Positions 1 to 64,000 of a stretch of 64,000 nucleotides of DNA are shown one piece after another (position 1 is the stretch's first letter; each line of letters begins with the position of its first letter). A program made the position numbers and the translations under genes. The notes under the pieces were generated by a model that did not search any database, was not told where the DNA came from, and worked only from the letters and a program-made list of their open reading frames with translations. This stretch comes from an uncultured Flavobacteriaceae bacterium (GTDB lineage: Bacteria; Pseudomonadota; Alphaproteobacteria; UBA8366; Aestuariispiraceae): positions 41,341 through 105,340 of the forward strand of contig CAYGKA010000007.1 in NCBI GenBank assembly GCA_964350445.1. The letters run 5' to 3'.

Positions 1-862
1 TCTTCGGAACAAACCCGCGATCGGGGAGCAAGCCGCCGAAGACCTTCTGTCCAGCCTGGAGCGCGGTGGAAAGCCGACGGGGCGGGTAACCTTGGTAGGC
101 GCGGGCCCAGGCGCCGCGGATCTATTAACCCTACGCGCATTGAGGGCTTTACAACAGGCCGATGTGATCGTTTATGATGCTCTGGTCGGGCCGGAGGTCT
201 TGGACCTCGCGCGCCGCGATGCTCTTCGGCTTTATGCCGGAAAGGCGAAGGGTCGCCACAGTTACAGCCAGGACCGCATAAACGGAATCCTCATCGACGA
301 AGCCCGTCGCGGTTCAACAGTGGTACGGCTGAAAGGTGGCGACCCTTTCGTTTTCGGACGCGGCGGGGAAGAAGTCGATGCGCTTCGGGATGCGGGGATA
401 GAGGTAGATGTCGTCCCCGGCGTGACGGCGGCAGCCGGTGTCGCGGCTGCCTTGCGCCTACCGCTGACGCAGCGTGACGTCGCCAATGTCCTCAGCTTCG
501 CAACCGCCCATCCGGCGGCGGGCAGTGCCGAACCCGACTTTGCGGCCCTGGCAAACCCCAACCAGACCGCCGTCATCTATATGGGCAAAACCAAGGTCGC
601 CGATATCAGCGCCGCCTTGATCCGCCATGGCCGCAATATCTGCACACCAGTCGCGGTAATCGAAAACGCCACCCTGGCCAATCAACGCGTTTTGACCGGC
701 ACGTTGGGGGACCTTCCCCTCGTCGCGACGATATCCAACCTGACCGGACCGGCGCTGATCGTCATCGGCGACGTGGTTTCCAAGGCCGACATTGCGGATG
801 CCGAAACCTTCACGGAAGCGGCCAGGGCCGCCCTGCGGCCCACGGACAGGGCGGTCGCCTGA
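1..862 (+). CDS. cysG: Siroheme synthase, C-terminal uroporphyrinogen-III C-methyltransferase domain (5' end outside window)
   Basis: The frame is open from nt 2 (..GRVTLVGAGPGAADLLTLRALRALQQADVIVYDALV), a tetrapyrrole methylase GxGPG motif. The listed ORF 92..862 is only the part after an internal start. Sits upstream of sulfite reductase. Confidence 0.85.
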   Translation, partial: LRNKPAIGEQAAEDLLSSLERGGKPTGRVTLVGAGPGAADLLTLRALRALQQADVIVYDALVGPEVLDLARRDALRLYAGKAKGRHSYSQDRINGILIDEARRGSTVVRLKGGDPFVFGRGGEEVDALRDAGIEVDVVPGVTAAAGVAAALRLPLTQRDVANVLSFATAHPAAGSAEPDFAALANPNQTAVIYMGKTKVADISAALIRHGRNICTPVAVIENATLANQRVLTGTLGDLPLVATISNLTGPALIVIGDVVSKADIADAETFTEAARAALRPTDRAVA

Positions 863-893
863 CGGGACACGCCGAAAAACGGAGACGAAAATC

Positions 894-1211
894 ATGGCCA
901 AACAAAAGACCTATGCGGAAGCGATCACGGCGAACCGGTTGACCGATGGGGCCGTCCTTTACCTGACCGCCGACGGCGGTTGGACCGAAAAGGTGGAGGA
1001 AGCCGCAGCCACCACCGACCCAGCAGAACGCCAGGGTTTTGAAGAGAAGGCGGCTGCCGGTTTGGCACGCCAGGAAATCACCCATTGGGAACTGGCCGAA
1101 GTGGAAATCCGGGATGGAACGCAGACCGCCGTCAAGAACAAGGAGGCAATCCGGTCCCGCGGCCCGACGGTTCGCCGCGACCTGGGCAAGCAAGCCGAAC
1201 TCTACGCGTGA
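894..1211 (+). CDS. DUF2849-family small protein (sulfite-reduction operon associated)
   Basis: ATG at 894 within ORF 792..1211. MAKQKTYAEAITANRLTDGAVLYLTADGGW resembles DUF2849 proteins commonly found between cysG and cysI in alphaproteobacteria. Confidence 0.75.
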   Translation: MAKQKTYAEAITANRLTDGAVLYLTADGGWTEKVEEAAATTDPAERQGFEEKAAAGLARQEITHWELAEVEIRDGTQTAVKNKEAIRSRGPTVRRDLGKQAELYA

Positions 1212-1249
1212 CCCTCAAGGGGCCGAGTGAATTTTTGAGGATTTGACCC

Positions 1250-2908
1250 ATGTATCGTTACGATGAATTTGACCATGACTTCGTCCATCAGCGCGTCGCG
1301 CAATTCAGGGACCAGGTAGAACGCCGGCTTGCCGGAGAACTGACCGAGGACGAATTCAAGCCGCTGCGCCTTCAGAACGGCCTGTATCTGCAGCTTCATG
1401 CCTACATGCTGCGTGTGGCCATTCCCTATGGCACGCTGTCATCGACGCAGATGCGCCGGCTGGCCCATATCGCCCGCAAATACGACAAGGGTTACGGCCA
1501 CTTCACCACGCGCCAGAACATCCAGTACAACTGGCCGTCGCTCATCGACACACCCGCCATTCTGGAAGAGTTGGCGGAAGTCGAGATGCACGCAATCCAA
1601 ACCAGCGGGAATTGTATTCGGAACACCACCGCCGACCATTTTGCGGGCGCCGCGGCTAATGAGATCGAAGACCCACGCGTGTGGTGCGAGATCATCCGGC
1701 AGTGGTCCACCCTGCATCCGGAATTCGCCTTCCTGCCGCGCAAGTTCAAGATCGCCGTTATCGGCACGAAGGAAGACCGCGCGGCCATCCAAGTCCATGA
1801 CATCGGCCTCGCCCTGGTTCGAAACGAGGACGGTGAAACCGGCTTCACCGTTTATGTCGGCGGCGGCCAGGGCCGGACGCCGATGATTGCGAAGAAGGTT
1901 CGCGACTTCCTGCCCAAGCAGCACCTGTTGAGCTATCTCGAAGCGATCCTGCGCGTCTACAACCAGTTCGGCCGCCGCGACAACAAGTACAAGGCCCGGA
2001 TCAAGATCCTGGTGCACGAGACCGGAACGAAGGAACTGACCGACGCCATCGAGGCAGAGTGGGAAGAAATCAAGGACACCGTCTTCACCCTCCCGCCGGA
2101 GGAAGTAACACGGATCGCGGCCTATTTCGCGCCGCCGCAACTTCAAACCCTCCCGATCATCTCGGCCAAGTTAAATGCCGCCAAGGCGACCAACGCGGAC
2201 TTCGCCGACTGGGCGGACCGGAATGTCGCGCCGCATAAAAAGGCAGGCCACGGCATCGTCACCATCTCCCTGAAAGGAATCGGGGAGGCCCCCGGCGACG
2301 CGAGCGCCGAACAGATGGATGCCGTCGCGGATCTTGCGGAGCGCTACAGCCAGGACGAAGTGCGCGTTACCCACGAACAGAACCTCGTCCTGCCGCATGT
2401 CGCCCTGGACGACCTGTTCGAGGTTTGGGAAGCCTTGCGGGCGGTAAACCTTGAAACCCCGAATATCGGTTTCGTGACGGATATCATCGCCTGCCCCGGC
2501 CTCGACTACTGCGCCCTCGCCAACGCACGCTCCATCCCGGTGGCTCAAGACATCAGCCAACGCTTCGCCAGCATCGACCGCCAGAAGGAGATCGGGCCCC
2601 TGAAGCTGAAGATTTCTGGCTGTATCAATGCCTGCGGCCATCACCATGTCGGGCATATCGGAATTTTGGGCGTCGACCGGAAGAACGAGGAATTCTACCA
2701 GATCACGCTCGGCGGCAGCGCGGACGAAAACACCTCGATCGGCAAAATCATCGGCCAGGGATTTTCCGGCGAGGAAATCACCGATGCGGTCGAGACCGTC
2801 GTCGATACCTATCTCGACATCCGCAAATCGCCGGACGAGACATTTCTTCAAGCATACCGCCGCGTTGGCGAAACGCCGTTCAAGGAACGGCTGTACGGGA
2901 GGGCATGA
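1250..2908 (+). CDS. cysI: Sulfite reductase hemoprotein (nitrite/sulfite reductase, siroheme/4Fe-4S)
   Basis: 552 aa. Shows the NiR/SiR ferredoxin-like repeats and a Cys cluster (CPGLDYC ... SGCINACGHHHVG). Context is cysG/DUF2849/DUF934. Confidence 0.9.
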   Translation: MYRYDEFDHDFVHQRVAQFRDQVERRLAGELTEDEFKPLRLQNGLYLQLHAYMLRVAIPYGTLSSTQMRRLAHIARKYDKGYGHFTTRQNIQYNWPSLIDTPAILEELAEVEMHAIQTSGNCIRNTTADHFAGAAANEIEDPRVWCEIIRQWSTLHPEFAFLPRKFKIAVIGTKEDRAAIQVHDIGLALVRNEDGETGFTVYVGGGQGRTPMIAKKVRDFLPKQHLLSYLEAILRVYNQFGRRDNKYKARIKILVHETGTKELTDAIEAEWEEIKDTVFTLPPEEVTRIAAYFAPPQLQTLPIISAKLNAAKATNADFADWADRNVAPHKKAGHGIVTISLKGIGEAPGDASAEQMDAVADLAERYSQDEVRVTHEQNLVLPHVALDDLFEVWEALRAVNLETPNIGFVTDIIACPGLDYCALANARSIPVAQDISQRFASIDRQKEIGPLKLKISGCINACGHHHVGHIGILGVDRKNEEFYQITLGGSADENTSIGKIIGQGFSGEEITDAVETVVDTYLDIRKSPDETFLQAYRRVGETPFKERLYGRA

Positions 2909-3138
2909 TCATGAGTTTCTGGAAGCCGCTTATAGATTGGAACGCGTCCCACAAGTATCACGCCGTGAACCGGTCCGAAGCAAAGCTCGGCATTGGCGTC
3001 GGTATTTGGAAGGCCGCGCCTGGCCAGTTCGACTCCGGTGGCACAGCGGCGCCCGTTACGGCCGCCATTGCGCCGCCGCCTGCCGCGCCCCCTTACGCGC
3101 CCTATACCGCGCCAGGCGACATTCACGGCGCCTTTTAA
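2905..3138 (+). CDS. Small hypothetical protein (77 aa, Pro/Ala-rich tail)
   Basis: Its ATG overlaps the cysI stop (ATGA). It fills the otherwise empty 256-nt gap before DUF934. Third-codon positions are mostly G/C by hand inspection. No family recognised. Confidence 0.35.
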   Translation: MIMSFWKPLIDWNASHKYHAVNRSEAKLGIGVGIWKAAPGQFDSGGTAAPVTAAIAPPPAAPPYAPYTAPGDIHGAF

Positions 3139-3164
3139 ACGACGATCAGTTGAAGGATCGACCG

Positions 3165-3686
3165 ATGCCTTTGTTCAAATATGGAAAAGAAATCGCCGAC
3201 GATTGGGTTGTCGCCGACAATGATGCGCCCTTGCCCGACACGACCCATGTCATCGTGCCGCTCGCGAGATGGCGGGACGTCCGTCACGAATTGATCAGCC
3301 GCCCGTCCCAAACCGGCGTGGCGCTGGCGGCCGGGGAGTTTGCCGAAGAGATTGAAGCAGATTTGCCTCACCTCGCCCTCGTCCAGCTGCATTTCCCGAA
3401 CTTCGCGGACGGCCGTGCTTTCTCCACGGCACGCGCCTTGCGTGAGCGGTTCGGTTTCAAGGGCGAGATCCGCGCAACCGGCGACGTGCTGCTGGACCAA
3501 ATCCAGTTCATGCAGCGTTGCGGCTTCGACGCTTTCCAGGTAACGAACGAGCCGACGATCCGTCGCCTGCGGGAAGGACGACTCGCGGGCGTCGACCTCT
3601 TTTACCAGCCGGCGCGCGATGGCAAGACAACCATCATGAATCTGCGACGGCGGCAAACAGCGGATACCGCCCGGCTTGCTTCGTGA
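3165..3686 (+). CDS. DUF934-family protein (sulfite reduction associated)
   Basis: ATG at 3165 within ORF 2628..3686. MPLFKYGKEIADDW ... FPNFADGRAFSTARALRERFGFKGEIRATGDVLLDQIQFMQRCGFDAF is typical of DUF934. Confidence 0.8.
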   Translation: MPLFKYGKEIADDWVVADNDAPLPDTTHVIVPLARWRDVRHELISRPSQTGVALAAGEFAEEIEADLPHLALVQLHFPNFADGRAFSTARALRERFGFKGEIRATGDVLLDQIQFMQRCGFDAFQVTNEPTIRRLREGRLAGVDLFYQPARDGKTTIMNLRRRQTADTARLAS

Positions 3687-4918
3687 TGGACATGACTGAC
3701 GGCAAACCACCAGTGACATCGGACGACTGCTCCACACCTGTCGACTTCGCCGCGCACTGGCATTCCGACACGATCGGCGTACATGGCGGCATCCGGCGCA
3801 GCGGCTTCGATGAAAACGCGGAAGCGGTCTACCTGACCTCCGGCTATGTCTATGGGAGGGCGGAGGAGGCGGAAGCGGCGTTCAAGGGCGACCTGGACCG
3901 CTACATCTACAGCCGATACGGCAATCCCACCGTCGATATGTTCCAAGAGCGTCTGGCCCAGATTGAGGGCGCCGAACAATGTTTCGCCACGGCAAGCGGC
4001 ATGTCCGCCGTTTTCACGGCCCTTATCTCGCTGCTCAAGGCGGGCGACCGCCTGGTGGCCAGCCGCGCGCTGTTCGGGTCATGCTTTTTCATCTGCAACG
4101 ACATCCTGCCCCGCTACGGTGTTGAGACGGTTTTCGTCGACGGCGGCGACCCGGACCAGTGGCGGGCGGCGCTCTCCAAACCGACCGCGGCCGTGTTTCT
4201 AGAAACACCCACCAATCCGGGCCTGGACCTGATCGACCTCGAATTCGTCGCCAATCTCGCGAAATCGGCGGGGGCGAAGCTTGTCATCGACAATGTCTTC
4301 GCCACGCCGCTGTTGCAGAAGCCGCTGGAATACGGTGCGGACGTAATCGTCTATTCCGCGACCAAGCATATCGACGGCCAGGGCCGCTGCCTGGGCGGGG
4401 CCATCCTCGGCACCAAGGAATACTGCACCAAGGAACTGATGCCCTTCATTCGCCATACCGGCCCGAGCATGAGCCCGTTCAACGCCTGGGTCCTGCTGAA
4501 AGGGCTGGAGACGCTGAACCTTCGTGTCGACCGGCAATGCCAAAGCGCCTTGTCGCTGGCCGGGTGGCTGGAGGCGGATTCCCGCGTGAAGACGGTTTCC
4601 TACCCCTTCCTGAAATCGCACCCCCTGCACGACCTGGCCCGGAAACAGATGAGCCAGGGCGGCACGGTCGTCACCTTCGAAATTGAAGGCGGCCGCGAAG
4701 CCGCTTTCCGTGTCCTGAACAAGCTGCGGCTGATCCGCATCTCCAACAACTTGGGCGACGCGAAAAGCCTGGTCACCCACCCGGCCTCGACCACCCATTC
4801 GCGCCTGACGCCGGAAGAACGCGCGCAGGTGGGAATATCGGAAGGCATGATCCGTCTGTCTGTGGGGCTTGAGCATTACGAGGATCTGGCTAAGGATCTG
4901 AACGACGCCCTCGAATAA
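3686..4918 (+). CDS. metZ: O-succinylhomoserine sulfhydrylase (Cys/Met-metabolism PLP enzyme)
   Basis: ATG at 3686 overlaps the DUF934 stop (TGATG). Carries the PLP-lysine region YSATKHIDGQGR and is similar to MetZ/MetB along its length. Confidence 0.85.
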   Translation: MDMTDGKPPVTSDDCSTPVDFAAHWHSDTIGVHGGIRRSGFDENAEAVYLTSGYVYGRAEEAEAAFKGDLDRYIYSRYGNPTVDMFQERLAQIEGAEQCFATASGMSAVFTALISLLKAGDRLVASRALFGSCFFICNDILPRYGVETVFVDGGDPDQWRAALSKPTAAVFLETPTNPGLDLIDLEFVANLAKSAGAKLVIDNVFATPLLQKPLEYGADVIVYSATKHIDGQGRCLGGAILGTKEYCTKELMPFIRHTGPSMSPFNAWVLLKGLETLNLRVDRQCQSALSLAGWLEADSRVKTVSYPFLKSHPLHDLARKQMSQGGTVVTFEIEGGREAAFRVLNKLRLIRISNNLGDAKSLVTHPASTTHSRLTPEERAQVGISEGMIRLSVGLEHYEDLAKDLNDALE

Positions 4919-4920
4919 AA

Positions 4921-5277
4921 TTGGGGGAAACAGCCTGCAGGAGATTTTCAGTGGATAGTGACAGCGGCGTCCGTGGCCTGGACGCAGATGAATGCGCCAA
5001 GCTCCTCAAGTCCGGTGAGGCTGAACTCATTGATGTCCGTGAAGTGAACGAATGGGAGGCCGAGCGTATCCCCGGGGCGGCTCTGTATCCCCTCTCCCGC
5101 TTCGGCCAGGAACGGCCGGAAGGCAACCCCGACAAAATCGGCATCTTCCACTGCCGCAGCGGGCGCCGCACCTTCGACTATTTCCAGCTGTTTCAGATGA
5201 CCGGCTACAAGGAAGTCTTCCACATGGAAGGTGGCATTCTGGACTGGAAGGGCCAGGGCTATCCCACGGAGCGCTGA
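4921..5277 (+). CDS. Rhodanese-domain sulfurtransferase
   Basis: LIDVREVNEWEAERIPGA ... active-site loop FHCRSGRRT. The start is uncertain (TTG 4921 or GTG 4951). Confidence 0.8.
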   Translation: MGETACRRFSVDSDSGVRGLDADECAKLLKSGEAELIDVREVNEWEAERIPGAALYPLSRFGQERPEGNPDKIGIFHCRSGRRTFDYFQLFQMTGYKEVFHMEGGILDWKGQGYPTER

Positions 5278-5580
5278 CGCCGCCCGCGTGATACCAAACT
5301 GCATTTTTAACGCCCCGATCCGTCATTTTCCGCGTTTTTCGGCCAAAATGCGGACTTCTGCGAACGTCCGTTGACATCCCCAGATACGCTTTCACGTGCA
5401 TTTGACGGTTCGTTGACGCCCCATCTGTTACACACCGCACCATCGCGCTTTCGGCCAGCCTTCACCACCCGTGAAGGATTGGACAGAAGGTAAATCCATT
5501 TTGGAAATACGTGTGAGATTTCAGATGTTGTGTGCGGACGTTATTCAGCAGGAACTGGCGGTGTTGGAGAACGACCCCCC

Positions 5581-6852
5581 ATGAAAGTGGCGGCGGCGGC
5601 GGTCTCTCGTATTCAGAAGGCAATGTGGGACAAGGTCCGTTCGGGAACAGGTCGGCATAGCCTCCGCTGGGATCTCCTCTCCGTAACCCAATTCCTCGGC
5701 GCGCCCTCCGCGGCGCACCGCGCCACGCGGCGGCAACTGGCCTTCGGCTTGGTGGAAGTTCTCGAGCCGCTAGCCGCGTTGGAGGTAAGGCCTGACGATT
5801 ACCGTCACGCCCGCGAAGAGGCCTATCTGATCGATCGCCTGACGGAGCATCTGGTCGACAAATTGAAGCTTGTACGGAACTTCTTTCCGCACAGTGAGGA
5901 GGCAGGGTCACGACCGGTTCAGCCGCACTACCTGCTGACGGAAGCGGCCGATTTGATGGTCGGCCATGCGGTACGCATCATCATCCGGCAAACCCTGCGC
6001 AGCAAGTTCATGACGACCGCCATCTACGGCGCCATGACGCTGCCCGCCGAGGGCACGCGCCGGTCCAAGGACGACCCTTTCGCGGCCATCGCGAAACAGT
6101 TCATGCCCCCCTTCCGCCGGAATGCGATGGAGATCGCCGTCGCCTGGCGCAAAGTCGCCCAGAGGCATGGATGGTCGGACGTGTTCGCAATGCAGGGCGA
6201 AACCGATATGGAATGCACCGCCATAGCGATCGTCCGGGCGATGCGGATCGAGGCGAAAATCTTCGGCGTCTATCTGCCGGAGAAAATCGACCTCAATTTC
6301 ATAGAATTAGTGACGCAAGTCTCTCGTGCCGGCCTCGAAACATCGCTCAAGGATATCGCGAGCGCGATCAACCATGAGGACGGCGAGCCGTATTTGCGCC
6401 GGATGCTTGAACGGGTCAGCAACCGCAGTCTTCCGCTGGAAAGCGATCTTGTCATGCTGGCGGCCCTGCACCTGCCCGAATCCGGCAAGCGCTTGCCGAT
6501 CCAGGCGGCGAACGGTTCCTGCATCGGGTCCTGCCGGTCCCGTCAGGAAATGCTTTCCGTGCGCAGCATCCTGGCCGGCGAGTTGCAGCGTCTCCCCGGC
6601 GAGTGCCTCAATCGTCTGATGGCGCATATGGCAGGCGACCGTTTCACGAATGAGAGTCTGGACGCTTTGCTACGCCTGGCGCTGGAACTGATCCTCGGCC
6701 TGAGCCGGGTACGTTTCGAACCGGAACTGGAACTGCTGGAGCGCGGGCTCGCGAATATCGATACAACCGGGCGCGTCGCTAGATCGCTGGATGGCACACG
6801 CCTGCCCTCCGATATCGAAGAGATGCGTATCGTCCTTGCCGAAGCGCTCTGA
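5581..6852 (+). CDS. Hypothetical protein (about 424 aa, no recognisable domain)
   Basis: Long ORF with host-like composition. ATG at 5581 is preferred over the listed TTG at 5530. I recognise no family motifs. Confidence 0.6.
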   Translation: MKVAAAAVSRIQKAMWDKVRSGTGRHSLRWDLLSVTQFLGAPSAAHRATRRQLAFGLVEVLEPLAALEVRPDDYRHAREEAYLIDRLTEHLVDKLKLVRNFFPHSEEAGSRPVQPHYLLTEAADLMVGHAVRIIIRQTLRSKFMTTAIYGAMTLPAEGTRRSKDDPFAAIAKQFMPPFRRNAMEIAVAWRKVAQRHGWSDVFAMQGETDMECTAIAIVRAMRIEAKIFGVYLPEKIDLNFIELVTQVSRAGLETSLKDIASAINHEDGEPYLRRMLERVSNRSLPLESDLVMLAALHLPESGKRLPIQAANGSCIGSCRSRQEMLSVRSILAGELQRLPGECLNRLMAHMAGDRFTNESLDALLRLALELILGLSRVRFEPELELLERGLANIDTTGRVARSLDGTRLPSDIEEMRIVLAEAL

Positions 6853-6879
6853 ATGCGCGCCTGCATTCTCTGAGGCAGT

Positions 6880-7656
6880 TCACGGAAGGTCCGTTGCGAC
6901 CCTGAAGCCCACATCGTAGGACACGCGATCCAACAGCGCGCCGTAGCGGTATGTGGGCGTGGAGACGTAGCGGTCAAAATACCAGGAGCCGCCCCGGCGG
7001 ACGCGGCGAGCGCAATCCTCTTCCCGGTCCGACTGATAGTCCGCCGTCCAGCAACTCGACGTCCATTCCATGACGTTCCCCAGCATGTCGAAGAGGCCAT
7101 ATCCGTTCGGCGGTAGGCTGGCGACCAGGAAGGTTTCATGATGCCAATCGGGGGTGCATTTGTTGCAATTGGCGCGGCCCATGCCGTCGACCCGCTGACG
7201 CCCCGGCCCGTTGGCTCCACCATGGGCCGCGAACTCCCATTCCTCTTCCGTCGGCAGTCGATAGTTCCGTCCGGTCTGGGAGGAGAGCCAAGCGATGAAA
7301 GCCTGGACCTGATGATAGTCCACATAAATCACGGGCCGGTCGGGCTGGTCCCAGCCGCGGGTATGGCGCGGCGGCGTGCAGCCGCCATCGGCAACGCACA
7401 TGGACCACTGTGCATAGGTCGTCTCGGTCCGCGCGATCGCGAAGGGACGCGACAAGGTCGCCATACGCGCCGGCCTCTCCGCCGCCTTGCCGTGATCGTA
7501 GCCCATCAGGAAAGGTTCGGGCGTCAGCGGCACCATTTCCGGGCAGATCCCGCAATCCCGGAACGCCTCCGCCGCGCGCACGTGCTGCCCGCCCAAGGCG
7601 GCGAACAGGGCCAACGCGGTCAGGAAGGCGCTAAACCGGCCAAACCGTCTTGCCAT
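6880..7656 (-). CDS. Secreted formylglycine-generating-enzyme (SUMF1/EgtB/PvdO) family protein
   Basis: Internal ATG at 7656 gives a signal peptide, [26 protein letters not shown]-sulfatase motifs are present: [15 protein letters not shown] and RVRRGGSWY. Confidence 0.8.
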
Positions 7657-8857
7657 GACGCACCACTTCCTTGCACGGGTTGTCGCCCAATCGATAGCTG
7701 AGGTCCGCCGGGCTTTCCACGTCCCAAAAGACGAAATCGGCCCGGTTGCCCACCGCCAGCGTGCCGTATTTACCGGCCATGCCAAGCGCCTTCGCGCCGT
7801 TCCGCGTAACCCCCGCCAGGGCTTCCTCCGGTGTCACCCGGAACAGCGTGCAGGCCATGTTCAGCATCAGCAGCAGGGACACCGCCGGGCTGGAGCCCGG
7901 ATTGTTGTCGGTCGCGAAGGCAATGGGAACGCCATGCCGTCGAAACGTCTCGACCGGCGGCAAGGTCTTTTCGCGCAGGAAATAGAAGGCGCCGGGCAAT
8001 AGGACCGCGACGGTGCCCGATGCTGCCATTGCGGCGATCCCCTCCTCGTTGGTGTATTCCAGATGGTCGGCGGAAAGCGCCTTGTAGCCTGCCGCCAGCG
8101 CCGCCCCGTCCAGGTCGGACAGTTGATCCGCGTGCAGCTTTACGGGCAGGCCGAGGCCGCTGGCCGTATCGAAGACACGCGCCGTCTGTTCCGGCGTGAA
8201 GCCGATGCCCTCGCAAAACGCGTCGACCGCATCGGCAAGCCCTTCCGCGGCAACGGCGGGCAGCACTTCCGAACATACGAAATCGATATAGTCATCCGCC
8301 CGATCCTTGTATTCGGGCGGCAGGGCATGCGCGCCCAGAAATGTCGTCCGCACGGTGACCGGCAGTTCCTGTTCCAGGCGCCGGGCTACACGCAGCATCT
8401 TCAATTCGGTTTCCAGATCGAGGCCGTATCCGGACTTCACCTCCAACACGGTGACCCCTTCCGACAGCAGCCGCCGAACCCGCCGCTTGGCGGTGGCGAG
8501 CAATTCCTGTTCGCTCGCGGCACGCGTCGCTTTCACGGTCGAGACGATGCCGCCGCCCGCGCGGGCGATTTCCTCGTAACTCGCCCCTTCCAGGCGCATT
8601 TCGAATTCGCCGGCGCGGCTGCCGCCATGGACGATGTGGGTGTGACAGTCGATCAAGCCGGGCGTGGCCCAGCGGCCCTTGCCGTCCATCACGCTCCAAG
8701 CCAGTTTGGCGGCGTCGTCCGGCAAATCCGCCGACGGGCCAATCCAGGCGATATCGCCCTCTTCCACCGCGATCGCACCGTTTTCGATCGCGCCGTAACG
8801 CGCCCCGCCCGGCACCATGGTGGCCAGGTTCACATTCGTCCAAAGCTCATCCCACAC
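7631..8857 (-). CDS. hutI: Imidazolonepropionase
   Basis: 408 aa. [38 protein letters not shown] is the amidohydrolase HutI signature. Confidence 0.9.
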
Positions 8858-8986
8858 GCTGTCACACTCCCGAAATCATGCGCCGTCCGGAAAACCCATG
8901 CTTGCCGCCGTCCTATTCCCGTCGGAGACTGCGTAGCAAGACACGCGGACCGATCCTAACGAAGCACATCATAGAAGACGAGGGAC

Positions 8987-10357
8987 ATGGAACTCTTCGC
9001 ACCGAGCCTGATGACGCCCGACGGCTGGCGCTCAAACTGCGTGATCCGGATCAACGACGGCTGGATCGTCGGGATCGATGCCGCGGACTACCCGCCGAAC
9101 GGCTCGGAGACGGCGGCGGGTCCGGTCCTGCCGGGAATGCCCAACCTGCATTCGCATGCTTTTCAACGCGCCATGGCCGGGCTGACGGAACGCTGGGGGT
9201 CGCCGACCGATTCCTTTTGGTCCTGGCGTGATTTGATGTACCGGTTCGTCGGGCGCGTGACGCCCGAGGACATCCGCGCCATCGCCTTGCAGCTTTATAT
9301 CGAATGCCTGAAGCAGGGCTATACGGCGGTGGCGGAATTCCATTACCTGCACAATCAGCCGGACGGCGAAACCTATGACAATCCGGCGGAAACAAGCCTG
9401 CAGATTCTGGCCGCGGCGCAAGAAGCCGGGATCGGCCTGACCCACCTGCCCGTGCTCTATGCCCTTGGCGGTTTCGGAAGGCAGCCCTTGGGGGAAGCCC
9501 AGGCGCGGTTCCGAACCGGCCCCGACGACATTCTGAAAATAGCGGCGGCAGTCCGATCCGAAGCGCGCGGCAGCGCGAACACGGCGGTGGGTGCCGCCCC
9601 GCATTCCTTGCGCGCCGCCGACCCGGCCATGGTGTCGGACCTTGCCAAAGGCCTGCGCCAGTCGGACCTGGCCGCGCCGCTCCACATCCATATCGCCGAA
9701 CAGGTGAAGGAAGTGGAGGATTGCCTCGCCTGGTGCGGCAAGCGTCCCGTGGAACTGCTGGCGGAGACGCAGGATCTGGATGAAACTTGGTGCCTTGTCC
9801 ATGCGACCCATCTGACGGAAGCGGAAACCGAGACCATAGCCGACAGCGGCGCCATCGCCGGCCTGTGCCCGACGACGGAGGCCAATTTGGGCGACGGTCT
9901 GTTCCCCCTTGTGCCGTTCCGGCAGGCGAAAGGCGCGTTCGGGATAGGGTCGGACAGCCATGTCTGCCGCGATCCGGCGGAGGAGCTGCGGCTGCTGGAA
10001 TACGGTCAACGCCTCATCCGGCGGGCGCGCAACGTCGCGGCATCGGAACTGGACCCATCGACGGGCGGCACCCTGTGGCGGGCGGCCGTCGACGGCGGCG
10101 CCAAGGCCTGCGGCCGGCCGATCGCCGGCATCGCGGCCGGCCAACGCGCCGACCTCGTCGTGCTGAACGGCAAACACCCCGATCTGACCGGGCGGGTGGG
10201 CGATGCTGTCGCCGACACCCTGATCTTTTCAGGCGGCAAGGATTTCGTGCGCGATGTAATGGTCGGTGGAACCTGGGCAATCCGCGACGGCCATCACGCC
10301 AGGGAAGAACAGGCCGAAGCGCAGTTTCGAGCCACGGTCATGCACCTGCTCGCCTGA
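8987..10357 (+). CDS. hutF: Formimidoylglutamate deiminase
   Basis: 456 aa. LPGMPNLHSHAFQRAMAGLTE is an amidohydrolase HutF-type motif. Divergent from hutI. Confidence 0.85.
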   Translation: MELFAPSLMTPDGWRSNCVIRINDGWIVGIDAADYPPNGSETAAGPVLPGMPNLHSHAFQRAMAGLTERWGSPTDSFWSWRDLMYRFVGRVTPEDIRAIALQLYIECLKQGYTAVAEFHYLHNQPDGETYDNPAETSLQILAAAQEAGIGLTHLPVLYALGGFGRQPLGEAQARFRTGPDDILKIAAAVRSEARGSANTAVGAAPHSLRAADPAMVSDLAKGLRQSDLAAPLHIHIAEQVKEVEDCLAWCGKRPVELLAETQDLDETWCLVHATHLTEAETETIADSGAIAGLCPTTEANLGDGLFPLVPFRQAKGAFGIGSDSHVCRDPAEELRLLEYGQRLIRRARNVAASELDPSTGGTLWRAAVDGGAKACGRPIAGIAAGQRADLVVLNGKHPDLTGRVGDAVADTLIFSGGKDFVRDVMVGGTWAIRDGHHAREEQAEAQFRATVMHLLA

Positions 10358-10372
10358 GGAGCAACGCCCCGG

Positions 10373-11095
10373 TCAGTCGGGCTCCCCGTCCTTCAGCCAT
10401 TGCTGGTACTCGGCGCGGGCGTCGTCGTTCGGCGGATAGAGGCCGAGGGTAGGACGTCCCTTGGAAACTTCACGCTGCACGAACCGTTCGAACCGCTCCT
10501 GCTCCGTCCCGTCGCGGGCGACCTCGTCCGCCAGATTCAAGGGAATGACGACCGCCCCGTCCCCATCGGCGACCACGACATCGCCCGGATCGACAAGCGC
10601 GCCGCCGCAGCCGACACGGCATTGAACATCCGCAGGCGTCAGCGCGCCGATATTGGCGGGCGCCACCGCACCTGGGCAGAAGATCGGAAAATTCACCGGC
10701 AGAATGCCGGCCTTGTCACGCATGGAAGCATCACTGACGACACCCGCCACACCGCGGGACTTCAAGCGCGCGACCAATATGTCGCCCAACACACCCGCGC
10801 GCAGTTCGCCACCGCCGGAAATCACCATAACATGACCCGCCGGGCATTCCTCGATCGCCTTGCGTTGAGCGTTCTGGTCCGACCCCAGATAGGCGGTTGT
10901 TGCGATGTCTTCCCGCATCGGGACCAACCGCAAGGTATAGGCTTGGCCAACCAGCCGCTCGTCCGGGCCGGAAAAAGGCTTCGGGCCGAACATCGCGCAG
11001 GCGCGGATGCCGCGCTTCAGCAACTGCATGGTGATCGTCGCCGTCGACACATGCTTCAACAAGGCAAGGCTTTCCGCCGATACGGATGCGGTCAT
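10373..11095 (-). CDS. RraA-family protein (4-hydroxy-4-methyl-2-oxoglutarate aldolase-like)
   Basis: ATG at 11095. RraA/demethylmenaquinone methyltransferase-like fold motifs: GVLGDILVARLKSRGVAGVVSDASMRD and GDVVVADGDGAVVIP. Confidence 0.75.
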   Translation of the reverse strand: MTASVSAESLALLKHVSTATITMQLLKRGIRACAMFGPKPFSGPDERLVGQAYTLRLVPMREDIATTAYLGSDQNAQRKAIEECPAGHVMVISGGGELRAGVLGDILVARLKSRGVAGVVSDASMRDKAGILPVNFPIFCPGAVAPANIGALTPADVQCRVGCGGALVDPGDVVVADGDGAVVIPLNLADEVARDGTEQERFERFVQREVSKGRPTLGLYPPNDDARAEYQQWLKDGEPD

Positions 11096-11407
11096 GGCAT
11101 TTCCCCTTTCGTCCCCGGCTGTTGGCGCGCGGATTGTTCGAGGCATGATATGCCCCATATGTTAAACTGGTAGAACAGTATCGGCCCTCCGACCGGGCGT
11201 CACCGGTCGAAAACCGGTATTGCGGCACCATATCTTTGAAACGGGAGCAACAAATGTCCTTCCACCCGGTTGGGCATGGTGTCCATTTGAAGTTTTCATA
11301 GTAATAAGAATAAAACTTCCAAGTATTGCCAGTTTTAACTTGGAGTTTTATTTACTATCCCCTTACAATGCGACCCTTCGAATTACGAATCGCATTGGGG
11401 AACTTCC

Positions 11408-12166
11408 GTGTCTTGGCTGGCAGCCGTCGATTACCGGCAGGGAACGCGCCATCGGGCGCACCAGATGCCGTGTCATGACTACGGCACCGTCGCCAAACCG
11501 ACCAGCACCACCGTCGTCGGAACCATCGCGGAAGGTGCGATGCGGGGACGGCTTTCCCATATCGGTGCGCAAGTGGCCGCGAAAGCGGCGGCGGAAACGC
11601 TGGACGAACTCGCGCGGACCGGCGTCATCCCAAACGAAGATGATCTACGCCGCGTTCTGCGCCGCGTGCGCCTTGTCCTGACACGCGAAGCCGCGGAACG
11701 GAGCTGCGCCCTGTCCGACTTGGCGACAACCTTGATCGCTTTCGCAATGACGCCCGACAGGATTGCGGCCCTGCAGATCGGCGACGGGTTCCTGATCGCG
11801 GCATCACCCGCCCGCCCCTATCACAGCATCGCCGGAACACACCGCGGCGAAACACGGTTCGTGACCGATGAGGACGCGGAAGACGCGGTTGCAATCGCCG
11901 TGGACGAAGGCCCCGTGTCCTTCGTGGCCGCCGGCACGGACGGTTTGCAGACCTTGTCGATCCGCGCCGAGGATGGAAGGCCGCACTCTTCCTTCCTGCG
12001 CCCGCTGAACCGTTACATCAGCGCAGCGGAAAGCGATGACGAAATTCATCTTGGCATCCGCGAGTTTCTGCGGTCCGACCGGCTGGCAGAACGCGTCGAC
12101 GACGATATGACGTTGATGCTGTGCGGCTGGCGGAACGACCGCGGTTGGGAGAACCGCGCCGGATGA
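11408..12166 (+). CDS. PP2C-like (PF13672-type) phosphatase-domain protein, possibly degenerate
   Basis: GTG start. The pattern W..A......G..H......C.D, LQIGDGFLI, AGTDGLQ and DDDMTLML matches the PP2C_2 layout. The first metal-binding DG..GS region reads EGAMRG instead. Confidence 0.6.
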   Translation: MSWLAAVDYRQGTRHRAHQMPCHDYGTVAKPTSTTVVGTIAEGAMRGRLSHIGAQVAAKAAAETLDELARTGVIPNEDDLRRVLRRVRLVLTREAAERSCALSDLATTLIAFAMTPDRIAALQIGDGFLIAASPARPYHSIAGTHRGETRFVTDEDAEDAVAIAVDEGPVSFVAAGTDGLQTLSIRAEDGRPHSSFLRPLNRYISAAESDDEIHLGIREFLRSDRLAERVDDDMTLMLCGWRNDRGWENRAG

Positions 12167-12672
12167 CCCAACAGATCCGCCGATTGAAACGGGGCCGCGA
12201 CGGCGTCCCCGGCGAAGAACGTGCGGCCCCGCGCGTCGGCCCATTGCTCGGCGCCCCACCGCCGATTTCCTTCCGCACGCCCCAAAGGCCGGAGCCTTCG
12301 GACGGCGCGCCGGACGTTTTCTATCGCGTTCTCCGCGCCACCCCCAGTGACGGTCATGAAGGCCAGGCTGTTCTGGAACTGTCGGCCGACGTCAAGACCC
12401 GCATCCCCGCCCTGCGCGTCATATGCTGCGTGACCGGCGTATCCTTGGCCGAGGTCGCGCCGATGATCCTGGAACGTCCGCTGCAGGTTCGTTTCATGAT
12501 ACCGGACGTCCCAGGCAATATCCGCGTCGAAGCAAGCGATCCCGCCGACACGTCGATCAGCATCCAACATCCGCCCGCCAGGACACGCAGTTTCGGTGTC
12601 GAACGAATGCGGTCCGGCCGGCGTGTCACCGTCCCAAAGCTGCCCGCCTTCAGTGGGTTTCGACTCCGCTAG
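12163..12672 (+). CDS. Hypothetical protein, translationally coupled to the PP2C-like gene
   Basis: ATGA start/stop overlap with 11408..12166. Third-position GC is slightly higher than for the exactly antisense ORF 12046..12699. No family recognised, and the strand choice is uncertain. Confidence 0.4.
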   Translation: MTQQIRRLKRGRDGVPGEERAAPRVGPLLGAPPPISFRTPQRPEPSDGAPDVFYRVLRATPSDGHEGQAVLELSADVKTRIPALRVICCVTGVSLAEVAPMILERPLQVRFMIPDVPGNIRVEASDPADTSISIQHPPARTRSFGVERMRSGRRVTVPKLPAFSGFRLR

Positions 12673-12791
12673 GCAGCAGCAGCCCGGAACAGCAGCCATA
12701 GCCGCTTTTGAGCGCAGGCCTCAAATTTCAGTCTCAATTTTCGAATGAATACACGGGGGAACGCCTGTGCCGGCGGATTGAGAAGCGCTGT

Positions 12792-13334
12792 CTAGTGCGC
12801 TGTGGCGCCCCGGTCGGCGTCACCGCCCTTTGCCGGCGATGCCGTCGTCGATACGGCGCCGTCCCCGGCCCCGTTCGATTTGCGCGAGGGTGCAGCCGGC
12901 GGCGCTTCGCGCTGCATGGCCGCGGATTTCGTCCCGATCGGAATGTTTGCTTTTGCCGCATCATCGACAGCGGAAGTCACAACCGCGCGGCTGTAACGGC
13001 CTTCAACCTCAGCCCCAGCCTCGACTTCCAGAATTTCGTGGTCGACATCGCCATAGACTTTGGCCGTGCTGCCCAACCGAACCTTGTGCGCCCGGATTTC
13101 CCCGCGCACTTCCCCAAGAACGACAAGGGTATCGACCGCCGCTTCGCCATGCAATTGGCCGGTAGCGCCGATGGTCAGCCCGGAACATTGGACATTGCCG
13201 CGTAAAATACCGTCGAGCTGCACTTCCGCAGCGCCGGAAAGATCACCCGTGATGACCGTTCCCTCCGCAATCACCGTCGGCATTGCGGCTGGGGCGTTCG
13301 TCGCCTTGGGCGCGTCATCGCTAAAAAGACCCAT
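12792..13334 (-). CDS. Bactofilin (polymer-forming cytoskeletal protein, DUF583)
   Basis: Repetitive beta-helix pattern (TVIAEGTVITGDLSGAAEVQLDGILRGNV ... VVLGEVRGEIRAHKVRLGSTAKVYGDVDHEILEVEAGAEVEG) followed by a disordered tail. Confidence 0.85.
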   Translation of the reverse strand: MGLFSDDAPKATNAPAAMPTVIAEGTVITGDLSGAAEVQLDGILRGNVQCSGLTIGATGQLHGEAAVDTLVVLGEVRGEIRAHKVRLGSTAKVYGDVDHEILEVEAGAEVEGRYSRAVVTSAVDDAAKANIPIGTKSAAMQREAPPAAPSRKSNGAGDGAVSTTASPAKGGDADRGATAH

Positions 13335-13480
13335 CAGGTACTCCCTCGTTGGAGTGACACTATCGCAATGGTTTTGGCATGGCGACAGGAATCACCCAAC
13401 ATTTACTGAAACTGCAATATTAAAACGCCGAATAAAACCGCTGACAACTTGAAGAAGTTGCTGGTTTACCGTGATGAGGA

Positions 13481-14464
<984 letters not shown>

Positions 14465-14577
14465 TCAGGCCCGCGCGGGCCGCCATACCTCTTAGGAAGC
14501 CAACTTAATCACCGGCCCCGCGAGTGCAATCCAAACGGCACGCAAAATCTCCGTGACAGGGGGTCACAGCGGCTTTT

Positions 14578-15081
14578 TCAGACACGTTCCAGAATGACGT
14601 GATCAAACGCCGTCCCGCTGGCCGAGGTCGCGGCTTCCCGCGATAGTTCCCGCCACGCGGACGGATCGAGGGCGGGAAAGAAGGTATCGCCATCCGGCGC
14701 CAGCCGCACCTCGGTCAGGTCGATCCTGCCGACCTTGTCGAAGGCTTGTACATATAGGCTGCCGCCGCCGATCAGGCAGACCTCGTCCACGCCCATGTCC
14801 CGGGCAAGCCGGTCGGCCTGCGCCAGAGCCGCGTCCAGATCCGCAAAGACCTGCGCGCCTTCCGCTTCGAAACCGGGTTGCCGGGTGACGACAATGTTCG
14901 GCCGCCCCGGAAGCGGTTTGCGCGGCAATGACTCCCAGGTCTTGCGGCCCATCACCAAGGGTTTCCCCATGGTTACGGCCTTGAACCGCTTCAGATCCTC
15001 CGGCAAATGCCAGGGCAGGCCGCCATCGCGCCCAATGACGCGGTTTTCCGCCATGGCAACGACAATCACCAGTTTCGGCAA
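14578..15081 (-). CDS. folA: Dihydrofolate reductase
   Basis: VAMAENRVIGRDGGLPWHLPEDLKRFKAVTMGKPLVMGRKTWESLP. Confidence 0.92.
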   Translation of the reverse strand: MPKLVIVVAMAENRVIGRDGGLPWHLPEDLKRFKAVTMGKPLVMGRKTWESLPRKPLPGRPNIVVTRQPGFEAEGAQVFADLDAALAQADRLARDMGVDEVCLIGGGSLYVQAFDKVGRIDLTEVRLAPDGDTFFPALDPSAWRELSREAATSASGTAFDHVILERV

Positions 15082-15113
15082 ATGCCTCTCCCTTCAGACA
15101 ATAGCGGTGTGGA

Positions 15114-15908
15114 TCAAACCGCCACGGGCGCGGAGATATGCGGCTGCGGGTCATAGTCCCGCAACTGGAAATCGTCGTAGGTGAAGGCGAACAGGTCGTC
15201 CACTTCCGGGTTGAGCACCATGATCGGCAGCGCCCGCGGTTCCCGCGCCAATTGCGTGTCGGTCTGATCAAGATGGTTCATATATAGATGCGCATCGCCC
15301 AGCGTGTGAACGAACTCACCCGGCTGCAGGCCGGTCACCTGCGCCACCATCAGGGTCAGCAGGGCATAGGAGGCGATGTTGAACGGCACACCCAGAAAGA
15401 TATCAGCGCTGCGCTGGTAGAGCTGACAGGAAAGCCTGCCATCGGCGACATAGAACTGGAACAGACAGTGGCAGGGCGGCAGAGCCATGGAATCCACATC
15501 CGCCGGGTTCCAGGCCGTCACGATCAGCCGCCGGGAATTCGGGTTCTTCTTGATCTGCTCCACGACATTGGCGATCTGGTCGATCGTCCCGCCGTCCTTG
15601 GCCGGCCAGGACCGCCATTGATGCCCATAGACCGGCCCTAGATCGCCGTTCTCGTCGGCCCATTCGTTCCAGATCGAGACCCCGTTGTCGTTCAGGTATT
15701 TGATATTGGTGTCGCCCTGCAGGAACCACAGCAATTCATGAATGATCGACTTCAGGTGCAGCTTCTTGGTCGTCAGCATCGGGAAACCGTCGGCCAGGTC
15801 GAACCGCATTTGATGGCCGAAAACGCTGACGGTCCCGGTCCCGGTCCGGTCACCCTTTTGGGCGCCGGTTTCGCGCACATGGCGAAGAAGGTCTAGATAT
15901 TGCCGCAC
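15114..15908 (-). CDS. thyA: Thymidylate synthase
   Basis: [27 protein letters not shown] ... [12 protein letters not shown]; 264 aa. Confidence 0.95.
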
Positions 15909-16065
15909 TTGCGCATCCGCCTGACTGAACTGATTTCTTTTATTTGAGAAGCATCCCGGGCGTCATCAAGCGTCACCCAAACCGGCGACGCAAGCCCACC
16001 CTGGAAACAGCTTTGAATTTATCCGATTCGGGGGAACCGCACCGCTGTCGAACGGTAAGCGGGCA

Positions 16066-16734
16066 TCACCCACGCGGCCTGACGCGATAGGCGCAGCGCC
16101 GTGCGCCGGCCAGCAGGTGATCGGTGCGCTCCACCTCCACATGCGGGCCGAGGACCGCGCGAAAGACCGTCAATTCCCCGTCGCATAGGCGGGAACAGGC
16201 CTTCGCCGCGACGCAGATGGGGCAATGGTTCTCGATCAACAGAAAGGCACCGTCTTCCGCCGTCTGGACTGACGCCATATATCCTTCCTCTTCCCGCAAC
16301 GCCGCTAGGGCCTCCAGTTTCCCTGCCACCGATGCTTCCCCATCGACCCGCACCGCATAGGTTCGGATTTGCTGGGCCGTGCGTTCGGCAATCAGGCGCT
16401 GGAGCCCCTCCTCCCCGAATGTCGCCTGCATCGCGCCGAGCAGGCCCGCCGTCAATTCCGCATGCGCGTCAGGGAAAAAGCGCCCGGCGGACTCGGTCAG
16501 GGACCAGATCTTCGCAGGCCGGCCCACGGGGCGCGGCGATTCCGAATAGTTGACGAACCCTTCTTCCTGAAGAGCATAGAGGTGCTGGCGCACAGCCATT
16601 GTCGAAACGCCTTGTTTCGCTGCAAGATCGGCCGCGTCGCTGGGCCCGTCCAGTTTCAGCATGTCCAGGATCGCCTGCCTTGTGGCGGATTTCGCCGGCT
16701 GCCGGGGATTCTTTTGTTTCTCTGCGGTCGTCAT
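16066..16734 (-). CDS. Winged-HTH transcriptional regulator (ArsR/COG2345-like) with a C-terminal Cys-rich domain
   Basis: N-terminal HTH (ILDMLKLDGPSDAADLAAKQGVSTMAVRQHLYALQEEGFV) and C-terminal CPICVAAKACSRLC. Lies immediately downstream of the MFS gene. Confidence 0.75.
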   Translation of the reverse strand: MTTAEKQKNPRQPAKSATRQAILDMLKLDGPSDAADLAAKQGVSTMAVRQHLYALQEEGFVNYSESPRPVGRPAKIWSLTESAGRFFPDAHAELTAGLLGAMQATFGEEGLQRLIAERTAQQIRTYAVRVDGEASVAGKLEALAALREEEGYMASVQTAEDGAFLLIENHCPICVAAKACSRLCDGELTVFRAVLGPHVEVERTDHLLAGARRCAYRVRPRG

Positions 16735-16748
16735 TGTCCCTCTTCCCC

Positions 16749-18263
16749 TCAGCTTTTCTCTGCCGTCGCGGGCTCGATCGCCGCCTCACCGATCGGCCCG
16801 GCAACCCGGAAGGCAGCCACCGCGCCGACGATTACGATCGGCAGGAATGCCGCGAATACCCAAAAACTGACACTTTCCAGAACATCACGCGGCGCCGCCT
16901 CCGAAAATCCCAGCCCGTTGGCAATGAAACCCACCGTAGAAGCGCCCAGCGCGTATCCGATCATTTGCGTCGTCGGGATCGCGGAGGAGGCCCGCGCCCG
17001 ATCCCCGCCTTCCGCGCCGCCCACGATGCGCTGCGTGACGTAACCGAAAGACACGCCGAAGCCCGTCCCGACACAGACAAGGAATGGCGTCAGGGCCCAG
17101 ACCGGGCCATGCGGCATGACAATCGCCAAACCGGCGACACCGATCAACATCAGGACCCCGGCCATCCGAATGAACCAGGGATGCCAAAACACCGAGGCGC
17201 CGGAGAACGCGACCGCCGCCAAGGTCCAGCCCACGGATTCGACGGCGACCAGGACACCGCCGGTAATCGGCCGCGCATCGTGCAGAAGCTGGGTCAGCAA
17301 GGGGCCGTAGACCATGAATGTGACCGTGCCCAGGAAGCATAACCCGATCATCGCAAGCCCCCAGAAAGTGGCCTTTGAGGGGTCGTAGGCGGACCGCGGA
17401 TAAAGCCGGCTTTCGCCGGCTTGGGAATCGCGGCGGAAGAAGGCCCCCAACAATATCAGCCCGGCCACAAACAGGACGCCCGACTGCCAGGTGAACCCGA
17501 TGACCCCTGCCGAGGCGACCGCCATGATCGCAGCCGAGAGCAGCACAAGCCGAACCTTTGGAAAGACATCGCCATGGGAGGCCAGATCGCCGCTCTTTCC
17601 CTTCAGCATCCAACCGACCGCGGCCAGATAGAGTGCCGCCTGCGCGGCATAGGCCCAAAAGCCGGTGCGCCACAGGCCGAACTCGGCGAAACCGCCGCCG
17701 ACCGCCGGGCCACAGAAAGCAGACGCCCCCCAGATCGCCGAAACCAGCGCGATGAGGCGGGGCATGATCTTGGCCGGAAACAACTCGACGATCGCAACAT
17801 GCGTGAGCGCGACCAGCGCGCCGCCGCCCGCCCCTTTGATCAGCCGGCCGGCCAGCAGAACCGTCATATCCGGCGCGAGCGCACAGACCGCGCAACCGAT
17901 TCCGAAGGCGGCGGCGGAAACCATGATGGCCCGGCGCAGCCCGAAACGAACGGCGAGCAGACCGGCCGCCGCCCCCGCGACGATCGATCCGACCTGGTAG
18001 AGCACCGACGTCCAGCTGAGGAACGCCAACCCGCCGATATCGAGGACCGCTGACGGAATCAGCGTGGAAACAAGGCTGGCATTGGAAGCGTGCAGCCAAA
18101 CGCCGAAGCCCAGCACGATGAAACGGTGGAGCACGCCCGCGCGCCACAGGTCGGCCCAGCTGGACTCACCCGTCAACTGTGATGTGGCGCTGTCTGTCAC
18201 GTCGGGGCTCTCATTGATGTGGTATTCTGCCGGTCGGCCTTTCGGCGATATTTCTATAGACAA
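16749..18263 (-). CDS. MFS transporter (14-TMS DHA2-like)
   Basis: 504 aa and highly hydrophobic, with many predicted TM segments. The start is uncertain (TTG 18263 or an internal GTG). Confidence 0.8.
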   Translation of the reverse strand: MSIEISPKGRPAEYHINESPDVTDSATSQLTGESSWADLWRAGVLHRFIVLGFGVWLHASNASLVSTLIPSAVLDIGGLAFLSWTSVLYQVGSIVAGAAAGLLAVRFGLRRAIMVSAAAFGIGCAVCALAPDMTVLLAGRLIKGAGGGALVALTHVAIVELFPAKIMPRLIALVSAIWGASAFCGPAVGGGFAEFGLWRTGFWAYAAQAALYLAAVGWMLKGKSGDLASHGDVFPKVRLVLLSAAIMAVASAGVIGFTWQSGVLFVAGLILLGAFFRRDSQAGESRLYPRSAYDPSKATFWGLAMIGLCFLGTVTFMVYGPLLTQLLHDARPITGGVLVAVESVGWTLAAVAFSGASVFWHPWFIRMAGVLMLIGVAGLAIVMPHGPVWALTPFLVCVGTGFGVSFGYVTQRIVGGAEGGDRARASSAIPTTQMIGYALGASTVGFIANGLGFSEAAPRDVLESVSFWVFAAFLPIVIVGAVAAFRVAGPIGEAAIEPATAEKS

Positions 18264-18286
18264 AAATTTAGAAAGGCCATATCTAT

Positions 18287-18310
18287 TTTCGAAAGAAAAT
18301 CCTTTCGAAA
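18287..18310. promoter_or_regulatory. Two copies of the palindrome TTTCGAAA, 16 bp apart, in the MFS/Rieske divergent spacer (candidate operator)
   Basis: TTTCGAAA at 18287-18294 and at 18303-18310. Both lie in the 56-nt gap between the two divergent genes. Confidence 0.3.
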
Positions 18311-18319
18311 GGAAACGTC

Positions 18320-19954
18320 ATGTCGTCCGGCAATTGGGTCCGCGTTACTGATCTGGATTCGCTGATCGCGAAAGGCCGGAAAGTCGTAAAGGCGGACGGG
18401 AAGCAGATCGCCCTTTTTCATGTTCCTGGAAGGGACCTTGAAAACGGCGCTATCCAGGCCTGCAATAACCGTTGTCCGCATGAAGGATATCCGTTGGTCG
18501 AAGGTGCCCTGTCCGGCGGAACGGATGGCCATGCCTGCAAACTGACCTGCAATTGGCACAATTGGAAATTCGATCTGCATACAGGTGAGACGGAGGTCGG
18601 CGGCGACAAGCTGCGGCGATATCCGGTGCGGGTGGATGGCAGCGACGTGTTGGTGGAGATCACCGACCCGCCGGCCGAAGAGCTGATCCAATCCGCGCTC
18701 GACAATATTGCCGACGCCATGCCCCGGCATGAATACGACCGTATCGCGCGGGAAGTGGCGCGCCTGATAAAAGCCGGCGGCCATCCGGACCTCGCCATCC
18801 TGAAAGCGGCGCAGCACAGCTTCGACCGGTTCGAATACGGCTACACACATGCCTTCGCCGCGGCCGCGGATTGGCTGAAACTCGGCGACGACCTAGCCGC
18901 CAACGAGGCGGAGAAACTGGCCAGCCATGTCGAGGTCATCGGCCATATGTCCTGGGACACGCTCCGCGAGCGCCAATATCCTTTCGCCACGGAAAGCCGC
19001 CCCTATGACGAGGACGCCTTCGTCCAGGCCATTGAGGATGAAGACGAACAGACCGCCGTCGCCATGATCAACGGCGCGCTCGCGGAAGGGTTGGGAATGC
19101 CCGCCCTGCGCAAGGGTCTGCTGCGGGCGGCATTGAACCACTACCAGCTTTTCGGCCACGCCCCGATCTATGTCTACAAGACCGACGAACTCGCCGAACG
19201 CCTGGGCCCGGACTCCCTCAAGCCCCTTTTGCTCTGCCTCGTCCGCGGGTTGATCTATGCCAGCCGCGAGGATTTGATTCCGGAGTTCAAATCCTACCGG
19301 CCCGCGCTTCAGGCTTGGCCTCATTCGCCGAAGGAGGACAGCGGGGATGCGCCGCCGCGTCCGGCAAAGGACTATACCCGTCTGCCCGTCGCCAAAGTAC
19401 TGGACCTGATACTGAAAAGCGCCAAAAGCGGCCCTGCCCTGTATCAGGTTTTGCTGGAAGCGGCTGTGCTGCAACTGCTGACCTTCCGGGTCGACATGGA
19501 CAGGCGAACGGACAATTCCGTCTCCGAGAATGTCAATTGGCTCGACTTCACCCATGCGCTGACCTTCGCCAATGCGGGTCGCTGGGCGGCGGAGCAATAT
19601 CCGGAACTCTGGCCGGAAGTCCTGTTGCAGATCGGCTGTTTCCTGGGCCGGAACGCGGGTTACCTGGACGACACTGTCGATCCCGCGGAATGGCGGGTGG
19701 ACCAGGACCCCATCGCCTATCTGAACGGCGCGTTGCACGGCATGCTGGATCACAGTTTCCCGGAATACATCGTCGCCTGTCACTATGTTAAGCTGGCGAC
19801 GGCGATGCGGGCGGAGATCGAAAACGCGCCCGACGCGCCGTTCGTGCCGCTGATGACCGCGTCCCTCAATCGGCTGATCGCCCATCCCATCAAAAGAAAA
19901 CAGGTTCTGCGCACGGCGAATCAATCGCTCGATTTCGTCGCCCGCGAAGGATGA
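18320..19954 (+). CDS. Rieske [2Fe-2S] domain protein with a long uncharacterised C-terminal domain
   Basis: N-terminal Rieske ligand motifs CPHEGYPL and CNWHNWKF. The remaining 430 aa or so carry no motif I recognise. Confidence 0.75.
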   Translation: MSSGNWVRVTDLDSLIAKGRKVVKADGKQIALFHVPGRDLENGAIQACNNRCPHEGYPLVEGALSGGTDGHACKLTCNWHNWKFDLHTGETEVGGDKLRRYPVRVDGSDVLVEITDPPAEELIQSALDNIADAMPRHEYDRIAREVARLIKAGGHPDLAILKAAQHSFDRFEYGYTHAFAAAADWLKLGDDLAANEAEKLASHVEVIGHMSWDTLRERQYPFATESRPYDEDAFVQAIEDEDEQTAVAMINGALAEGLGMPALRKGLLRAALNHYQLFGHAPIYVYKTDELAERLGPDSLKPLLLCLVRGLIYASREDLIPEFKSYRPALQAWPHSPKEDSGDAPPRPAKDYTRLPVAKVLDLILKSAKSGPALYQVLLEAAVLQLLTFRVDMDRRTDNSVSENVNWLDFTHALTFANAGRWAAEQYPELWPEVLLQIGCFLGRNAGYLDDTVDPAEWRVDQDPIAYLNGALHGMLDHSFPEYIVACHYVKLATAMRAEIENAPDAPFVPLMTASLNRLIAHPIKRKQVLRTANQSLDFVAREG

Positions 19955-19964
19955 CAAAAGGAAT

Positions 19965-21053
19965 ATGGACATGAGATCCCGTCTCACGGAACTGCTGGAT
20001 ATCGACGTCCCCATCATCCAGGCGCCGATGGCCGGTGTGTCGACGCCGGAACTGGCGGTCGCGGTCGCCAATGCGGGGGGCCTGGGGTCGCTGGCGGTGG
20101 GTACGATGACAGCGGCGCAGGCCGAAAGCGCACTCGCCAAGCTGAAGACCCTGACCAACCGGCCGATCAACGTGAACGTCTTCACGCATGAAACGCCGAA
20201 GCGTGATGCCGCGCTCGAGGCCGCCTGGCTCGACACGCTACGCCCTTATTTCACAGAGTTCGGCGCGGACCCCCCCGCTTCTCTTTCGGAGATATACACC
20301 TCCTTCAACGACGACCCGGACATGCTGGACCTGCTGGTGCGCCAACGTCCGGCGGCAGTCAGCTTCCATTTCGGCCTGCCGACCCCGGACGCCATGGACG
20401 CCCTGAAGGGTGCCGGAATCCTAACGTTTTGCTCCGCCACCACGGTCGAGGAAGCGCTTCAGATCGAAGCGGCCGGCATCGATATCGTCGTCGCCCAGGG
20501 TTACGAGGCGGGCGGCCATCGCGGGACCTTCTCGGCCGATCATGATGCCGCCATCGGTACTTTCGCGCTTGTCCCGCAAGTCCGTGCCGCCGTCGGCATC
20601 CCCGTCGTCGCGGCGGGCGGAATCGGCACCGGGGCCGGAATCGCGGCGGCCTTCGCACTCGGCGCGGACGGCGTGCAGATCGGCACCGCCTTCATAAGCA
20701 GCCCCGAATCCGCCGCCGGCCAGTCGCATCACGACCTGCTTGTCGGAAAGCCGGGCCGGGCAACGGAAATCACCGGCATCCTCTCGGGCCGCCCGGCGCG
20801 CGGCATCGTCAACCGATTGATGGCCGACATGCGCGGCCGGGAATCGGAAGCCCCCGCCTATCCCGTCGCCTATGATGCCGGCAAGGCACTGGCCGGCGCG
20901 GCGAAGGCCAAGGGCGACAACAATTTCGCCGCTCTGTGGGGCGGCCAGACGGCGCCGCTGAACCGGCAGATCCCGGCGGCGGAACTAGTCGCGGCGCTCG
21001 TGAAGGAAGCGGCTGAGGCGCTGGGTATAGCGATGGACCGGCTCAAACCATAG
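19965..21053 (+). CDS. Nitronate monooxygenase (NMO / 2-nitropropane dioxygenase family)
   Basis: LDIDVPIIQAPMAGVSTPELAVAVANAGGLGSLA and GADGVQIGTAF (FMN TIM-barrel family). Confidence 0.85.
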   Translation: MDMRSRLTELLDIDVPIIQAPMAGVSTPELAVAVANAGGLGSLAVGTMTAAQAESALAKLKTLTNRPINVNVFTHETPKRDAALEAAWLDTLRPYFTEFGADPPASLSEIYTSFNDDPDMLDLLVRQRPAAVSFHFGLPTPDAMDALKGAGILTFCSATTVEEALQIEAAGIDIVVAQGYEAGGHRGTFSADHDAAIGTFALVPQVRAAVGIPVVAAGGIGTGAGIAAAFALGADGVQIGTAFISSPESAAGQSHHDLLVGKPGRATEITGILSGRPARGIVNRLMADMRGRESEAPAYPVAYDAGKALAGAAKAKGDNNFAALWGGQTAPLNRQIPAAELVAALVKEAAEALGIAMDRLKP

Positions 21054-21149
21054 TTCCGCGGTCTCGGTTGAGGTCTTGATCAAAACCCCTTTCAGAACCG
21101 CTTTCCAATCCCTATATTAACCGTGCCGGCTTCGGCCGGTTATGACGCT

Positions 21150-21480
21150 AAAGGGTGGCATGGAATAAGCGCAGCGGACCCGGGGGCGGTACCCGGCGCC
21201 TCCACCATGAGAACCAAGCAAACCTGATATTTCAGAGGGTTACGCAGGGTTCTGATGATGGGGGCGAAATAGGATCGACGCGTGTGGTAAAGATGCTTTC
21301 TGCGTTCGGTATGGTATCCGCCGTTATCGGGCCACGGCTATAAATGCCAATGATAACGGAGAGATGGTTGCCGTCGCCGCGTAATGCGGTCAAAGCGACA
21401 CTTCGGAATTCCTAGCCGGTTCATCGCCGTCTAGGTGGGGTATGGGGGACCTAGCAACAGAACCCCCCACTTTATTCTCC
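21150..21480 (+). ncRNA. ssrA: tmRNA, circularly permuted two-piece type (acceptor piece, spacer, coding piece); outer ends approximate
   Basis: The acceptor 3' strand plus CCA (CGCCTCCACCA, ending at 21207) lies upstream of the 5' strand GGGGGCG (21260-21266). The two pair with a G3:U wobble. A T-arm CCGGG/CCCGG is present. The spacer has an AGAACC/GGTTCT stem. The tag frame GCC AAT GAT AAC GGA GAG ATG GTT GCC GTC GCC GCG TAA (21346-21384) encodes ANDNGEMVAVAA. Confidence 0.8.
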
Positions 21481-21709
21481 CGCGCACTTCTTGAACCATC
21501 GCAGGCAGCGCCTGCCGTCATACGGTCATGCGAAAGCGGCGCGGCCAATTTCACGTTTATCGCAATTTGCAAACAATTGGGTCTTTTCACCCGGCACCGG
21601 GACTGCAATTCTATAGCGGTCAACGTGATGCGTCCGCCTGGGCCTTTAGCCCCTTCGCATCGCGCCTTTTTGATTCATGTGCGTCGATACAGTTGTGGTG
21701 GGGAACAGA

Positions 21710-22240
21710 ATGTCCGAGGACCGGATTGGCTATAATGCGATGGTTGAGGAAGCGATGCGCAGCGTCGTTCGCAAAGCCATCGAATTGGCCGCATCCGAAG
21801 GCCTTCCGGGCGAACACCATTTCTATATCACCTTCCGCACCGACCACCCGGACGCGAAGCTGCCCGACCATCTGCACAAACGCTATCCGCGCGAAATGAC
21901 CATTGTTCTGCAGCATCAATTCTGGAACCTGACGATCGACGACGAGAAACTCGAAGTCGACTTGAGCTTCAATCAGAAACTTGAACGTCTGCGCGTGCCG
22001 ATGGACGCCTTGATTACCTTCGCCGATCCATCGGTCAATTTCGGTCTGCAGTTCCATCCTTCCACGCCGGAAGGAGAGGCGGAAGACGACATCCTGGAAA
22101 TCGGCGATGACGAAACCGCCGACGAGGCCGGCGACATCGCCGGCGCCGCCGCGGACAACGCGGCCGAACCAAGCGATTCCGAAGGCGAAAACCGCGACGC
22201 CGACAACGTGGTCACCCTGGACGCCTTCCGCAAAAAATAA
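21710..22240 (+). CDS. sspB: ClpXP adaptor SspB (alphaproteobacterial type)
   Basis: ATG at 21710. GLPGEHHFYITFRTDHPDAKLPDHLHKRYPREMTIVLQHQFWNL ... FADPSVNFGLQF closely resembles Caulobacter-type SspB. Has an acidic C-terminal tail. Confidence 0.8.
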   Translation: MSEDRIGYNAMVEEAMRSVVRKAIELAASEGLPGEHHFYITFRTDHPDAKLPDHLHKRYPREMTIVLQHQFWNLTIDDEKLEVDLSFNQKLERLRVPMDALITFADPSVNFGLQFHPSTPEGEAEDDILEIGDDETADEAGDIAGAAADNAAEPSDSEGENRDADNVVTLDAFRKK

Positions 22241-22424
22241 CCGGTCCTTCACGCCGCCACCGCCGCTTTTCCGTTCCGCGTCATTCGGCCGGTGCGGACC
22301 TTTCGCTTGGGCTGCCGACATATACGATGGTAATAGATGAGGAGACGGGTCCGTGTTGCTTTCGCCAGCGCGGGTTACCACAAGAATCTGGATAATCAGC
22401 CGCGACAGGCGAAGGGGAAGAACG

Positions 22425-24041
<1,617 letters not shown>

Positions 24042-24055
24042 TCCGCGGGCGCCGC

Positions 24056-24910
24056 ATGCGAACGTCGCCGCTTCATCCTGATTTCGGCGTTGAGGTTCAC
24101 GATCTGGACCTCAACGCCGTCACGTCCGAAAACGGATACGCGGACTTGCGGCGCCTGTTCGATATCCATTCGCTGTTGCTGTTCCGGAATCAGCCCTTGT
24201 CGACGGAAGCGCATCTGCGCCTGGCGCGGTTGTTCGGGCCGATCGAGAACCGGACGGACGATCCGGTAGAGAGACTGTCACCCGTGTCCAACGCGAAAGA
24301 CAGCGGCGGCGTCACCGCGGCCGACGACCTCCACACCTTGAATCTGATCGCCAATCAGCTTTGGCATACAGACAGCACTTTCCTGCCTGTCCCGGCGCTC
24401 GCCAACCTGCTGCAAGCCCGGGTCATCAGCAGTTCGGGCGGCGAGACCGAGTTCGTCTCAACCCGAGCCGGCTTCAAACGCCTGCCGGAACAGGTCCGCG
24501 AAACATTGCGCCGCACCTCCTTCCGTCACGACTACAAGCATTCCCGCGGGGCGATTGCCGAAGACCTGACCCGCATGGCCATCATCTCGAAATGGCCGGA
24601 ACAGCGATGGCGGGCGATTTGGCCGAATCCCGTGACCGGCGAGGAAGCGCTCTATATCGCCTCACACGTTTTTGCGGTCGACGGCATGGACCGGGCCATG
24701 GCGAAAGCCTGGGTCAAGGAACTGACGGAGGCGATGACGCCACCGGAAGCGATCTACACCCATGACTGGGAACCGGGCGACATGATCATCTGGGACGAAC
24801 GCGCCACCATGCATCGTGGCCGGCCTTGGCCTTATGACGAGGAACGAACACTCGTCAGCGTCTGCGTCACCGCGCGGGATATCGATGGCCTCTCGGCAAT
24901 CAGGCTTTAG
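24056..24910 (+). CDS. TauD/TfdA-family Fe(II)/2-oxoglutarate dioxygenase
   Basis: ATG at 24056. WHTDSTFLPVPALANLL ... GGETEFVS ... WDERATMHRG is the His-x-Asp...His facial-triad pattern. Confidence 0.8.
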   Translation: MRTSPLHPDFGVEVHDLDLNAVTSENGYADLRRLFDIHSLLLFRNQPLSTEAHLRLARLFGPIENRTDDPVERLSPVSNAKDSGGVTAADDLHTLNLIANQLWHTDSTFLPVPALANLLQARVISSSGGETEFVSTRAGFKRLPEQVRETLRRTSFRHDYKHSRGAIAEDLTRMAIISKWPEQRWRAIWPNPVTGEEALYIASHVFAVDGMDRAMAKAWVKELTEAMTPPEAIYTHDWEPGDMIIWDERATMHRGRPWPYDEERTLVSVCVTARDIDGLSAIRL

Positions 24911-25030
24911 CCGCTCCGCACTCACCGCCTCCAAAAAAATTGTTGCACCGCAATATAATTGATGATTTATTCATGAAACCATGTGGTTATGAATGCTGCG
25001 ATGCATTTTATCAGCAAGCGGAGTTAGATT

Positions 25031-25267
25031 GTGCCGAGAGACAACATTGCCCACGATTTGACGCCAAACCCGGTCATGAACGAAAAGGCAGCGAACGCTT
25101 TGGATAAGGAAATTGCTTTTCGCACGTCCCTCGCCGCCCTCCGGTCGGCGGCGGAATTGTTGCGCGACTTCCCGAAGATCAGCGACGAGGACCGCGCCCG
25201 CTTCGTGAACATCCTGCTGATGGAAGAACAGCGTCTGGAACGGATGATACCGGAACTGTCCGCCTAA
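25031..25267 (+). pseudogene. 78-codon HisKA-like fragment (histidine-kinase phosphoacceptor/dimerisation helix only)
   Basis: IAHDL..(20-aa interruption)..RTSLAALRSAAELLRDFPKISDEDRARFVNILLMEEQRLERMI looks like an H-box plus following helix. It lacks a sensor or HATPase domain, and an AT-rich sequence lies immediately upstream. Confidence 0.4.
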
Positions 25268-25301
25268 CGGCCCGGCAGCCCACCGGGTTTCCGAGCACAA
25301 G

Positions 25302-25331
25302 GCCCCCAAGCTGTAGGCGCGGGGGCTTTTT
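25302..25331 (+). terminator. Rho-independent terminator after the HisKA-like fragment
   Basis: GCCCCC (25302-07) pairs with GGGGGC (25321-26), followed by TTTTT. Confidence 0.6.
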
Positions 25332-25527
25332 CATGTTCCGGCCGGAACGATCTGGCACCATCTCCGATTTCGAGGAAACGTCCCCCCGTTTTCACCCATC
25401 TCCGGGCCTGAACCGATTGACTTCTTCCCACACCCAAATAACCTAACCCACTCAACCATTTCGGGTGCCCGCGCGCTGGACCAACCCGCCTGAAATACAG
25501 TCTCCTCATCCTTGTTGGAGTAGTGCA

Positions 25528-26202
25528 ATGCCAAACGGATACCCCAAAATCCTGGCAATTCTCTTTCTTGCCATCGGCCTCGGCGGCTGCAATCAGTTCG
25601 GCTTGCGCAGCAATAGCATCGAGCTTGGCAGAGACGTCACCTTCCTGAGCAAGTCGTCTCCGCAACTTGGGTTCGTGCATTCGTCGAATTGGCAAATCCG
25701 AGAGGTACCCTCTCCAGCCAGCGGCGGGTCGCTCCTCGTGCTCCAATTCCGCCCACCGAACTACAACTTCACGGTTCGATCGGTGCAATCGCTTTGGAAA
25801 GCAACCAATTGCGCCATGTTCAACGACCGGAGCAAACCGAGCGCAGATGGGGAGAGCAAAGCCGGCCGGGCACTGCTGATCGACAATATGATCAGCAATT
25901 TCCCAAGCAAGCGCGTACCGCCTGCGACGGAAAAATTCCTTGATGCGAATTACGAACGAGATGAGTTCGAGAATGTTACCGCACGCGTGATCACGCATTA
26001 CGAGGTGGAGGCTGTGAAAACAACGACCAGAAACGGTCACATTGTTAAATCCAAGAAGACCACCGTCCCTTGGTATTCATTCGGTCAGTCGCAGCGGATC
26101 GGCGATAACGACATTTATGTCTTCTGCTCCGGCGATCCCGGCTACCACAACCATTTCGAAGCTCTTGCGGATAGCCTCGCCAGGACACTTAAGGTCTTCT
26201 AG
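25528..26202 (+). CDS. Lipoprotein of unknown function
   Basis: ATG at 25528 after GGAG. Signal peptide with lipobox: MPNGYPKILAILFLAIGLGGC. The gene is visibly more AT-rich than its neighbours. Confidence 0.65.
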   Translation: MPNGYPKILAILFLAIGLGGCNQFGLRSNSIELGRDVTFLSKSSPQLGFVHSSNWQIREVPSPASGGSLLVLQFRPPNYNFTVRSVQSLWKATNCAMFNDRSKPSADGESKAGRALLIDNMISNFPSKRVPPATEKFLDANYERDEFENVTARVITHYEVEAVKTTTRNGHIVKSKKTTVPWYSFGQSQRIGDNDIYVFCSGDPGYHNHFEALADSLARTLKVF

Positions 26203-26265
26203 TTCATCCGTGAGTGGTAGCGGGTCCGTCAACCAACCGTCACGGCTTCCGAAAACCACCTATCT

Positions 26266-26342
26266 GGCTTTGCCGGTAACAGTCGTCGTAGCGCGCCCTC
26301 ACTTGGCGCGCCTGTTCCTCTAGGGACAACGACGAAAATCGG
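26266..26342 (-). pseudogene. Decayed duplicate of the dksA 3' end and stop-proximal flank
   Basis: Hand alignment with 28272..28356: GGCTTTGCCGGTA(A/T)CAGTCGTCG...CGCCCTC..TGGCGC..CCTG..CCTC.AGGGACAACG.CG..ATCGG. It contains indels and a frame shift relative to dksA. Confidence 0.55.
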
Positions 26343-26414
26343 GCACGTTTCGCGAATATCCTGCTGATGGAAGAGCAGCGCCTGGAGCAAATATTCCCTG
26401 CCCTTTCCGCTTAA
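26331..26414 (+). repeat. Second, diverged copy of the last 27 codons plus stop of the HisKA-like fragment (compare 25184..25267)
   Basis: DENRARFANILLMEEQRLEQIFPALSA* versus DEDRARFVNILLMEEQRLERMIPELSA*. About 63 of 84 nt are identical by hand count, and most differences are synonymous. A stop lies just upstream in frame. Confidence 0.6.
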
Positions 26415-26444
26415 GTGGAACGGCTCGCACAACACAGCCCGAAA

Positions 26445-26475
26445 GAAGCCCCCGAGCGGTGTACTCGGGGGCTTC
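26445..26475. terminator. Strong hairpin, probably a bidirectional terminator (phoD on - strand, fragment copy on + strand)
   Basis: A perfect 12-bp stem, GAAGCCCCCGAG / CTCGGGGGCTTC, with a 7-nt loop. Confidence 0.6.
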
Positions 26476-26500
26476 TTCGGTGTTCATTGCCCAATCGGCA

Positions 26501-28054
26501 TTACGCGCGTTCCGGCACCAGCGTCGTAGACCACAATTCAGCATCGGCGCGGTCCATCAGGCGGACCGTCATGGCTTCCGACGCGCCGTCGATATCGACG
26601 AGACCGAAGAACTGCATCCCATCGGACGGGGGCAGGTTCGCGCCCTGCTCCTTCGTGGGCGCCTTCACATATTTCACTTCCGGCCCGAAGGTCATGTCCA
26701 AATCGTTCGGCCCGAAGGTCCCCGCATGCAGCGGCCCGCTGACGAATTCCCAGAACGGATTGAATTCCTGTTCCTGCGCCTTGTTCGGGTTGTAGAAATG
26801 CGCCGCGGTATAATGCACATCAGCGGTCAGCCAGACCGTGTTCTTGATACCACCGGTCTTGATGAAGCGCAGCAGATCCGCGATTTCCAATTCACGCCCC
26901 TTGGCCGGACCGTGGTCGCCGTTGGAGATGGCCTCCGCGCCGGCCTTGTTCTTCCAGTCATCCCAGACGATCAGACCGATCGGCATGTCGGAAGCAATCA
27001 CCTTCCAGGTCGCCCTGGAATTCCCCAATTCCCGCTTCAGCCAGACCAACTGTTCCGCGCCCAGAATGCGGCTTTCATCGGTGATTTTCGTTTCCATCGA
27101 CGGGCCATTGGGCCCACGGTAGGACCGCAGATCGATGAAAAAGACGTCAAGCAACGGACCGTAGGAAATCTTGCGGTAAACGCGTCCTGGTTCGGCCGGC
27201 GTATAGCGGATCGGCGTCATCTCATGGAAAGCGCGGCCCGCGCGGGCTGCCAGCAGTTGAATATCCTTGACCGCATAGCGGTCGTCGCCCGTCAGGTCCT
27301 TGGCCGCCGACCAGTTGTTCACGACTTCATGGTCGTCCCACTGGAAGAATGTCGGAACCTGACCGTTGAAGGCGCGGACATGCTCGTCCAGCATGTTGTA
27401 TTTCCAACGGCCGCGATATTCGTCCAGGGTTTCCGCCACTTTGTGGACGCCTTCGTCGACAAGGCTGTTCCAGGTCTCCCCGTTCGGCATTTTCTTGGTC
27501 GCCGCGATGGCGCCGTCGGCATAGATCGTATCGCCGCTATGGATGAAGAAATCCGGATTGTGCCGCGCCATCGTGCCGTAGGTTGCCATGCCGCCTCGGT
27601 CCCGGTCGATACCCCAGCCCTGCCCGGCGGTATCGCCGGACCAGACAAAACGCACGTCGCGGCGGGACGCCGGTGCCGTGCGGAAATGTCCGACCACCGG
27701 TTCGGACTGGGCATGGCCGACCGTGAGGTCGCTGAACGCGACGCGAAAGAATATCTCCTGATCCGACGGAAGATCCGTCAGCAGACGCTTCATTGCGAAA
27801 TCGCTTTCGGGCAGCACGTTCAACGGTGCCAGACGGACACTGTTCTTGAAGCTGTCGCTCGTGGCCACTTCCACGAAAGCCTTGGCGGGGCGATCGGTGC
27901 GGGCCCAGATTACGCCGGATGACATATCCACATCGCCCGACTGGACGCCATGGGTGACGACGGGGCGGCTCGAAGCATAGCTGATCGCAGGTGCGGCCAG
28001 CACCAGACCGGCGGCTGCGGTGCCGCGCAGGATTTGACGACGGTTCATAGTCAT
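26501..28054 (-). CDS. phoD: Alkaline phosphatase D (PhoD family), Tat-secreted
   Basis: Twin-arginine signal MTMNRRQILRGTAAAGLVLAAPA. PhoD-like metallophosphatase body: FVWSGDTAGQGWG and FIHSGDTIYAD. Confidence 0.88.
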   Translation of the reverse strand: MTMNRRQILRGTAAAGLVLAAPAISYASSRPVVTHGVQSGDVDMSSGVIWARTDRPAKAFVEVATSDSFKNSVRLAPLNVLPESDFAMKRLLTDLPSDQEIFFRVAFSDLTVGHAQSEPVVGHFRTAPASRRDVRFVWSGDTAGQGWGIDRDRGGMATYGTMARHNPDFFIHSGDTIYADGAIAATKKMPNGETWNSLVDEGVHKVAETLDEYRGRWKYNMLDEHVRAFNGQVPTFFQWDDHEVVNNWSAAKDLTGDDRYAVKDIQLLAARAGRAFHEMTPIRYTPAEPGRVYRKISYGPLLDVFFIDLRSYRGPNGPSMETKITDESRILGAEQLVWLKRELGNSRATWKVIASDMPIGLIVWDDWKNKAGAEAISNGDHGPAKGRELEIADLLRFIKTGGIKNTVWLTADVHYTAAHFYNPNKAQEQEFNPFWEFVSGPLHAGTFGPNDLDMTFGPEVKYVKAPTKEQGANLPPSDGMQFFGLVDIDGASEAMTVRLMDRADAELWSTTLVPERA

Positions 28055-28213
28055 GGATTGAACTCCCGGTTCGATGAATGTGGCCGCACCCTAGATGTCC
28101 CGTCGTGACACGCCGATGTATCGTGCATGACACTCAAAGAAACGAAGCGAGAAGAAATCATGACGGCGCCATTACACGCCAAGGTGCCGCCCAACGGCGC
28201 GTGCCACCGGCCG

Positions 28214-28242
28214 AAAGAAAAAGGGCGGGGAAAACCCCGCCC
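28214..28242 (-). terminator. Rho-independent terminator of dksA
   Basis: Stem GGGCGGGG aaaa CCCCGCCC (28223-28242), followed on the minus strand by a T-rich run (plus-strand AAAGAAAAA). Confidence 0.7.
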
Positions 28243-28284
28243 TGAAATTTTGCCGATGGAACGGCCGATCCGGCTTTGCCGGTA

Positions 28285-28752
28285 TCAGTCGTCGCGGCGC
28301 GTACGCTCCGCCCTCTCGTGGCGCTCCTGCGCCTCAAGGGACAACGTCGCGATCGGCCGCGCTTCCAATCGGCGAAGAGAAATCGGTTCCCCGGTCTCTT
28401 CGCAGTAACCGTAAATACCATCCAGGATACGCTGAAGCGCCTCATCGATCTTGGCGATGAGTTTGCGTTCACGATCCCGCGTCCGCAATTCGATGGAACG
28501 GTCCGTTTCCATGCTCGCACGATCGGTCAGATCGGGTTGAGCAAGGTTTTCCTGCTGCATGCTTTCCAACGTATCCGACGATTCCCGGAGCAGTTCGGCG
28601 CGCCACCGCAGCAGCCTTTGACGGAAATATTCCTGCTGCAGGGGGTTCATGAACTCTTCGTCATCAGACGGGGTATAATCGGGGGGAAGCAATGTAGCGG
28701 AAAGATGGGAACTCTTGCTCTGAGCGGAACCTGTAGACTGGCCAGACGACAT
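28285..28752 (-). CDS. dksA: RNA polymerase-binding transcription factor DksA
   Basis: Coiled coil followed by the C-terminal region YGYCEETGEPISLRRLEARPIATLSLEAQERHE; 155 aa. Confidence 0.88.
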   Translation of the reverse strand: MSSGQSTGSAQSKSSHLSATLLPPDYTPSDDEEFMNPLQQEYFRQRLLRWRAELLRESSDTLESMQQENLAQPDLTDRASMETDRSIELRTRDRERKLIAKIDEALQRILDGIYGYCEETGEPISLRRLEARPIATLSLEAQERHERAERTRRDD

Positions 28753-28894
28753 AACTAACTCCTAACCCAAGCTACGGAAGGCGATCTAATTCCCTCGCGC
28801 GGGGGGTATAGGACTTCATCCCCTCAAACACAACGTTAATTTTTTTTGGTAAATAATGTTTTTCCGGGGAGAATGTTTCGGGGAAACAAGGCCT

Positions 28895-29353
28895 TCACCC
28901 TTCGAGCTTGGCCAGTTCCACAAGCGCCCGAACCTCGATTTCCTCAAGAATCGCCGCAAGCCGCGGGTCGTTCGATTGGGCTTTCCCGCGCGAAGCCGCA
29001 TCGGCGATCTCGTTCAATCGGTGCCGCGGAATCCGGCCCGTCAGCAAGCCGATGCGGATTTCCTCCAGCCCGTCCAGCATGTTCAGGCCCCAATTTCGGG
29101 CGCGTTTCTCCCGATCACCGGAACGGGCGTCTTCCGCGCCGGTCCGATCGGGTGCATCCACTTCCTGCAACGCAATCAACGCATCCACGGCGCCGACCAT
29201 CCCGCCCGCGGAAGGCGCGGTCTGCTCCACCGCATCGGTTGAGCCCGACGTGTCGAGCGAGGAAGCGAATGACGCCCCGCCGGCGCGCTTGGCCTTACCC
29301 GCCTTCTTCGCGCCCGTCGTTGCGTTGCTCTTGCTCGGTCCTTCGACCTTCAT
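28895..29353 (-). CDS. fliX: Flagellar assembly regulator FliX
   Basis: Divergent from flgI, as in Caulobacter. ALIALQEV ... RARNWGLNMLDGLEEIRIGLLTGRIP ... DPRLAAILEEIEVRALVELAKL. ATG at 29353 (alternative TTG at 29362). Confidence 0.8.
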   Translation of the reverse strand: MKVEGPSKSNATTGAKKAGKAKRAGGASFASSLDTSGSTDAVEQTAPSAGGMVGAVDALIALQEVDAPDRTGAEDARSGDREKRARNWGLNMLDGLEEIRIGLLTGRIPRHRLNEIADAASRGKAQSNDPRLAAILEEIEVRALVELAKLEG

Positions 29354-29443
29354 GTTCCACAATTCCTGAATAAACCCCGATACCTTCTTGAAACCTAACC
29401 GGATTCCCCGTTTCGGGAAAGAACCGCCGTAAAATCAGCTTCC

Positions 29444-29463
29444 CGGGCGGAAGATTTTGCCCG
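29444..29463. promoter_or_regulatory. Inverted repeat CGGGC-N10-GCCCG, candidate enhancer (bEBP site) about 100 bp upstream of the flgI -24 element
   Basis: CGGGC at 29444-48 and GCCCG at 29459-63. Position and symmetry fit a sigma-54 activator site. The sequence-level match to any known consensus has not been verified. Confidence 0.25.
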
Positions 29464-29526
29464 ACACGCTTTGGATTCCCGGATGCGCGGCCACAGGCCC
29501 CTGCCACATGAAAATTAATCCATATG

Positions 29527-29539
29527 AATCAATAGATTG
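29527..29539 (+). promoter_or_regulatory. IHF-consensus site (WATCAANNNNTTR)
   Basis: AATCAATAGATTG matches every defined position. It lies between the inverted repeat and the -24/-12 promoter. Confidence 0.4.
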
Positions 29540-29554
29540 CCGGCAGCCGGTTCG

Positions 29555-29570
29555 TGGCACGCTATTCGCA
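29555..29570 (+). promoter_or_regulatory. Sigma-54 (-24/-12) promoter of flgI
   Basis: TGGCAC-GCTAT-TCGCA with GG-N10-GC spacing, 44 nt upstream of the flgI ATG. Confidence 0.7.
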
Positions 29571-29613
29571 TCTGATGACGCGAGAGAGATTTACAGAGAG
29601 ACATGAGGCAGGA

Positions 29614-30768
29614 ATGTTCACCGTCCCGCACTTTCAACGCTTCTTCGGAACCCGCCACCGCGGGGCCGCCCTTGTCTTGGCGGTTGTCGCATTGGCCATA
29701 TTCGGCAGCACCCCGGGCTTCGCCCAATCGCGCATCAAGGACATCGTCGATTTCGAAGGCGTCCGTGACAACATGCTCGTCGGCTACGGTCTGGTCGTCG
29801 GCCTGAATGGAACGGGCGACGGCTTGAATTCCGCGATTTTCACGCGGGAAAGCCTGATCGGCATGCTGCAGCGCCTGGGCGTCAACGCGGATGACGACGC
29901 GCTGGACACCAACAATGTCGCCGCCGTCATGGTTACAGCCACCCTGCCCCCCTTCTCGCGTCAGGGAGCTCGCATCGACGTCAACGCCTCCGCCCTTGGA
30001 GATGCAAGCAGTTTGCTGGGTGGAACCCTGTTGGTGACGCCATTGGTCGGCGCAGACGGGGAAATTTACGCCGTTGCCCAGGGGACCCTCGCCGTTGGCG
30101 GTTTTTCCGCGCAAGGCGCCGCCGAAACCGTGATTAAGGGCGTCCCGACAAGCGCACGGATCGCGAACGGGGGCATTGTCGAACGAGAAATCAACTTCCG
30201 CATGGAAGACCTTCGCTCGGTCAAGATGACCCTGCGCAACCCGGACTTCACCACCGCACGTCGCGTCAGCCGCGCCATCAACGCCTTCGTCGGGCTGGAA
30301 ACGACCCGCGTGCTGGATTCCGGCACCGTCGAAATGGAAATACCCGAGACCTATAACGGCCGGGTGGTCGAAATGATCACCGATATCGAACAGCTTCGTG
30401 TCGAACCCGATCAAGTCGCTCGGGTGGTGATCGACGAGCAGTCCGGCGTCATCGTGATGGGTGAGAATGTGCGCATCAACCAGGTCGCCATCGCACAGGG
30501 CAGCCTGACGATACGGATCACGGAAACCCCACAGGTCTCCCAGCCCCTGCCCTTCTCCAATACGGGAACGACGCAGACCGTCGACCGAACGAATATCGAG
30601 ATCGACGAAGGTGGCGACCAAAGGCTGACAGTGCTGAACACGGGCGTAAGCCTTCAGGAAGTCGTAAATGGGCTGAACGCGCTCGGCATCGGCCCGCGCG
30701 ACATGATCACGATCCTTCAAGCAATCAAATTCGCCGGCGCGTTGCAGGCCGATATCGAGGTGATGTGA
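29614..30768 (+). CDS. flgI: Flagellar P-ring protein FlgI
   Basis: Signal peptide followed by SRIKDIVDFEGVRDNMLVGYGLVVGLNGTGD and the C-terminal ILQAIKFAGALQADIEVM. Confidence 0.93.
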   Translation: MFTVPHFQRFFGTRHRGAALVLAVVALAIFGSTPGFAQSRIKDIVDFEGVRDNMLVGYGLVVGLNGTGDGLNSAIFTRESLIGMLQRLGVNADDDALDTNNVAAVMVTATLPPFSRQGARIDVNASALGDASSLLGGTLLVTPLVGADGEIYAVAQGTLAVGGFSAQGAAETVIKGVPTSARIANGGIVEREINFRMEDLRSVKMTLRNPDFTTARRVSRAINAFVGLETTRVLDSGTVEMEIPETYNGRVVEMITDIEQLRVEPDQVARVVIDEQSGVIVMGENVRINQVAIAQGSLTIRITETPQVSQPLPFSNTGTTQTVDRTNIEIDEGGDQRLTVLNTGVSLQEVVNGLNALGIGPRDMITILQAIKFAGALQADIEVM

Positions 30769-31097
30769 TGAGCGATATCCTGCCAAACCAAGCCTTCGAA
30801 CTGGCGACCAGCGGCATCAACCGCCCCGCCAGCGCCTCGATCGACCTCGCCAAGGCCCGGCGCGACCCGGAAGCGGCCGCGAAAGATTTCGAGTCCTTCT
30901 TTATCGCCAACATGCTGGACCAGATGTTCGCCGGCCTGGAAACGGACGGCATGTTCGGCGGCGGTGAAGCCGAAAAGACCTATCGCAGCATGCTGCATCA
31001 GGAATACGGCAAGGCCATTGCCGACCAAGGCGGTGTCGGCGTCGGCAAGATGGTGAGCAGCGAAATCATCCGCATGCAGGAGCTGGCCAACCAATGA
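30768..31097 (+). CDS. flgJ: Rod-binding protein (FlgJ N-terminal-domain type, no muramidase domain)
   Basis: ATG overlaps the flgI stop (TGATG). AAKDFESFFIANMLDQMFAGL ... YRSMLHQEYGKAIA. Confidence 0.8.
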   Translation: MSDILPNQAFELATSGINRPASASIDLAKARRDPEAAAKDFESFFIANMLDQMFAGLETDGMFGGGEAEKTYRSMLHQEYGKAIADQGGVGVGKMVSSEIIRMQELANQ

Positions 31098-31624
31098 CCG
31101 ATACGTCCCAACCCAGCGCGAACCCCTATTTGACCCAGTCCACCGGTCAGGACGGCACGATGCCGGTACCCGCCGTGGCCGCTGACGCACAGGCCGCCGC
31201 GAACGGTCGCGCGGTGGCCATGATCAACCTGGTCGACAAGCTGATTGACGTCCTGGACCGGGAGAACGCGCTGCTCGACAAACCGCGGTCCAAGGATTTG
31301 GGGCCCATCGTTGCCGAGAAGAGGGGGCTTTTTGCCGAGTATGAGGCAATGCTGCGCCAGACCGGCAATATCAGCGCCCTGATGGTTGAAATCTCGCCCG
31401 GACGAAAAGCGGAATTGCTCGATCGTGCGAAGGTCTTCGACGCCAAGCTGCGCGAAAACGAGATCAAGCTGGACGCCATGGTACGGTCCAGCGAGCAGGT
31501 CATGCGCGTCATGTCCGATGTGGCCCGCAAAATGGCCCAGCCGGTCCAAGGATACGGCAATAAAGGCACGGTCACCTATTCGTCCAAGACCAGCGCGCCG
31601 GTCGCAGTGAACGAAACCCTGTAG
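31094..31624 (+). CDS. Flagellar-operon protein of uncertain role (FlgN-like coiled coil; function call weak)
   Basis: ATGA overlap with flgJ. Helical 176-aa protein (LVDKLIDVLDRENALLDK...) in the position where alphaproteobacteria carry a FlgN-like gene. Confidence 0.6.
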   Translation: MTDTSQPSANPYLTQSTGQDGTMPVPAVAADAQAAANGRAVAMINLVDKLIDVLDRENALLDKPRSKDLGPIVAEKRGLFAEYEAMLRQTGNISALMVEISPGRKAELLDRAKVFDAKLRENEIKLDAMVRSSEQVMRVMSDVARKMAQPVQGYGNKGTVTYSSKTSAPVAVNETL

Positions 31625-31647
31625 GCCTACCCACGCAATTCCAAAAC

Positions 31648-31663
31648 TGGTCCGGCCCTTGCA
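31648..31663 (+). promoter_or_regulatory. Sigma-54 (-24/-12) promoter of flgK
   Basis: TGGTCC-GGCCC-TTGCA with GG-N10-GC spacing, 49 nt upstream of the flgK ATG. Confidence 0.65.
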
Positions 31664-31711
31664 ATAGAACTCGAGAGAGTTTTTTTAAACAAGATCATCG
31701 GGCTCAGGACC

Positions 31712-33757
31712 ATGTCCCTTACTGCCGCGTTACAATCCGCCGTATCGAGCCTCAACTCGATCAACACGGCGGTCAATGTCACCTCGCAGAACGTCGCGAA
31801 CGCGACGAACCCTGACTACAACACCCAGGAAGCAATCTTTACCGACATCGCCAATGGCGGTGTAAAGATCGCGGAGATTATCCGCCGGGTTAACGTCGGC
31901 CTCCGCAACGAGCTCCTTGGCGAGATCAACACGGCCGCGTCCAGTGCGGCCAGAAACGAAATCTACGAATTGATCGAACAGGTCACGGGCACCTTGACCG
32001 GCCAGACGCCGCTGACCGACGCGATCGAAGAATTCAGAAGCGCCTGGAAAGCGTTCGAAGCAGCCCCGGAAAACGATGCTGCCCGCACAGACGTGGTTTT
32101 GCTCGGCCAAGCCGTCGCCATCGAAATCCAAAGGATTTCCGACGGGCTCGACGTCGTCGAGCGTCAGGTCCGCACCAACCTGCGCGACACCATCTCGGAC
32201 GTGAACGACTCACTGGCTGAAATCGAGCGTCTGAACGACACGATCATCAACGAAAAAGCCTCGTTCCGCCCCATTGCCGATCTGGAAAACCTGCGTGATG
32301 CGGAGATTCTGAAAGTCGCGGAAGTGTTCGACATTCAGGTTCTGGCGAAACGGGACGGGTCGGTGGCCGTCTACACGACAACGGGCCTGGACCTTGTCGA
32401 TGCCTCCGCTTCCGTTTTCACGTTCAACGAGGCGGATTTTACGCTGACCAAGACAGGCTCGGCCTCCTCCGACCTGTCCGGCCAGTTGACCGACGGCAAA
32501 CTGGCCGCGGAAATCAACCTGATCCGGACTGACGGGACCTCCCTCCAGAACACGCAGAACGGCGTGGCGGTCGTTCAGAAGCTTCGCAATCAATTGGACG
32601 AACTTGCGTTCTCGTTCGTCGACGTTTCCGTTGCACAGGCCCGCGGCACCCAATTCGTCGAAAGCACCACGGACGTCACGAGTTTTACCGGTGTCGATGC
32701 CGGCGACGTCATCACGATCAATGTCGGCGGCAGCGACCAGACCGTCACGGTCGGCGCGAACCAAACGGCCGCTTCGCTCGTCGCCGCGCTCGACGCGTTG
32801 ACCAATGTGGACGCCCGCATCGACGCAAACGGCCAAATCGTCATCATGTCGAACGCCGGCGCAATGACGATCACCGATACGAACGGCGCGGCCGCCGGGC
32901 TGGGTATCGTCAGTTCGAGCCCCCAAACCTTCGCCCAGAACGTGGCGGTAAGTTTTGCCCGGGCGTATCAGTCCGAGCTCACGACGGGATCGGTCGGTTT
33001 GACCGCGACAACGGATTTGATCGCAACGACCGGCCTTACCGATCCGTCGACCTTTACCGTCACCGCCGCCGGCGCGGGCGCCACGACCATCACCATCGGG
33101 ACCGGTGTCGGCGAGGCGCAGACCGCTGGCGACCTGATCGCGGCGTTGAACGACGTTGAAGGCGTTCGGGCGGAACTGGATGCCAACGGGTTCCTGCAGA
33201 TTTCCAGCTCCGAAGGGTCGCTGGTCGTTACCGAAGGCGCCAATACGCCGCTGGCGTCCCTGGGCTTCACCGTAACGGGCGGCGCCGCCGTTCTTGAAGG
33301 CACGCCGAATTCCGGCGAAGCCACGCGTTTCTTTGAAGCTGAAACCGGGACCACGCCGGACGGGGTTTCGCGCGTCAATTTCCGCGTCAACGACACGCTG
33401 ACCTCGAATGCGGAAGAAGTGAAACTGCTTGTCGGCAGCCGCGTCCTGGAATCCTTGAACGGTGAGGGACGCGCCATTGTCGGTTCCGGCATCAATATCC
33501 AGAACGAAGACTATACCGGCCTCGCCTCGGGTATACTCATCGAGGTGACGCGCCAGGGAGAGATCGCGACGCGCCAGTCGATCCGCTCCGGTACCCTGCG
33601 CGACAACCTGTTCCAGGCCCTGCGCGACGAAGTCGGTGTCAACGTGGACGAAGAACTGGCGCGGCTTACCGTGCTGCAGAATTCCTTCGCCGCCACCGCC
33701 CGTGTCTTGAGCGTCGTCGACGAACTCTTCGGCACGCTGGAAACGATCGTTCAGTAA
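31712..33757 (+). CDS. flgK: Flagellar hook-associated protein 1 (FlgK)
   Basis: N-terminal MSLTAALQSAVSSLNSINTAVNVTSQNVANATNPDY and C-terminal LARLTVLQNSFAATARVLSVVDELFGTL; 681 aa. Confidence 0.92.
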   Translation: MSLTAALQSAVSSLNSINTAVNVTSQNVANATNPDYNTQEAIFTDIANGGVKIAEIIRRVNVGLRNELLGEINTAASSAARNEIYELIEQVTGTLTGQTPLTDAIEEFRSAWKAFEAAPENDAARTDVVLLGQAVAIEIQRISDGLDVVERQVRTNLRDTISDVNDSLAEIERLNDTIINEKASFRPIADLENLRDAEILKVAEVFDIQVLAKRDGSVAVYTTTGLDLVDASASVFTFNEADFTLTKTGSASSDLSGQLTDGKLAAEINLIRTDGTSLQNTQNGVAVVQKLRNQLDELAFSFVDVSVAQARGTQFVESTTDVTSFTGVDAGDVITINVGGSDQTVTVGANQTAASLVAALDALTNVDARIDANGQIVIMSNAGAMTITDTNGAAAGLGIVSSSPQTFAQNVAVSFARAYQSELTTGSVGLTATTDLIATTGLTDPSTFTVTAAGAGATTITIGTGVGEAQTAGDLIAALNDVEGVRAELDANGFLQISSSEGSLVVTEGANTPLASLGFTVTGGAAVLEGTPNSGEATRFFEAETGTTPDGVSRVNFRVNDTLTSNAEEVKLLVGSRVLESLNGEGRAIVGSGINIQNEDYTGLASGILIEVTRQGEIATRQSIRSGTLRDNLFQALRDEVGVNVDEELARLTVLQNSFAATARVLSVVDELFGTLETIVQ

Positions 33758-33807
33758 CAGAGCTCGTTTCTCGTAACGAATAAGATCCACCGCCGGCGCC
33801 AACGCCG

Positions 33808-34836
33808 GTGCGGCCACCAGAAGGAACGGCGCCGTTGTCATCCATCAAGGTCGGAATAATCGGGCTCGGCGTCGGCGAACGCCATATCGTCGGCTACCGC
33901 CAGATCGACGGCGTCGACGTGACCGCCATCTGCGATATCGATTCCGCCAAGCTGAAGGAAGTCGGTGACCGGCAGGATATCGCCGCCAGATATACCGACT
34001 ATCGCGCCATGCTGGACGGCGTGGATTTGGATGCGGTCTCGATCTGCTCCTATGACGACGCCCATGCGGACCAGGCGATCGCGGCGTTCGATTCAGGCTT
34101 GCATGTCATGGCCGAAAAGCCCCTCGCCCTGAACCGAACGGACCTTGAACGGGTCATGCAGGCGCAGCGCAAATCGGGCCGCCGCCTCTCGTCCAACCTC
34201 ATCCTGCGGCAAAGCCCGCGGTTCCAGCGGATACGCGACATGGTCCGGGCCGGCGCGTTCGGCGACATTCACTATATGGAAGGGGATTATCTGCATCAGA
34301 TCCTTTGGAAGATCACCGAAGGCTGGCGCGGCAAGATGGATTTCTATTGCGTCACTTATGGCGGCGGCATCCATCTGATCGATCTGATGCGATGGGTCGC
34401 CGGGGAAGAGGTCGTCGAGGTCACCGCGATGGCGGCGAAGAAGGTTACGCGGGACAGCACCTTCAACTATCCGGACACGATGGTCAGTCTGCTGCGCTTC
34501 GAAAGCGACCTGCTGGCGAAGTCGACGACATCCTTCGCCCCCCAGCGCAGACAGATTCATACGCTGAACGTCTACGGCACCAAGCTGAGTTTCGAGAACG
34601 CCAACGGCCCCGGCCGCCTTTACAGCGGCGACAAGCCGGAAGACGAAACCGCCTTCGACGTACCCTACCCCGCGATCGAAAAGGGCGATCTTCTTCCCGA
34701 TTTCATCGCCGCCATCCGGGAAGACCGGGAACCGGTCGTCAGCGCGCAGGACGTCTTTCAGGTGATGAATATCTGCCTTTCCGCCTGGGAAAGCGCCGAG
34801 ACCGGCCGCGCCGTCGCCGTTCCGAAAATCTTCTAG
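33808..34836 (+). CDS. Gfo/Idh/MocA-family NAD(P) sugar oxidoreductase
   Basis: IKVGIIGLGVGERHIVGY Rossmann start and EKPLAL motif. Lies 50 nt after flgK with no terminator seen. The start is uncertain (33808 or TTG 33835). Confidence 0.82.
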   Translation: MRPPEGTAPLSSIKVGIIGLGVGERHIVGYRQIDGVDVTAICDIDSAKLKEVGDRQDIAARYTDYRAMLDGVDLDAVSICSYDDAHADQAIAAFDSGLHVMAEKPLALNRTDLERVMQAQRKSGRRLSSNLILRQSPRFQRIRDMVRAGAFGDIHYMEGDYLHQILWKITEGWRGKMDFYCVTYGGGIHLIDLMRWVAGEEVVEVTAMAAKKVTRDSTFNYPDTMVSLLRFESDLLAKSTTSFAPQRRQIHTLNVYGTKLSFENANGPGRLYSGDKPEDETAFDVPYPAIEKGDLLPDFIAAIREDREPVVSAQDVFQVMNICLSAWESAETGRAVAVPKIF

Positions 34837-34839
34837 GCC

Positions 34840-35481
34840 CTATTTCTTCGAAAAGCTCATCTTCTGGTTCGTCAGGGCATCCGTGTCACCGGTCCAGGCA
34901 TAGACCAGCAGGCAGGGTTCCCGGTCGGCGGTCGTTATCCGGTGCATCTGGCCCGGCGGATTGAAGATCAATGAACCGGGGGCGTAGACGCCCGCATCGT
35001 TTTCCGACGTGTTGCCGGCGATACAGATATAGCTCTCCGTGATCCCCTTGTGGCTGTGCGCGGGATAGGTCGTTTTCGGCGCGAACAGCACGCAGCCGAC
35101 AATAATCTTGTCGCTGACCACCGGGCCGTTCGGCCCCAGGAACTCGGTATAGCCGTATTTGCGGGTCAGGCCGCGCGGCACCTTTTCGTACCCGTATCGC
35201 CAATTCAGCAGGCCACGCAGATCATCGATCGAACGCGCCGCTTTCGCGGTCCGCAGCCCCGTTGCGCTGCTAATCGCGCGGTCCAGATGCTCGCATACCG
35301 GCAATTGTTTCCCCGGCCCGTATTCGATCTCCGGGTCCTCGTCGAAAACCTTCCCCAAGGCCCGGCGGACCTCCGCCATGTGAGAGCGGATTTTGTCACT
35401 GCCGCCGGCGGAGCCCATTTGGTAGAGCTCCAACACGTCACGGAGCAGATATTGCCAGCTTGGCACGTTTGAAAGACGCAT
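34840..35481 (-). CDS. DddL-family cupin (annotated elsewhere as dimethylsulfoniopropionate lyase family)
   Basis: ATG at 35481. FLGPNGPVVSDKIIVGCVLFAPKTTYPAHSHKGITESYICIAGN ... PGQMHRI is a cupin His/Glu metal motif with DddL-like flanks. Confidence 0.65.
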   Translation of the reverse strand: MRLSNVPSWQYLLRDVLELYQMGSAGGSDKIRSHMAEVRRALGKVFDEDPEIEYGPGKQLPVCEHLDRAISSATGLRTAKAARSIDDLRGLLNWRYGYEKVPRGLTRKYGYTEFLGPNGPVVSDKIIVGCVLFAPKTTYPAHSHKGITESYICIAGNTSENDAGVYAPGSLIFNPPGQMHRITTADREPCLLVYAWTGDTDALTNQKMSFSKK

Positions 35482-35621
35482 TATGGGCCCTCTCCACCGG
35501 TTGGATCGTGTGTACGCCTGGGGCGGCCCTTCCCTGGGATGCGACCGACGCACTTGCCCGAAGAAGGCGAATCCGTGCGTGGTCCATTACGTTTTTTTAA
35601 CCATAGCGGTGGCTTAATGCA

Positions 35622-35637
35622 TGGCGCAATAATTGCT
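35622..35637 (+). promoter_or_regulatory. Sigma-54 (-24/-12) promoter in front of the sugar aminotransferase operon
   Basis: TGGCGC-AATAA-TTGCT with GG-N10-GC spacing, 47 nt upstream of the ATG at 35684. Confidence 0.65.
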
Positions 35638-35683
35638 AAGCATTTGGTAAGCTGAAAAAATCTTTGTGTAGAGGCCGAAAAAT

Positions 35684-36847
35684 ATGACGGCTGCCAATAT
35701 TCCCTTCGGCAAACCCATCCTGGCCGAAGACGCATTCGACGCTGTCCGTCAGGTGCTCGAAAGCGGCATCCTCGTCCATGGGAAGATTACCGAAGCGTTC
35801 GAAGACGCCTTCGCGAAACGGATCGGCGTGAAGCATGCTGTCGCCGTTTCCAGCTGCACGGCCGGCCTGCACCTCGTTCATTTCGCCCGTGGGATCGGGC
35901 ACGGAGACACCGTCGCGGTTCCGGCCATGACCCATGTGGCGACCGCCCATGCCGTCGAACTGGCCGGCGCCCGCCCGCTGTTCATCGATGTCGATGCAAC
36001 CACCGGCAACATGAACCCGGCCCTGCTGGCGAAGGCCGTCGACGACGGCGCAAAACCCGCCGCGATCATGCCCGTTCACTATCTGGGCCTTCCGTGCGAC
36101 ATGGACGCCATCAATGCGACGGCAAAAGACATCGGCGCCTATGTTCTGGAAGACTGCGCCCTTGCGGTGGATGCGACCTATGGCGGACGAAAGGCCGGCG
36201 GGCTCGGCTTGGCCGGCGCGTTTTCCTTTTACCCAGTGAAGCACATGACCTCCATCGAAGGCGGCATGGTGACGACGGATGATGGAGACCTCGCAACCGC
36301 CATCCGCAAGCGCCGGGCCTTCAGCTATAACCGGGCGCTGGGCGAACGCACCCGGCCCGGCATCTACGATGTCGATGCGCTTGGCTATAACTACAGGATG
36401 AGCGAGGTCGAGGCGGCAGTCGGTCTAAGCCAGCTGTCACATCTAGACGGATTTCAGGACGACCGCGCGCGCAACGACGCCATCCTGCGCGAGGGCCTGT
36501 CCGAGATCGCGGAACTGACGATCTTTCCCGATGAACACGGTCCGGCGCGGTCCAGCCATTATTGCTTCAACATCGTCCTCCCCAGGGACGGATCCCTGCC
36601 ACGGAACGCGGTTGTCGATCACCTGAAGGCCAAGGGCGTCGGCACATCGGTCCATTATCCGTCGGCTGTGCCGATGTTTGAATATTACCGCACGAAATAC
36701 GGCTATAAACCGGGGCAATTTCCGGTCGCCGAATGGCTGGGGGAACAAACCATCTCCCTGCCTGTCGCACCGCATGTCAGCGAGAGTGACGCCCGCTACA
36801 TCGTCGAATGCGTGCATGATGCTATAGAAACCGTGAAACGGGGATAA
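35684..36847 (+). CDS. DegT/DnrJ/EryC1/StrS-family sugar aminotransferase (PseC/WecE-like)
   Basis: 387 aa. IPFGKPILAEDAFDAVRQVLESGILVHG ... the lysine-containing region FSFYPVKHMTSIEGG is the conserved PLP site. Confidence 0.88.
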   Translation: MTAANIPFGKPILAEDAFDAVRQVLESGILVHGKITEAFEDAFAKRIGVKHAVAVSSCTAGLHLVHFARGIGHGDTVAVPAMTHVATAHAVELAGARPLFIDVDATTGNMNPALLAKAVDDGAKPAAIMPVHYLGLPCDMDAINATAKDIGAYVLEDCALAVDATYGGRKAGGLGLAGAFSFYPVKHMTSIEGGMVTTDDGDLATAIRKRRAFSYNRALGERTRPGIYDVDALGYNYRMSEVEAAVGLSQLSHLDGFQDDRARNDAILREGLSEIAELTIFPDEHGPARSSHYCFNIVLPRDGSLPRNAVVDHLKAKGVGTSVHYPSAVPMFEYYRTKYGYKPGQFPVAEWLGEQTISLPVAPHVSESDARYIVECVHDAIETVKRG

Positions 36848-36861
36848 CAGGAAACCATTCC

Positions 36862-37941
36862 ATGAGCCACATCCCGTACGAAACACTTGGCCCCAAACTT
36901 TCCGAGCAGCGGATCATGCTGATCGGTGGCGCCGGGTTCATCGGCCACAATCTGGCGCTTGAATTGGCGCGGATGGGTGCGACCGTGATGATCGTCGACA
37001 ACCTGATGGTCAACAGCCTGATCGAGAATTCCTTCGTCGAGGAACAGAACCCGGTTCAGCGAACCGCCTACCGCAATTTCCTGAACGAGCGCTTCTCGCT
37101 GCTGCGGTCCGCGCATGTCCAGCTGCGCAACGCCGATGCCCGCCTGCTCGCCGATCTGGGGCGTTGCTTCGAGGAATTCGAACCGACCAAAGTGGTCCAT
37201 ATGGCGGCCATCGCCAGCGCGGTCGATGCCAAGAAGGAACCTGGCCTAGCCTTCGACCTGCAGCTGATCACCCTGCGGAACACGCTTGAACTGGTCCGGC
37301 CGAAGACCGATCGGATCAATCAAGTCATGTTCATGTCGTCCAGCACGGTCTATGGCGATTTCGAAGGCGACAGCGTCGACGAGCGCAGCTTCCCGCGCCC
37401 GGAAGGGATCTATGCGAACGCGAAGTTCATGGGCGAACGTCTCATCAGAACCTACCGCACCCAATACGGCCTGGGCACCACGGTAATCCGTCCGTCGGCA
37501 TTGTACGGCGAACGCTGCATCTCGCGCCGGGTCAGCCAGATGTTCATCGAGAACGCGTTGACCGGAAAACCGCTTCTGCTGGAAGGTGGCGGCGACGGCC
37601 GTTTGGACTTCACCTATATCCGCGACCTGGTCCAGGGACAGGTTCGCGCACTTGCCCTGCATGACGGGCCCGATGCCTCTAGCACCTTCAACCTGACATT
37701 CGGGAACGCCCGCACGATCGCTGACCTGGCCGCTGTCGTGAAATCGATCGTGCCCGAAGCGATCTTGGAAGACCGCCCCCGTGCCGTCGACAAACCGGTT
37801 CGGGGCACGTTGTCCATCGAACGGGCGAAGACGGTCCTGGGTTTCGAACCCGAATACGGCCTGGAAGACGGCTATCGCCAATATTGCGAATGGTATGTCG
37901 ATGCCTGGCGCCGCGCACAGCGGGAAGCCAATCTGGCCTGA
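36862..37941 (+). CDS. NAD-dependent sugar epimerase/dehydratase (extended SDR)
   Basis: GGAGFIGHNLALEL glycine-rich loop and YANAKFMGE (YxxxK). Confidence 0.85.
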   Translation: MSHIPYETLGPKLSEQRIMLIGGAGFIGHNLALELARMGATVMIVDNLMVNSLIENSFVEEQNPVQRTAYRNFLNERFSLLRSAHVQLRNADARLLADLGRCFEEFEPTKVVHMAAIASAVDAKKEPGLAFDLQLITLRNTLELVRPKTDRINQVMFMSSSTVYGDFEGDSVDERSFPRPEGIYANAKFMGERLIRTYRTQYGLGTTVIRPSALYGERCISRRVSQMFIENALTGKPLLLEGGGDGRLDFTYIRDLVQGQVRALALHDGPDASSTFNLTFGNARTIADLAAVVKSIVPEAILEDRPRAVDKPVRGTLSIERAKTVLGFEPEYGLEDGYRQYCEWYVDAWRRAQREANLA

Positions 37942-38004
37942 CGAACCGCACAGCCAGGCCCGCTGTCGACACACAGAAGTATCTGTCCGTTTAAGGAGTA
38001 GTTC

Positions 38005-38718
38005 ATGTCCAAAGATGCGGCTCATATCGTCCTGGCGCGGATGGGCTCACAACGTTTGCCTGGCAAGGCGCTGCTACCCTTGGGCGATACAGTCCTGCTT
38101 GGTCTGACGATCGCGCGTCTGCGGCAAACGAAACAGATTGACCGCATCATTCTGGCGACCACCAATTCCGAACGCGACGACCCCCTTGTCGACTTCGCCA
38201 AGGAACAGGAGATAGAGTATTTCCGTGGAAATTGGCGTGACGTCGCGGGCCGCTGCCTTGCTTGCACCACGCAGTTCCGGCTCGACTGGTTCGTCCGAAT
38301 TTGCGGCGACAGTCCCTATATCGACCCGGCGGTCGTCGACCTTGTCTGCGAGCGATATCTTGACGAACGCCCCGATGTCGCAACGAACGTCCATCCGCGG
38401 ACCTATCCCATCGGCTGCAGCGCCGAAGCCGTCGAGACTGCCGCGCTGCGTCGCCTCTGCGCGACCACGAAGGACATCCGCTATCGCGAGCATGTGACGA
38501 GCTTCTTCTATGAACATGAGGACATGTTCAACATCGAGAATGTCGCCATCCCCGATAACCGTTATGAAGGTGTCTCGATCGCCGTCGATACGCCCTCTGA
38601 CTATGAGCGCACGCAATGGGTCTACAAACATCTCAGCGACCCGCTGACAGCGTCGGTCGACGAAATCGTGGACGTGTCGATGCGCTGGGGCGGCAAAGAC
38701 GACAAGAAATTGGTTTAA
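38005..38718 (+). CDS. SpsF/NeuA-type cytidylyltransferase-family protein
   Basis: AHIVLARMGSQRLPGKALLPLGD is the N-terminal nucleotide-binding signature of the acylneuraminate cytidylyltransferase/SpsF family. Confidence 0.75.
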   Translation: MSKDAAHIVLARMGSQRLPGKALLPLGDTVLLGLTIARLRQTKQIDRIILATTNSERDDPLVDFAKEQEIEYFRGNWRDVAGRCLACTTQFRLDWFVRICGDSPYIDPAVVDLVCERYLDERPDVATNVHPRTYPIGCSAEAVETAALRRLCATTKDIRYREHVTSFFYEHEDMFNIENVAIPDNRYEGVSIAVDTPSDYERTQWVYKHLSDPLTASVDEIVDVSMRWGGKDDKKLV

Positions 38719-38755
38719 CCGCGCGTCCGAAGCCCGCGCTCCTGTTGGAACGTAT

Positions 38756-39094
38756 ATGAAAATCGATCACCTCGACCCACCCCGCACTTTCAACGTCAAA
38801 GGCGTCACCATCACGCATAGCGCCGATATCCATCTGTCGGCCGACGAGATGGTCACGTTCAAAACGGCAAGCGGTGCGGAATACGACGTCGCGGCCAAGG
38901 AGTGGGGTTTCTACGCCACACCCTCGACGAACGGCCGGTTGAAAAATCACGGGTTCCGCAGCGCGCTCTGCCGAAACGAACTTACCGGCATGCGTTACGT
39001 GCTGTTGGTTGAAGCGGCGAAGATCGATGCTTTCGACGCCTATTGCCGGGACCAGAATATGGCGGTGGAGGTCTGGCTGGACGAAGACGTCTGA
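38756..39094 (+). CDS. Hypothetical protein (112 aa), last gene of the + strand sugar operon
   Basis: Clean ORF, 37 nt after the cytidylyltransferase gene. No family recognised. Confidence 0.55.
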   Translation: MKIDHLDPPRTFNVKGVTITHSADIHLSADEMVTFKTASGAEYDVAAKEWGFYATPSTNGRLKNHGFRSALCRNELTGMRYVLLVEAAKIDAFDAYCRDQNMAVEVWLDEDV

Positions 39095-39111
39095 CGCCCG
39101 GCGGCAGCGCC

Positions 39112-39816
39112 CTAGTCCCCTGGAGTCCAGTGCCAGGTATCGGCGCGGTTGATCTCGACGAATCCCAGGTTGCGGTAAAGCGAAAGCGACGATGGATTTC
39201 CTGCCTGTGTCCCAACCAGCATTGTGGGGACCACCTGGCGGTAGTGGTTCAGTGCGGCGGAAACAAGCGCACGGCCAATTCCTCTCCCCTGCCGGTCAGG
39301 ATCCACCGCGATGAGGTCGATCACCGCGACGTCTGGGCGTTGGAGAAGCGCGCAAAATCCGGCAACTTGGCCAGCCACCTCCGCAACGAGGGTGAGGTCG
39401 GCCCGCCCGCGCAGATCGTTTTCTATCCAGTCCGCCTTCAAGGCGTCGGCTTTGTCGTCATCTATTGCAGGGTCCGCGTGAAACCGGTCCCAGCGCAACG
39501 CGGCAACGGCAATCCGGCGGCATGCGGCCACATCCCCTTCATTCCCGGCGCGAACCGCCGGCACGCCGGATGGGGCCGCGACGAGGCCGGCCATCTTGAA
39601 CTGCAACGTAACCAGCGTCTCGACCTTGCGGAACCCAGCGGCAGCCAGCACAGCGCCGCTACCGTCGACGCGACAACTAATGAGAACCGCGCCGGATTCC
39701 CGGCCTTGCCGGACGGCGCCATCCGCGCGTTCGGGATCAGCACAGTCGAAGACCGGACCGTCCAGGTATTGCGACTCGAAAGGGCAAGCCGTTAGAAGCG
39801 CATCAGACTTATCCAT
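39112..39816 (-). CDS. Two-domain GNAT N-acetyltransferase (WecD/PseH-like)
   Basis: C-terminal acetyl-CoA motif VDPDRQGRGIGRALVSAAL. N-terminal CPFESQYLDG... domain, as in TDP-fucosamine acetyltransferase-type enzymes. Confidence 0.75.
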   Translation of the reverse strand: MDKSDALLTACPFESQYLDGPVFDCADPERADGAVRQGRESGAVLISCRVDGSGAVLAAAGFRKVETLVTLQFKMAGLVAAPSGVPAVRAGNEGDVAACRRIAVAALRWDRFHADPAIDDDKADALKADWIENDLRGRADLTLVAEVAGQVAGFCALLQRPDVAVIDLIAVDPDRQGRGIGRALVSAALNHYRQVVPTMLVGTQAGNPSSLSLYRNLGFVEINRADTWHWTPGD

Positions 39817-40648
39817 TCTGGGACAAATCCGGCCGGACCAGGAAGGCCCGCAGGGTGTATTTGGTGCTGGGCTCCCGCACCCGCTCGATCAGCTCGACAC
39901 GGAACCCAGCCTTGACCGCCAGCATGCTCAGCGAAGCGATGGAATAGGCGTCGTGATGCTCGATGAAGAACTCTTCCCGTCCCGCGCTTTCCGCAATCGC
40001 GGCTTCCCCATCCGGGAGTTCCACATAGACGACGCCACCCGCCTTCAGAAAACCGGCGGACCGCGCCAGCATGGCGACGGGGTCGCGGACATGTTCCAGC
40101 ACCTTGTTAAAGGTGATCAGGGCAAAGCTCTTGTCCAGATCGACCAGCATGAAATCGCCGGCCACGGCATCGACACCCGCCCGCTCACGAGCATGCTGCG
40201 CGCCGCGCGCATCCGGGTCGAGTGCGACGCAGCGCCATCCGCGTTCCCGCATTGCCGCGGGAAAGACCGCAAGGCCCGACCCGACATCCAACAAGTCGGC
40301 TGGCCCAGTCAGCCGTGCCAAACGCCGCACCACATCGTCAACGCGGTCGACCCGCGCGCGATTATCCGACTTTTCCGGTGGCAGCGTCATGATCCGGTCG
40401 AAGGTCTCGACCATCCGGGTTCCCCCATAGGTGCGGTCCCAGTAGTCGGAATCGTAAATCCCGTTCAAATCCATGCCATGGACATTGACGATATGCAGAC
40501 AACCGCCGCATTGCCACAAAGCCCGTTTGTAAGGAGAAAACCCGAAATCGGTCTCGCCCGGCGGCGGCGCATCGAAACCGGCCAGGAACGACCATTCGTC
40601 AGCACCACAGAAGCGGCACGGTTCGTCGGGAGGGGGATGATCGATCAA
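39809..40648 (-). CDS. Class I SAM-dependent methyltransferase with an N-terminal Cys4 zinc-ribbon
   Basis: CRFCGADEW...CGGC followed by the SAM motif I LLDVGSGLAVF. 8-nt overlap with the GNAT gene. Confidence 0.8.
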   Translation of the reverse strand: MIDHPPPDEPCRFCGADEWSFLAGFDAPPPGETDFGFSPYKRALWQCGGCLHIVNVHGMDLNGIYDSDYWDRTYGGTRMVETFDRIMTLPPEKSDNRARVDRVDDVVRRLARLTGPADLLDVGSGLAVFPAAMRERGWRCVALDPDARGAQHARERAGVDAVAGDFMLVDLDKSFALITFNKVLEHVRDPVAMLARSAGFLKAGGVVYVELPDGEAAIAESAGREEFFIEHHDAYSIASLSMLAVKAGFRVELIERVREPSTKYTLRAFLVRPDLSQNG

Positions 40649-40658
40649 GGCAGGCCCG

Positions 40659-41390
40659 TCAGAGCTGGCTCGTATATCGTTCGAAACGCTGCTTGCAGAG
40701 TTCCTTCAGCACGGAGGGCATGAAACCGTAGAAACGGCCGCTACGGTTTTGCGGCCGGCTGATGAACTGGCCGAAGGTCTCCAGCATGTGCAAGCCCTGC
40801 ATCACAAGCTGAATGCAAACTTCCGTGTTCGCAGCCCGGAATTCGTGCATTTCCATGTCGGGTTCGATCGGGATTGCCGCGCTCAACACCACGCCGCCCC
40901 GGTCATTGTTCGATTCAACACGGTGTAATGTGGACACTAGGCCGTCGAAATCCTTGTGGTAGATGGCCCACAAATGGGTATCGATCCCGAAATAGTCCTC
41001 GGGATTGGCGCCGTGCAAATTGACGATCCGCTCGGGACGGATGTCGATCAACTCTTCCGACAGACGCCCGGTGCCATAGACGATGATTGCGTCGGGATCG
41101 AATTCGCGGATCCTCTGGACGCAGTCAGGGTCGTTGATGTCATGATATGTATGGGTCGGCGCGAAATCGCCCAGGGCTGGCGTCTTGCCATCGAACCAAA
41201 GCTTCTTTTCATAGGTTTCGCTTTCGGATTCGAAATCGTGATGCGTATCGAATTCCGCGGAAATCGGGCGGCGCTCCTCGAACACCATCACATGCGACAC
41301 GTTCTTCGCTATTTCCTTAACGAAGTACGAGTGGTGGATGGTTTCGGTCGTCAGGATAGCGACGCGCATGTCGGTTGGCTTTTCCGCCAT
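40659..41390 (-). CDS. Formyltransferase-fold protein (Formyl_trans_N-like)
   Basis: RVAILTTETIHH ... IVNLHGANPEDYFG ... NNDRGGVV shows the Asn/His/Asp catalytic pattern. The start is uncertain (41390, 41369 or 41426) and overlaps the upstream gene's end. Confidence 0.65.
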   Translation of the reverse strand: MAEKPTDMRVAILTTETIHHSYFVKEIAKNVSHVMVFEERRPISAEFDTHHDFESESETYEKKLWFDGKTPALGDFAPTHTYHDINDPDCVQRIREFDPDAIIVYGTGRLSEELIDIRPERIVNLHGANPEDYFGIDTHLWAIYHKDFDGLVSTLHRVESNNDRGGVVLSAAIPIEPDMEMHEFRAANTEVCIQLVMQGLHMLETFGQFISRPQNRSGRFYGFMPSVLKELCKQRFERYTSQL

Positions 41391-42511
41391 GACCAATCCT
41401 CGATTAAAAAGCCCGGTATCTTCCATACATCGGAATCACGGCGCCAGATTGCAGGATTCCGAAAGCTCTCGCAAACCTGCCAAAACCATTCTTCGGGCAG
41501 CCCTTGGAAGGCGCAGAACGCCTTGATGTCTTCATCGGGAGCTTCCCACCCTTTACGACGAACGATTTCAATCGCTTCTTCTCTGGTTGTCATGCCCATC
41601 CTAATCTGAACCGACAGGTTATCAAAGCTGCGTGTGATGCCGAATTTGTACCATTTGAGAAAGTGATGCAGTGAGATGAAGCGGCAGTCTATATCGGCAA
41701 AGTCCCAGGTGCCGGTCTTGAGGTGGCTGGCGTCCGATTTAAAGCCGCGTTCCGCGGCAATCCTGGCATTCTCGAAACTGTTCCATTTGAAAAAGGACCC
41801 TAGGAAAACCGATTCCAGTTTGAAATCGCCGGGCCCGTCCCCGGCCTCCCCCAACGCATAGGCGGCGAGGTCGTCTTCCGTCAGGCCTTCCGCGCTGATC
41901 CAATCCGCGGCGTTCGTGGATTGCAGACATCCGTGCTTGGCAAGCCATTCCCTGTCCAGATGGGTCGCCAGCCGTTCGTCCTTCGCTCCGCCATATTCAA
42001 GCTGGGCGTTCTCGCCCCAAACGATCAGTGGAATGCGCAACTGCAGGGCGAGCCGTATCGGAATGGCAAACAACGCCATATGCATGGGAAGGCCGGTCGC
42101 GCCCAATTTTTCGAAAGCAGCCTTCATGAATCGACGCTCGACATCGGGGTTTATCGTGTAGTCGATGTGATCCACGCCAAGACAGCGGATCATACTGTCC
42201 AGGTTCTGCTGCCCGATTTCGGTGCGTGCCGGGGTCCGCCAGGTAACGGCCAAGACTTTCAGGCCGAATTCCTGCGCCTTGATGATCTGATACCAGCTGT
42301 CCTTGCCGCCGCTGACCGGGACGATGCAATCATAACCGGCGCTACGCTCCTTCGCATCGGCCACGAGCGCCGCGAACGCGGCCTCCCTGGCGGGCCAATC
42401 GATGTGGTGTTCCTTGTCCTCATGTCCCCGGCACGCCGAACATATCCCCGCCTCGTCGATGGTCAGGCCCGGTCGTGTATCCGGCAGAATGCATCTTTCG
42501 CAGTAGCGCAT
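41351..42511 (-). CDS. N-acetyl sugar amidotransferase (PP-loop; PseA/WbpG family)
   Basis: MRYCERCILPDTRPGLTIDEAGICSACRGH (Zn-ribbon) followed by the PP-loop VPVSGGKDSWYQ. Confidence 0.82.
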   Translation of the reverse strand: MRYCERCILPDTRPGLTIDEAGICSACRGHEDKEHHIDWPAREAAFAALVADAKERSAGYDCIVPVSGGKDSWYQIIKAQEFGLKVLAVTWRTPARTEIGQQNLDSMIRCLGVDHIDYTINPDVERRFMKAAFEKLGATGLPMHMALFAIPIRLALQLRIPLIVWGENAQLEYGGAKDERLATHLDREWLAKHGCLQSTNAADWISAEGLTEDDLAAYALGEAGDGPGDFKLESVFLGSFFKWNSFENARIAAERGFKSDASHLKTGTWDFADIDCRFISLHHFLKWYKFGITRSFDNLSVQIRMGMTTREEAIEIVRRKGWEAPDEDIKAFCAFQGLPEEWFWQVCESFRNPAIWRRDSDVWKIPGFLIEDWSWRKSQPTCASLS

Positions 42512-42521
42512 GGTGGTCCCG

Positions 42522-44354
42522 TCACAAATCGGCCGTAGCCGCCCTATCCATGAACAGTTTGGCCGATATCAAGGAAAACAGAAACTTGCTTTCACTGTTC
42601 AACGACGCCCCCTGTCCCAGGAAGGATTCGACCTTGTCCCGATCCACGATGTCGTAGAACGGGGAGTTATCCAGAATAGCGCACCGGACTTTCGGGGCAG
42701 TGACGTCGATCATATTCGTAACCGGCGCGTTGATACCCTGCTTGCGCGGGTTTGCCATGATCTCCGGTGCGGCAATTCCCTCACCCGCCTTTCGAAGCAG
42801 GTATTTGGGCAACCCGTCATGGATCAAATGGCGCGTCGGAACGGTCGTGAGAAAATCGGCCAGCCGGCTGTCCAGAAAAGCCGCACGGTTCTCGACCGAA
42901 TAGGCCATGGCGGCCAAATCGTCTTCGTGCAGCATCACAGGTACGGTCTCGACGAACAACTCGTTCAACATTCGACCGCGCAATGGGTCGTCCGCATAGT
43001 CCTTTTCCCGGTGCGGCTCGTCGAACGGATCCCGCAAAAAATTGGCGAACCGGTCCGCCTCCAGGAAAATGTGATCGCGTGATGCCGGGTTTTCGATGAA
43101 GGCGCGCGGGTTCTGAAGAAACGGGTTCCGCACGAACCGGCCATAGGTTCCCCGCCACTCTTCCACCAAATTGTCAAAACCCGGGCGGTCCTTCTGCGAC
43201 GCCAGCCAGAAGAGATAGTGGTCATAGTAGCCCGAGAACAACTCGTCTGCGCCGGTCCCGCCCAAGGAAACCTTGAACCCCGCCTGGTGGATCTTTTCGG
43301 AGACCAGCGCATGGAGGTAATAGGAAATCGTCATCAGCGGACCGTCAAAATAATCGATCAGTCCCTCCAACCGCTCCAGGAAACCGTCCTTCGGAATTCT
43401 GATCGCGTGGTGGTCGCAGCCGAAATACTCGACGGCCCTGCGGATACTGGCCGTTTCGTCATACCGGGGGTCATCGTCCAGAACGGAGAACGCCGTGACC
43501 TTACGGCCGAGGACGTTTTGTGCGACGCCGGCAATGACATTGGAATCGATGCCACCGCTTAACCGGACGGCGACGGGGACGTCCGCGCGCAACCGGTATT
43601 CGATAGCGTCGACCACATGCTTCCTGGCCTTTTCGACTGCTTCTTCCAGCGTCATCTCGCGGGGCGCGTAACGAAGCGACCAATAAGGCCGCGGAGAAAT
43701 CTGTCGATCGCCTGCGATCTGGGCGATCATACCGGCGGGGAATTCGGAAACGCCTTCATGGAACGTCTCCCCCGCCGCATAGAGCGCCTTGTAGCCGTTC
43801 ACGAGGTAGCGGCGGATTTGCGCGACATTCACTGCCGGTTTCTCCCCGGCCATGACCGCAAGCGCTTTCACTTCGGAGGCGAAGAACAACCCGTCCGGCC
43901 GGTTCCATAGATAAAGCGGCTTTTCACCAAAGCGGTCCCGGCTGAGCAGCACGACGTCCCGCGACGAGTCGTGCAGCGCGAAGGCCCACATCCCCTCGAA
44001 CCGCTCGACCGCCGCCGCGCCCCAATGGCGATAGGCTTCCAGAATGACTTCCGTATCGCCGGTCGTAGCGAATTCGGCGCCGAGATCGCGCAGCTCAGCC
44101 CGCAATTCCGGATAGTTGTAGACCTCTCCGTTGTAGATCAGCGTCATTCCATGCTTCCGGAAGGGCTGATCGGAACGGGTATCGAGGTCGACGATCGATA
44201 ACCGCGTGTGCATCAGGGAAAGGCTTCCCTGTCCCAGCGGAACCACAGCATGTCCGCTGCCATCCGGACCGCGCGTCCGCATACGGTCGAGCACCCTGCT
44301 CAGACGGACACCGTCCAGAGGTTCTGATGTTATCGCGCCGGCAATTCCGCACAT
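42522..44354 (-). CDS. Asparagine synthase (glutamine-hydrolysing) family amidotransferase
   Basis: N-terminal nucleophile MCGIAG and PP-loop-like RLSGGIDSN; 610 aa. Confidence 0.85.
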   Translation of the reverse strand: MCGIAGAITSEPLDGVRLSRVLDRMRTRGPDGSGHAVVPLGQGSLSLMHTRLSIVDLDTRSDQPFRKHGMTLIYNGEVYNYPELRAELRDLGAEFATTGDTEVILEAYRHWGAAAVERFEGMWAFALHDSSRDVVLLSRDRFGEKPLYLWNRPDGLFFASEVKALAVMAGEKPAVNVAQIRRYLVNGYKALYAAGETFHEGVSEFPAGMIAQIAGDRQISPRPYWSLRYAPREMTLEEAVEKARKHVVDAIEYRLRADVPVAVRLSGGIDSNVIAGVAQNVLGRKVTAFSVLDDDPRYDETASIRRAVEYFGCDHHAIRIPKDGFLERLEGLIDYFDGPLMTISYYLHALVSEKIHQAGFKVSLGGTGADELFSGYYDHYLFWLASQKDRPGFDNLVEEWRGTYGRFVRNPFLQNPRAFIENPASRDHIFLEADRFANFLRDPFDEPHREKDYADDPLRGRMLNELFVETVPVMLHEDDLAAMAYSVENRAAFLDSRLADFLTTVPTRHLIHDGLPKYLLRKAGEGIAAPEIMANPRKQGINAPVTNMIDVTAPKVRCAILDNSPFYDIVDRDKVESFLGQGASLNSESKFLFSLISAKLFMDRAATADL

Positions 44355-44375
44355 GGCTCTAGACCGGCCGCGTGG

Positions 44376-46373
44376 TCATGCCGCGACGGCCGCGACCTTG
44401 GAGCGCAGATCAGCGGCAAGTTCCGCGCTGCTCTGCCGCATTTCCGCGACGAGGCCCAGCATGGTGTCGCGGAAGAATTCAAAGAACGGTCCGCGCTCGC
44501 CCACGTCCATCCGGCGATACGCCCGGTACAGAAACGTGAAACAAACCATCATTGTGCCGACATGCATGCGCTGCACGCAGACATCCACATCCGGCGCAGC
44601 ATTGTCCTCAAGCAGACGTTTGAATTCATCGTAGAATTTTCGAAGGTCCAGATTATCCGCGGATGCGGATTTCAACACGCCCTCGATGCCGGCGTAGAAC
44701 TGGTCCATCGCCTCCGCGAGAATTTCCAACTTCTCGGGCGGCGCCATTTCCCTCCGCTCGGCGGCATCGAACTCGCCGCGCAACCGTTCCAACTCCCGGC
44801 TCTTGCGGGAAATATCCCCCTCCAGAACCGCTGATTGGGGCAGGCAGGGAATCGCGCCCGGAATGCGGATACCGTCACTGAGGTTGCGGACAACCGCGTC
44901 CTTGTAGCGCGCGATCAACCCCGAGAAACTGACGCTGGCGTATAGAAAACTATGATTGGTCTGGACTGTTCCGCCAAAATTTCCCGGTGAGGATATCGTG
45001 TATTTCGTTGCGTTCAGATGGTCAGGATGACTTGCAAGAAATCCTTCATCGGCGACATAGACGGAATGGCGCCCATGATGAACCGATGCATCCCGGGACC
45101 CTAAATCGACGCCGACGAGATACAATTGCCTGAAACCCATGCCGAGCGCGATGCGCGCGGCCGTGTTGGCAACCGTCGGGGCGGCGTAATAGACCTCCCC
45201 GAACCGCTGCCCGAACAATTTCGACGAACAGACGGAGTCGCGGAAGAACAGGATCCGGTTCCCGAAACAGGCGGCCATTTCCGGGCGCACCGTATTGCTG
45301 GCGATCAACGAAATCCGCGACAGATCGTACTTCTCCGAGAGGGATTGAATGATTTCCACCGGACCCGGTGTATTTTCGATCTCGACATGGAAGTCGGGAT
45401 AGATCCCGTGCCCGAGAAGCGCGCCCAGCCCCGTACCGCAGCTGATGACGACGGCGTCATCCTTATGCAGGCGAACGAATTCCGCGCCCTCGTCGATCGA
45501 CGGACCCGACCCGCACACGATCACCGGGCTGCGCTTCGCAACGCGCGGCTTGTCGGCATAGACCAACATATCCTGGCTGGTCACGTTGCCGACGTAGTTG
45601 CGGATCATCACCTGCTCGTCCTCGAAAAAGCCCGGGTTCGAGGACAGCAAGGGCAGCCGGTCAAGAAATCGCTTCTTGGCTTCGGAAAGCACGGCGGAAG
45701 GATAGTGATCGAAGATGTAGGACCCATCGATCAACCCGAAGGAATCCTGCCGCATCATGTAGAAGAGGAAGTTCGCGATGACCTCCGGCGTGTCGTGGAT
45801 AACGAAGTTCAGCAGACCGTTGCGCCGGTGGATCGTCTCGAACAGCGGCGTGAGTTCCACTTGACGCATGGCGTGATAAAGAAATTCATCGAACTGTTCC
45901 ACAACAATGACAGAGCGCACATCAAGTCGCTCGATCAAGGGTTCCAGGTGTAGGCCAAGGCCGAGGCCGAAGATGATCAGGTATCCGCCATCGGCATCCA
46001 CTTCGTGATCCCGCCCCATGATGCCCTTGTCCTGCAGGTAACCGACACCGGCGCCGACCATCCGTTCCGCCACACGGTCGTATTCCTCGGGAACGCCTGG
46101 CCAGCCTTGCAGGATACGTTGATATCGAACGTTCTTGTAGGCATCGACTTGTTGGGCCGTGAAGGAAACGGCATCTCCCGCATAGAGCATGGAATGCCCA
46201 AGATCGATATTCAGGGTCCCGTCTTCGCTTTTTCCGACAACCCTGGAATAAGGTTCCATCACCCCGGCGAAACGCGGAGCCAGATGCGGCTGATACTTCC
46301 GCATCGCTTCCAAATTCCGTTCAAAGAGCCCTTCGGCCATATCGATACGCCTTGTATTTCCGAGCGAATTCAT
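44376..46373 (-). CDS. Motility-associated factor (Maf, DUF115) flagellin glycosyltransferase family protein
   Basis: LFERNLEAMRKYQPHLA N-terminus, central VIVCGSGPSIDE (MptE-like/DUF115) and a helical C-terminal domain. 665 aa, next to the flagellin genes. Confidence 0.8.
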   Translation of the reverse strand: MNSLGNTRRIDMAEGLFERNLEAMRKYQPHLAPRFAGVMEPYSRVVGKSEDGTLNIDLGHSMLYAGDAVSFTAQQVDAYKNVRYQRILQGWPGVPEEYDRVAERMVGAGVGYLQDKGIMGRDHEVDADGGYLIIFGLGLGLHLEPLIERLDVRSVIVVEQFDEFLYHAMRQVELTPLFETIHRRNGLLNFVIHDTPEVIANFLFYMMRQDSFGLIDGSYIFDHYPSAVLSEAKKRFLDRLPLLSSNPGFFEDEQVMIRNYVGNVTSQDMLVYADKPRVAKRSPVIVCGSGPSIDEGAEFVRLHKDDAVVISCGTGLGALLGHGIYPDFHVEIENTPGPVEIIQSLSEKYDLSRISLIASNTVRPEMAACFGNRILFFRDSVCSSKLFGQRFGEVYYAAPTVANTAARIALGMGFRQLYLVGVDLGSRDASVHHGRHSVYVADEGFLASHPDHLNATKYTISSPGNFGGTVQTNHSFLYASVSFSGLIARYKDAVVRNLSDGIRIPGAIPCLPQSAVLEGDISRKSRELERLRGEFDAAERREMAPPEKLEILAEAMDQFYAGIEGVLKSASADNLDLRKFYDEFKRLLEDNAAPDVDVCVQRMHVGTMMVCFTFLYRAYRRMDVGERGPFFEFFRDTMLGLVAEMRQSSAELAADLRSKVAAVAA

Positions 46374-46386
46374 AGAGTTACGAGAA

Positions 46387-48321
46387 TCAGGAAGACATTA
46401 CCGCAACTTTCCTCAATACATCAACAAATGAACCCGACAGGTCCTTCGACCTTTCAGGCAGCAGAGCATCTCGAACTTTACCGTCCATTTCCTCTTTCGC
46501 GGCATTGAGAACCTCGATCCCGCCGCCCAACTCGGTCGCCTTCGAGAGCATCGCTTCGAGGTCAGTCACAACCAAATCGCCAAGGCCGATCTGCCGAAGC
46601 AAGGCCGATGAAACATGGTTGCCGGTCACCCCCATCGTCCGAACCAGAATGGGACAGGAATTGGTGATTGCCTCCCAGGTCAGGTTCAGGTCTCCGTCAG
46701 GCCCAGGGTCCAAAACGAAATCCACATTCCCGATGAAATTGTCGATCGCCTTTGCGGAATTCTTTTCCGGCTCGCTGTAGTCCAACCGGTCAAGTATCCC
46801 GGCTTTTTCCAATCTGGGTTCGATCACGTCCAAACCGGGAGTTCCGCCGATTGCGATCGGATTCACCACGAGTCGGATCGTCGGATTCGCGCCGCACAAC
46901 TGCGCAAGCATTGCGAGAAAGTCATCGTTCAATTTTCTTGGCGGCGCGGAAATACCGACGCGGACCGGCATCCACGGCAAGGCTTTCCGAACCGCCGGCA
47001 CCGTGACATCCGGTTCGAAGGCGAAAGGCCGGCACGCCACACGCTCTCCGTTGTTCAACAGAACGCCGTCTCCGTCGATCGATCCTTCGTGAATGACCGC
47101 ATCCGCATCGGCAATCCCAAACCAGGACAAAACCACGGGCGCGGGTTTGGCGCCGACCGCCCCCATGCGCCCGGTGGCGCCGTGGCCATCCAAGTCTATC
47201 AGGACGTCGATCCGATCGTTCCGCACGATGCGCGCGACGGTGGCGTCATCAACCTCGCCGATATCGGTCCAGTCTGCGACACTCCCGCGGATCTTTCGGG
47301 TCAGGGCGTCGTCCCACACATTATTGCTATACACATGCACGCTGACATCGGGTTTTCCGTGAACGGTGAACGCAGGCCAAAATGCCTCCAACCCCTGCAA
47401 CCCACGCAAGCGTCCGCCCAAAAGACCAATCCGCAGGACACCGCCCGCAACAGGCTCCGATCGCGGCAACGGCCGCTCTCGATCCGGCTTGAAACTGATC
47501 TCCCACAATCGCTCGGATTTGCGGATATCTTCCGGGTCGAGCCCCGGCAAAACATACAAGTCCCTGATCAGGGCGGACCTGACGCTGGGTGAACCCGGCA
47601 ATTCCTGAACCGCCTTGATATGGCAGGATTGCGCCTCATCGAAACTGCCGATGATGGTGAGGATTTGCGCAACGGCAGACATATCTTCGAAACTGGCCTT
47701 GCGGATCGATGAAAGCGCCTGGCTGGCAAGAAGCGCCTCATAGGGTTGCCCCATCTGAACCAGGCAATGCCGTAAGCCCCGCCACCCGCGGTCATCCGAG
47801 GATTTCGTCTCCACCCCCGCGCGGAATTCGACCGCCGCTTCGACATACCGCCCTTCGCGCATCAGGTTGAGACCGGCATCCACCTTGTCGCTACGGTCCA
47901 TTCCCCGCATGGCATCTTCAAAGGAGCCTAGCCATGCCGGCAGCAAACCGGGAATAGTCGCAGCATGTGGTAAAGAAGGCGATAATTTACCATAGAAGAG
48001 AGCATCGTTCAGACGCGCCAATTTGGCGCTGACGATCGCCAATGCCTCGCAATGTTCACGGACATCGGGGGCGGCGTCATGGGCAATGCGAAAAAGTTCT
48101 TCCGCCCGCAGCGCGCTGTCCATGCGCATGGCTGATAGACCCAATACATGAATGGCCGCGCCATAACCGGGCGCGATCTTGATCGCCTCGCCGGTCGCAT
48201 CGACTGCCGATTCGGTATCGCCCACCTCCAGGGAAGCAAGCGCCTTCGCCAAAAGGACGTCGGCCTTTTCGCGATCTCCCGACATGCGCAAATGCCCTTC
48301 TATATGCGATTCAACGGGCAA
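46387..48321 (-). CDS. TPR-repeat protein fused to a GT41 (SPY/OGT-like) glycosyltransferase domain, FlmG-like
   Basis: N-terminal TPRs (GDTESAVDATGEAIKIAPGYGAA...). C-terminal LRIGLLGGRLRG ... IDVLIDLDGHGATGRMGAVGAKPAPVVLSWFG resembles the GT41 fold. TTG at 48321 or ATG at 48285. Confidence 0.75.
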   Translation of the reverse strand: MPVESHIEGHLRMSGDREKADVLLAKALASLEVGDTESAVDATGEAIKIAPGYGAAIHVLGLSAMRMDSALRAEELFRIAHDAAPDVREHCEALAIVSAKLARLNDALFYGKLSPSLPHAATIPGLLPAWLGSFEDAMRGMDRSDKVDAGLNLMREGRYVEAAVEFRAGVETKSSDDRGWRGLRHCLVQMGQPYEALLASQALSSIRKASFEDMSAVAQILTIIGSFDEAQSCHIKAVQELPGSPSVRSALIRDLYVLPGLDPEDIRKSERLWEISFKPDRERPLPRSEPVAGGVLRIGLLGGRLRGLQGLEAFWPAFTVHGKPDVSVHVYSNNVWDDALTRKIRGSVADWTDIGEVDDATVARIVRNDRIDVLIDLDGHGATGRMGAVGAKPAPVVLSWFGIADADAVIHEGSIDGDGVLLNNGERVACRPFAFEPDVTVPAVRKALPWMPVRVGISAPPRKLNDDFLAMLAQLCGANPTIRLVVNPIAIGGTPGLDVIEPRLEKAGILDRLDYSEPEKNSAKAIDNFIGNVDFVLDPGPDGDLNLTWEAITNSCPILVRTMGVTGNHVSSALLRQIGLGDLVVTDLEAMLSKATELGGGIEVLNAAKEEMDGKVRDALLPERSKDLSGSFVDVLRKVAVMSS

Positions 48322-48483
48322 TTTTTACACAACACCCGCCAAGTGTTGCCATACTTATCTTGATTCCACGGGGAACAAGGAATGCAGCGGCTGTAAAGCG
48401 GAGTTGACCCAAAAGGCGATCACCCCACAAACCGCCGCGGAGGCGCCCGTAGTGAACGGACACCCCCGCCGACGATTTCAACC

Positions 48484-49389
48484 TTACTGGAGCAGCGCCA
48501 GGATAGCCTGCTGCTGCTGACCGGAGATCGACAGCGACTGAATACCCAACTGCTGCCTGGTCTGCAGGGCGACGAGGTTCGCGCCTTCTTCGTTCAGGTC
48601 CGCCAAGGTGAGCTTGTCGGCGCCGACCGAAAGTTCGTTCACGTATTCCTGCGTGAAGTCCAATCGGGTTTGCAGGATGGCGACGTTCGACCCGAGGGAC
48701 TGTGCAAGACCGCGCAACCGGCCGATCCCGGCGTCCAGAACACGGACGGCGTTCGTGGCCGTCGTGACGCTGGAGTTGTCCAAACCGAAGGAGGTGAAGG
48801 ACCCGCCCGAGACGCCGAAGTTCGACAAGGTGAAAGTCGAGTTGTTCGAGGTGAAGGCGGCGATGGAAAAGATCCCGAATGCCGTATCCGCCTGCGTCGT
48901 GTTCAAGTTCAAACCCTGAACCTGCAACCGCGACGATGTCCGAACCCCAAACGCCACATCGAGTGTGGAGTTCGTGGAGGTCAACAGGTTGAGCCCTTGG
49001 TAGGCCGTATCTTCGACGAGTTCGAAAATCTGCTTACCAACTTCGACGAACTGGGAAGAAGCTGCCTGCCGCTCCTGGGTCGACTGCGACCGGGCGGCTT
49101 CGACGATACCTTTGAGCTGGTTCAGCAAAGTGTCGATCGCTTCAATCGCGTTCAGCGACGTATTCAGCGCGCTGATACCCTGATTGATATCGTCTTTGCG
49201 AAGTTGGAAGTCGCTGGCGCGGTCGGAAAGTGTCCGTGCCCGGAAGAAGTTCACCGCGTCATCGACAACTTCGTTGATCTTTCGGCCCGTCGACAAGCGG
49301 GTCTGAGTGCGGTCACTCAAAACCTGCGTGCGCTGCAAAGACAGCAGCGACGAGCGTTGGGCGGCTGTAAGCGCGATATCGTTGGTCAT
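48484..49389 (-). CDS. Flagellin (301 aa, alphaproteobacterial short type), copy 1
   Basis: MTNDIALTAAQRSSLLSLQRTQ ... C-terminal LVALQTRQQLGIQSLSISGQQQQAILALLQ. The central region is Ser/Thr-rich. Confidence 0.93.
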   Translation of the reverse strand: MTNDIALTAAQRSSLLSLQRTQVLSDRTQTRLSTGRKINEVVDDAVNFFRARTLSDRASDFQLRKDDINQGISALNTSLNAIEAIDTLLNQLKGIVEAARSQSTQERQAASSQFVEVGKQIFELVEDTAYQGLNLLTSTNSTLDVAFGVRTSSRLQVQGLNLNTTQADTAFGIFSIAAFTSNNSTFTLSNFGVSGGSFTSFGLDNSSVTTATNAVRVLDAGIGRLRGLAQSLGSNVAILQTRLDFTQEYVNELSVGADKLTLADLNEEGANLVALQTRQQLGIQSLSISGQQQQAILALLQ

Positions 49390-49511
49390 GATCTCTCTAC
49401 CTTTCTGGCTGACGGATTCTCCGCCGCTCCTTCTCTCTCAATCGTTCTCTCGATCCGTCGTCGTGCTGAAAGAGCGCACAGCGCCATGGCGCGACAAACC
49501 GTCGGGATTAC

Positions 49512-49527
49512 ATCAAGTTCCGTGCCA
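49512..49527 (-). promoter_or_regulatory. Sigma-54-type promoter of flagellin copy 1
   Basis: The minus strand reads TGGCAC-GGAAC-TTGAT. The -24 element is perfect; the -12 element is TTGA instead of TTGC. Implies a 5' UTR of about 110 nt. Confidence 0.5.
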
Positions 49528-49811
49528 AATTTCTGTATAGTATTGATTTAATTGAGTTTATTGTGATTTTTAGGGAAAAGGACGGAGGGTGGAATCCGTA
49601 CTGATCCGGCGCCGCGGCAGATTCCTCCTATCGGGTGATAGGCCTTGGTGGGCAAGAATCGACACTGCAGGGCGGCGGAGACCGTGGGACGCAGGCCAGG
49701 TCCCCGGTCGCGGTCATCGGGAAGCGGTCAACCGGGCGCGACTACGCGGAGGATGTCAGCGGCCGCTGCGGCCCGGCAAAGCGTGAACCGGCCGGCGGAG
49801 AGGCAGCGTCG

Positions 49812-49842
49812 GAAAAGAAAAAGGGCCCCGCGAACGGGGCCC
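49812..49842 (-). terminator. Rho-independent terminator of flagellin copy 2
   Basis: GGGCCCCG cgaa CGGGGCCC (49823-49842), followed on the minus strand by TTTTTCTTTTC. Confidence 0.75.
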
Positions 49843-49904
49843 TTCAGGAGATCGATACGATCGAGAGAGAGATAAGAGAGATCGATCGATTTGTACGCTA
49901 GTCC

Positions 49905-50810
49905 TTAGTTCAGAAGCGCAAGGATGGACTGCTGCTGCTGACCGGAAATAGCCAGGGACTGAATCCCCAACTGCTGCCGGGTCTGCAACGCCACCAGGTT
50001 CGCGCCTTCTTCGTTCAGATCCGCCAAGGTCAACTTGTCGGAACCGACTTGCAGTTCGTTGACGTAGTTGTCGGTGAAGTCCAAACGGGTCTGCAGGATA
50101 GCAACGTTGGCACCAAGCGACGCGCCACGGGCACGAAGGTTGGAAATACCGGTCGAGATGTTCTGCACTGCCGTCGTGGCGAAGGAAACGTTGGAGTTGT
50201 CCGCCCCGAAGGAGGTGAAGGAACCCGAGGAGACCCCGAAGTTGGAGATCGTGAAGCTCGAGTTGTTGCTCGTGAACGCGTTAATGGTAAAGATACTACC
50301 GTTGGTCGCGCTGGCTGCAGTGGCGTTCAGGTTGAACCCTGTCACCTGCAGACGGGACGACGTCCGAATACCAAAGGACACGTCCAGGGTCGAGTTGGTG
50401 GAGTTCAGCAGGTTCAAGCCGGCGAAGGACGCGTCCTCGATCAACTCGGAAATCTGCTTACCAACTTCAATAAACTGGGTCGTCGCCGACTGACGTTCCG
50501 CAGTGGACTGGGAACGCGCCGCTTCAACGATACCTTGAAGCTGGTTGAGAAGGTTATCGACCGACTCGACCGCCTGCAGGGCCGTGCTGAGGGAGCTAAT
50601 CCCCTGGTCGATTTCATCCCGGCGCAGTGCAAAGTCACCGCCACGATCGGACAGCGCCTGAGCCCGGAAGAAGTTGACAGCATCATCGACCACGCTGTTA
50701 ACCGCCTTACCGGTGGTAAGACGGGTCTGTGTGCGATCGCTGAGAGTCTGGGTTTGTTGCAGGGAAAGGAGCGACGAACGTTGTGCCGCTGTAAGAGCGA
50801 TATCAGACAT
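49905..50810 (-). CDS. Flagellin (301 aa), copy 2
   Basis: MSDIALTAAQRSSLLSLQQTQ ... LVALQTRQQLGIQSLAISGQQQQSILALLN. Roughly 70% identical to copy 1 by eye. Confidence 0.93.
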   Translation of the reverse strand: MSDIALTAAQRSSLLSLQQTQTLSDRTQTRLTTGKAVNSVVDDAVNFFRAQALSDRGGDFALRRDEIDQGISSLSTALQAVESVDNLLNQLQGIVEAARSQSTAERQSATTQFIEVGKQISELIEDASFAGLNLLNSTNSTLDVSFGIRTSSRLQVTGFNLNATAASATNGSIFTINAFTSNNSSFTISNFGVSSGSFTSFGADNSNVSFATTAVQNISTGISNLRARGASLGANVAILQTRLDFTDNYVNELQVGSDKLTLADLNEEGANLVALQTRQQLGIQSLAISGQQQQSILALLN

Positions 50811-51097
50811 AGTATTAATCCTTTCTGGATTAGTATGTATCCGGACTTCTGTCCGGGAGCTTCCTTCTGAAGCGTTTATTAGCTAGCCGAAATGCTGAAT
50901 TCAAGTCAAGAGAAAATTGCCGACCCAACTCAAACGTCCATTTTTTAAGAAAAATCAGTACTTTATCGACCACCCTCCCCAATCTATCGCGCACCACCCG
51001 GAATCATTTTCCCAGGAACGACCTTCAGCACAACGCCGCCCGCATCGCCCAATACCGCAAGCGTCATGACCTCGTCATCTCCAGCCGGCTGGGAAGA

Positions 51098-51113
51098 TGG
51101 CACGGCGATTGCT
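51098..51113 (+). promoter_or_regulatory. Sigma-54 (-24/-12) promoter of flgL
   Basis: TGGCAC-GGCGA-TTGCT, a near-perfect consensus, 72 nt upstream of the flgL ATG. Confidence 0.75.
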
Positions 51114-51184
51114 TTCACATTCAGCGTAGTATTGCGCCATGCGGCTTCGCGCATTGGCATTGTTGGAAAGGTTCCGGATCAACC

Positions 51185-52201
51185 ATGGTTTCACGGATCA
51201 GCACATTCGGCTCTTTGCAGGCGGATCTCTTCCTGATCCGCAGGCAGAACCTGAATTTCGACCGGTTGAACTTCCAGGTTGCAACGGGTGAGAAGTTCGC
51301 GGAGTTGAAAAACTATGGAACTCAGGCGCCGCGCATCCTGGCTCTGCAGTCGGAGATCGACAGGCGGGACGGCTACGTGAATTCCCTTGGCCTCGCGGAA
51401 CTGAACCTGCAATCCTACGATACCACGCTGGAGCGACTGAGCCAGATACTGGACGATGTCGTCAAAGCATCGGAACCGCTTTCGACGCAGGACCCGAACT
51501 TTGCGAGTACAACCGATGTCCTGTCGAAGAACCTGTTGATCGAGGTCGAAGCGAACCTGAATCTTGAAATCGGGGATCGGTTCCTTTTCGCGGGAAGCCG
51601 CTTCGACGTCGCGCCCGTGATCGATCTGCGCAGTTTGCCCATCTATACGACGAACGACCTGGGTGTCGCGAACACGATCGAAACGGCCAATAGCATACCG
51701 ACTTTCACGGTCGATAGCGGCGGCGCGAATACAGCCGTCTCCTACCACACCCAAGGTCCGAACACACAGGATCCCCGTTCATTCAATCAGGTAGCCCTGA
51801 CAGTGGCGGACGGCGCGTTGCTGACCTACGGCATCACAGCGACCGACCCCGCCTTCCAGAACCTTATAGAATCCATCGTCCGTCTGCGGTCTTCCACCCA
51901 GGCCGGTCTGACAGAAGCCCAACGGGAGCAATTCCTGGCCGAAGCCTCCACCGCGGCGCAAACCGCACGCGACCAGATACGCCAGTTGCAAGCCAAGAAT
52001 GGCTTGAATTTGAGCCGGCTTCAGGATCAGCGGGAGAATCACAAAAACTTCATCAATATCAGCAAGATCGCCCTGGACGACATCAAGCTTGTCGACGATG
52101 CGACGGCCGCCGCCGAAATTTCGGCCCTTTCGGCGCAGGTTCAGGCGTCGTTCACGGTGATTTCGACCCGGCGTCAGCTGTCCTTGGTCAACTTCCTGTA
52201 A
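51185..52201 (+). CDS. flgL: Flagellar hook-associated protein 3 (FlgL)
   Basis: MVSRISTFGSLQ flagellin-like N-terminus and C-terminal ISALSAQVQASFTVISTRRQLSLVNFL; 338 aa. Confidence 0.88.
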   Translation: MVSRISTFGSLQADLFLIRRQNLNFDRLNFQVATGEKFAELKNYGTQAPRILALQSEIDRRDGYVNSLGLAELNLQSYDTTLERLSQILDDVVKASEPLSTQDPNFASTTDVLSKNLLIEVEANLNLEIGDRFLFAGSRFDVAPVIDLRSLPIYTTNDLGVANTIETANSIPTFTVDSGGANTAVSYHTQGPNTQDPRSFNQVALTVADGALLTYGITATDPAFQNLIESIVRLRSSTQAGLTEAQREQFLAEASTAAQTARDQIRQLQAKNGLNLSRLQDQRENHKNFINISKIALDDIKLVDDATAAAEISALSAQVQASFTVISTRRQLSLVNFL

Positions 52202-52473
52202 TGGTGAACGAAACCATGAATACGAAGTGTATTATCGGGCGGGGACTTGTCGGAATATATGAACGAGTTAACCTGCTCTTTACGAAGTTTTCTGTAGACT
52301 TGCACGGTTACTGTAGAATATTCAGGGGTTTCAGTCCCTTAGGGAACAATCCGCTGTGGGGGCCTGTGGTAAACGGCCCCATCGTGTATGATCGACCGGA
52401 CTATGATCGATTGGCACTGCCGAAACGCACTTACCACCGCAACAGCGGCATCGGCCGCGGGACAAGGTTTTAA
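52201..52473 (+). CDS. Possible 90-aa ORF exactly bridging flgL and flaF (doubtful)
   Basis: TAATG overlaps at both ends (flgL stop/ORF start and ORF stop/flaF start). However, the segment is AT-rich, uses rare codons (AGA, ATA, AGG, TTA), and matches no family. Confidence 0.25.
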   Translation: MVNETMNTKCIIGRGLVGIYERVNLLFTKFSVDLHGYCRIFRGFSPLGNNPLWGPVVNGPIVYDRPDYDRLALPKRTYHRNSGIGRGTRF

Positions 52474-53015
52474 TGAGTAATCCCTACGCTTCGCAGCAAC
52501 GGTCGCAGCTGGAACACGCCGCACCGCAAGCCGCTGAGGGTTGGGCGCTTGTTGAGACGGCGCGCCGATTGGAAGCAGCGAAACGTAACCCCGACGACAA
52601 GAATGCCGTTCTGGCCGCGGTTCGGGTGAATTGGCGGATATGGACGATTATTCAGTCCTCGTTGGTCGACCCGGAATGTCCGCTGCCTCATGAGATTCGA
52701 GAAAACCTCCTGAACTTAAGCCGTTTCATCGACCGTCGTTCGGCGGAATTGATCGCCGCGCCGCAGGACATTCATAAATTGGACGTCCTGATCAACATCG
52801 ATCGGCAGATCGGCGCCGGCCTGCTCGGCAATCCGGCGGACGGCGATGACGCGCAGCAACCCCAAAAACAGGCTGCCGATACGGAAAGCAACACACAGGA
52901 CACCGCCCCGGCCCAACCCGGCGGCAGCGCCCACAGCCTGCTGTCGGTTCAGGAGTCGGCGTCGTCACCACCCGCCCCCAGCGCCCGCGGCAGCGTGACC
53001 TCCACCGAAACCTGA
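52473..53015 (+). CDS. flaF: Flagellar biosynthesis regulator FlaF
   Basis: EGWALVETARRLEAAKRN...LAAVRVNWRIWTIIQSSL...LPHEIRENLLNLSRFI matches the FlaF family pattern. Has an extended acidic/Pro-rich tail. Confidence 0.85.
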   Translation: MSNPYASQQRSQLEHAAPQAAEGWALVETARRLEAAKRNPDDKNAVLAAVRVNWRIWTIIQSSLVDPECPLPHEIRENLLNLSRFIDRRSAELIAAPQDIHKLDVLINIDRQIGAGLLGNPADGDDAQQPQKQAADTESNTQDTAPAQPGGSAHSLLSVQESASSPPAPSARGSVTSTET

Positions 53016-53031
53016 TTTCCGGCATCCCGCG

Positions 53032-53694
53032 ATGTCGGACTCCCCAGCGACTGTCACGCCCACACTGCTTCTGCTGATGAAACAGATGGAGGCGGATTTC
53101 TTCCGCGACTTCGCGGAAAGGCTGTCGCCATCCGTTCACGCCGTGCATGTCGACAGTTTGGACGCGCTTGAAAAGGCGGTCCCGGAGGCATGCCCCCACA
53201 CCAGGTTATTCGCTTTCAGCACCAGTATTATAGTGCCGCCGCGGATTCTCGGCCGCATAGCCTATAACGCCGTCAATTTTCATCCCGGCCCGCCGGAATA
53301 TCCCGGCTATCGCCCAACCGGGTTCGCCCTGTATGACGGCGCGCGAACCTACGGCGTCACAGCGCACTACATGACGGACAAGGTGGACGAAGGTCCGATC
53401 GTCGGCGTGGACAGGTTTCCCGTTGCGGCGGACGCGGTGCTGATCGATGTCGTGAAGGAGTCATATCAAAGGCTCGCCAAGCTGGCGCTGGCTCTATTGC
53501 CCGCCTTGCTGCGGGTCGATGAAGATATTCCAGCTTCCGGAGACCGTTGGCGGTCACGCAAGACCACCAGGGCGCAATATGACGCGATGCGGAGAATCCC
53601 CCGCGACATGTCAGCGGAAGAAATCGTCAAACGGTTCCGATGTTTCGACGGCGTCTATTCGCCTTTGGACGCCGACTACTACGCGGAAGCCTAA
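53032..53694 (+). CDS. Formyltransferase-family protein
   Basis: AVNFHPGPPEYPGYRPTGFALYDGARTYGVTAHYMTDKVDEGPIVG is the classic N..H...D formyltransferase core. Confidence 0.78.
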   Translation: MSDSPATVTPTLLLLMKQMEADFFRDFAERLSPSVHAVHVDSLDALEKAVPEACPHTRLFAFSTSIIVPPRILGRIAYNAVNFHPGPPEYPGYRPTGFALYDGARTYGVTAHYMTDKVDEGPIVGVDRFPVAADAVLIDVVKESYQRLAKLALALLPALLRVDEDIPASGDRWRSRKTTRAQYDAMRRIPRDMSAEEIVKRFRCFDGVYSPLDADYYAEA

Positions 53695-53734
53695 CCGGCC
53701 GCTTCGTCATGCAGACGGCCCGACAGGCGGACGA

Positions 53735-54142
53735 TTAGTCGCCCGTGCCCGCGCCCTCGACGGATGCGAGACGCTCGGTCTCATGATCGATCAATTCCTG
53801 CGTCTTGCGCAGAGCATCGTAGTAGCGTTCGCCTGCGACAAGGGTCCGGATTTCCGACAGGATTTCGGCGGCGCTGGGTGCGGCCTGGATGTAATCCTGC
53901 TCGAATTGGCGATACAGATCCAGATATTGGGCCCGGTCCGTGTCGAATAGATAGGCGCATTGCAGGGCGTAATAGACGCGACGCGCCGGCGTGCTCGCCT
54001 CCGTCTCGCTCATCACTTCCTTGCGGCGCAGAATATCGACACGGTTATGCAGGATGATCGTCGTCGCCTCGCCGCCGTTCTCGATGACCGCACCGTTAAT
54101 GATGATCTTTTCCTTCGACGGAAGCTTGATACGAAGTGGCAT
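53735..54142 (-). CDS. flbT: Flagellin translational repressor FlbT
   Basis: MPLRIKLPSKEKIIINGAVIENGGEATTIILHNRVDILRRKEVM is the FlbT family signature. Confidence 0.88.
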   Translation of the reverse strand: MPLRIKLPSKEKIIINGAVIENGGEATTIILHNRVDILRRKEVMSETEASTPARRVYYALQCAYLFDTDRAQYLDLYRQFEQDYIQAAPSAAEILSEIRTLVAGERYYDALRKTQELIDHETERLASVEGAGTGD

Positions 54143-54271
54143 GGCTGGATTGTCCTTCTACGATCCGTGGCATCGCCCCGAAACCGGGGCCGTTCAAGTC
54201 GTGCGCCTCGCCCTAGACTAGGGGGCCGATCCCGCCTTGTGCAAGGACCGGGGCGAACATCCAAGCAGGAA

Positions 54272-54287
54272 TGCAGATTCTTTGCCA
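54272..54287 (-). promoter_or_regulatory. Sigma-54 (-24/-12) promoter of flbT
   Basis: The minus strand reads TGGCAA-AGAAT-CTGCA with GG-N10-GC spacing, about 130 nt upstream of the flbT ATG. Confidence 0.55.
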
Positions 54288-54352
54288 GATTCCGCCTTTT
54301 TTACGACAAAGAACGGAAATATCGGCCAAAAACGACCCGCTGAAACGGAAAC

Positions 54353-54376
54353 GGCGCGGGCTTTTCCGCCCACGCC
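54353..54376 (-). terminator. Probable terminator of the dctPQM operon
   Basis: GGCGCGGGC / GCCCACGCC stem with one mismatch, followed on the minus strand by a T-rich tract. Confidence 0.45.
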
Positions 54377-54409
54377 GCCGCCGCATTGCTCACTTCCAAC
54401 GGAATTGGG

Positions 54410-55774
54410 TCACTTCGTTATGATCTCCGGTCCCATCATCGTTGTCGGCAGATATGTCGATATCCAAGGTACATAGGTGACCAGGATCAGGAAGATGAAC
54501 ATGATGCCCACGAAGGGCAGCGCCGCCCTGACGACCTGCATCACGGACATCTGCGCGACCCCCGCCGTCACGAACAGGTTCAATCCCACCGGCGGCGTGA
54601 TCATCCCGATCTCCATATTGACGACCATGATGATCCCCAGATGGATGGGGTCGATGCCGAGTTCGATGGCGATCGGGAAGACAAGCGGCGCAACGATCAC
54701 CAACAGGCCTGACGGCTCCATGAACTGCCCGCCGATCAACAGGATCACATTGACGACCACCAGGAACAGGATCGGCCCGAAACCGGCGTTCAACATGGCT
54801 TCGGTTATCATCTGCGGAATGCGTTCTTCGGTCAGGACATGCTTCAAAATCAGTGCGTTGGCGATGATGAACATCAGCATGATGGTCAGCTTGCCGGCCT
54901 CGAACAGCGCCTTCTTCGTATCCGGGTGCCAGAAGATGGACAGCACCCGCATTGCAAAGGCGCCGCTACGGCGTCCCGTTTCACTGAACGGCCCCATATC
55001 GCGATAGACGAAATTGGCGATGATGAACGCATAGACCGCCGAGACCGCCGCCGCTTCCGTCGGCGTGAATATCCCGCCGTAAATACCGCCCAGGATGATG
55101 ACGATCAGCATCAGCCCCCAGAGCGCGTCCCTGGCAGACGCCAAGACCTCACCCCAGCCGGCCCAATCCTGGGACGGCAGACCCTTCCACTTCGCGACGA
55201 TGAAGATGCCAACCATCAGCATCAGTCCGGCGATAAGACCCGGCAGAACGCCGGCCAGGAACATGCGGCCGACCGAGACATCCGTCGCCGCCGCATAGAC
55301 GACCATGACGATGGATGGCGGGATCAGAATGCCCAGCGTACCCGCGTTGCAGATCACGCCGGCGGCGAATTCCTTCGTATAGCCGACCTGTCGCATTCCG
55401 GCGATGACGATGCTGCCGACGGCAACGACTGTCGCGGGCGATGAACCCGACAGCGCCGCGAACATCATGCAGGCGAAGACTGACGCGATGGCCAGACCGC
55501 CCTGGAAATGCCCCACGACGGAAATCGCGAAACGGATGATGCGCCGAGCCACACCACCGGTCGACATGAAGGTGGACGCCAAGATGAAGAAGGGAATGGC
55601 GAGCAGCGTGTAGTGGCCGTGAAAGGCCGAGAAGAGTGTTTGCGCAACCGACGCCAAGGAACCGTCGGAATAGAGGAACAGGAAAATAATGCTCGCCAGA
55701 CCGAGGCCAATGGCAATCGGCACGCCCAGGAAGAGCAGGCCGATGACGAGCGCGAAGAGCAATAGGACAGACAT
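54410..55774 (-). CDS. dctM: TRAP transporter large permease subunit
   Basis: 454 aa, polytopic. Typical DctM N-terminus MSVLLLFALVIGLLFLGVPIAIGLGLAS. Confidence 0.9.
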   Translation of the reverse strand: MSVLLLFALVIGLLFLGVPIAIGLGLASIIFLFLYSDGSLASVAQTLFSAFHGHYTLLAIPFFILASTFMSTGGVARRIIRFAISVVGHFQGGLAIASVFACMMFAALSGSSPATVVAVGSIVIAGMRQVGYTKEFAAGVICNAGTLGILIPPSIVMVVYAAATDVSVGRMFLAGVLPGLIAGLMLMVGIFIVAKWKGLPSQDWAGWGEVLASARDALWGLMLIVIILGGIYGGIFTPTEAAAVSAVYAFIIANFVYRDMGPFSETGRRSGAFAMRVLSIFWHPDTKKALFEAGKLTIMLMFIIANALILKHVLTEERIPQMITEAMLNAGFGPILFLVVVNVILLIGGQFMEPSGLLVIVAPLVFPIAIELGIDPIHLGIIMVVNMEIGMITPPVGLNLFVTAGVAQMSVMQVVRAALPFVGIMFIFLILVTYVPWISTYLPTTMMGPEIITK

Positions 55775-55777
55775 GGC

Positions 55778-56407
55778 TCAGCCCTCCTTGCCGGCGGTCG
55801 TGGCGGCGGCATCCATGTCGGACTCTTCCACCTCGTGGCTGGCGATGATCAGTTCCTCGCCCCCCCGGGCTATCCGGATGGCGACCTGAATGAAGCGAAA
55901 CGTCAGCAAGGTCATGCCGAGCGGCAACGCAAAATACGGAATGAAGCGGGGAAGTTTTTCGTAGGCCTCACCCTCGTTCAGCCAACCCGCCAGGAACTGC
56001 AGGAAGAAGGGCATCGGCACATCCTCCGTCTCCATGAAGGCGCGGGTCGTGACGAAGGGATACCAGTAGTCCCAACTTCCCTTCAGCAGCGCCAGACTGA
56101 AGGCGATGCAAAGCAATGCCGCCAGAAGGGTGACGTAGCGCCGCGTTGGTTGGGGCATCAGGTTGACCAGAACGTCAACGCCCAGATGCAGGTTCTTCTT
56201 AACGCAATAGGAAACCCCGATCAGCACGAGCCAGGCGAACAGGAAGACAGTGACTTCCAGAGCCCAAAGAACGTTGCTGTTGAAAATGTAACGGGCAACA
56301 ACGTTCACGAAGGTGATGACAGTCATCAAGCCAAGGACGGCGGCGATGAATATTTCTTCGATCGCATCTATCCGTTGACCGAGGGTGGTCCGCGGTCGGT
56401 CGTTCAT
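55778..56407 (-). CDS. dctQ: TRAP transporter small permease subunit
   Basis: ATG at 56407 after GGGGAGGAA. About 4 TM segments, located immediately upstream of dctM. Confidence 0.85.
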   Translation of the reverse strand: MNDRPRTTLGQRIDAIEEIFIAAVLGLMTVITFVNVVARYIFNSNVLWALEVTVFLFAWLVLIGVSYCVKKNLHLGVDVLVNLMPQPTRRYVTLLAALLCIAFSLALLKGSWDYWYPFVTTRAFMETEDVPMPFFLQFLAGWLNEGEAYEKLPRFIPYFALPLGMTLLTFRFIQVAIRIARGGEELIIASHEVEESDMDAAATTAGKEG

Positions 56408-56586
56408 GATTTCCTCCCCACTTGGCCTTTTGGGCCTACCCGGATCGGTCCCCGTCTTTGCGGGTATTCGCGGTCGGGCCCGGAAGCCGTCGCCGCAATC
56501 CGGCGCACCGGTCAAGGGTGCTGTTCTTTTTCCGCGAACCCGCCGGCCGGGTTTCCCCGGCCGGCGGTGTCACGCATCGGAACCGT

Positions 56587-57597
56587 TTAGTTTCCGACGT
56601 TGGCGGCCTGCGCGGCGGCGATCAGATCGGCGCCGATTTCGTCCTGGAACTTGGCCCAGACGGGTTTCAGGGCTTCGACCCACAGCTGCCGCTGTTCCGA
56701 GGTCAAGGTGCGGATAACGCCACCGGCATCCAGGATGCGCTGACGGTTTTCCAGATCGACCTTGTCGGACTCAGCGTTCCGCAGTTCCGTCACTTCCTTG
56801 ATGATCGTATCAAGTTGGGTACGGACGTCTTCGGGCAGGCCGTCCCACCATTCCGTGGACGTCACGACCAGATAGTCGATGATCCCGTGATTGGTTTCGG
56901 TCGTGCCGTCCTGAACTTCGAAGAACTTCTTGCCGTAGATGTTGGACCAGGTGTTTTCCTGGCCGTCGATGACCTTGGTCTGCAAGCCGCCATAGACTTC
57001 GCTGAAAGCCATTTTCTGCGGGTTCGCGCCAAGCGCTTCAAACTGTGCAACCAGCACGTCCGAGGTCTGAACGCGGAACTTCAGGCCCGCGGCATCTTCC
57101 GGCACGATAAGCGGCTTGGTCGCCGACATCTGCTTCATGCCGTTATGCCAGAAGGCAAGGCCTTTCAGGCCTTTCCGGCGCATGGAGTTCTTCAAATTCT
57201 CGCCGTCTTCCGAATTCTGAAAACGGTCAACCGCGGCAATGTTTTCGAACATGAACGGCAGATCGAACAGCCGGAATTTCTTGGTGAACTGCTCGAACTT
57301 CGACAGCGACGGCGCGGCCAACTGAACGTCGCCGTTCAGCATCGCTTCAAGAACCTTGTCGTCGTCATACAGCGTGGAGTTGGGGAATATCTCCATGCAC
57401 GCCTTGCCGTTCATTTCATCGTTCACGCGCTGGGCCAGCAACGAAGCGGCAATACCCTTCGGGTGCTTGTCTTCGTTCGTGACGTGGCTGAACTTGATTT
57501 TGATTTCGCCGTCTTCGCAGGAGGCGAGAGCCTGGGTGGAGACGGTGGAGGCCAGAAGGGCGGCACCCACGGCCGCCGCCGTGACGAGTTTACGCAT
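56587..57597 (-). CDS. dctP: TRAP transporter solute-binding subunit (C4-dicarboxylate type)
   Basis: Signal peptide. IKIKFSHVTNEDKHPKGIAA ... DctP-family pattern; 336 aa. Confidence 0.88.
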   Translation of the reverse strand: MRKLVTAAAVGAALLASTVSTQALASCEDGEIKIKFSHVTNEDKHPKGIAASLLAQRVNDEMNGKACMEIFPNSTLYDDDKVLEAMLNGDVQLAAPSLSKFEQFTKKFRLFDLPFMFENIAAVDRFQNSEDGENLKNSMRRKGLKGLAFWHNGMKQMSATKPLIVPEDAAGLKFRVQTSDVLVAQFEALGANPQKMAFSEVYGGLQTKVIDGQENTWSNIYGKKFFEVQDGTTETNHGIIDYLVVTSTEWWDGLPEDVRTQLDTIIKEVTELRNAESDKVDLENRQRILDAGGVIRTLTSEQRQLWVEALKPVWAKFQDEIGADLIAAAQAANVGN

Positions 57598-57667
57598 CAG
57601 TTTCTCTCCCGAGTAGGATTATTCACCTGCCGGCTCTTTCCGGACCGGTGTTTCGCACCTCCCCAAG

Positions 57668-57683
57668 CGCAATGCCCGTACCA
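57668..57683 (-). promoter_or_regulatory. Sigma-54 (-24/-12) promoter of dctPQM
   Basis: The minus strand reads TGGTAC-GGGCA-TTGCG with GG-N10-GC spacing, about 70 nt upstream of the dctP ATG. Confidence 0.65.
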
Positions 57684-57801
57684 CTTGCGGGGGACGGCTC
57701 AAAACAGGCATCAAAGACAAACTAATGATCTGTTTTAATTGAGTTATTCGGCATCAACAAAAGGCGTCGGCGGATCTGAAAACACAGCCGAATGGGTAAC
57801 T

Positions 57802-57816
57802 GCCGACACATTCGGC
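57802..57816. promoter_or_regulatory. Palindrome GCCGA-N5-TCGGC (with related half sites ATTCGGC at 57747 and GCCGAAT at 57787), candidate DctD upstream activating sites
   Basis: Located 70-140 bp upstream of the dctP -24/-12 element, between dctP and dctD. Confidence 0.25.
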
Positions 57817-57867
57817 GGCAGGCGTGTGTAATACTTCACCCATTTTTGGGAAGAGCTTGAAATAAAA

Positions 57868-59238
57868 TTACCCGGCGTTCGGGCCGCGATGGACGGTAAT
57901 GCCGTATTTCCGCATCTTGTCGTAGAGTGTTTTCCGCGAAATCCCGAGAGTCTCGTAGGTATCCTTCAAGCTGTGGCCGCTGGTTTCCAAGGCATTTTCG
58001 ATCAGCCGTCTTTCCACGGCTTCCATCTGTTCAACCAGCCCCACCGGCACATCGTCCCCGTCGTCGCCATGCCCCAAACTGCGGCCGTCCTTGTCGTCGA
58101 GCGCCCCTAGGCCCGCGCCGAGGGCGAAGCGCATCGCGGCGTTCTGCAATTCCCGGACATTGCCGGGCCAATCGTGAAGCAGCAAAGCGGAAACTACCGT
58201 TGGCGCGATCGCAACGGTCGGCTTCTGATATTTTTCGCAGGCTTGGCTCACGAAATGCTGGAACAGCAGCGGGATGTCGTCCTTTCTTTCGCGCAATGGC
58301 GGTATAGAGACAGACAGAACATCCAATCGATAGAACAAGTCCTCCCGGAATTGCCCTTGATCGGACAGCACGCGCAAATCCTCCTTGGTCGCGGCCAGGA
58401 CCCTGACATCGACGGGCACCTCGTCGTTTCCGCCCAACGGGACGACGGCGCGGTCCTGCAGCACCCGAAGCAGCTTGATTTGCAGGTCCATCGGCATGCT
58501 TTCGATTTCATCCAGGAAAAGTGTGCCGCCATCGGCGTGTTCGATACGCCCCACCCGTTTCTTCGCCGCGCCGGTGAAGGCCCCGGGCTTATGTCCGAAC
58601 AACTCGCTTTCAATCAGGTTTTCCGGCAATGCGCCGCAGTTGATCGCGACGAATCTATTGGCCCGCCGGGCGCTGCCCTCGTGCAGGCTGCGCGCAACCA
58701 TCTCTTTACCGGCGCCGGTTTCGCCATGGATAAGAACATCCGCATCCGTGGCGGCATAGTCCGTTATACGCTTTCGCAAACGGGCCATCGCCGGTGTCTT
58801 GCCAAGAAGACGCTGCTCCAACGCGGCGCCTTCGCCGATGGCCATTCTCAATTGCCTGTTTTCGAGAACCAGCCTGCGTTTTTCCAAGGCGCGCCGCACG
58901 GCATCGACCAGCAAATCCGACGCGAACGGCTTTTCCAGGAAGTCATAGGCGCCATCGCGCATGGCTTGCACAGCCATCGGGACGTCACCGTGCCCGGTGA
59001 TCAAGACGACAGGCAGATCGGGGTCCACAGCCAGGACCGCCGCCATCAACTCCAAACCGCTCGTGCCCGGCATCTTGATATCGGTGACCAGAACGCCCGG
59101 CCAGGACTGACCAATCCGATCGACCACCCCGTCCGCCGACGCAAACGCCTCGACTTCGATACCGGCCAAGTCGAGCGCCTGCATGCAGGCCGTGCGCAAA
59201 TGTTCTTCATCATCGACAAGCATAACGAGACCGGTCAT
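57868..59238 (-). CDS. dctD: Sigma-54-dependent response regulator (DctD-type)
   Basis: Receiver domain (LVDDEEHLR...TDIKMPG), AAA+ domain with GETGAGKE and GAFTGA, and a C-terminal Fis HTH. Confidence 0.9.
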   Translation of the reverse strand: MTGLVMLVDDEEHLRTACMQALDLAGIEVEAFASADGVVDRIGQSWPGVLVTDIKMPGTSGLELMAAVLAVDPDLPVVLITGHGDVPMAVQAMRDGAYDFLEKPFASDLLVDAVRRALEKRRLVLENRQLRMAIGEGAALEQRLLGKTPAMARLRKRITDYAATDADVLIHGETGAGKEMVARSLHEGSARRANRFVAINCGALPENLIESELFGHKPGAFTGAAKKRVGRIEHADGGTLFLDEIESMPMDLQIKLLRVLQDRAVVPLGGNDEVPVDVRVLAATKEDLRVLSDQGQFREDLFYRLDVLSVSIPPLRERKDDIPLLFQHFVSQACEKYQKPTVAIAPTVVSALLLHDWPGNVRELQNAAMRFALGAGLGALDDKDGRSLGHGDDGDDVPVGLVEQMEAVERRLIENALETSGHSLKDTYETLGISRKTLYDKMRKYGITVHRGPNAG

Positions 59239-61136
59239 ACGGCAGCCCCGACATCATCGCCGGCCCTGCGCAACCGTATCGTGAAGACAGCGCCACCCCC
59301 GGGCGCATTCGCGGCCGCTATCGAACCGCCGAACTGATTGACCAGACCGAACGTTATCGACAGCCCCAGCCCCATTCCCTTCCCCACTTCCTTCGTCGAA
59401 TAAAACGGATCGAAAACACTGGAGATAGAGGCCGCACTGATACCCGGACCGGTATCCCGGATTCGGATCGTAACCGCCGGCCCTTGTGCATCGACATCGA
59501 TGAATATGGTTTTTTCCTGCTGTTCTTGCATGGCGTCCAGCGCATTGGAGAACAAATTCAAGAACACTTGCTGAAGCCGCACGGCGCCGGCCAGGACTTC
59601 CGGGTCCCGGTCCGGCATTCGAAGTTCGATCGCCACGCCTTCCGCATCAATACGGGACTGCAGCAGTGCAACGCTTTCGGCCATAGCGTCCCGAAGTGAT
59701 GTCGGGCGAAGGTCCAGCGGTTCCTCCCGCGCATAGGTGCGGAGGTTGCGAATGATGCGGGCCATGCGTTCGGTCAGTTCGGCGATCCCCGCCAGGTTCT
59801 GGCTCGCGGTGTCCGGGCGGCCTCGATCGAGAAAGCCGATCGCATTGTCGGCATAGGATCTGATTGCGGCCAGCGGTTGGTTCAGTTCGTGACTCAACCC
59901 GGCGGACATTTGGCCCAGTGCCGCTAGTTTGGTTGCTTGGACCAGACCCGCCTGGGCCTTGTGCGCTTCTTCTTGCGCCCTTTCCCGTACACTGATTTCA
60001 CGCTGAAGTTCGATATTCGCTTCAGTCAGTTCATTTGTCCGCTCACGAACCCGTTGCTCCAGTTCGACGTTCACTTGCTCCTGCAAAGCGATCCGCTCCG
60101 ACACACGCCGGCGGCGTTGGTAAACGGCCGTCGCCCCCAGAACCACACTGGCAAGGCATACCGCCGCCACAGCGAGCCCAATTCGAACCTGTGTCCGCAC
60201 ATGGTCTGTCCTTGCCAGCAACAGCACCCGCCACCCGGCTTCGGTCATCTCGACTTCCTGCATTAGGAAGTCCTCTCTCACCAAACCTTGGGTGCCCGCC
60301 GTCGCGGCGACCGTCACGGGTGTGCCGTTGACCCCCGCCCGGCCTTCTGTCTGCAACCCCAAGGGAAGCAGATCTTGCCCGACATATCGCCGGACGTTCT
60401 TCAACGTGATACGCGCTTCCTGCGAAAGAGGAGCGAGAGTCGTGAAACGCCAATACGCATTGCTGCTTAGAAAGATGACCCCTTGGTCGTCGGCGACGAC
60501 AATTTCATGGTCGCGCGTCCGCCAGCCCAATTCATGGCGCCCGATGTCGAGCTTAACGACGAGCACCCCGGGAATCTTTTCACCGTCCCTGATGGGAAAA
60601 GCGAAATAATAACCGCGTTCGCCGGATGTCGTGCCAAGCGCGAAGTAGCGGCCCAAACTGCCATGCATGGCGGTTTTGAAATACGGACGGTAGGAGAAGT
60701 TGTTGCCCACGAACGGCTTGTCGGATGACCAATTGCTTGCCGCGATCGTGAGCCCCGTATTGTCCATCAGGTACGTATCAAGCGCGCCCGATATCGCATT
60801 GATCCGCTCGAGCTCCAGATTGACGGGCGCAATTTCCTCAGGCGTGCGGGGGCCCGCCAGAACCGACCGAAAGAGCGGGTTCGCCGCCAGCACCTGCGGC
60901 AGATAGCGGTATTTGTCGAGATCGCCGCGCAGATTTTCAACGATGAGGTTCAGGGTATTTCGGCTTTGTTCCCCAACCTGGTTGAGGCTGAAATGCCGAA
61001 CCCAATAGGCCGTCTGCCACAAAACAAGTGCGGCTATTCCGGCAAGAAACAGCAGAAGCGCCACCGTAATCTTTTTTGGCTGCGATGCGCCATTCGCGAT
61101 TCCAGCGGAGGATGTCCGGCCAAGCCCAACCGCCAT
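59235..61136 (-). CDS. dctB: Sensor histidine kinase (DctB-type, periplasmic double-PAS/Cache sensor)
   Basis: Two TM segments flanking a periplasmic domain of about 270 aa. H-box GQMSAGLSHELNQPL plus HATPase N/G boxes. 4-nt overlap with dctD. Confidence 0.88.
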   Translation of the reverse strand: MAVGLGRTSSAGIANGASQPKKITVALLLFLAGIAALVLWQTAYWVRHFSLNQVGEQSRNTLNLIVENLRGDLDKYRYLPQVLAANPLFRSVLAGPRTPEEIAPVNLELERINAISGALDTYLMDNTGLTIAASNWSSDKPFVGNNFSYRPYFKTAMHGSLGRYFALGTTSGERGYYFAFPIRDGEKIPGVLVVKLDIGRHELGWRTRDHEIVVADDQGVIFLSSNAYWRFTTLAPLSQEARITLKNVRRYVGQDLLPLGLQTEGRAGVNGTPVTVAATAGTQGLVREDFLMQEVEMTEAGWRVLLLARTDHVRTQVRIGLAVAAVCLASVVLGATAVYQRRRRVSERIALQEQVNVELEQRVRERTNELTEANIELQREISVRERAQEEAHKAQAGLVQATKLAALGQMSAGLSHELNQPLAAIRSYADNAIGFLDRGRPDTASQNLAGIAELTERMARIIRNLRTYAREEPLDLRPTSLRDAMAESVALLQSRIDAEGVAIELRMPDRDPEVLAGAVRLQQVFLNLFSNALDAMQEQQEKTIFIDVDAQGPAVTIRIRDTGPGISAASISSVFDPFYSTKEVGKGMGLGLSITFGLVNQFGGSIAAANAPGGGAVFTIRLRRAGDDVGAAV

Positions 61137-61293
61137 GCATGTACCCCTGAACGCCCTGCATCGGGCGACATTTCATGATTTTCCAGGCAGGAGAATACCC
61201 TGATACACGCGCCAGGCAATCAACGGGCCTGCTCAAACAAGGGCCGGTGAATAAAAAGTTACAGGAACACGGATGCGTCGGTGCGCGGACGGG

Positions 61294-61680
61294 TCACTCG
61301 GCGGACGGGTCGATGCCTTCGCCGAACTCGCCGTTGCGAATTTTCTCCGGTAGGCGTTCAACCAACAACGCCGCGCCGTCACGCCCGAGCAGCCCGACGA
61401 AAACGCTGATCGACAACGCCAGAAGGGATTCATGCACCACTCGGCTCGGAACGCCCTGTTTTTCGCTTGTCTGTATCGCTTCCATGAGCCGGACAATCGT
61501 GTCGCGCCGCCCCTGGGCCAAATCAGCGTCTGAGCCGCCGCCTGCTTCCGCGGGACCTGTGCCAGTGGCCGTATCTTGATTGTCGTTCATCTGCGGTGCT
61601 CCATTGTCAGTCCCGTCCTGGGCATGGAGCGAATTCTCATTTGCCGGCGTATCCGCCATAACGATCCTTAAAGGTTCCAT
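61294..61680 (-). CDS. Hypothetical protein (128 aa; acidic disordered N-terminus, helical C-terminus)
   Basis: ORF with host-like composition. No family recognised. Confidence 0.5.
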   Translation of the reverse strand: MEPLRIVMADTPANENSLHAQDGTDNGAPQMNDNQDTATGTGPAEAGGGSDADLAQGRRDTIVRLMEAIQTSEKQGVPSRVVHESLLALSISVFVGLLGRDGAALLVERLPEKIRNGEFGEGIDPSAE

Positions 61681-61985
61681 ACCATCACTGCGTAGCCTTT
61701 ACTGTCCGGCCACCGGTCAACGCTAACGCAGACGGCCAAGCTTGGCCAGAATGAACGAAACGGCAAAGTTACCAAAAGAATCCTCAGCTCTTCATGAATC
61801 CTTGAATTTCCGCGTTTTATGAGCTATTTTCACAATAGAGGTGGTGAGTTTTCCAGGTAGAATACCATCCGGCTGTCTCGTTACAGCTTGGTTTATACGG
61901 AAAATACCATCTGTAGGGGCAGCGGCGCCGGGCGCCGGTTTAGCCTCGTATCACGGAGTATGGCAGAAGCTTTCCGGAGGTAGAA

Positions 61986-62414
61986 ATGGAAGTTTCCCTT
62001 AACACAACACCTGTTCCGTTGCCGCAGCAGCAGCAATCGAACGCCCCGCAGACACCGGCAGCAGATGCCGGTGCCGTACCGACCCTGCAATCGACGCCGG
62101 ACAATGTCGTGACAGCGGCCGTGGCGCCGTCTGAAACGAACGTTCGTGACGACGACGCATTGCGGCGCCAAGGTGGCGGTGGCCGCGATGGCGGCGTCGC
62201 ATCCTTGCAGGATCTTCAGATCAACGGCCTGCGGACGCGCGTCGGTTTCGATCCAGAGAACGAAACGGTGTTCCTCGAAATCCTGCAGCCCCAAACTGAA
62301 GAAGTGATCCAGCGGATTCCTTCCGAAGGCTTGGTGCAGTTTCTGAACGAGCAATTCGATCAGTTGATTACGAACGGCTCCTCGGACTCGACCGCGGTAG
62401 ACACCTCGGCGTAA
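61986..62414 (+). CDS. flaG: FlaG-family flagellar protein
   Basis: C-terminal VGFDPENETVFLEILQPQTEEVIQRIPSEGLVQFL matches the FlaG family core. GGAGG lies 6 nt upstream of the ATG. Confidence 0.8.
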   Translation: MEVSLNTTPVPLPQQQQSNAPQTPAADAGAVPTLQSTPDNVVTAAVAPSETNVRDDDALRRQGGGGRDGGVASLQDLQINGLRTRVGFDPENETVFLEILQPQTEEVIQRIPSEGLVQFLNEQFDQLITNGSSDSTAVDTSA

Positions 62415-62444
62415 CGGCTATCGCAAAAGCGGCACTTATGCGCA

Positions 62445-62476
62445 CCGGCCGAACGATTTTGCCGGTCGTGTTTTTG
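62445..62476 (+). terminator. Weak terminator-like hairpin after flaG
   Basis: CCGGC (62445-49) pairs with GCCGG (62461-65), followed by a TTTTT run. The stem is short. Confidence 0.35.
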
Positions 62477-62703
62477 CGCGCCCCTTTTGGCTTCTGCCGT
62501 TCATTTTCCAGCCCCAAAGCGCCCAAGTAAGAACCATCGAAATCATGCGCCGGTGAAATGCCGGGGCAGTTTTTTCCTTACCCGGCACAAAACGGCAGGA
62601 ATGAGCCTCCCTTTCCTGCCGACGCCCCCGGCGGCGCGTTCATCACCGCGACTGCCTACGGACAATTCATTGATTTAATGAAGTTTTTTCCTGACCGACA
62701 AAC

Positions 62704-62719
62704 TGGCCCGCCATTTGCT
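62704..62719 (+). promoter_or_regulatory. Sigma-54 (-24/-12) promoter of fliK
   Basis: TGGCCC-GCCAT-TTGCT with GG-N10-GC spacing, 36 nt upstream of the ATG at 62755. Confidence 0.65.
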
Positions 62720-62754
62720 GATATGGCGTCGGAATAAACCGTCAGGAGTTTGTT

Positions 62755-64000
62755 ATGAGCACTGGGGCTGTAGATCGGGTCAATGAAGCCGCCGCAACCG
62801 CGCAGCAGCAGAAGACCAAGAAACAGGGCCAATCTTCCGGCAAGTCGGACTTGTTCGCGACGCTGGTGAAGGGTCAGGTTCCCAGCAACATCGTCTTCAC
62901 GCGCGTGGACAAGCATTTGGACGTCCCGCAGACAGCGAAGACGAACGACGACTCCGTCCCGGTCACGCCGGCGCGCGACGAACGCGTTGCCGACGACGCC
63001 GATCCGGTTGAGACCTATGAAACCAGCGCCGCCCATGAAACGACCGAACCCGTAAGGGACAACGCCACGCCCAAGAAGGCGCAGGGCGGAAACGATGCAA
63101 GTCAACCGGAAGCGCAGGCCAGCGACGCCCCTGCCGCGCCGGAAGCCGCAGAGAAGGCGGCCAGCGCTCAGAATGCCGCGCCCGACGCGTCTAAGGCCGC
63201 CGCAGCGCAGAATGGCCAGGTAGCGAGCGACGGGACCGATACCGTCGCGAAAGCAGTCGTTGCCGACGCCTCGGTTGTGAAGCAACAGGCCACCAACACG
63301 AACGCAGCAAACAAACCGCAAGACGCCGCAGCGAATGTGAAGGGGCAGAGTGACCTTGCCGGCCAGGATACGGATCTGGCGCAAAAAGCCGCCAATGCGG
63401 CCAAGGGCAAAGTCAGCAAGACCGAGCAGGCCGTCGCCAAGCCGAGCACCGCCCTTGCATCCGAAACGACGGTTACAGCACAGTCCGCCGCGACGGCCCA
63501 ATCCGCCAAACCGGTTCAGGCCGGCGCGGGCCGCCCGACGGCGACGCAATTGGCCAACGCGGCCAGCGACGCGGAAACCCCTGCGCCGGCTGCGAACGGG
63601 TTGGCCCGGGCTAACGCCAATGGCGCGGCTACGAAGGGTGCTGAGAAGTCTGGCGCCAACAACCAAGCCGGAACCAATCAGAACGCCAATGCCGCCGCCT
63701 CACAGAACCCAGCCGCCGCGGCGTTCGATCAGATGGTTGCAAAGGCAGCCATGCAAACGCCCACCGGCTCGCAAGCGACCAACGCAACCGTCCAGAATGT
63801 CGGCGCCACCGCATCAGACTCTGTGACCGGTTCAGGCACCATACAGAACGCCCAGACCAATTCGGCCGCCCGCGCCGCTGCCCAAACGGCGGCCGCGGCA
63901 AAACCGAACGTGCCACCGCAAGTCGTCACCGATCAGGTTGCCGTCAACATCAACCGCGCCGCCGGCCAGGGATTGGATCGCATTTCCATCCAGATGCGCC
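62755..64000 (+). CDS. fliK: Flagellar hook-length control protein FliK (3' end outside window)
   Basis: Not in the ORF track because no stop is reached. ATG at 62755 after AGGAG. I read the frame through to 64000 without a stop. The body is Ala/Gln/Asn-rich and low-complexity, then QVVTDQVAVNINRAAGQGLDRISIQMR begins the Flg_hook domain. Confidence 0.8.
   Translation, partial: MSTGAVDRVNEAAATAQQQKTKKQGQSSGKSDLFATLVKGQVPSNIVFTRVDKHLDVPQTAKTNDDSVPVTPARDERVADDADPVETYETSAAHETTEPVRDNATPKKAQGGNDASQPEAQASDAPAAPEAAEKAASAQNAAPDASKAAAAQNGQVASDGTDTVAKAVVADASVVKQQATNTNAANKPQDAAANVKGQSDLAGQDTDLAQKAANAAKGKVSKTEQAVAKPSTALASETTVTAQSAATAQSAKPVQAGAGRPTATQLANAASDAETPAPAANGLARANANGAATKGAEKSGANNQAGTNQNANAAASQNPAAAAFDQMVAKAAMQTPTGSQATNATVQNVGATASDSVTGSGTIQNAQTNSAARAAAQTAAAAKPNVPPQVVTDQVAVNINRAAGQGLDRISIQMR

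Follow-up and report, generated by a model that had tools for sequence, protein, structure and literature searches.

The window analysed here, a 64,000-nucleotide stretch of DNA, probably carries a flagellin O-glycosylation island of a Hwanghaeella-like marine alphaproteobacterium, dedicated to a Leg-like nonulosonate whose synthase has been lost and is supplied from elsewhere. The sugar that the island assembles and transfers is most likely sialic-acid-like and heavily decorated, and the route to it uncharacterised. The genes flgK and flgL are separated by 17,427 bp, and the interval, from the end of flgK (33757) to the start of flgL (51185), contains 13 ORFs plus two flagellin genes (Table 1). 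These coordinates agree with those of an initial annotation of the same DNA, and all of its family calls for the 13 genes held in Pfam and NCBIfam profile searches.

Table 1. Features of the flagellar glycosylation locus, in window coordinates
Feature	Coordinates	Strand	Profile evidence and remarks
flgK (hook-associated protein 1)	31712..33757	+	PF22638, PF06429
Gfo/Idh/MocA NAD(P) oxidoreductase	33808..34836	+	PF01408 (E=4e-22), PF22725, PF02894
DddL-like cupin (DMSP lyase family)	34840..35553	-	PF16867, E=2e-36
DegT/DnrJ/EryC1 PLP aminotransferase	35684..36847	+	PF01041, 355 bits, E=5e-106
Extended SDR	36862..37941	+	PF01370/PF16363
CTP_transf_3 cytidylyltransferase (SpsF/KdsB-like, CMP-type)	38005..38718	+	PF02348, 85.6 bits
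112-aa conserved ORF, end of Gfo cassette	38756..39094	+	no family
GNAT N-acyltransferase (WecD-like)	39112..39816	-	PF00583
SAM methyltransferase	39809..40648	-	PF13489/PF08241
Formyltransferase-fold protein 1	40659..41426	-	PF00551, 37.5 bits; N-terminal domain only
WbuX/PseA-family N-acetyl-sugar amidotransferase	41351..42511	-	TIGR03573, 317.5 bits (cutoff 203)
AsnB-type glutamine-dependent amidotransferase	42522..44354	-	TIGR01536, 367.6 bits (cutoff 267); PF00733 + GATase_7
maf-asnB spacer, 21 bp	44355..44375		position of NeuB/LegI-like gene in relatives
Maf flagellin nonulosonate glycosyltransferase (motility-associated factor)	44376..46340	-	PF20157 + PF01973
TPR (N-terminal) + GT41-like GT-B glycosyltransferase (C-terminal)	46387..48321	-	TPR_14/TPR_19; PF13844 at 21 bits
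Flagellin 1	48484..49389	-	PF00669/PF00700; 301 aa, 20% Ser+Thr
Flagellin 2	49905..50810	-	301 aa, 23% Ser+Thr
flgL (hook-associated protein 3)	51185..52201	+	PF00700
flaF	52473..53015	+	PF07309
Formyltransferase-fold protein 2	53032..53694	+	PF00551, 47.9 bits; flaF on one side, flbT on the other
flbT	53735..54142	-	PF07378

Five of the 13 ORFs are on the plus strand and eight on the minus strand, so the island is not one operon. The initial annotation had described a single island wedged between flgK and flgL; the location is correct, but the locus is better described as two cassettes that belong with separate flagellar operons. Cassette B, on the plus strand, extends the flgI-flgK operon and comprises the genes for Gfo/Idh/MocA, DegT, the extended SDR, the cytidylyltransferase and the 112-aa protein. 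Its 5' neighbour flgK, 50 bp from the Gfo gene, is probably co-transcribed with it. Cassette A, on the minus strand and 3' of the flagellins, encodes TPR-GT41, Maf, AsnB, WbuX/PseA, a formyltransferase-fold protein, a Zn-ribbon methyltransferase and, as the final gene of the operon, GNAT. In locus L083, the order flgK-Gfo-DegT-SDR-cytidylyltransferase is present though the remainder of the island is missing, and in seven genomes only the Maf cassette accompanies the flagellins. In these seven related islands cassette B is not local, so the genes of the pathway are clearly not all kept at one site in the genome.

The boundary of the island was drawn too narrowly, omitting a second formyltransferase-fold gene that is a member of the conserved system. 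This gene is found in 17 of 22 window-type islands, and tblastn detected no homologue in L054 or L077, both canonical Pse loci. The two flagellins (75% identical to each other) are the presumed glycan acceptors; flagellin 1 has a terminator-like hairpin at 48436-48415 and flagellin 2 a strong one at 49845-49820.

Synteny bears out a flagellin-linked sugar-modification island. Gene order is kept in 22 species-level genomes, adjoining flgL-flaF-flbT and flagellin genes, with flgL next to the flagellins in every related island. The island is common to about two dozen marine alphaproteobacteria, and its arrangement is not a product of chance. In comparisons with H. grinnelliae, dN/dS is 0.02-0.15 for island genes at a dS of about 1, a range that leaves out GNAT, for which dS was not estimable. 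The remaining island genes are under strong purifying selection, and all ORFs and catalytic motifs are intact. In the literature, we found no experimental data for any organism with the island. It is very improbable that the genes instead serve LPS or capsule synthesis, or are a decaying remnant after NeuB loss, with no working flagellin system. O-antigen clusters commonly hold WbuX, AsnB and formyltransferase families, and related cassettes do occur away from flagellar genes (L084), as a role in LPS or capsule would allow. However, linkage to flgK, flgL, flaF, flbT and flagellins is tight and repeated in the 22 genomes, and the island contains Maf and TPR-GT genes but none for Wzx, Wzy or a polyprenyl-phosphate glycosyltransferase. 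Decay would fit the missing NeuB, but it is at odds with the intact ORFs and motifs and with the dN/dS values at this divergence.

The DddL-like cupin, which had been counted among the island enzymes, is a passenger outside the conserved glycosylation set, because it is restricted to the Hwanghaeella clade (the window, L001, L004 and L005). No cupin lies between Gfo and DegT in L006, L002/L010, L008, L083 or L084. Its dN/dS is 0.064.

The reported absence of NeuB, PseB and PseG from the window was borne out by tblastn and Pfam. With a relative's NeuB as the query, tblastn gave no match in the 64-kb window at E<=10; no nonulosonate synthase, NeuC/LegG, PseB or PseG was found within it, and Pfam assigned its other large ORFs only to metabolism genes and flgI/flgJ-like genes. 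From this absence the initial annotation had reasoned that the product is not obviously the textbook pseudaminic or legionaminic acid; the argument that it is then perhaps no nonulosonate is weakened by the relatives. In 16 of the 22 related islands, a NeuB/LegI-like synthase gene lies exactly between maf and asnB, where the window has a short spacer with no synthase remnant. NeuB is missing on three separate branches of the AsnB+WbuX+Maf tree, and the window sits on one of these, in a clade where the synthase gene was lost from the island. Given the 16 islands with NeuB and the position of the window in a clade that lost it, the product is most likely a nonulosonic acid. The NeuB of the relatives fits the NeuB/LegI model (259 bits) better than the PseI model (199 bits), and the backbone would be a nonulosonic acid, with nine carbons, of NeuB/Leg-like and not of Pse type. 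A synthase lost from the maf-asnB position would have to come from another genome location; no NeuB lies within 10 kb of four further Maf loci in H. grinnelliae.

The enzyme set is atypical, as first proposed. PseB, PseG, PseH, LegB, LegG and PtmE are absent or far below curated cutoffs among the window genes, and no island copy among the 22 encodes PseB, PseG, LegB or LegG. In the SDR, the Ser-Tyr-Lys site (MSSSTVYGD...YANAK) is of the epimerase type and lacks the dehydratase Asp/Glu, a Val aligning to the UXS Glu; by its motifs the protein is predicted to be an epimerase/oxidoreductase rather than a 4,6-dehydratase. No island gene is more conserved (96-97% identity within Hwanghaeella, 79-87% in distant islands; dN/dS 0.02), and it has 3536 homologues at E<=1e-30. 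DegT carries the PLP-lysine motif SFYPVK, and its best NCBIfam model is PseC (300 bits, cutoff 423), with LegC at 194 (cutoff 420). For the cytidylyltransferase, NCBIfam gave weak KdsB matches only (PseF, 18 bits), and the PDB an uncharacterised cytidylyltransferase (6OEW, 104 bits). We propose that it is a CMP-nonulosonate synthetase: a cytidylyltransferase with the weak-KdsB profile of the window's enzyme takes the PseF slot in the canonical Pse island L054, and SpsF-type enzymes fill this role for CMP-Leg (PMC7439481). NCBIfam equivalog cutoffs are reached neither by DegT nor by the cytidylyltransferase nor by the relatives' NeuB, so none is orthologous to a characterised Pse/Leg enzyme. 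The 112-aa ORF had no match in Pfam or NCBIfam; its identity across 13 related loci is 48-79%, its dN/dS is 0.105, and its single-sequence AF2 model (pLDDT 50) is unusable.

Among the tailoring enzymes, WbuX/PseA has a Cys-rich N-terminal ribbon and a PP-loop (SGGKDS at residue 67), and its family converts acetamido to acetamidino groups. AsnB begins with MCG and has its PP-loop (SGGIDS) at residue 266. The N-terminus of the methyltransferase is a CxxC...CxxC zinc ribbon with Cys pairs at residues 11 and 47, and GNAT scores 62-69 bits on WecD models, under cutoff. The true start of formyltransferase-fold protein 1 is probably near 41390; the gene prediction for its orthologue in L001 gives 243 aa.

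We infer the substrate, step order, decoration positions and transferase roles as follows. Gfo would oxidise a sugar hydroxyl to a keto group, feeding DegT, which would transaminate it, so that an amino group could be installed without an encoded 4,6-dehydratase. The SDR would epimerise or reduce one position, and the cytidylyltransferase would yield the CMP-sugar. WbuX may then convert acetamido to acetamidino, AsnB may form an amide, and the methyl-, formyl- and acetyltransferases may attach additional groups. Finally, while both flagellins are still in the cytoplasm and not yet exported, Maf and/or TPR-GT41 would move the sugar onto their Ser/Thr residues.

A less probable alternative is that a NeuB-like enzyme, Gfo, DegT, SDR, cytidylyltransferase and tailoring enzymes amount to a complete pathway in which the dehydratase and hydrolase steps of Pse/Leg synthesis are skipped. 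Common metabolites would give a sialic/Kdn-type or Kdo-type acid, which would be CMP-activated and then oxidised and transaminated to an undescribed amino-nonulosonate or amino-octulosonate, with a housekeeping or paralogous synthase feeding the NeuB-less lineages. Oxidation and transamination might occur on the CMP-sugar, as with ElaA. Under either reading, the ElaABC system offers a precedent for Gfo, in that a Gfo/Idh/MocA enzyme, ElaA, oxidises a CMP-nonulosonate (PMC13656337). The window's Gfo (EKP motif at residue 103), which adjoins DegT in L002, L083 and L084, has as its second-best and longest PDB match TM_0414 (3EZY; 84.5 bits), the structure reported closest to ElaA. Neither a PseB/LegB-type dehydratase nor a PseG/LegG-type hydrolase occurs in the 22 islands or two single-operon versions, and the SDR lacks dehydratase residues. 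In support of one pathway, under the main reading too, L084/L085 have one co-directional operon with NeuB (57% identity between orthologues), AsnB (49%), Gfo (50%), DegT (59%), SDR (66%) and cytidylyltransferase (37%), plus WbuX, methyltransferase and formyltransferase. The P0361 contig again unites this combination in a single operon, with a NeuC-like Epimerase_2 and a second NeuB just downstream, as expected of a Neu5Ac feed; transfer of Neu5Ac and Kdo is within the Maf repertoire. Other Rhodospirillales loci (L054) combine flagellins, FlaF and FlbT with this TPR-GT41/Maf pair and carry a complete pseB-C-H-G-I set next to flgL. Because these loci encode an entire Pse pathway, completeness of the variant island is plausible as well. 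Yet this route is pieced together purely by inference, no gene in the islands would supply ManNAc or an equivalent, seven related islands have no local cassette B, and the best DegT model, PseC, acts on a UDP-4-keto-6-deoxy sugar.

Known flagellin nonulosonate transferases fall into two classes, Maf and FlmG. The window's Maf lacks an internal TPR domain, matches 5MU5, the structure of Maf from M. magneticum (234.7 bits), is identical from Met12 onward to database protein P0125, and shares 87% identity with the H. grinnelliae Maf. The TPR-GT41 protein is FlmG-like in architecture; of 79 Maf loci, 28 have its gene immediately upstream of maf. Over residues 288-621 it matches 5DJS, a bacterial OGT-like protein (E=1.9e-17), as well as SPINDLY and XcOGT, and orthologues pass the PF13844 threshold (36-54 bits). 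To our knowledge, GT41 enzymes of known donor use UDP- or GDP-sugars, not CMP-sugars, which counts against a Leg-like nonulosonate; the SPINDLY donor is GDP-fucose, and the matching GT41 homologues are annotated as UDP-GlcNAc transferases.

These matches would suit a different product, a di-N-acyl aminohexose or hexuronamide made by Gfo, DegT, GNAT/formyltransferases, WbuX, AsnB and SDR and attached from a UDP-sugar by the GT41-like enzyme, with Maf using a separate donor; we regard this as unlikely. Toolkits for di-N-acyl hexuronic acids do resemble the combination of Gfo, DegT, acetyltransferase, WbpG-like, AsnB-like and formyltransferase enzymes. WbuX would here be WbpG-like and AsnB presumably WbpS-like, giving sugars as in the Pseudomonas aeruginosa O5/O6 O-antigen. 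Both the pairing of Gfo with DegT and the placement in the WbpG/WbuX family are secure, and the SDR is of the WbpP/GalE type. However, Gfo matches WbpB weakly (33.8 bits), and Pfam found no UDP-GlcNAc 6-dehydrogenase or nucleotidyl-1-phosphate transferase in the island. Moreover, the CMP-type cytidylyltransferase is integral, always linked to the Gfo-DegT-SDR cassette, and a NeuB-family synthase is co-operonic in 16/22 islands and in both single-operon versions.

The interval between flgK and flgL in the window is 17,427 bp long. An ORF listing with a filter on third-codon-position G+C places 13 sugar-modification genes and two flagellin genes within it, as the initial annotation had described, and Pfam and NCBIfam scans upheld each of the families named there (see table). 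The annotation had also reported that NeuB, PseB and PseG are missing from the window. This was borne out: tblastn with the NeuB of a relative gave no match even at E<=10, and Pfam assigned the other large ORFs to metabolism, apart from flgI and a rod-binding protein.

Features of the flagellin locus, with positions counted within the window
Feature	Position	Strand	Basis or context
flgK	31712-33757	+	ORF listing, third-codon-position G+C filter
Gfo/Idh/MocA oxidoreductase		+	Pfam, NCBIfam
DMSP-lyase/DddL-type cupin (DddL-type DMSP lyase homologue)	34840-35553	-	PF16867, E=2e-36
DegT		+	Pfam, NCBIfam
Extended SDR		+	Pfam, NCBIfam
CTP_transf_3 cytidylyltransferase		+	Pfam, NCBIfam
112-aa ORF without a family		+	Pfam, NCBIfam
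WecD-like GNAT		-	Pfam, NCBIfam
Methyltransferase		-	Pfam, NCBIfam
Formyl_trans_N protein (FMT1)	40659-41426	-	Pfam, NCBIfam
WbuX/PseA		-	Pfam, NCBIfam
AsnB		-	Pfam, NCBIfam
Maf		-	Pfam, NCBIfam
TPR plus GT41-like protein		-	Pfam, NCBIfam
Two flagellins		-	Pfam, NCBIfam
Terminator-like hairpin	48436-48415	-	directly 3' of a flagellin gene
Terminator-like hairpin	49845-49820	-	directly 3' of a flagellin gene
flgL	51185-52201	+	ORF listing, third-codon-position G+C filter
Second formyltransferase-fold protein (FMT2)	53032-53694		between flaF and flbT; in 17/22 islands

The two flagellins, which are 75% identical to each other and contain 20-23% Ser+Thr, lie ∼2 kb from maf. A scan of the window for promoters and terminators gave counts not above those of shuffled controls, the only meaningful-looking items being the hairpins that follow each flagellin gene; the one at 49845-49820 is strong, with 11 pairs, 8 of them G-C. 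Genes from the TPR-GT41 protein through GNAT are spaced by -76 to +46 bp. Because a hairpin directly follows each flagellin gene, the arrangement suggests that the flagellins are monocistronic and that the TPR-GT41-to-GNAT genes form a separate operon. Beyond flbT, the window (54410-61136, minus strand) encodes DctPQM, a transporter of the TRAP type, together with a two-component system of the sigma-54 type, made up of a Cache histidine kinase and an NtrC-like regulator. L001, a Hwanghaeella-clade locus, likewise has a TRAP transporter after flbT. No tie between these window genes and the island is evident.

A scan based on a Maf alignment, with one genome per species, yielded 79 loci, onto which the window proteins were then mapped. 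This comparison of synteny with relatives, proposed in the initial annotation, found the same island in 22 species-level genomes, including Hwanghaeella, Aestuariispira, Marivibrio, Curvivirga, Pacificispira and many MAGs. The common order is flbT / FMT2 / flaF / flgL, then flagellin(s) - TPR-GT - Maf - [NeuB] - AsnB - WbuX - FMT1 - methyltransferase - GNAT, then (112-aa ORF) - cytidylyltransferase - SDR - DegT - Gfo. Since this order is kept across 22 species-level genomes, the island is real, conserved, tied to flagellar genes and not particular to the window genome. The window Maf is 87% identical to that of Hwanghaeella grinnelliae and, from Met12 on, identical to a database protein (P0125); Met12 is its real start, and an exact-sequence look-up from there gave only one 4-kb Logan contig, which is 99.95% identical to the window. 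Some Maf loci resembling alphaproteobacterial ones carry other labels, namely Flavobacteriaceae (L007, L032), Mesoflavibacter sp. (L020, CP051228.1), Bacteroidota (L056) and Acidobacteria (L061), and the full FlaF/FlbT island is present in L007 and L020. These labels suggest mis-binned contigs or mislabelled assemblies.

The sugar genes appear to comprise two cassettes, one running on the minus strand from the TPR-GT41 protein through GNAT (cassette A) and the other containing Gfo, DegT, SDR, cytidylyltransferase and the 112-aa ORF on the plus strand (cassette B). Seven related islands stop at GNAT, with housekeeping genes next, and at one locus (L083) flgI, a rod-binding gene and flgK are followed directly by Gfo-DegT-SDR-cytidylyltransferase and then dprA. 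For these reasons, cassette B is seen as an extension of the flgK operon and cassette A as an extension of the flagellin locus; the two are juxtaposed in the window, and the sugar genes therefore fall between flgK and flgL. Gene order elsewhere argues that the cassettes belong together, because orthologues of both share one operon at two loci (L084/L085) and again on a metagenomic contig (P0361). In L084/L085, a single co-directional operon holds orthologues of NeuB (57% identical), AsnB (49%), Gfo (50%), DegT (59%), SDR (66%) and the cytidylyltransferase (37%), along with WbuX, a methyltransferase and a formyltransferase. On the P0361 contig, the order is AsnB-HisH-FMT-deacetylase-NeuB-HisF-WbuX-MTase-GNAT-Gfo-DegT-SDR-CTase, and a second NeuB and a NeuC-like Epimerase_2 gene lie downstream. 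The window holds 9 of the 10 recurrent genes. The operon of L084 (1-21074) and L085 is large and non-flagellar. Beside the NeuB-AsnB and Gfo-DegT-SDR-cytidylyltransferase sets, it contains three WbuX paralogues, two HisH/HisF pairs, two each of DegT, CMP-type cytidylyltransferase and Gfo-like genes, and a DUF4910/DUF2172 protein. By its content, it resembles a cluster devoted to multiply amidinated sugars.

In 16 of the 22 related islands, a NeuB-family gene, first noticed in locus L002, sits exactly between maf and asnB. In the window, where maf likewise lies beside the flagellins, only 21 bp separate these two genes, and there is no NeuB remnant. A neighbour-joining tree of AsnB, WbuX and Maf (1568 columns) puts the NeuB-less islands on three separate branches (L007/L014; L006 with Hwanghaeella and the window; L028), and a NeuB-positive island (L010) is placed between them. 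This placement implies that NeuB was cleanly lost two or three times independently. Island genes compared with those of H. grinnelliae show dS of ∼1 and dN/dS of 0.02-0.15, except for GNAT, whose dS was not estimable; the pathway is therefore still under selection although the island has no synthase of its own. The missing NeuB had been taken as a sign that the product is not obviously textbook pseudaminic or legionaminic acid, a weak argument given that the loss is lineage-specific. The NeuB of the relatives scores 259 bits on the NeuB/LegI model (TIGR03569, cutoff 399.65) and 199 bits on PseI, below cutoff in both cases. The simplest reading of these comparisons is that the product would be a nonulosonic acid of the Neu/Leg-like stereochemical family, with the synthase supplied in trans in the window lineage. 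None of the best 120 matches listed to the relatives' NeuB is a named Hwanghaeella protein, which is not evidence of absence.

The enzymes of cassette B depart from the textbook set. Catalytic motifs of Gfo (EKP) and DegT (SFYPVK) are intact, and the two genes are adjacent in all relatives, being parted in the window solely by the DddL insertion. The best model for DegT is PseC (TIGR03588), at 300 bits against a cutoff of 423.5; the PseC of a canonical Pse island in a Stellaceae MAG (L054) reaches 488 bits. On Leg models, the window's DegT and SDR proteins remain far below cutoff (LegB, 51 bits versus 475; LegC, 194 bits versus 420). The SDR is the most conserved island gene, 96-97% identical within Hwanghaeella and 79-87% in distant islands (dN/dS 0.02), and it has 3536 homologues at E<=1e-30. 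RmlB-type dehydratases carry Asp-Glu at the active-site position where this SDR has Val. Because its segment MSSSTVYGD...YANAK has Val aligned with a Glu of UDP-xylose synthase, the protein is predicted to be GalE/WbpP-like, acting as an epimerase or an oxidoreductase instead of a 4,6-dehydratase. A cryptic PseB or LegB was also considered and ruled out, as the dehydratase acid/base residues are missing from the motif; no match to the PseB model was reported for it by NCBIfam, compared to 521 bits for the L054 PseB. No PseG-, LegG- or PtmE-like gene was found in any island copy, nor did Pfam or NCBIfam reveal an Epimerase_2 or CBS-nucleotidyltransferase in the window. The 112-aa ORF has no Pfam/NCBIfam family, and its single-sequence AlphaFold2 model has a pLDDT of 50.

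The cytidylyltransferase scores just 18.5 bits on the PseF model (TIGR03584, cutoff 205.7). An SpsF/KdsB-like enzyme with the same weak profile fills the CMP-synthetase slot in L054, and this type would thus appear to serve as CMP-synthetase in a textbook Pse island. Such a role fits the requirement for SpsF in Leg transfer in Bacillus (PMC7439481). Collectively, the case for an atypical enzyme set is sound; it is drawn from the lack of dehydratase and hydrolase steps and from the Gfo-DegT-SDR-cytidylyltransferase cassette, which recurs.

Canonical Pse islands of the Rhodospirillales provide a direct comparison. In L054 and a second locus (L077), pse genes adjoin flgK-flgL, and flagellins, FlaF, FlbT and the TPR-GT41/Maf pair are all present. 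The full set in L054 runs flgK-flgL-PseB (521 bits)-PseC (488)-CTase-PseH-PseG-PseI (477)-Maf-TPR-GT-FlaF-FlbT-flagellin, with PseB, PseC, PseH, PseG and PseI at or near their cutoffs. The window has in common with L054 and the M. magneticum Maf system the flagellins, FlaF, FlbT, the TPR-GT41 and Maf pair, the SpsF/KdsB-like cytidylyltransferase type and a Maf homologous to 5MU5. However, the place of the pse set is taken in the window by Gfo, a DegT that scores below threshold and an SDR of the epimerase-like type, and AsnB, WbuX, a methyltransferase and formyltransferase-fold proteins are present in addition. The site differs as well, the L054 pse set following flgK-flgL whereas the sugar genes of the window lie between the two. 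That a full pathway can be encoded within a flagellar island, as in L054, lends some weight to the variant island being a complete but different pathway. Beside maf, the canonical islands contain conserved genes of 288-299 aa without a Pfam or NCBIfam family (L054, 11876-12742, minus strand; L077, 11930-12829 and 12890-13786, both minus strand) that have no window counterpart.

Several tailoring enzymes are well defined. WbuX/PseA/WbpG matches TIGR03573 over model positions 1-343 of 344 (317.5 bits, cutoff 203.2) and has the PP-loop SGGKDS; AsnB scores 367.6 bits on TIGR01536 (cutoff 267.1) and has both an MCG N-terminus, providing the Cys nucleophile, and the PP-loop SGGIDS. The methyltransferase begins with CxxC...CxxC, and in NCBIfam GNAT matches WecD models and not PseH. 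While the families of the original 13-gene list stand, its membership needs two changes. First, FMT2 was missing from the list; no homologue of it was found by tblastn in the canonical loci L054 and L077, and it belongs to the glycosylation system. Second, the cupin is a passenger. It is found solely in the Hwanghaeella clade (the window, L001, L004 and L005), where it is inserted between Gfo and DegT and runs opposite to them. It is under purifying selection (dN/dS 0.064) and is more probably a sign of algal-associated DMSP catabolism than of glycosylation. A role as a sugar 3,5-epimerase or isomerase was dropped in favor of a DddL-like passenger, given the PF16867 match and the restriction to Hwanghaeella.

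Two putative transferases are encoded side by side. Maf scores 148.5 bits on PF20157 (cutoff 23.5) and 104.4 bits on PF01973 (cutoff 34.6), and its residues 5-527 match 5MU5, the structure of the M. magneticum Maf, with 234.7 bits; no TPR domain was found in it. Its neighbor has TPR_14 and TPR_19 matches in residues 20-200 and is GT41-like over residues 288-621, with similarity to 5DJS (bacterial OGT-like, E=1.9e-17), SPINDLY and XcOGT; orthologues exceed the PF13844 threshold. Homologues of this protein occur in 37 of the 79 Maf loci, and in 28 they lie directly upstream of maf, canonical Pse islands included. In architecture, it is like FlmG of Caulobacter crescentus and Brevundimonas, also an alphaproteobacterial protein of ∼600 aa, encoded with flagellar genes, with N-terminal TPRs and a C-terminal GT-B domain. 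Published work describes FlmG as a 596-aa protein, with a flagellin-binding N-terminal TPR region and a GT-B domain at residues 309-596, that is confined to Caulobacterales. The likeness is one of architecture. The transferase domain in the window resembles GT41 (OGT/SPINDLY), and FlmG acts alone, in organisms without Maf, whereas the window protein is encoded directly upstream of one.

Maf is reported to require either its own TPR domain (Maf-1) or an adaptor, GlfM (Maf-2) (bioRxiv 10.1101/2023.12.03.569772). These flagellin-binding determinants are needed by the Maf-type flagellin sialyltransferases of Shewanella oneidensis, Maf-1 being TPR-fused. In contrast, the window has a Maf without TPRs, no conserved GlfM-like ORF at the island, and a neighboring TPR protein with a glycosyltransferase domain of its own. 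[quoted passage not shown] Two ORFs considered as GlfM-like adaptors, both on the plus strand, were rejected as probably not genes: one of 90 aa (52201-52473) is not called in L001 and has matches within Hwanghaeella only, and one of 88 aa (49635-49901) has no tblastn match in the fetched loci. The placement of the TPR-GT41 gene upstream of maf bears both on how Maf recognizes flagellin and on whether FlmG-like proteins are truly limited to Caulobacterales.

Other known systems resemble the island in part. In Campylobacter jejuni and C. coli, pse, ptm/leg and maf genes lie at the flagellin locus, which encodes PseB/G/H/I, LegB/G/H/I and PtmE, the amidotransferases PseA and Cj1324, and the methyltransferase Cj1325/6. 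The likeness extends to sugar genes beside flagellins, Maf, a WbuX/PseA-type amidotransferase (acetamidino), a methyltransferase, DegT, an SDR and a CMP-synthetase. However, none of PseB/G/H/I, LegB/G/H/I and PtmE is present or at cutoff in the window, which goes beyond Campylobacter in having Gfo/Idh/MocA, AsnB, two formyltransferase-fold proteins and TPR-GT41. The a-type island of Pseudomonas aeruginosa, between flgL and fliC, is likewise a multi-gene sugar island amid late flagellar genes beside flagellin; it has different enzymes and a rhamnose-initiated glycan, and is not known to have Maf, NeuB or CMP-sugar logic.

In composition, cassette B resembles ElaABC of Acinetobacter baumannii KL49, where an oxidoreductase of the Gfo/Idh/MocA family is also encoded together with a CMP-nonulosonate synthetase and an SDR. 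ElaA, of the Gfo family, was modelled by docking as oxidizing the C8-OH of CMP-Leg5,7Ac2; ElaB is the CMP-synthetase and ElaC the re-reducing SDR, and the product is 8-epi-legionaminic acid (PMC13656337). The structure reported as closest to ElaA is TM_0414 (3EZY) (PMC13656337). Among the PDB matches of the window Gfo, this structure ranks second and is the longest. ElaC is a classical tetrameric SDR, whereas that of the window is extended. The window cassette also has an extra DegT, implying amination instead of, or besides, epimerization.

Oxidation by a Gfo/Idh/MocA enzyme followed by DegT transamination is an established route to an amino group that avoids dehydration (WbpB/WbpE). On the basis of the Gfo-DegT adjacency, this chemistry, the ElaA precedent and the shared TM_0414 match, we propose that cassette B would activate a nonulosonate and introduce or re-configure a substituent. 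Cassette A would then decorate the sugar, with WbuX adding an acetamidino group, AsnB an amide, and other enzymes methyl, formyl and acetyl groups, and Maf and/or TPR-GT41 would transfer it to the Ser/Thr-rich flagellins. In this scheme, we infer which step follows which, where the sugar is modified and which nucleotide carrier is used at each stage. In its fullest form, the proposal is that a NeuB-like synthase, Gfo, DegT, an epimerase-type SDR, an SpsF-like cytidylyltransferase and AsnB/WbuX/formyl/methyl/acetyl tailoring constitute a self-contained, undescribed route to a new amino-nonulosonic acid (or, if NeuB-less, an amino-octulosonic acid). Oxidation and transamination, not a 4,6-dehydratase, would provide the amino group, possibly on the CMP-sugar; attachment would be by a hitherto unrecognized Maf and TPR-GT41 (FlmG-like) pair, widespread in Rhodospirillales. 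We regard this as a long shot, with the odds well against it as a whole.

What the initial annotation observed holds up, and so does part of its interpretation. Flagellin glycosylation islands are a known kind, and the locus is one of a conserved but uncharacterized variant type. Searches of the literature on Hwanghaeella, and on Gfo together with nonulosonate and flagellin, found no characterization of such an island, and no literature was found on the flagellins of organisms bearing it. Lacking dehydratase and hydrolase steps and carrying the Gfo-DegT-SDR-cytidylyltransferase cassette, the island leaves room for what may be a new nonulosonate derivative or route. Nonulosonate glycosylation of flagellin is required for filament assembly and motility in several studied bacteria, and the enzymes are wanted for glyco-engineering. 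The island type is common to at least 22 marine alphaproteobacterial species and is echoed in non-flagellar operons. Because a conserved Gfo-DegT-SDR-cytidylyltransferase cassette, with many tailoring enzymes, stands in for the textbook Pse set, the type is a concrete candidate for a nonulosonate derivative, or a biosynthetic logic, that is new. H. grinnelliae is cultured, and the predictions are thus directly testable. Genomes of H. grinnelliae (L035, L048, L071, L082), Hwanghaeella sp. (L038, L043) and Aestuariispira insulae (L046, L051, L080) contain three to five Maf paralogues each, at separate loci. These extra loci have no flagellin, DegT or NeuB within 10 kb, and several of the paralogues have an AsnB homologue (43-46% identical) as partner.
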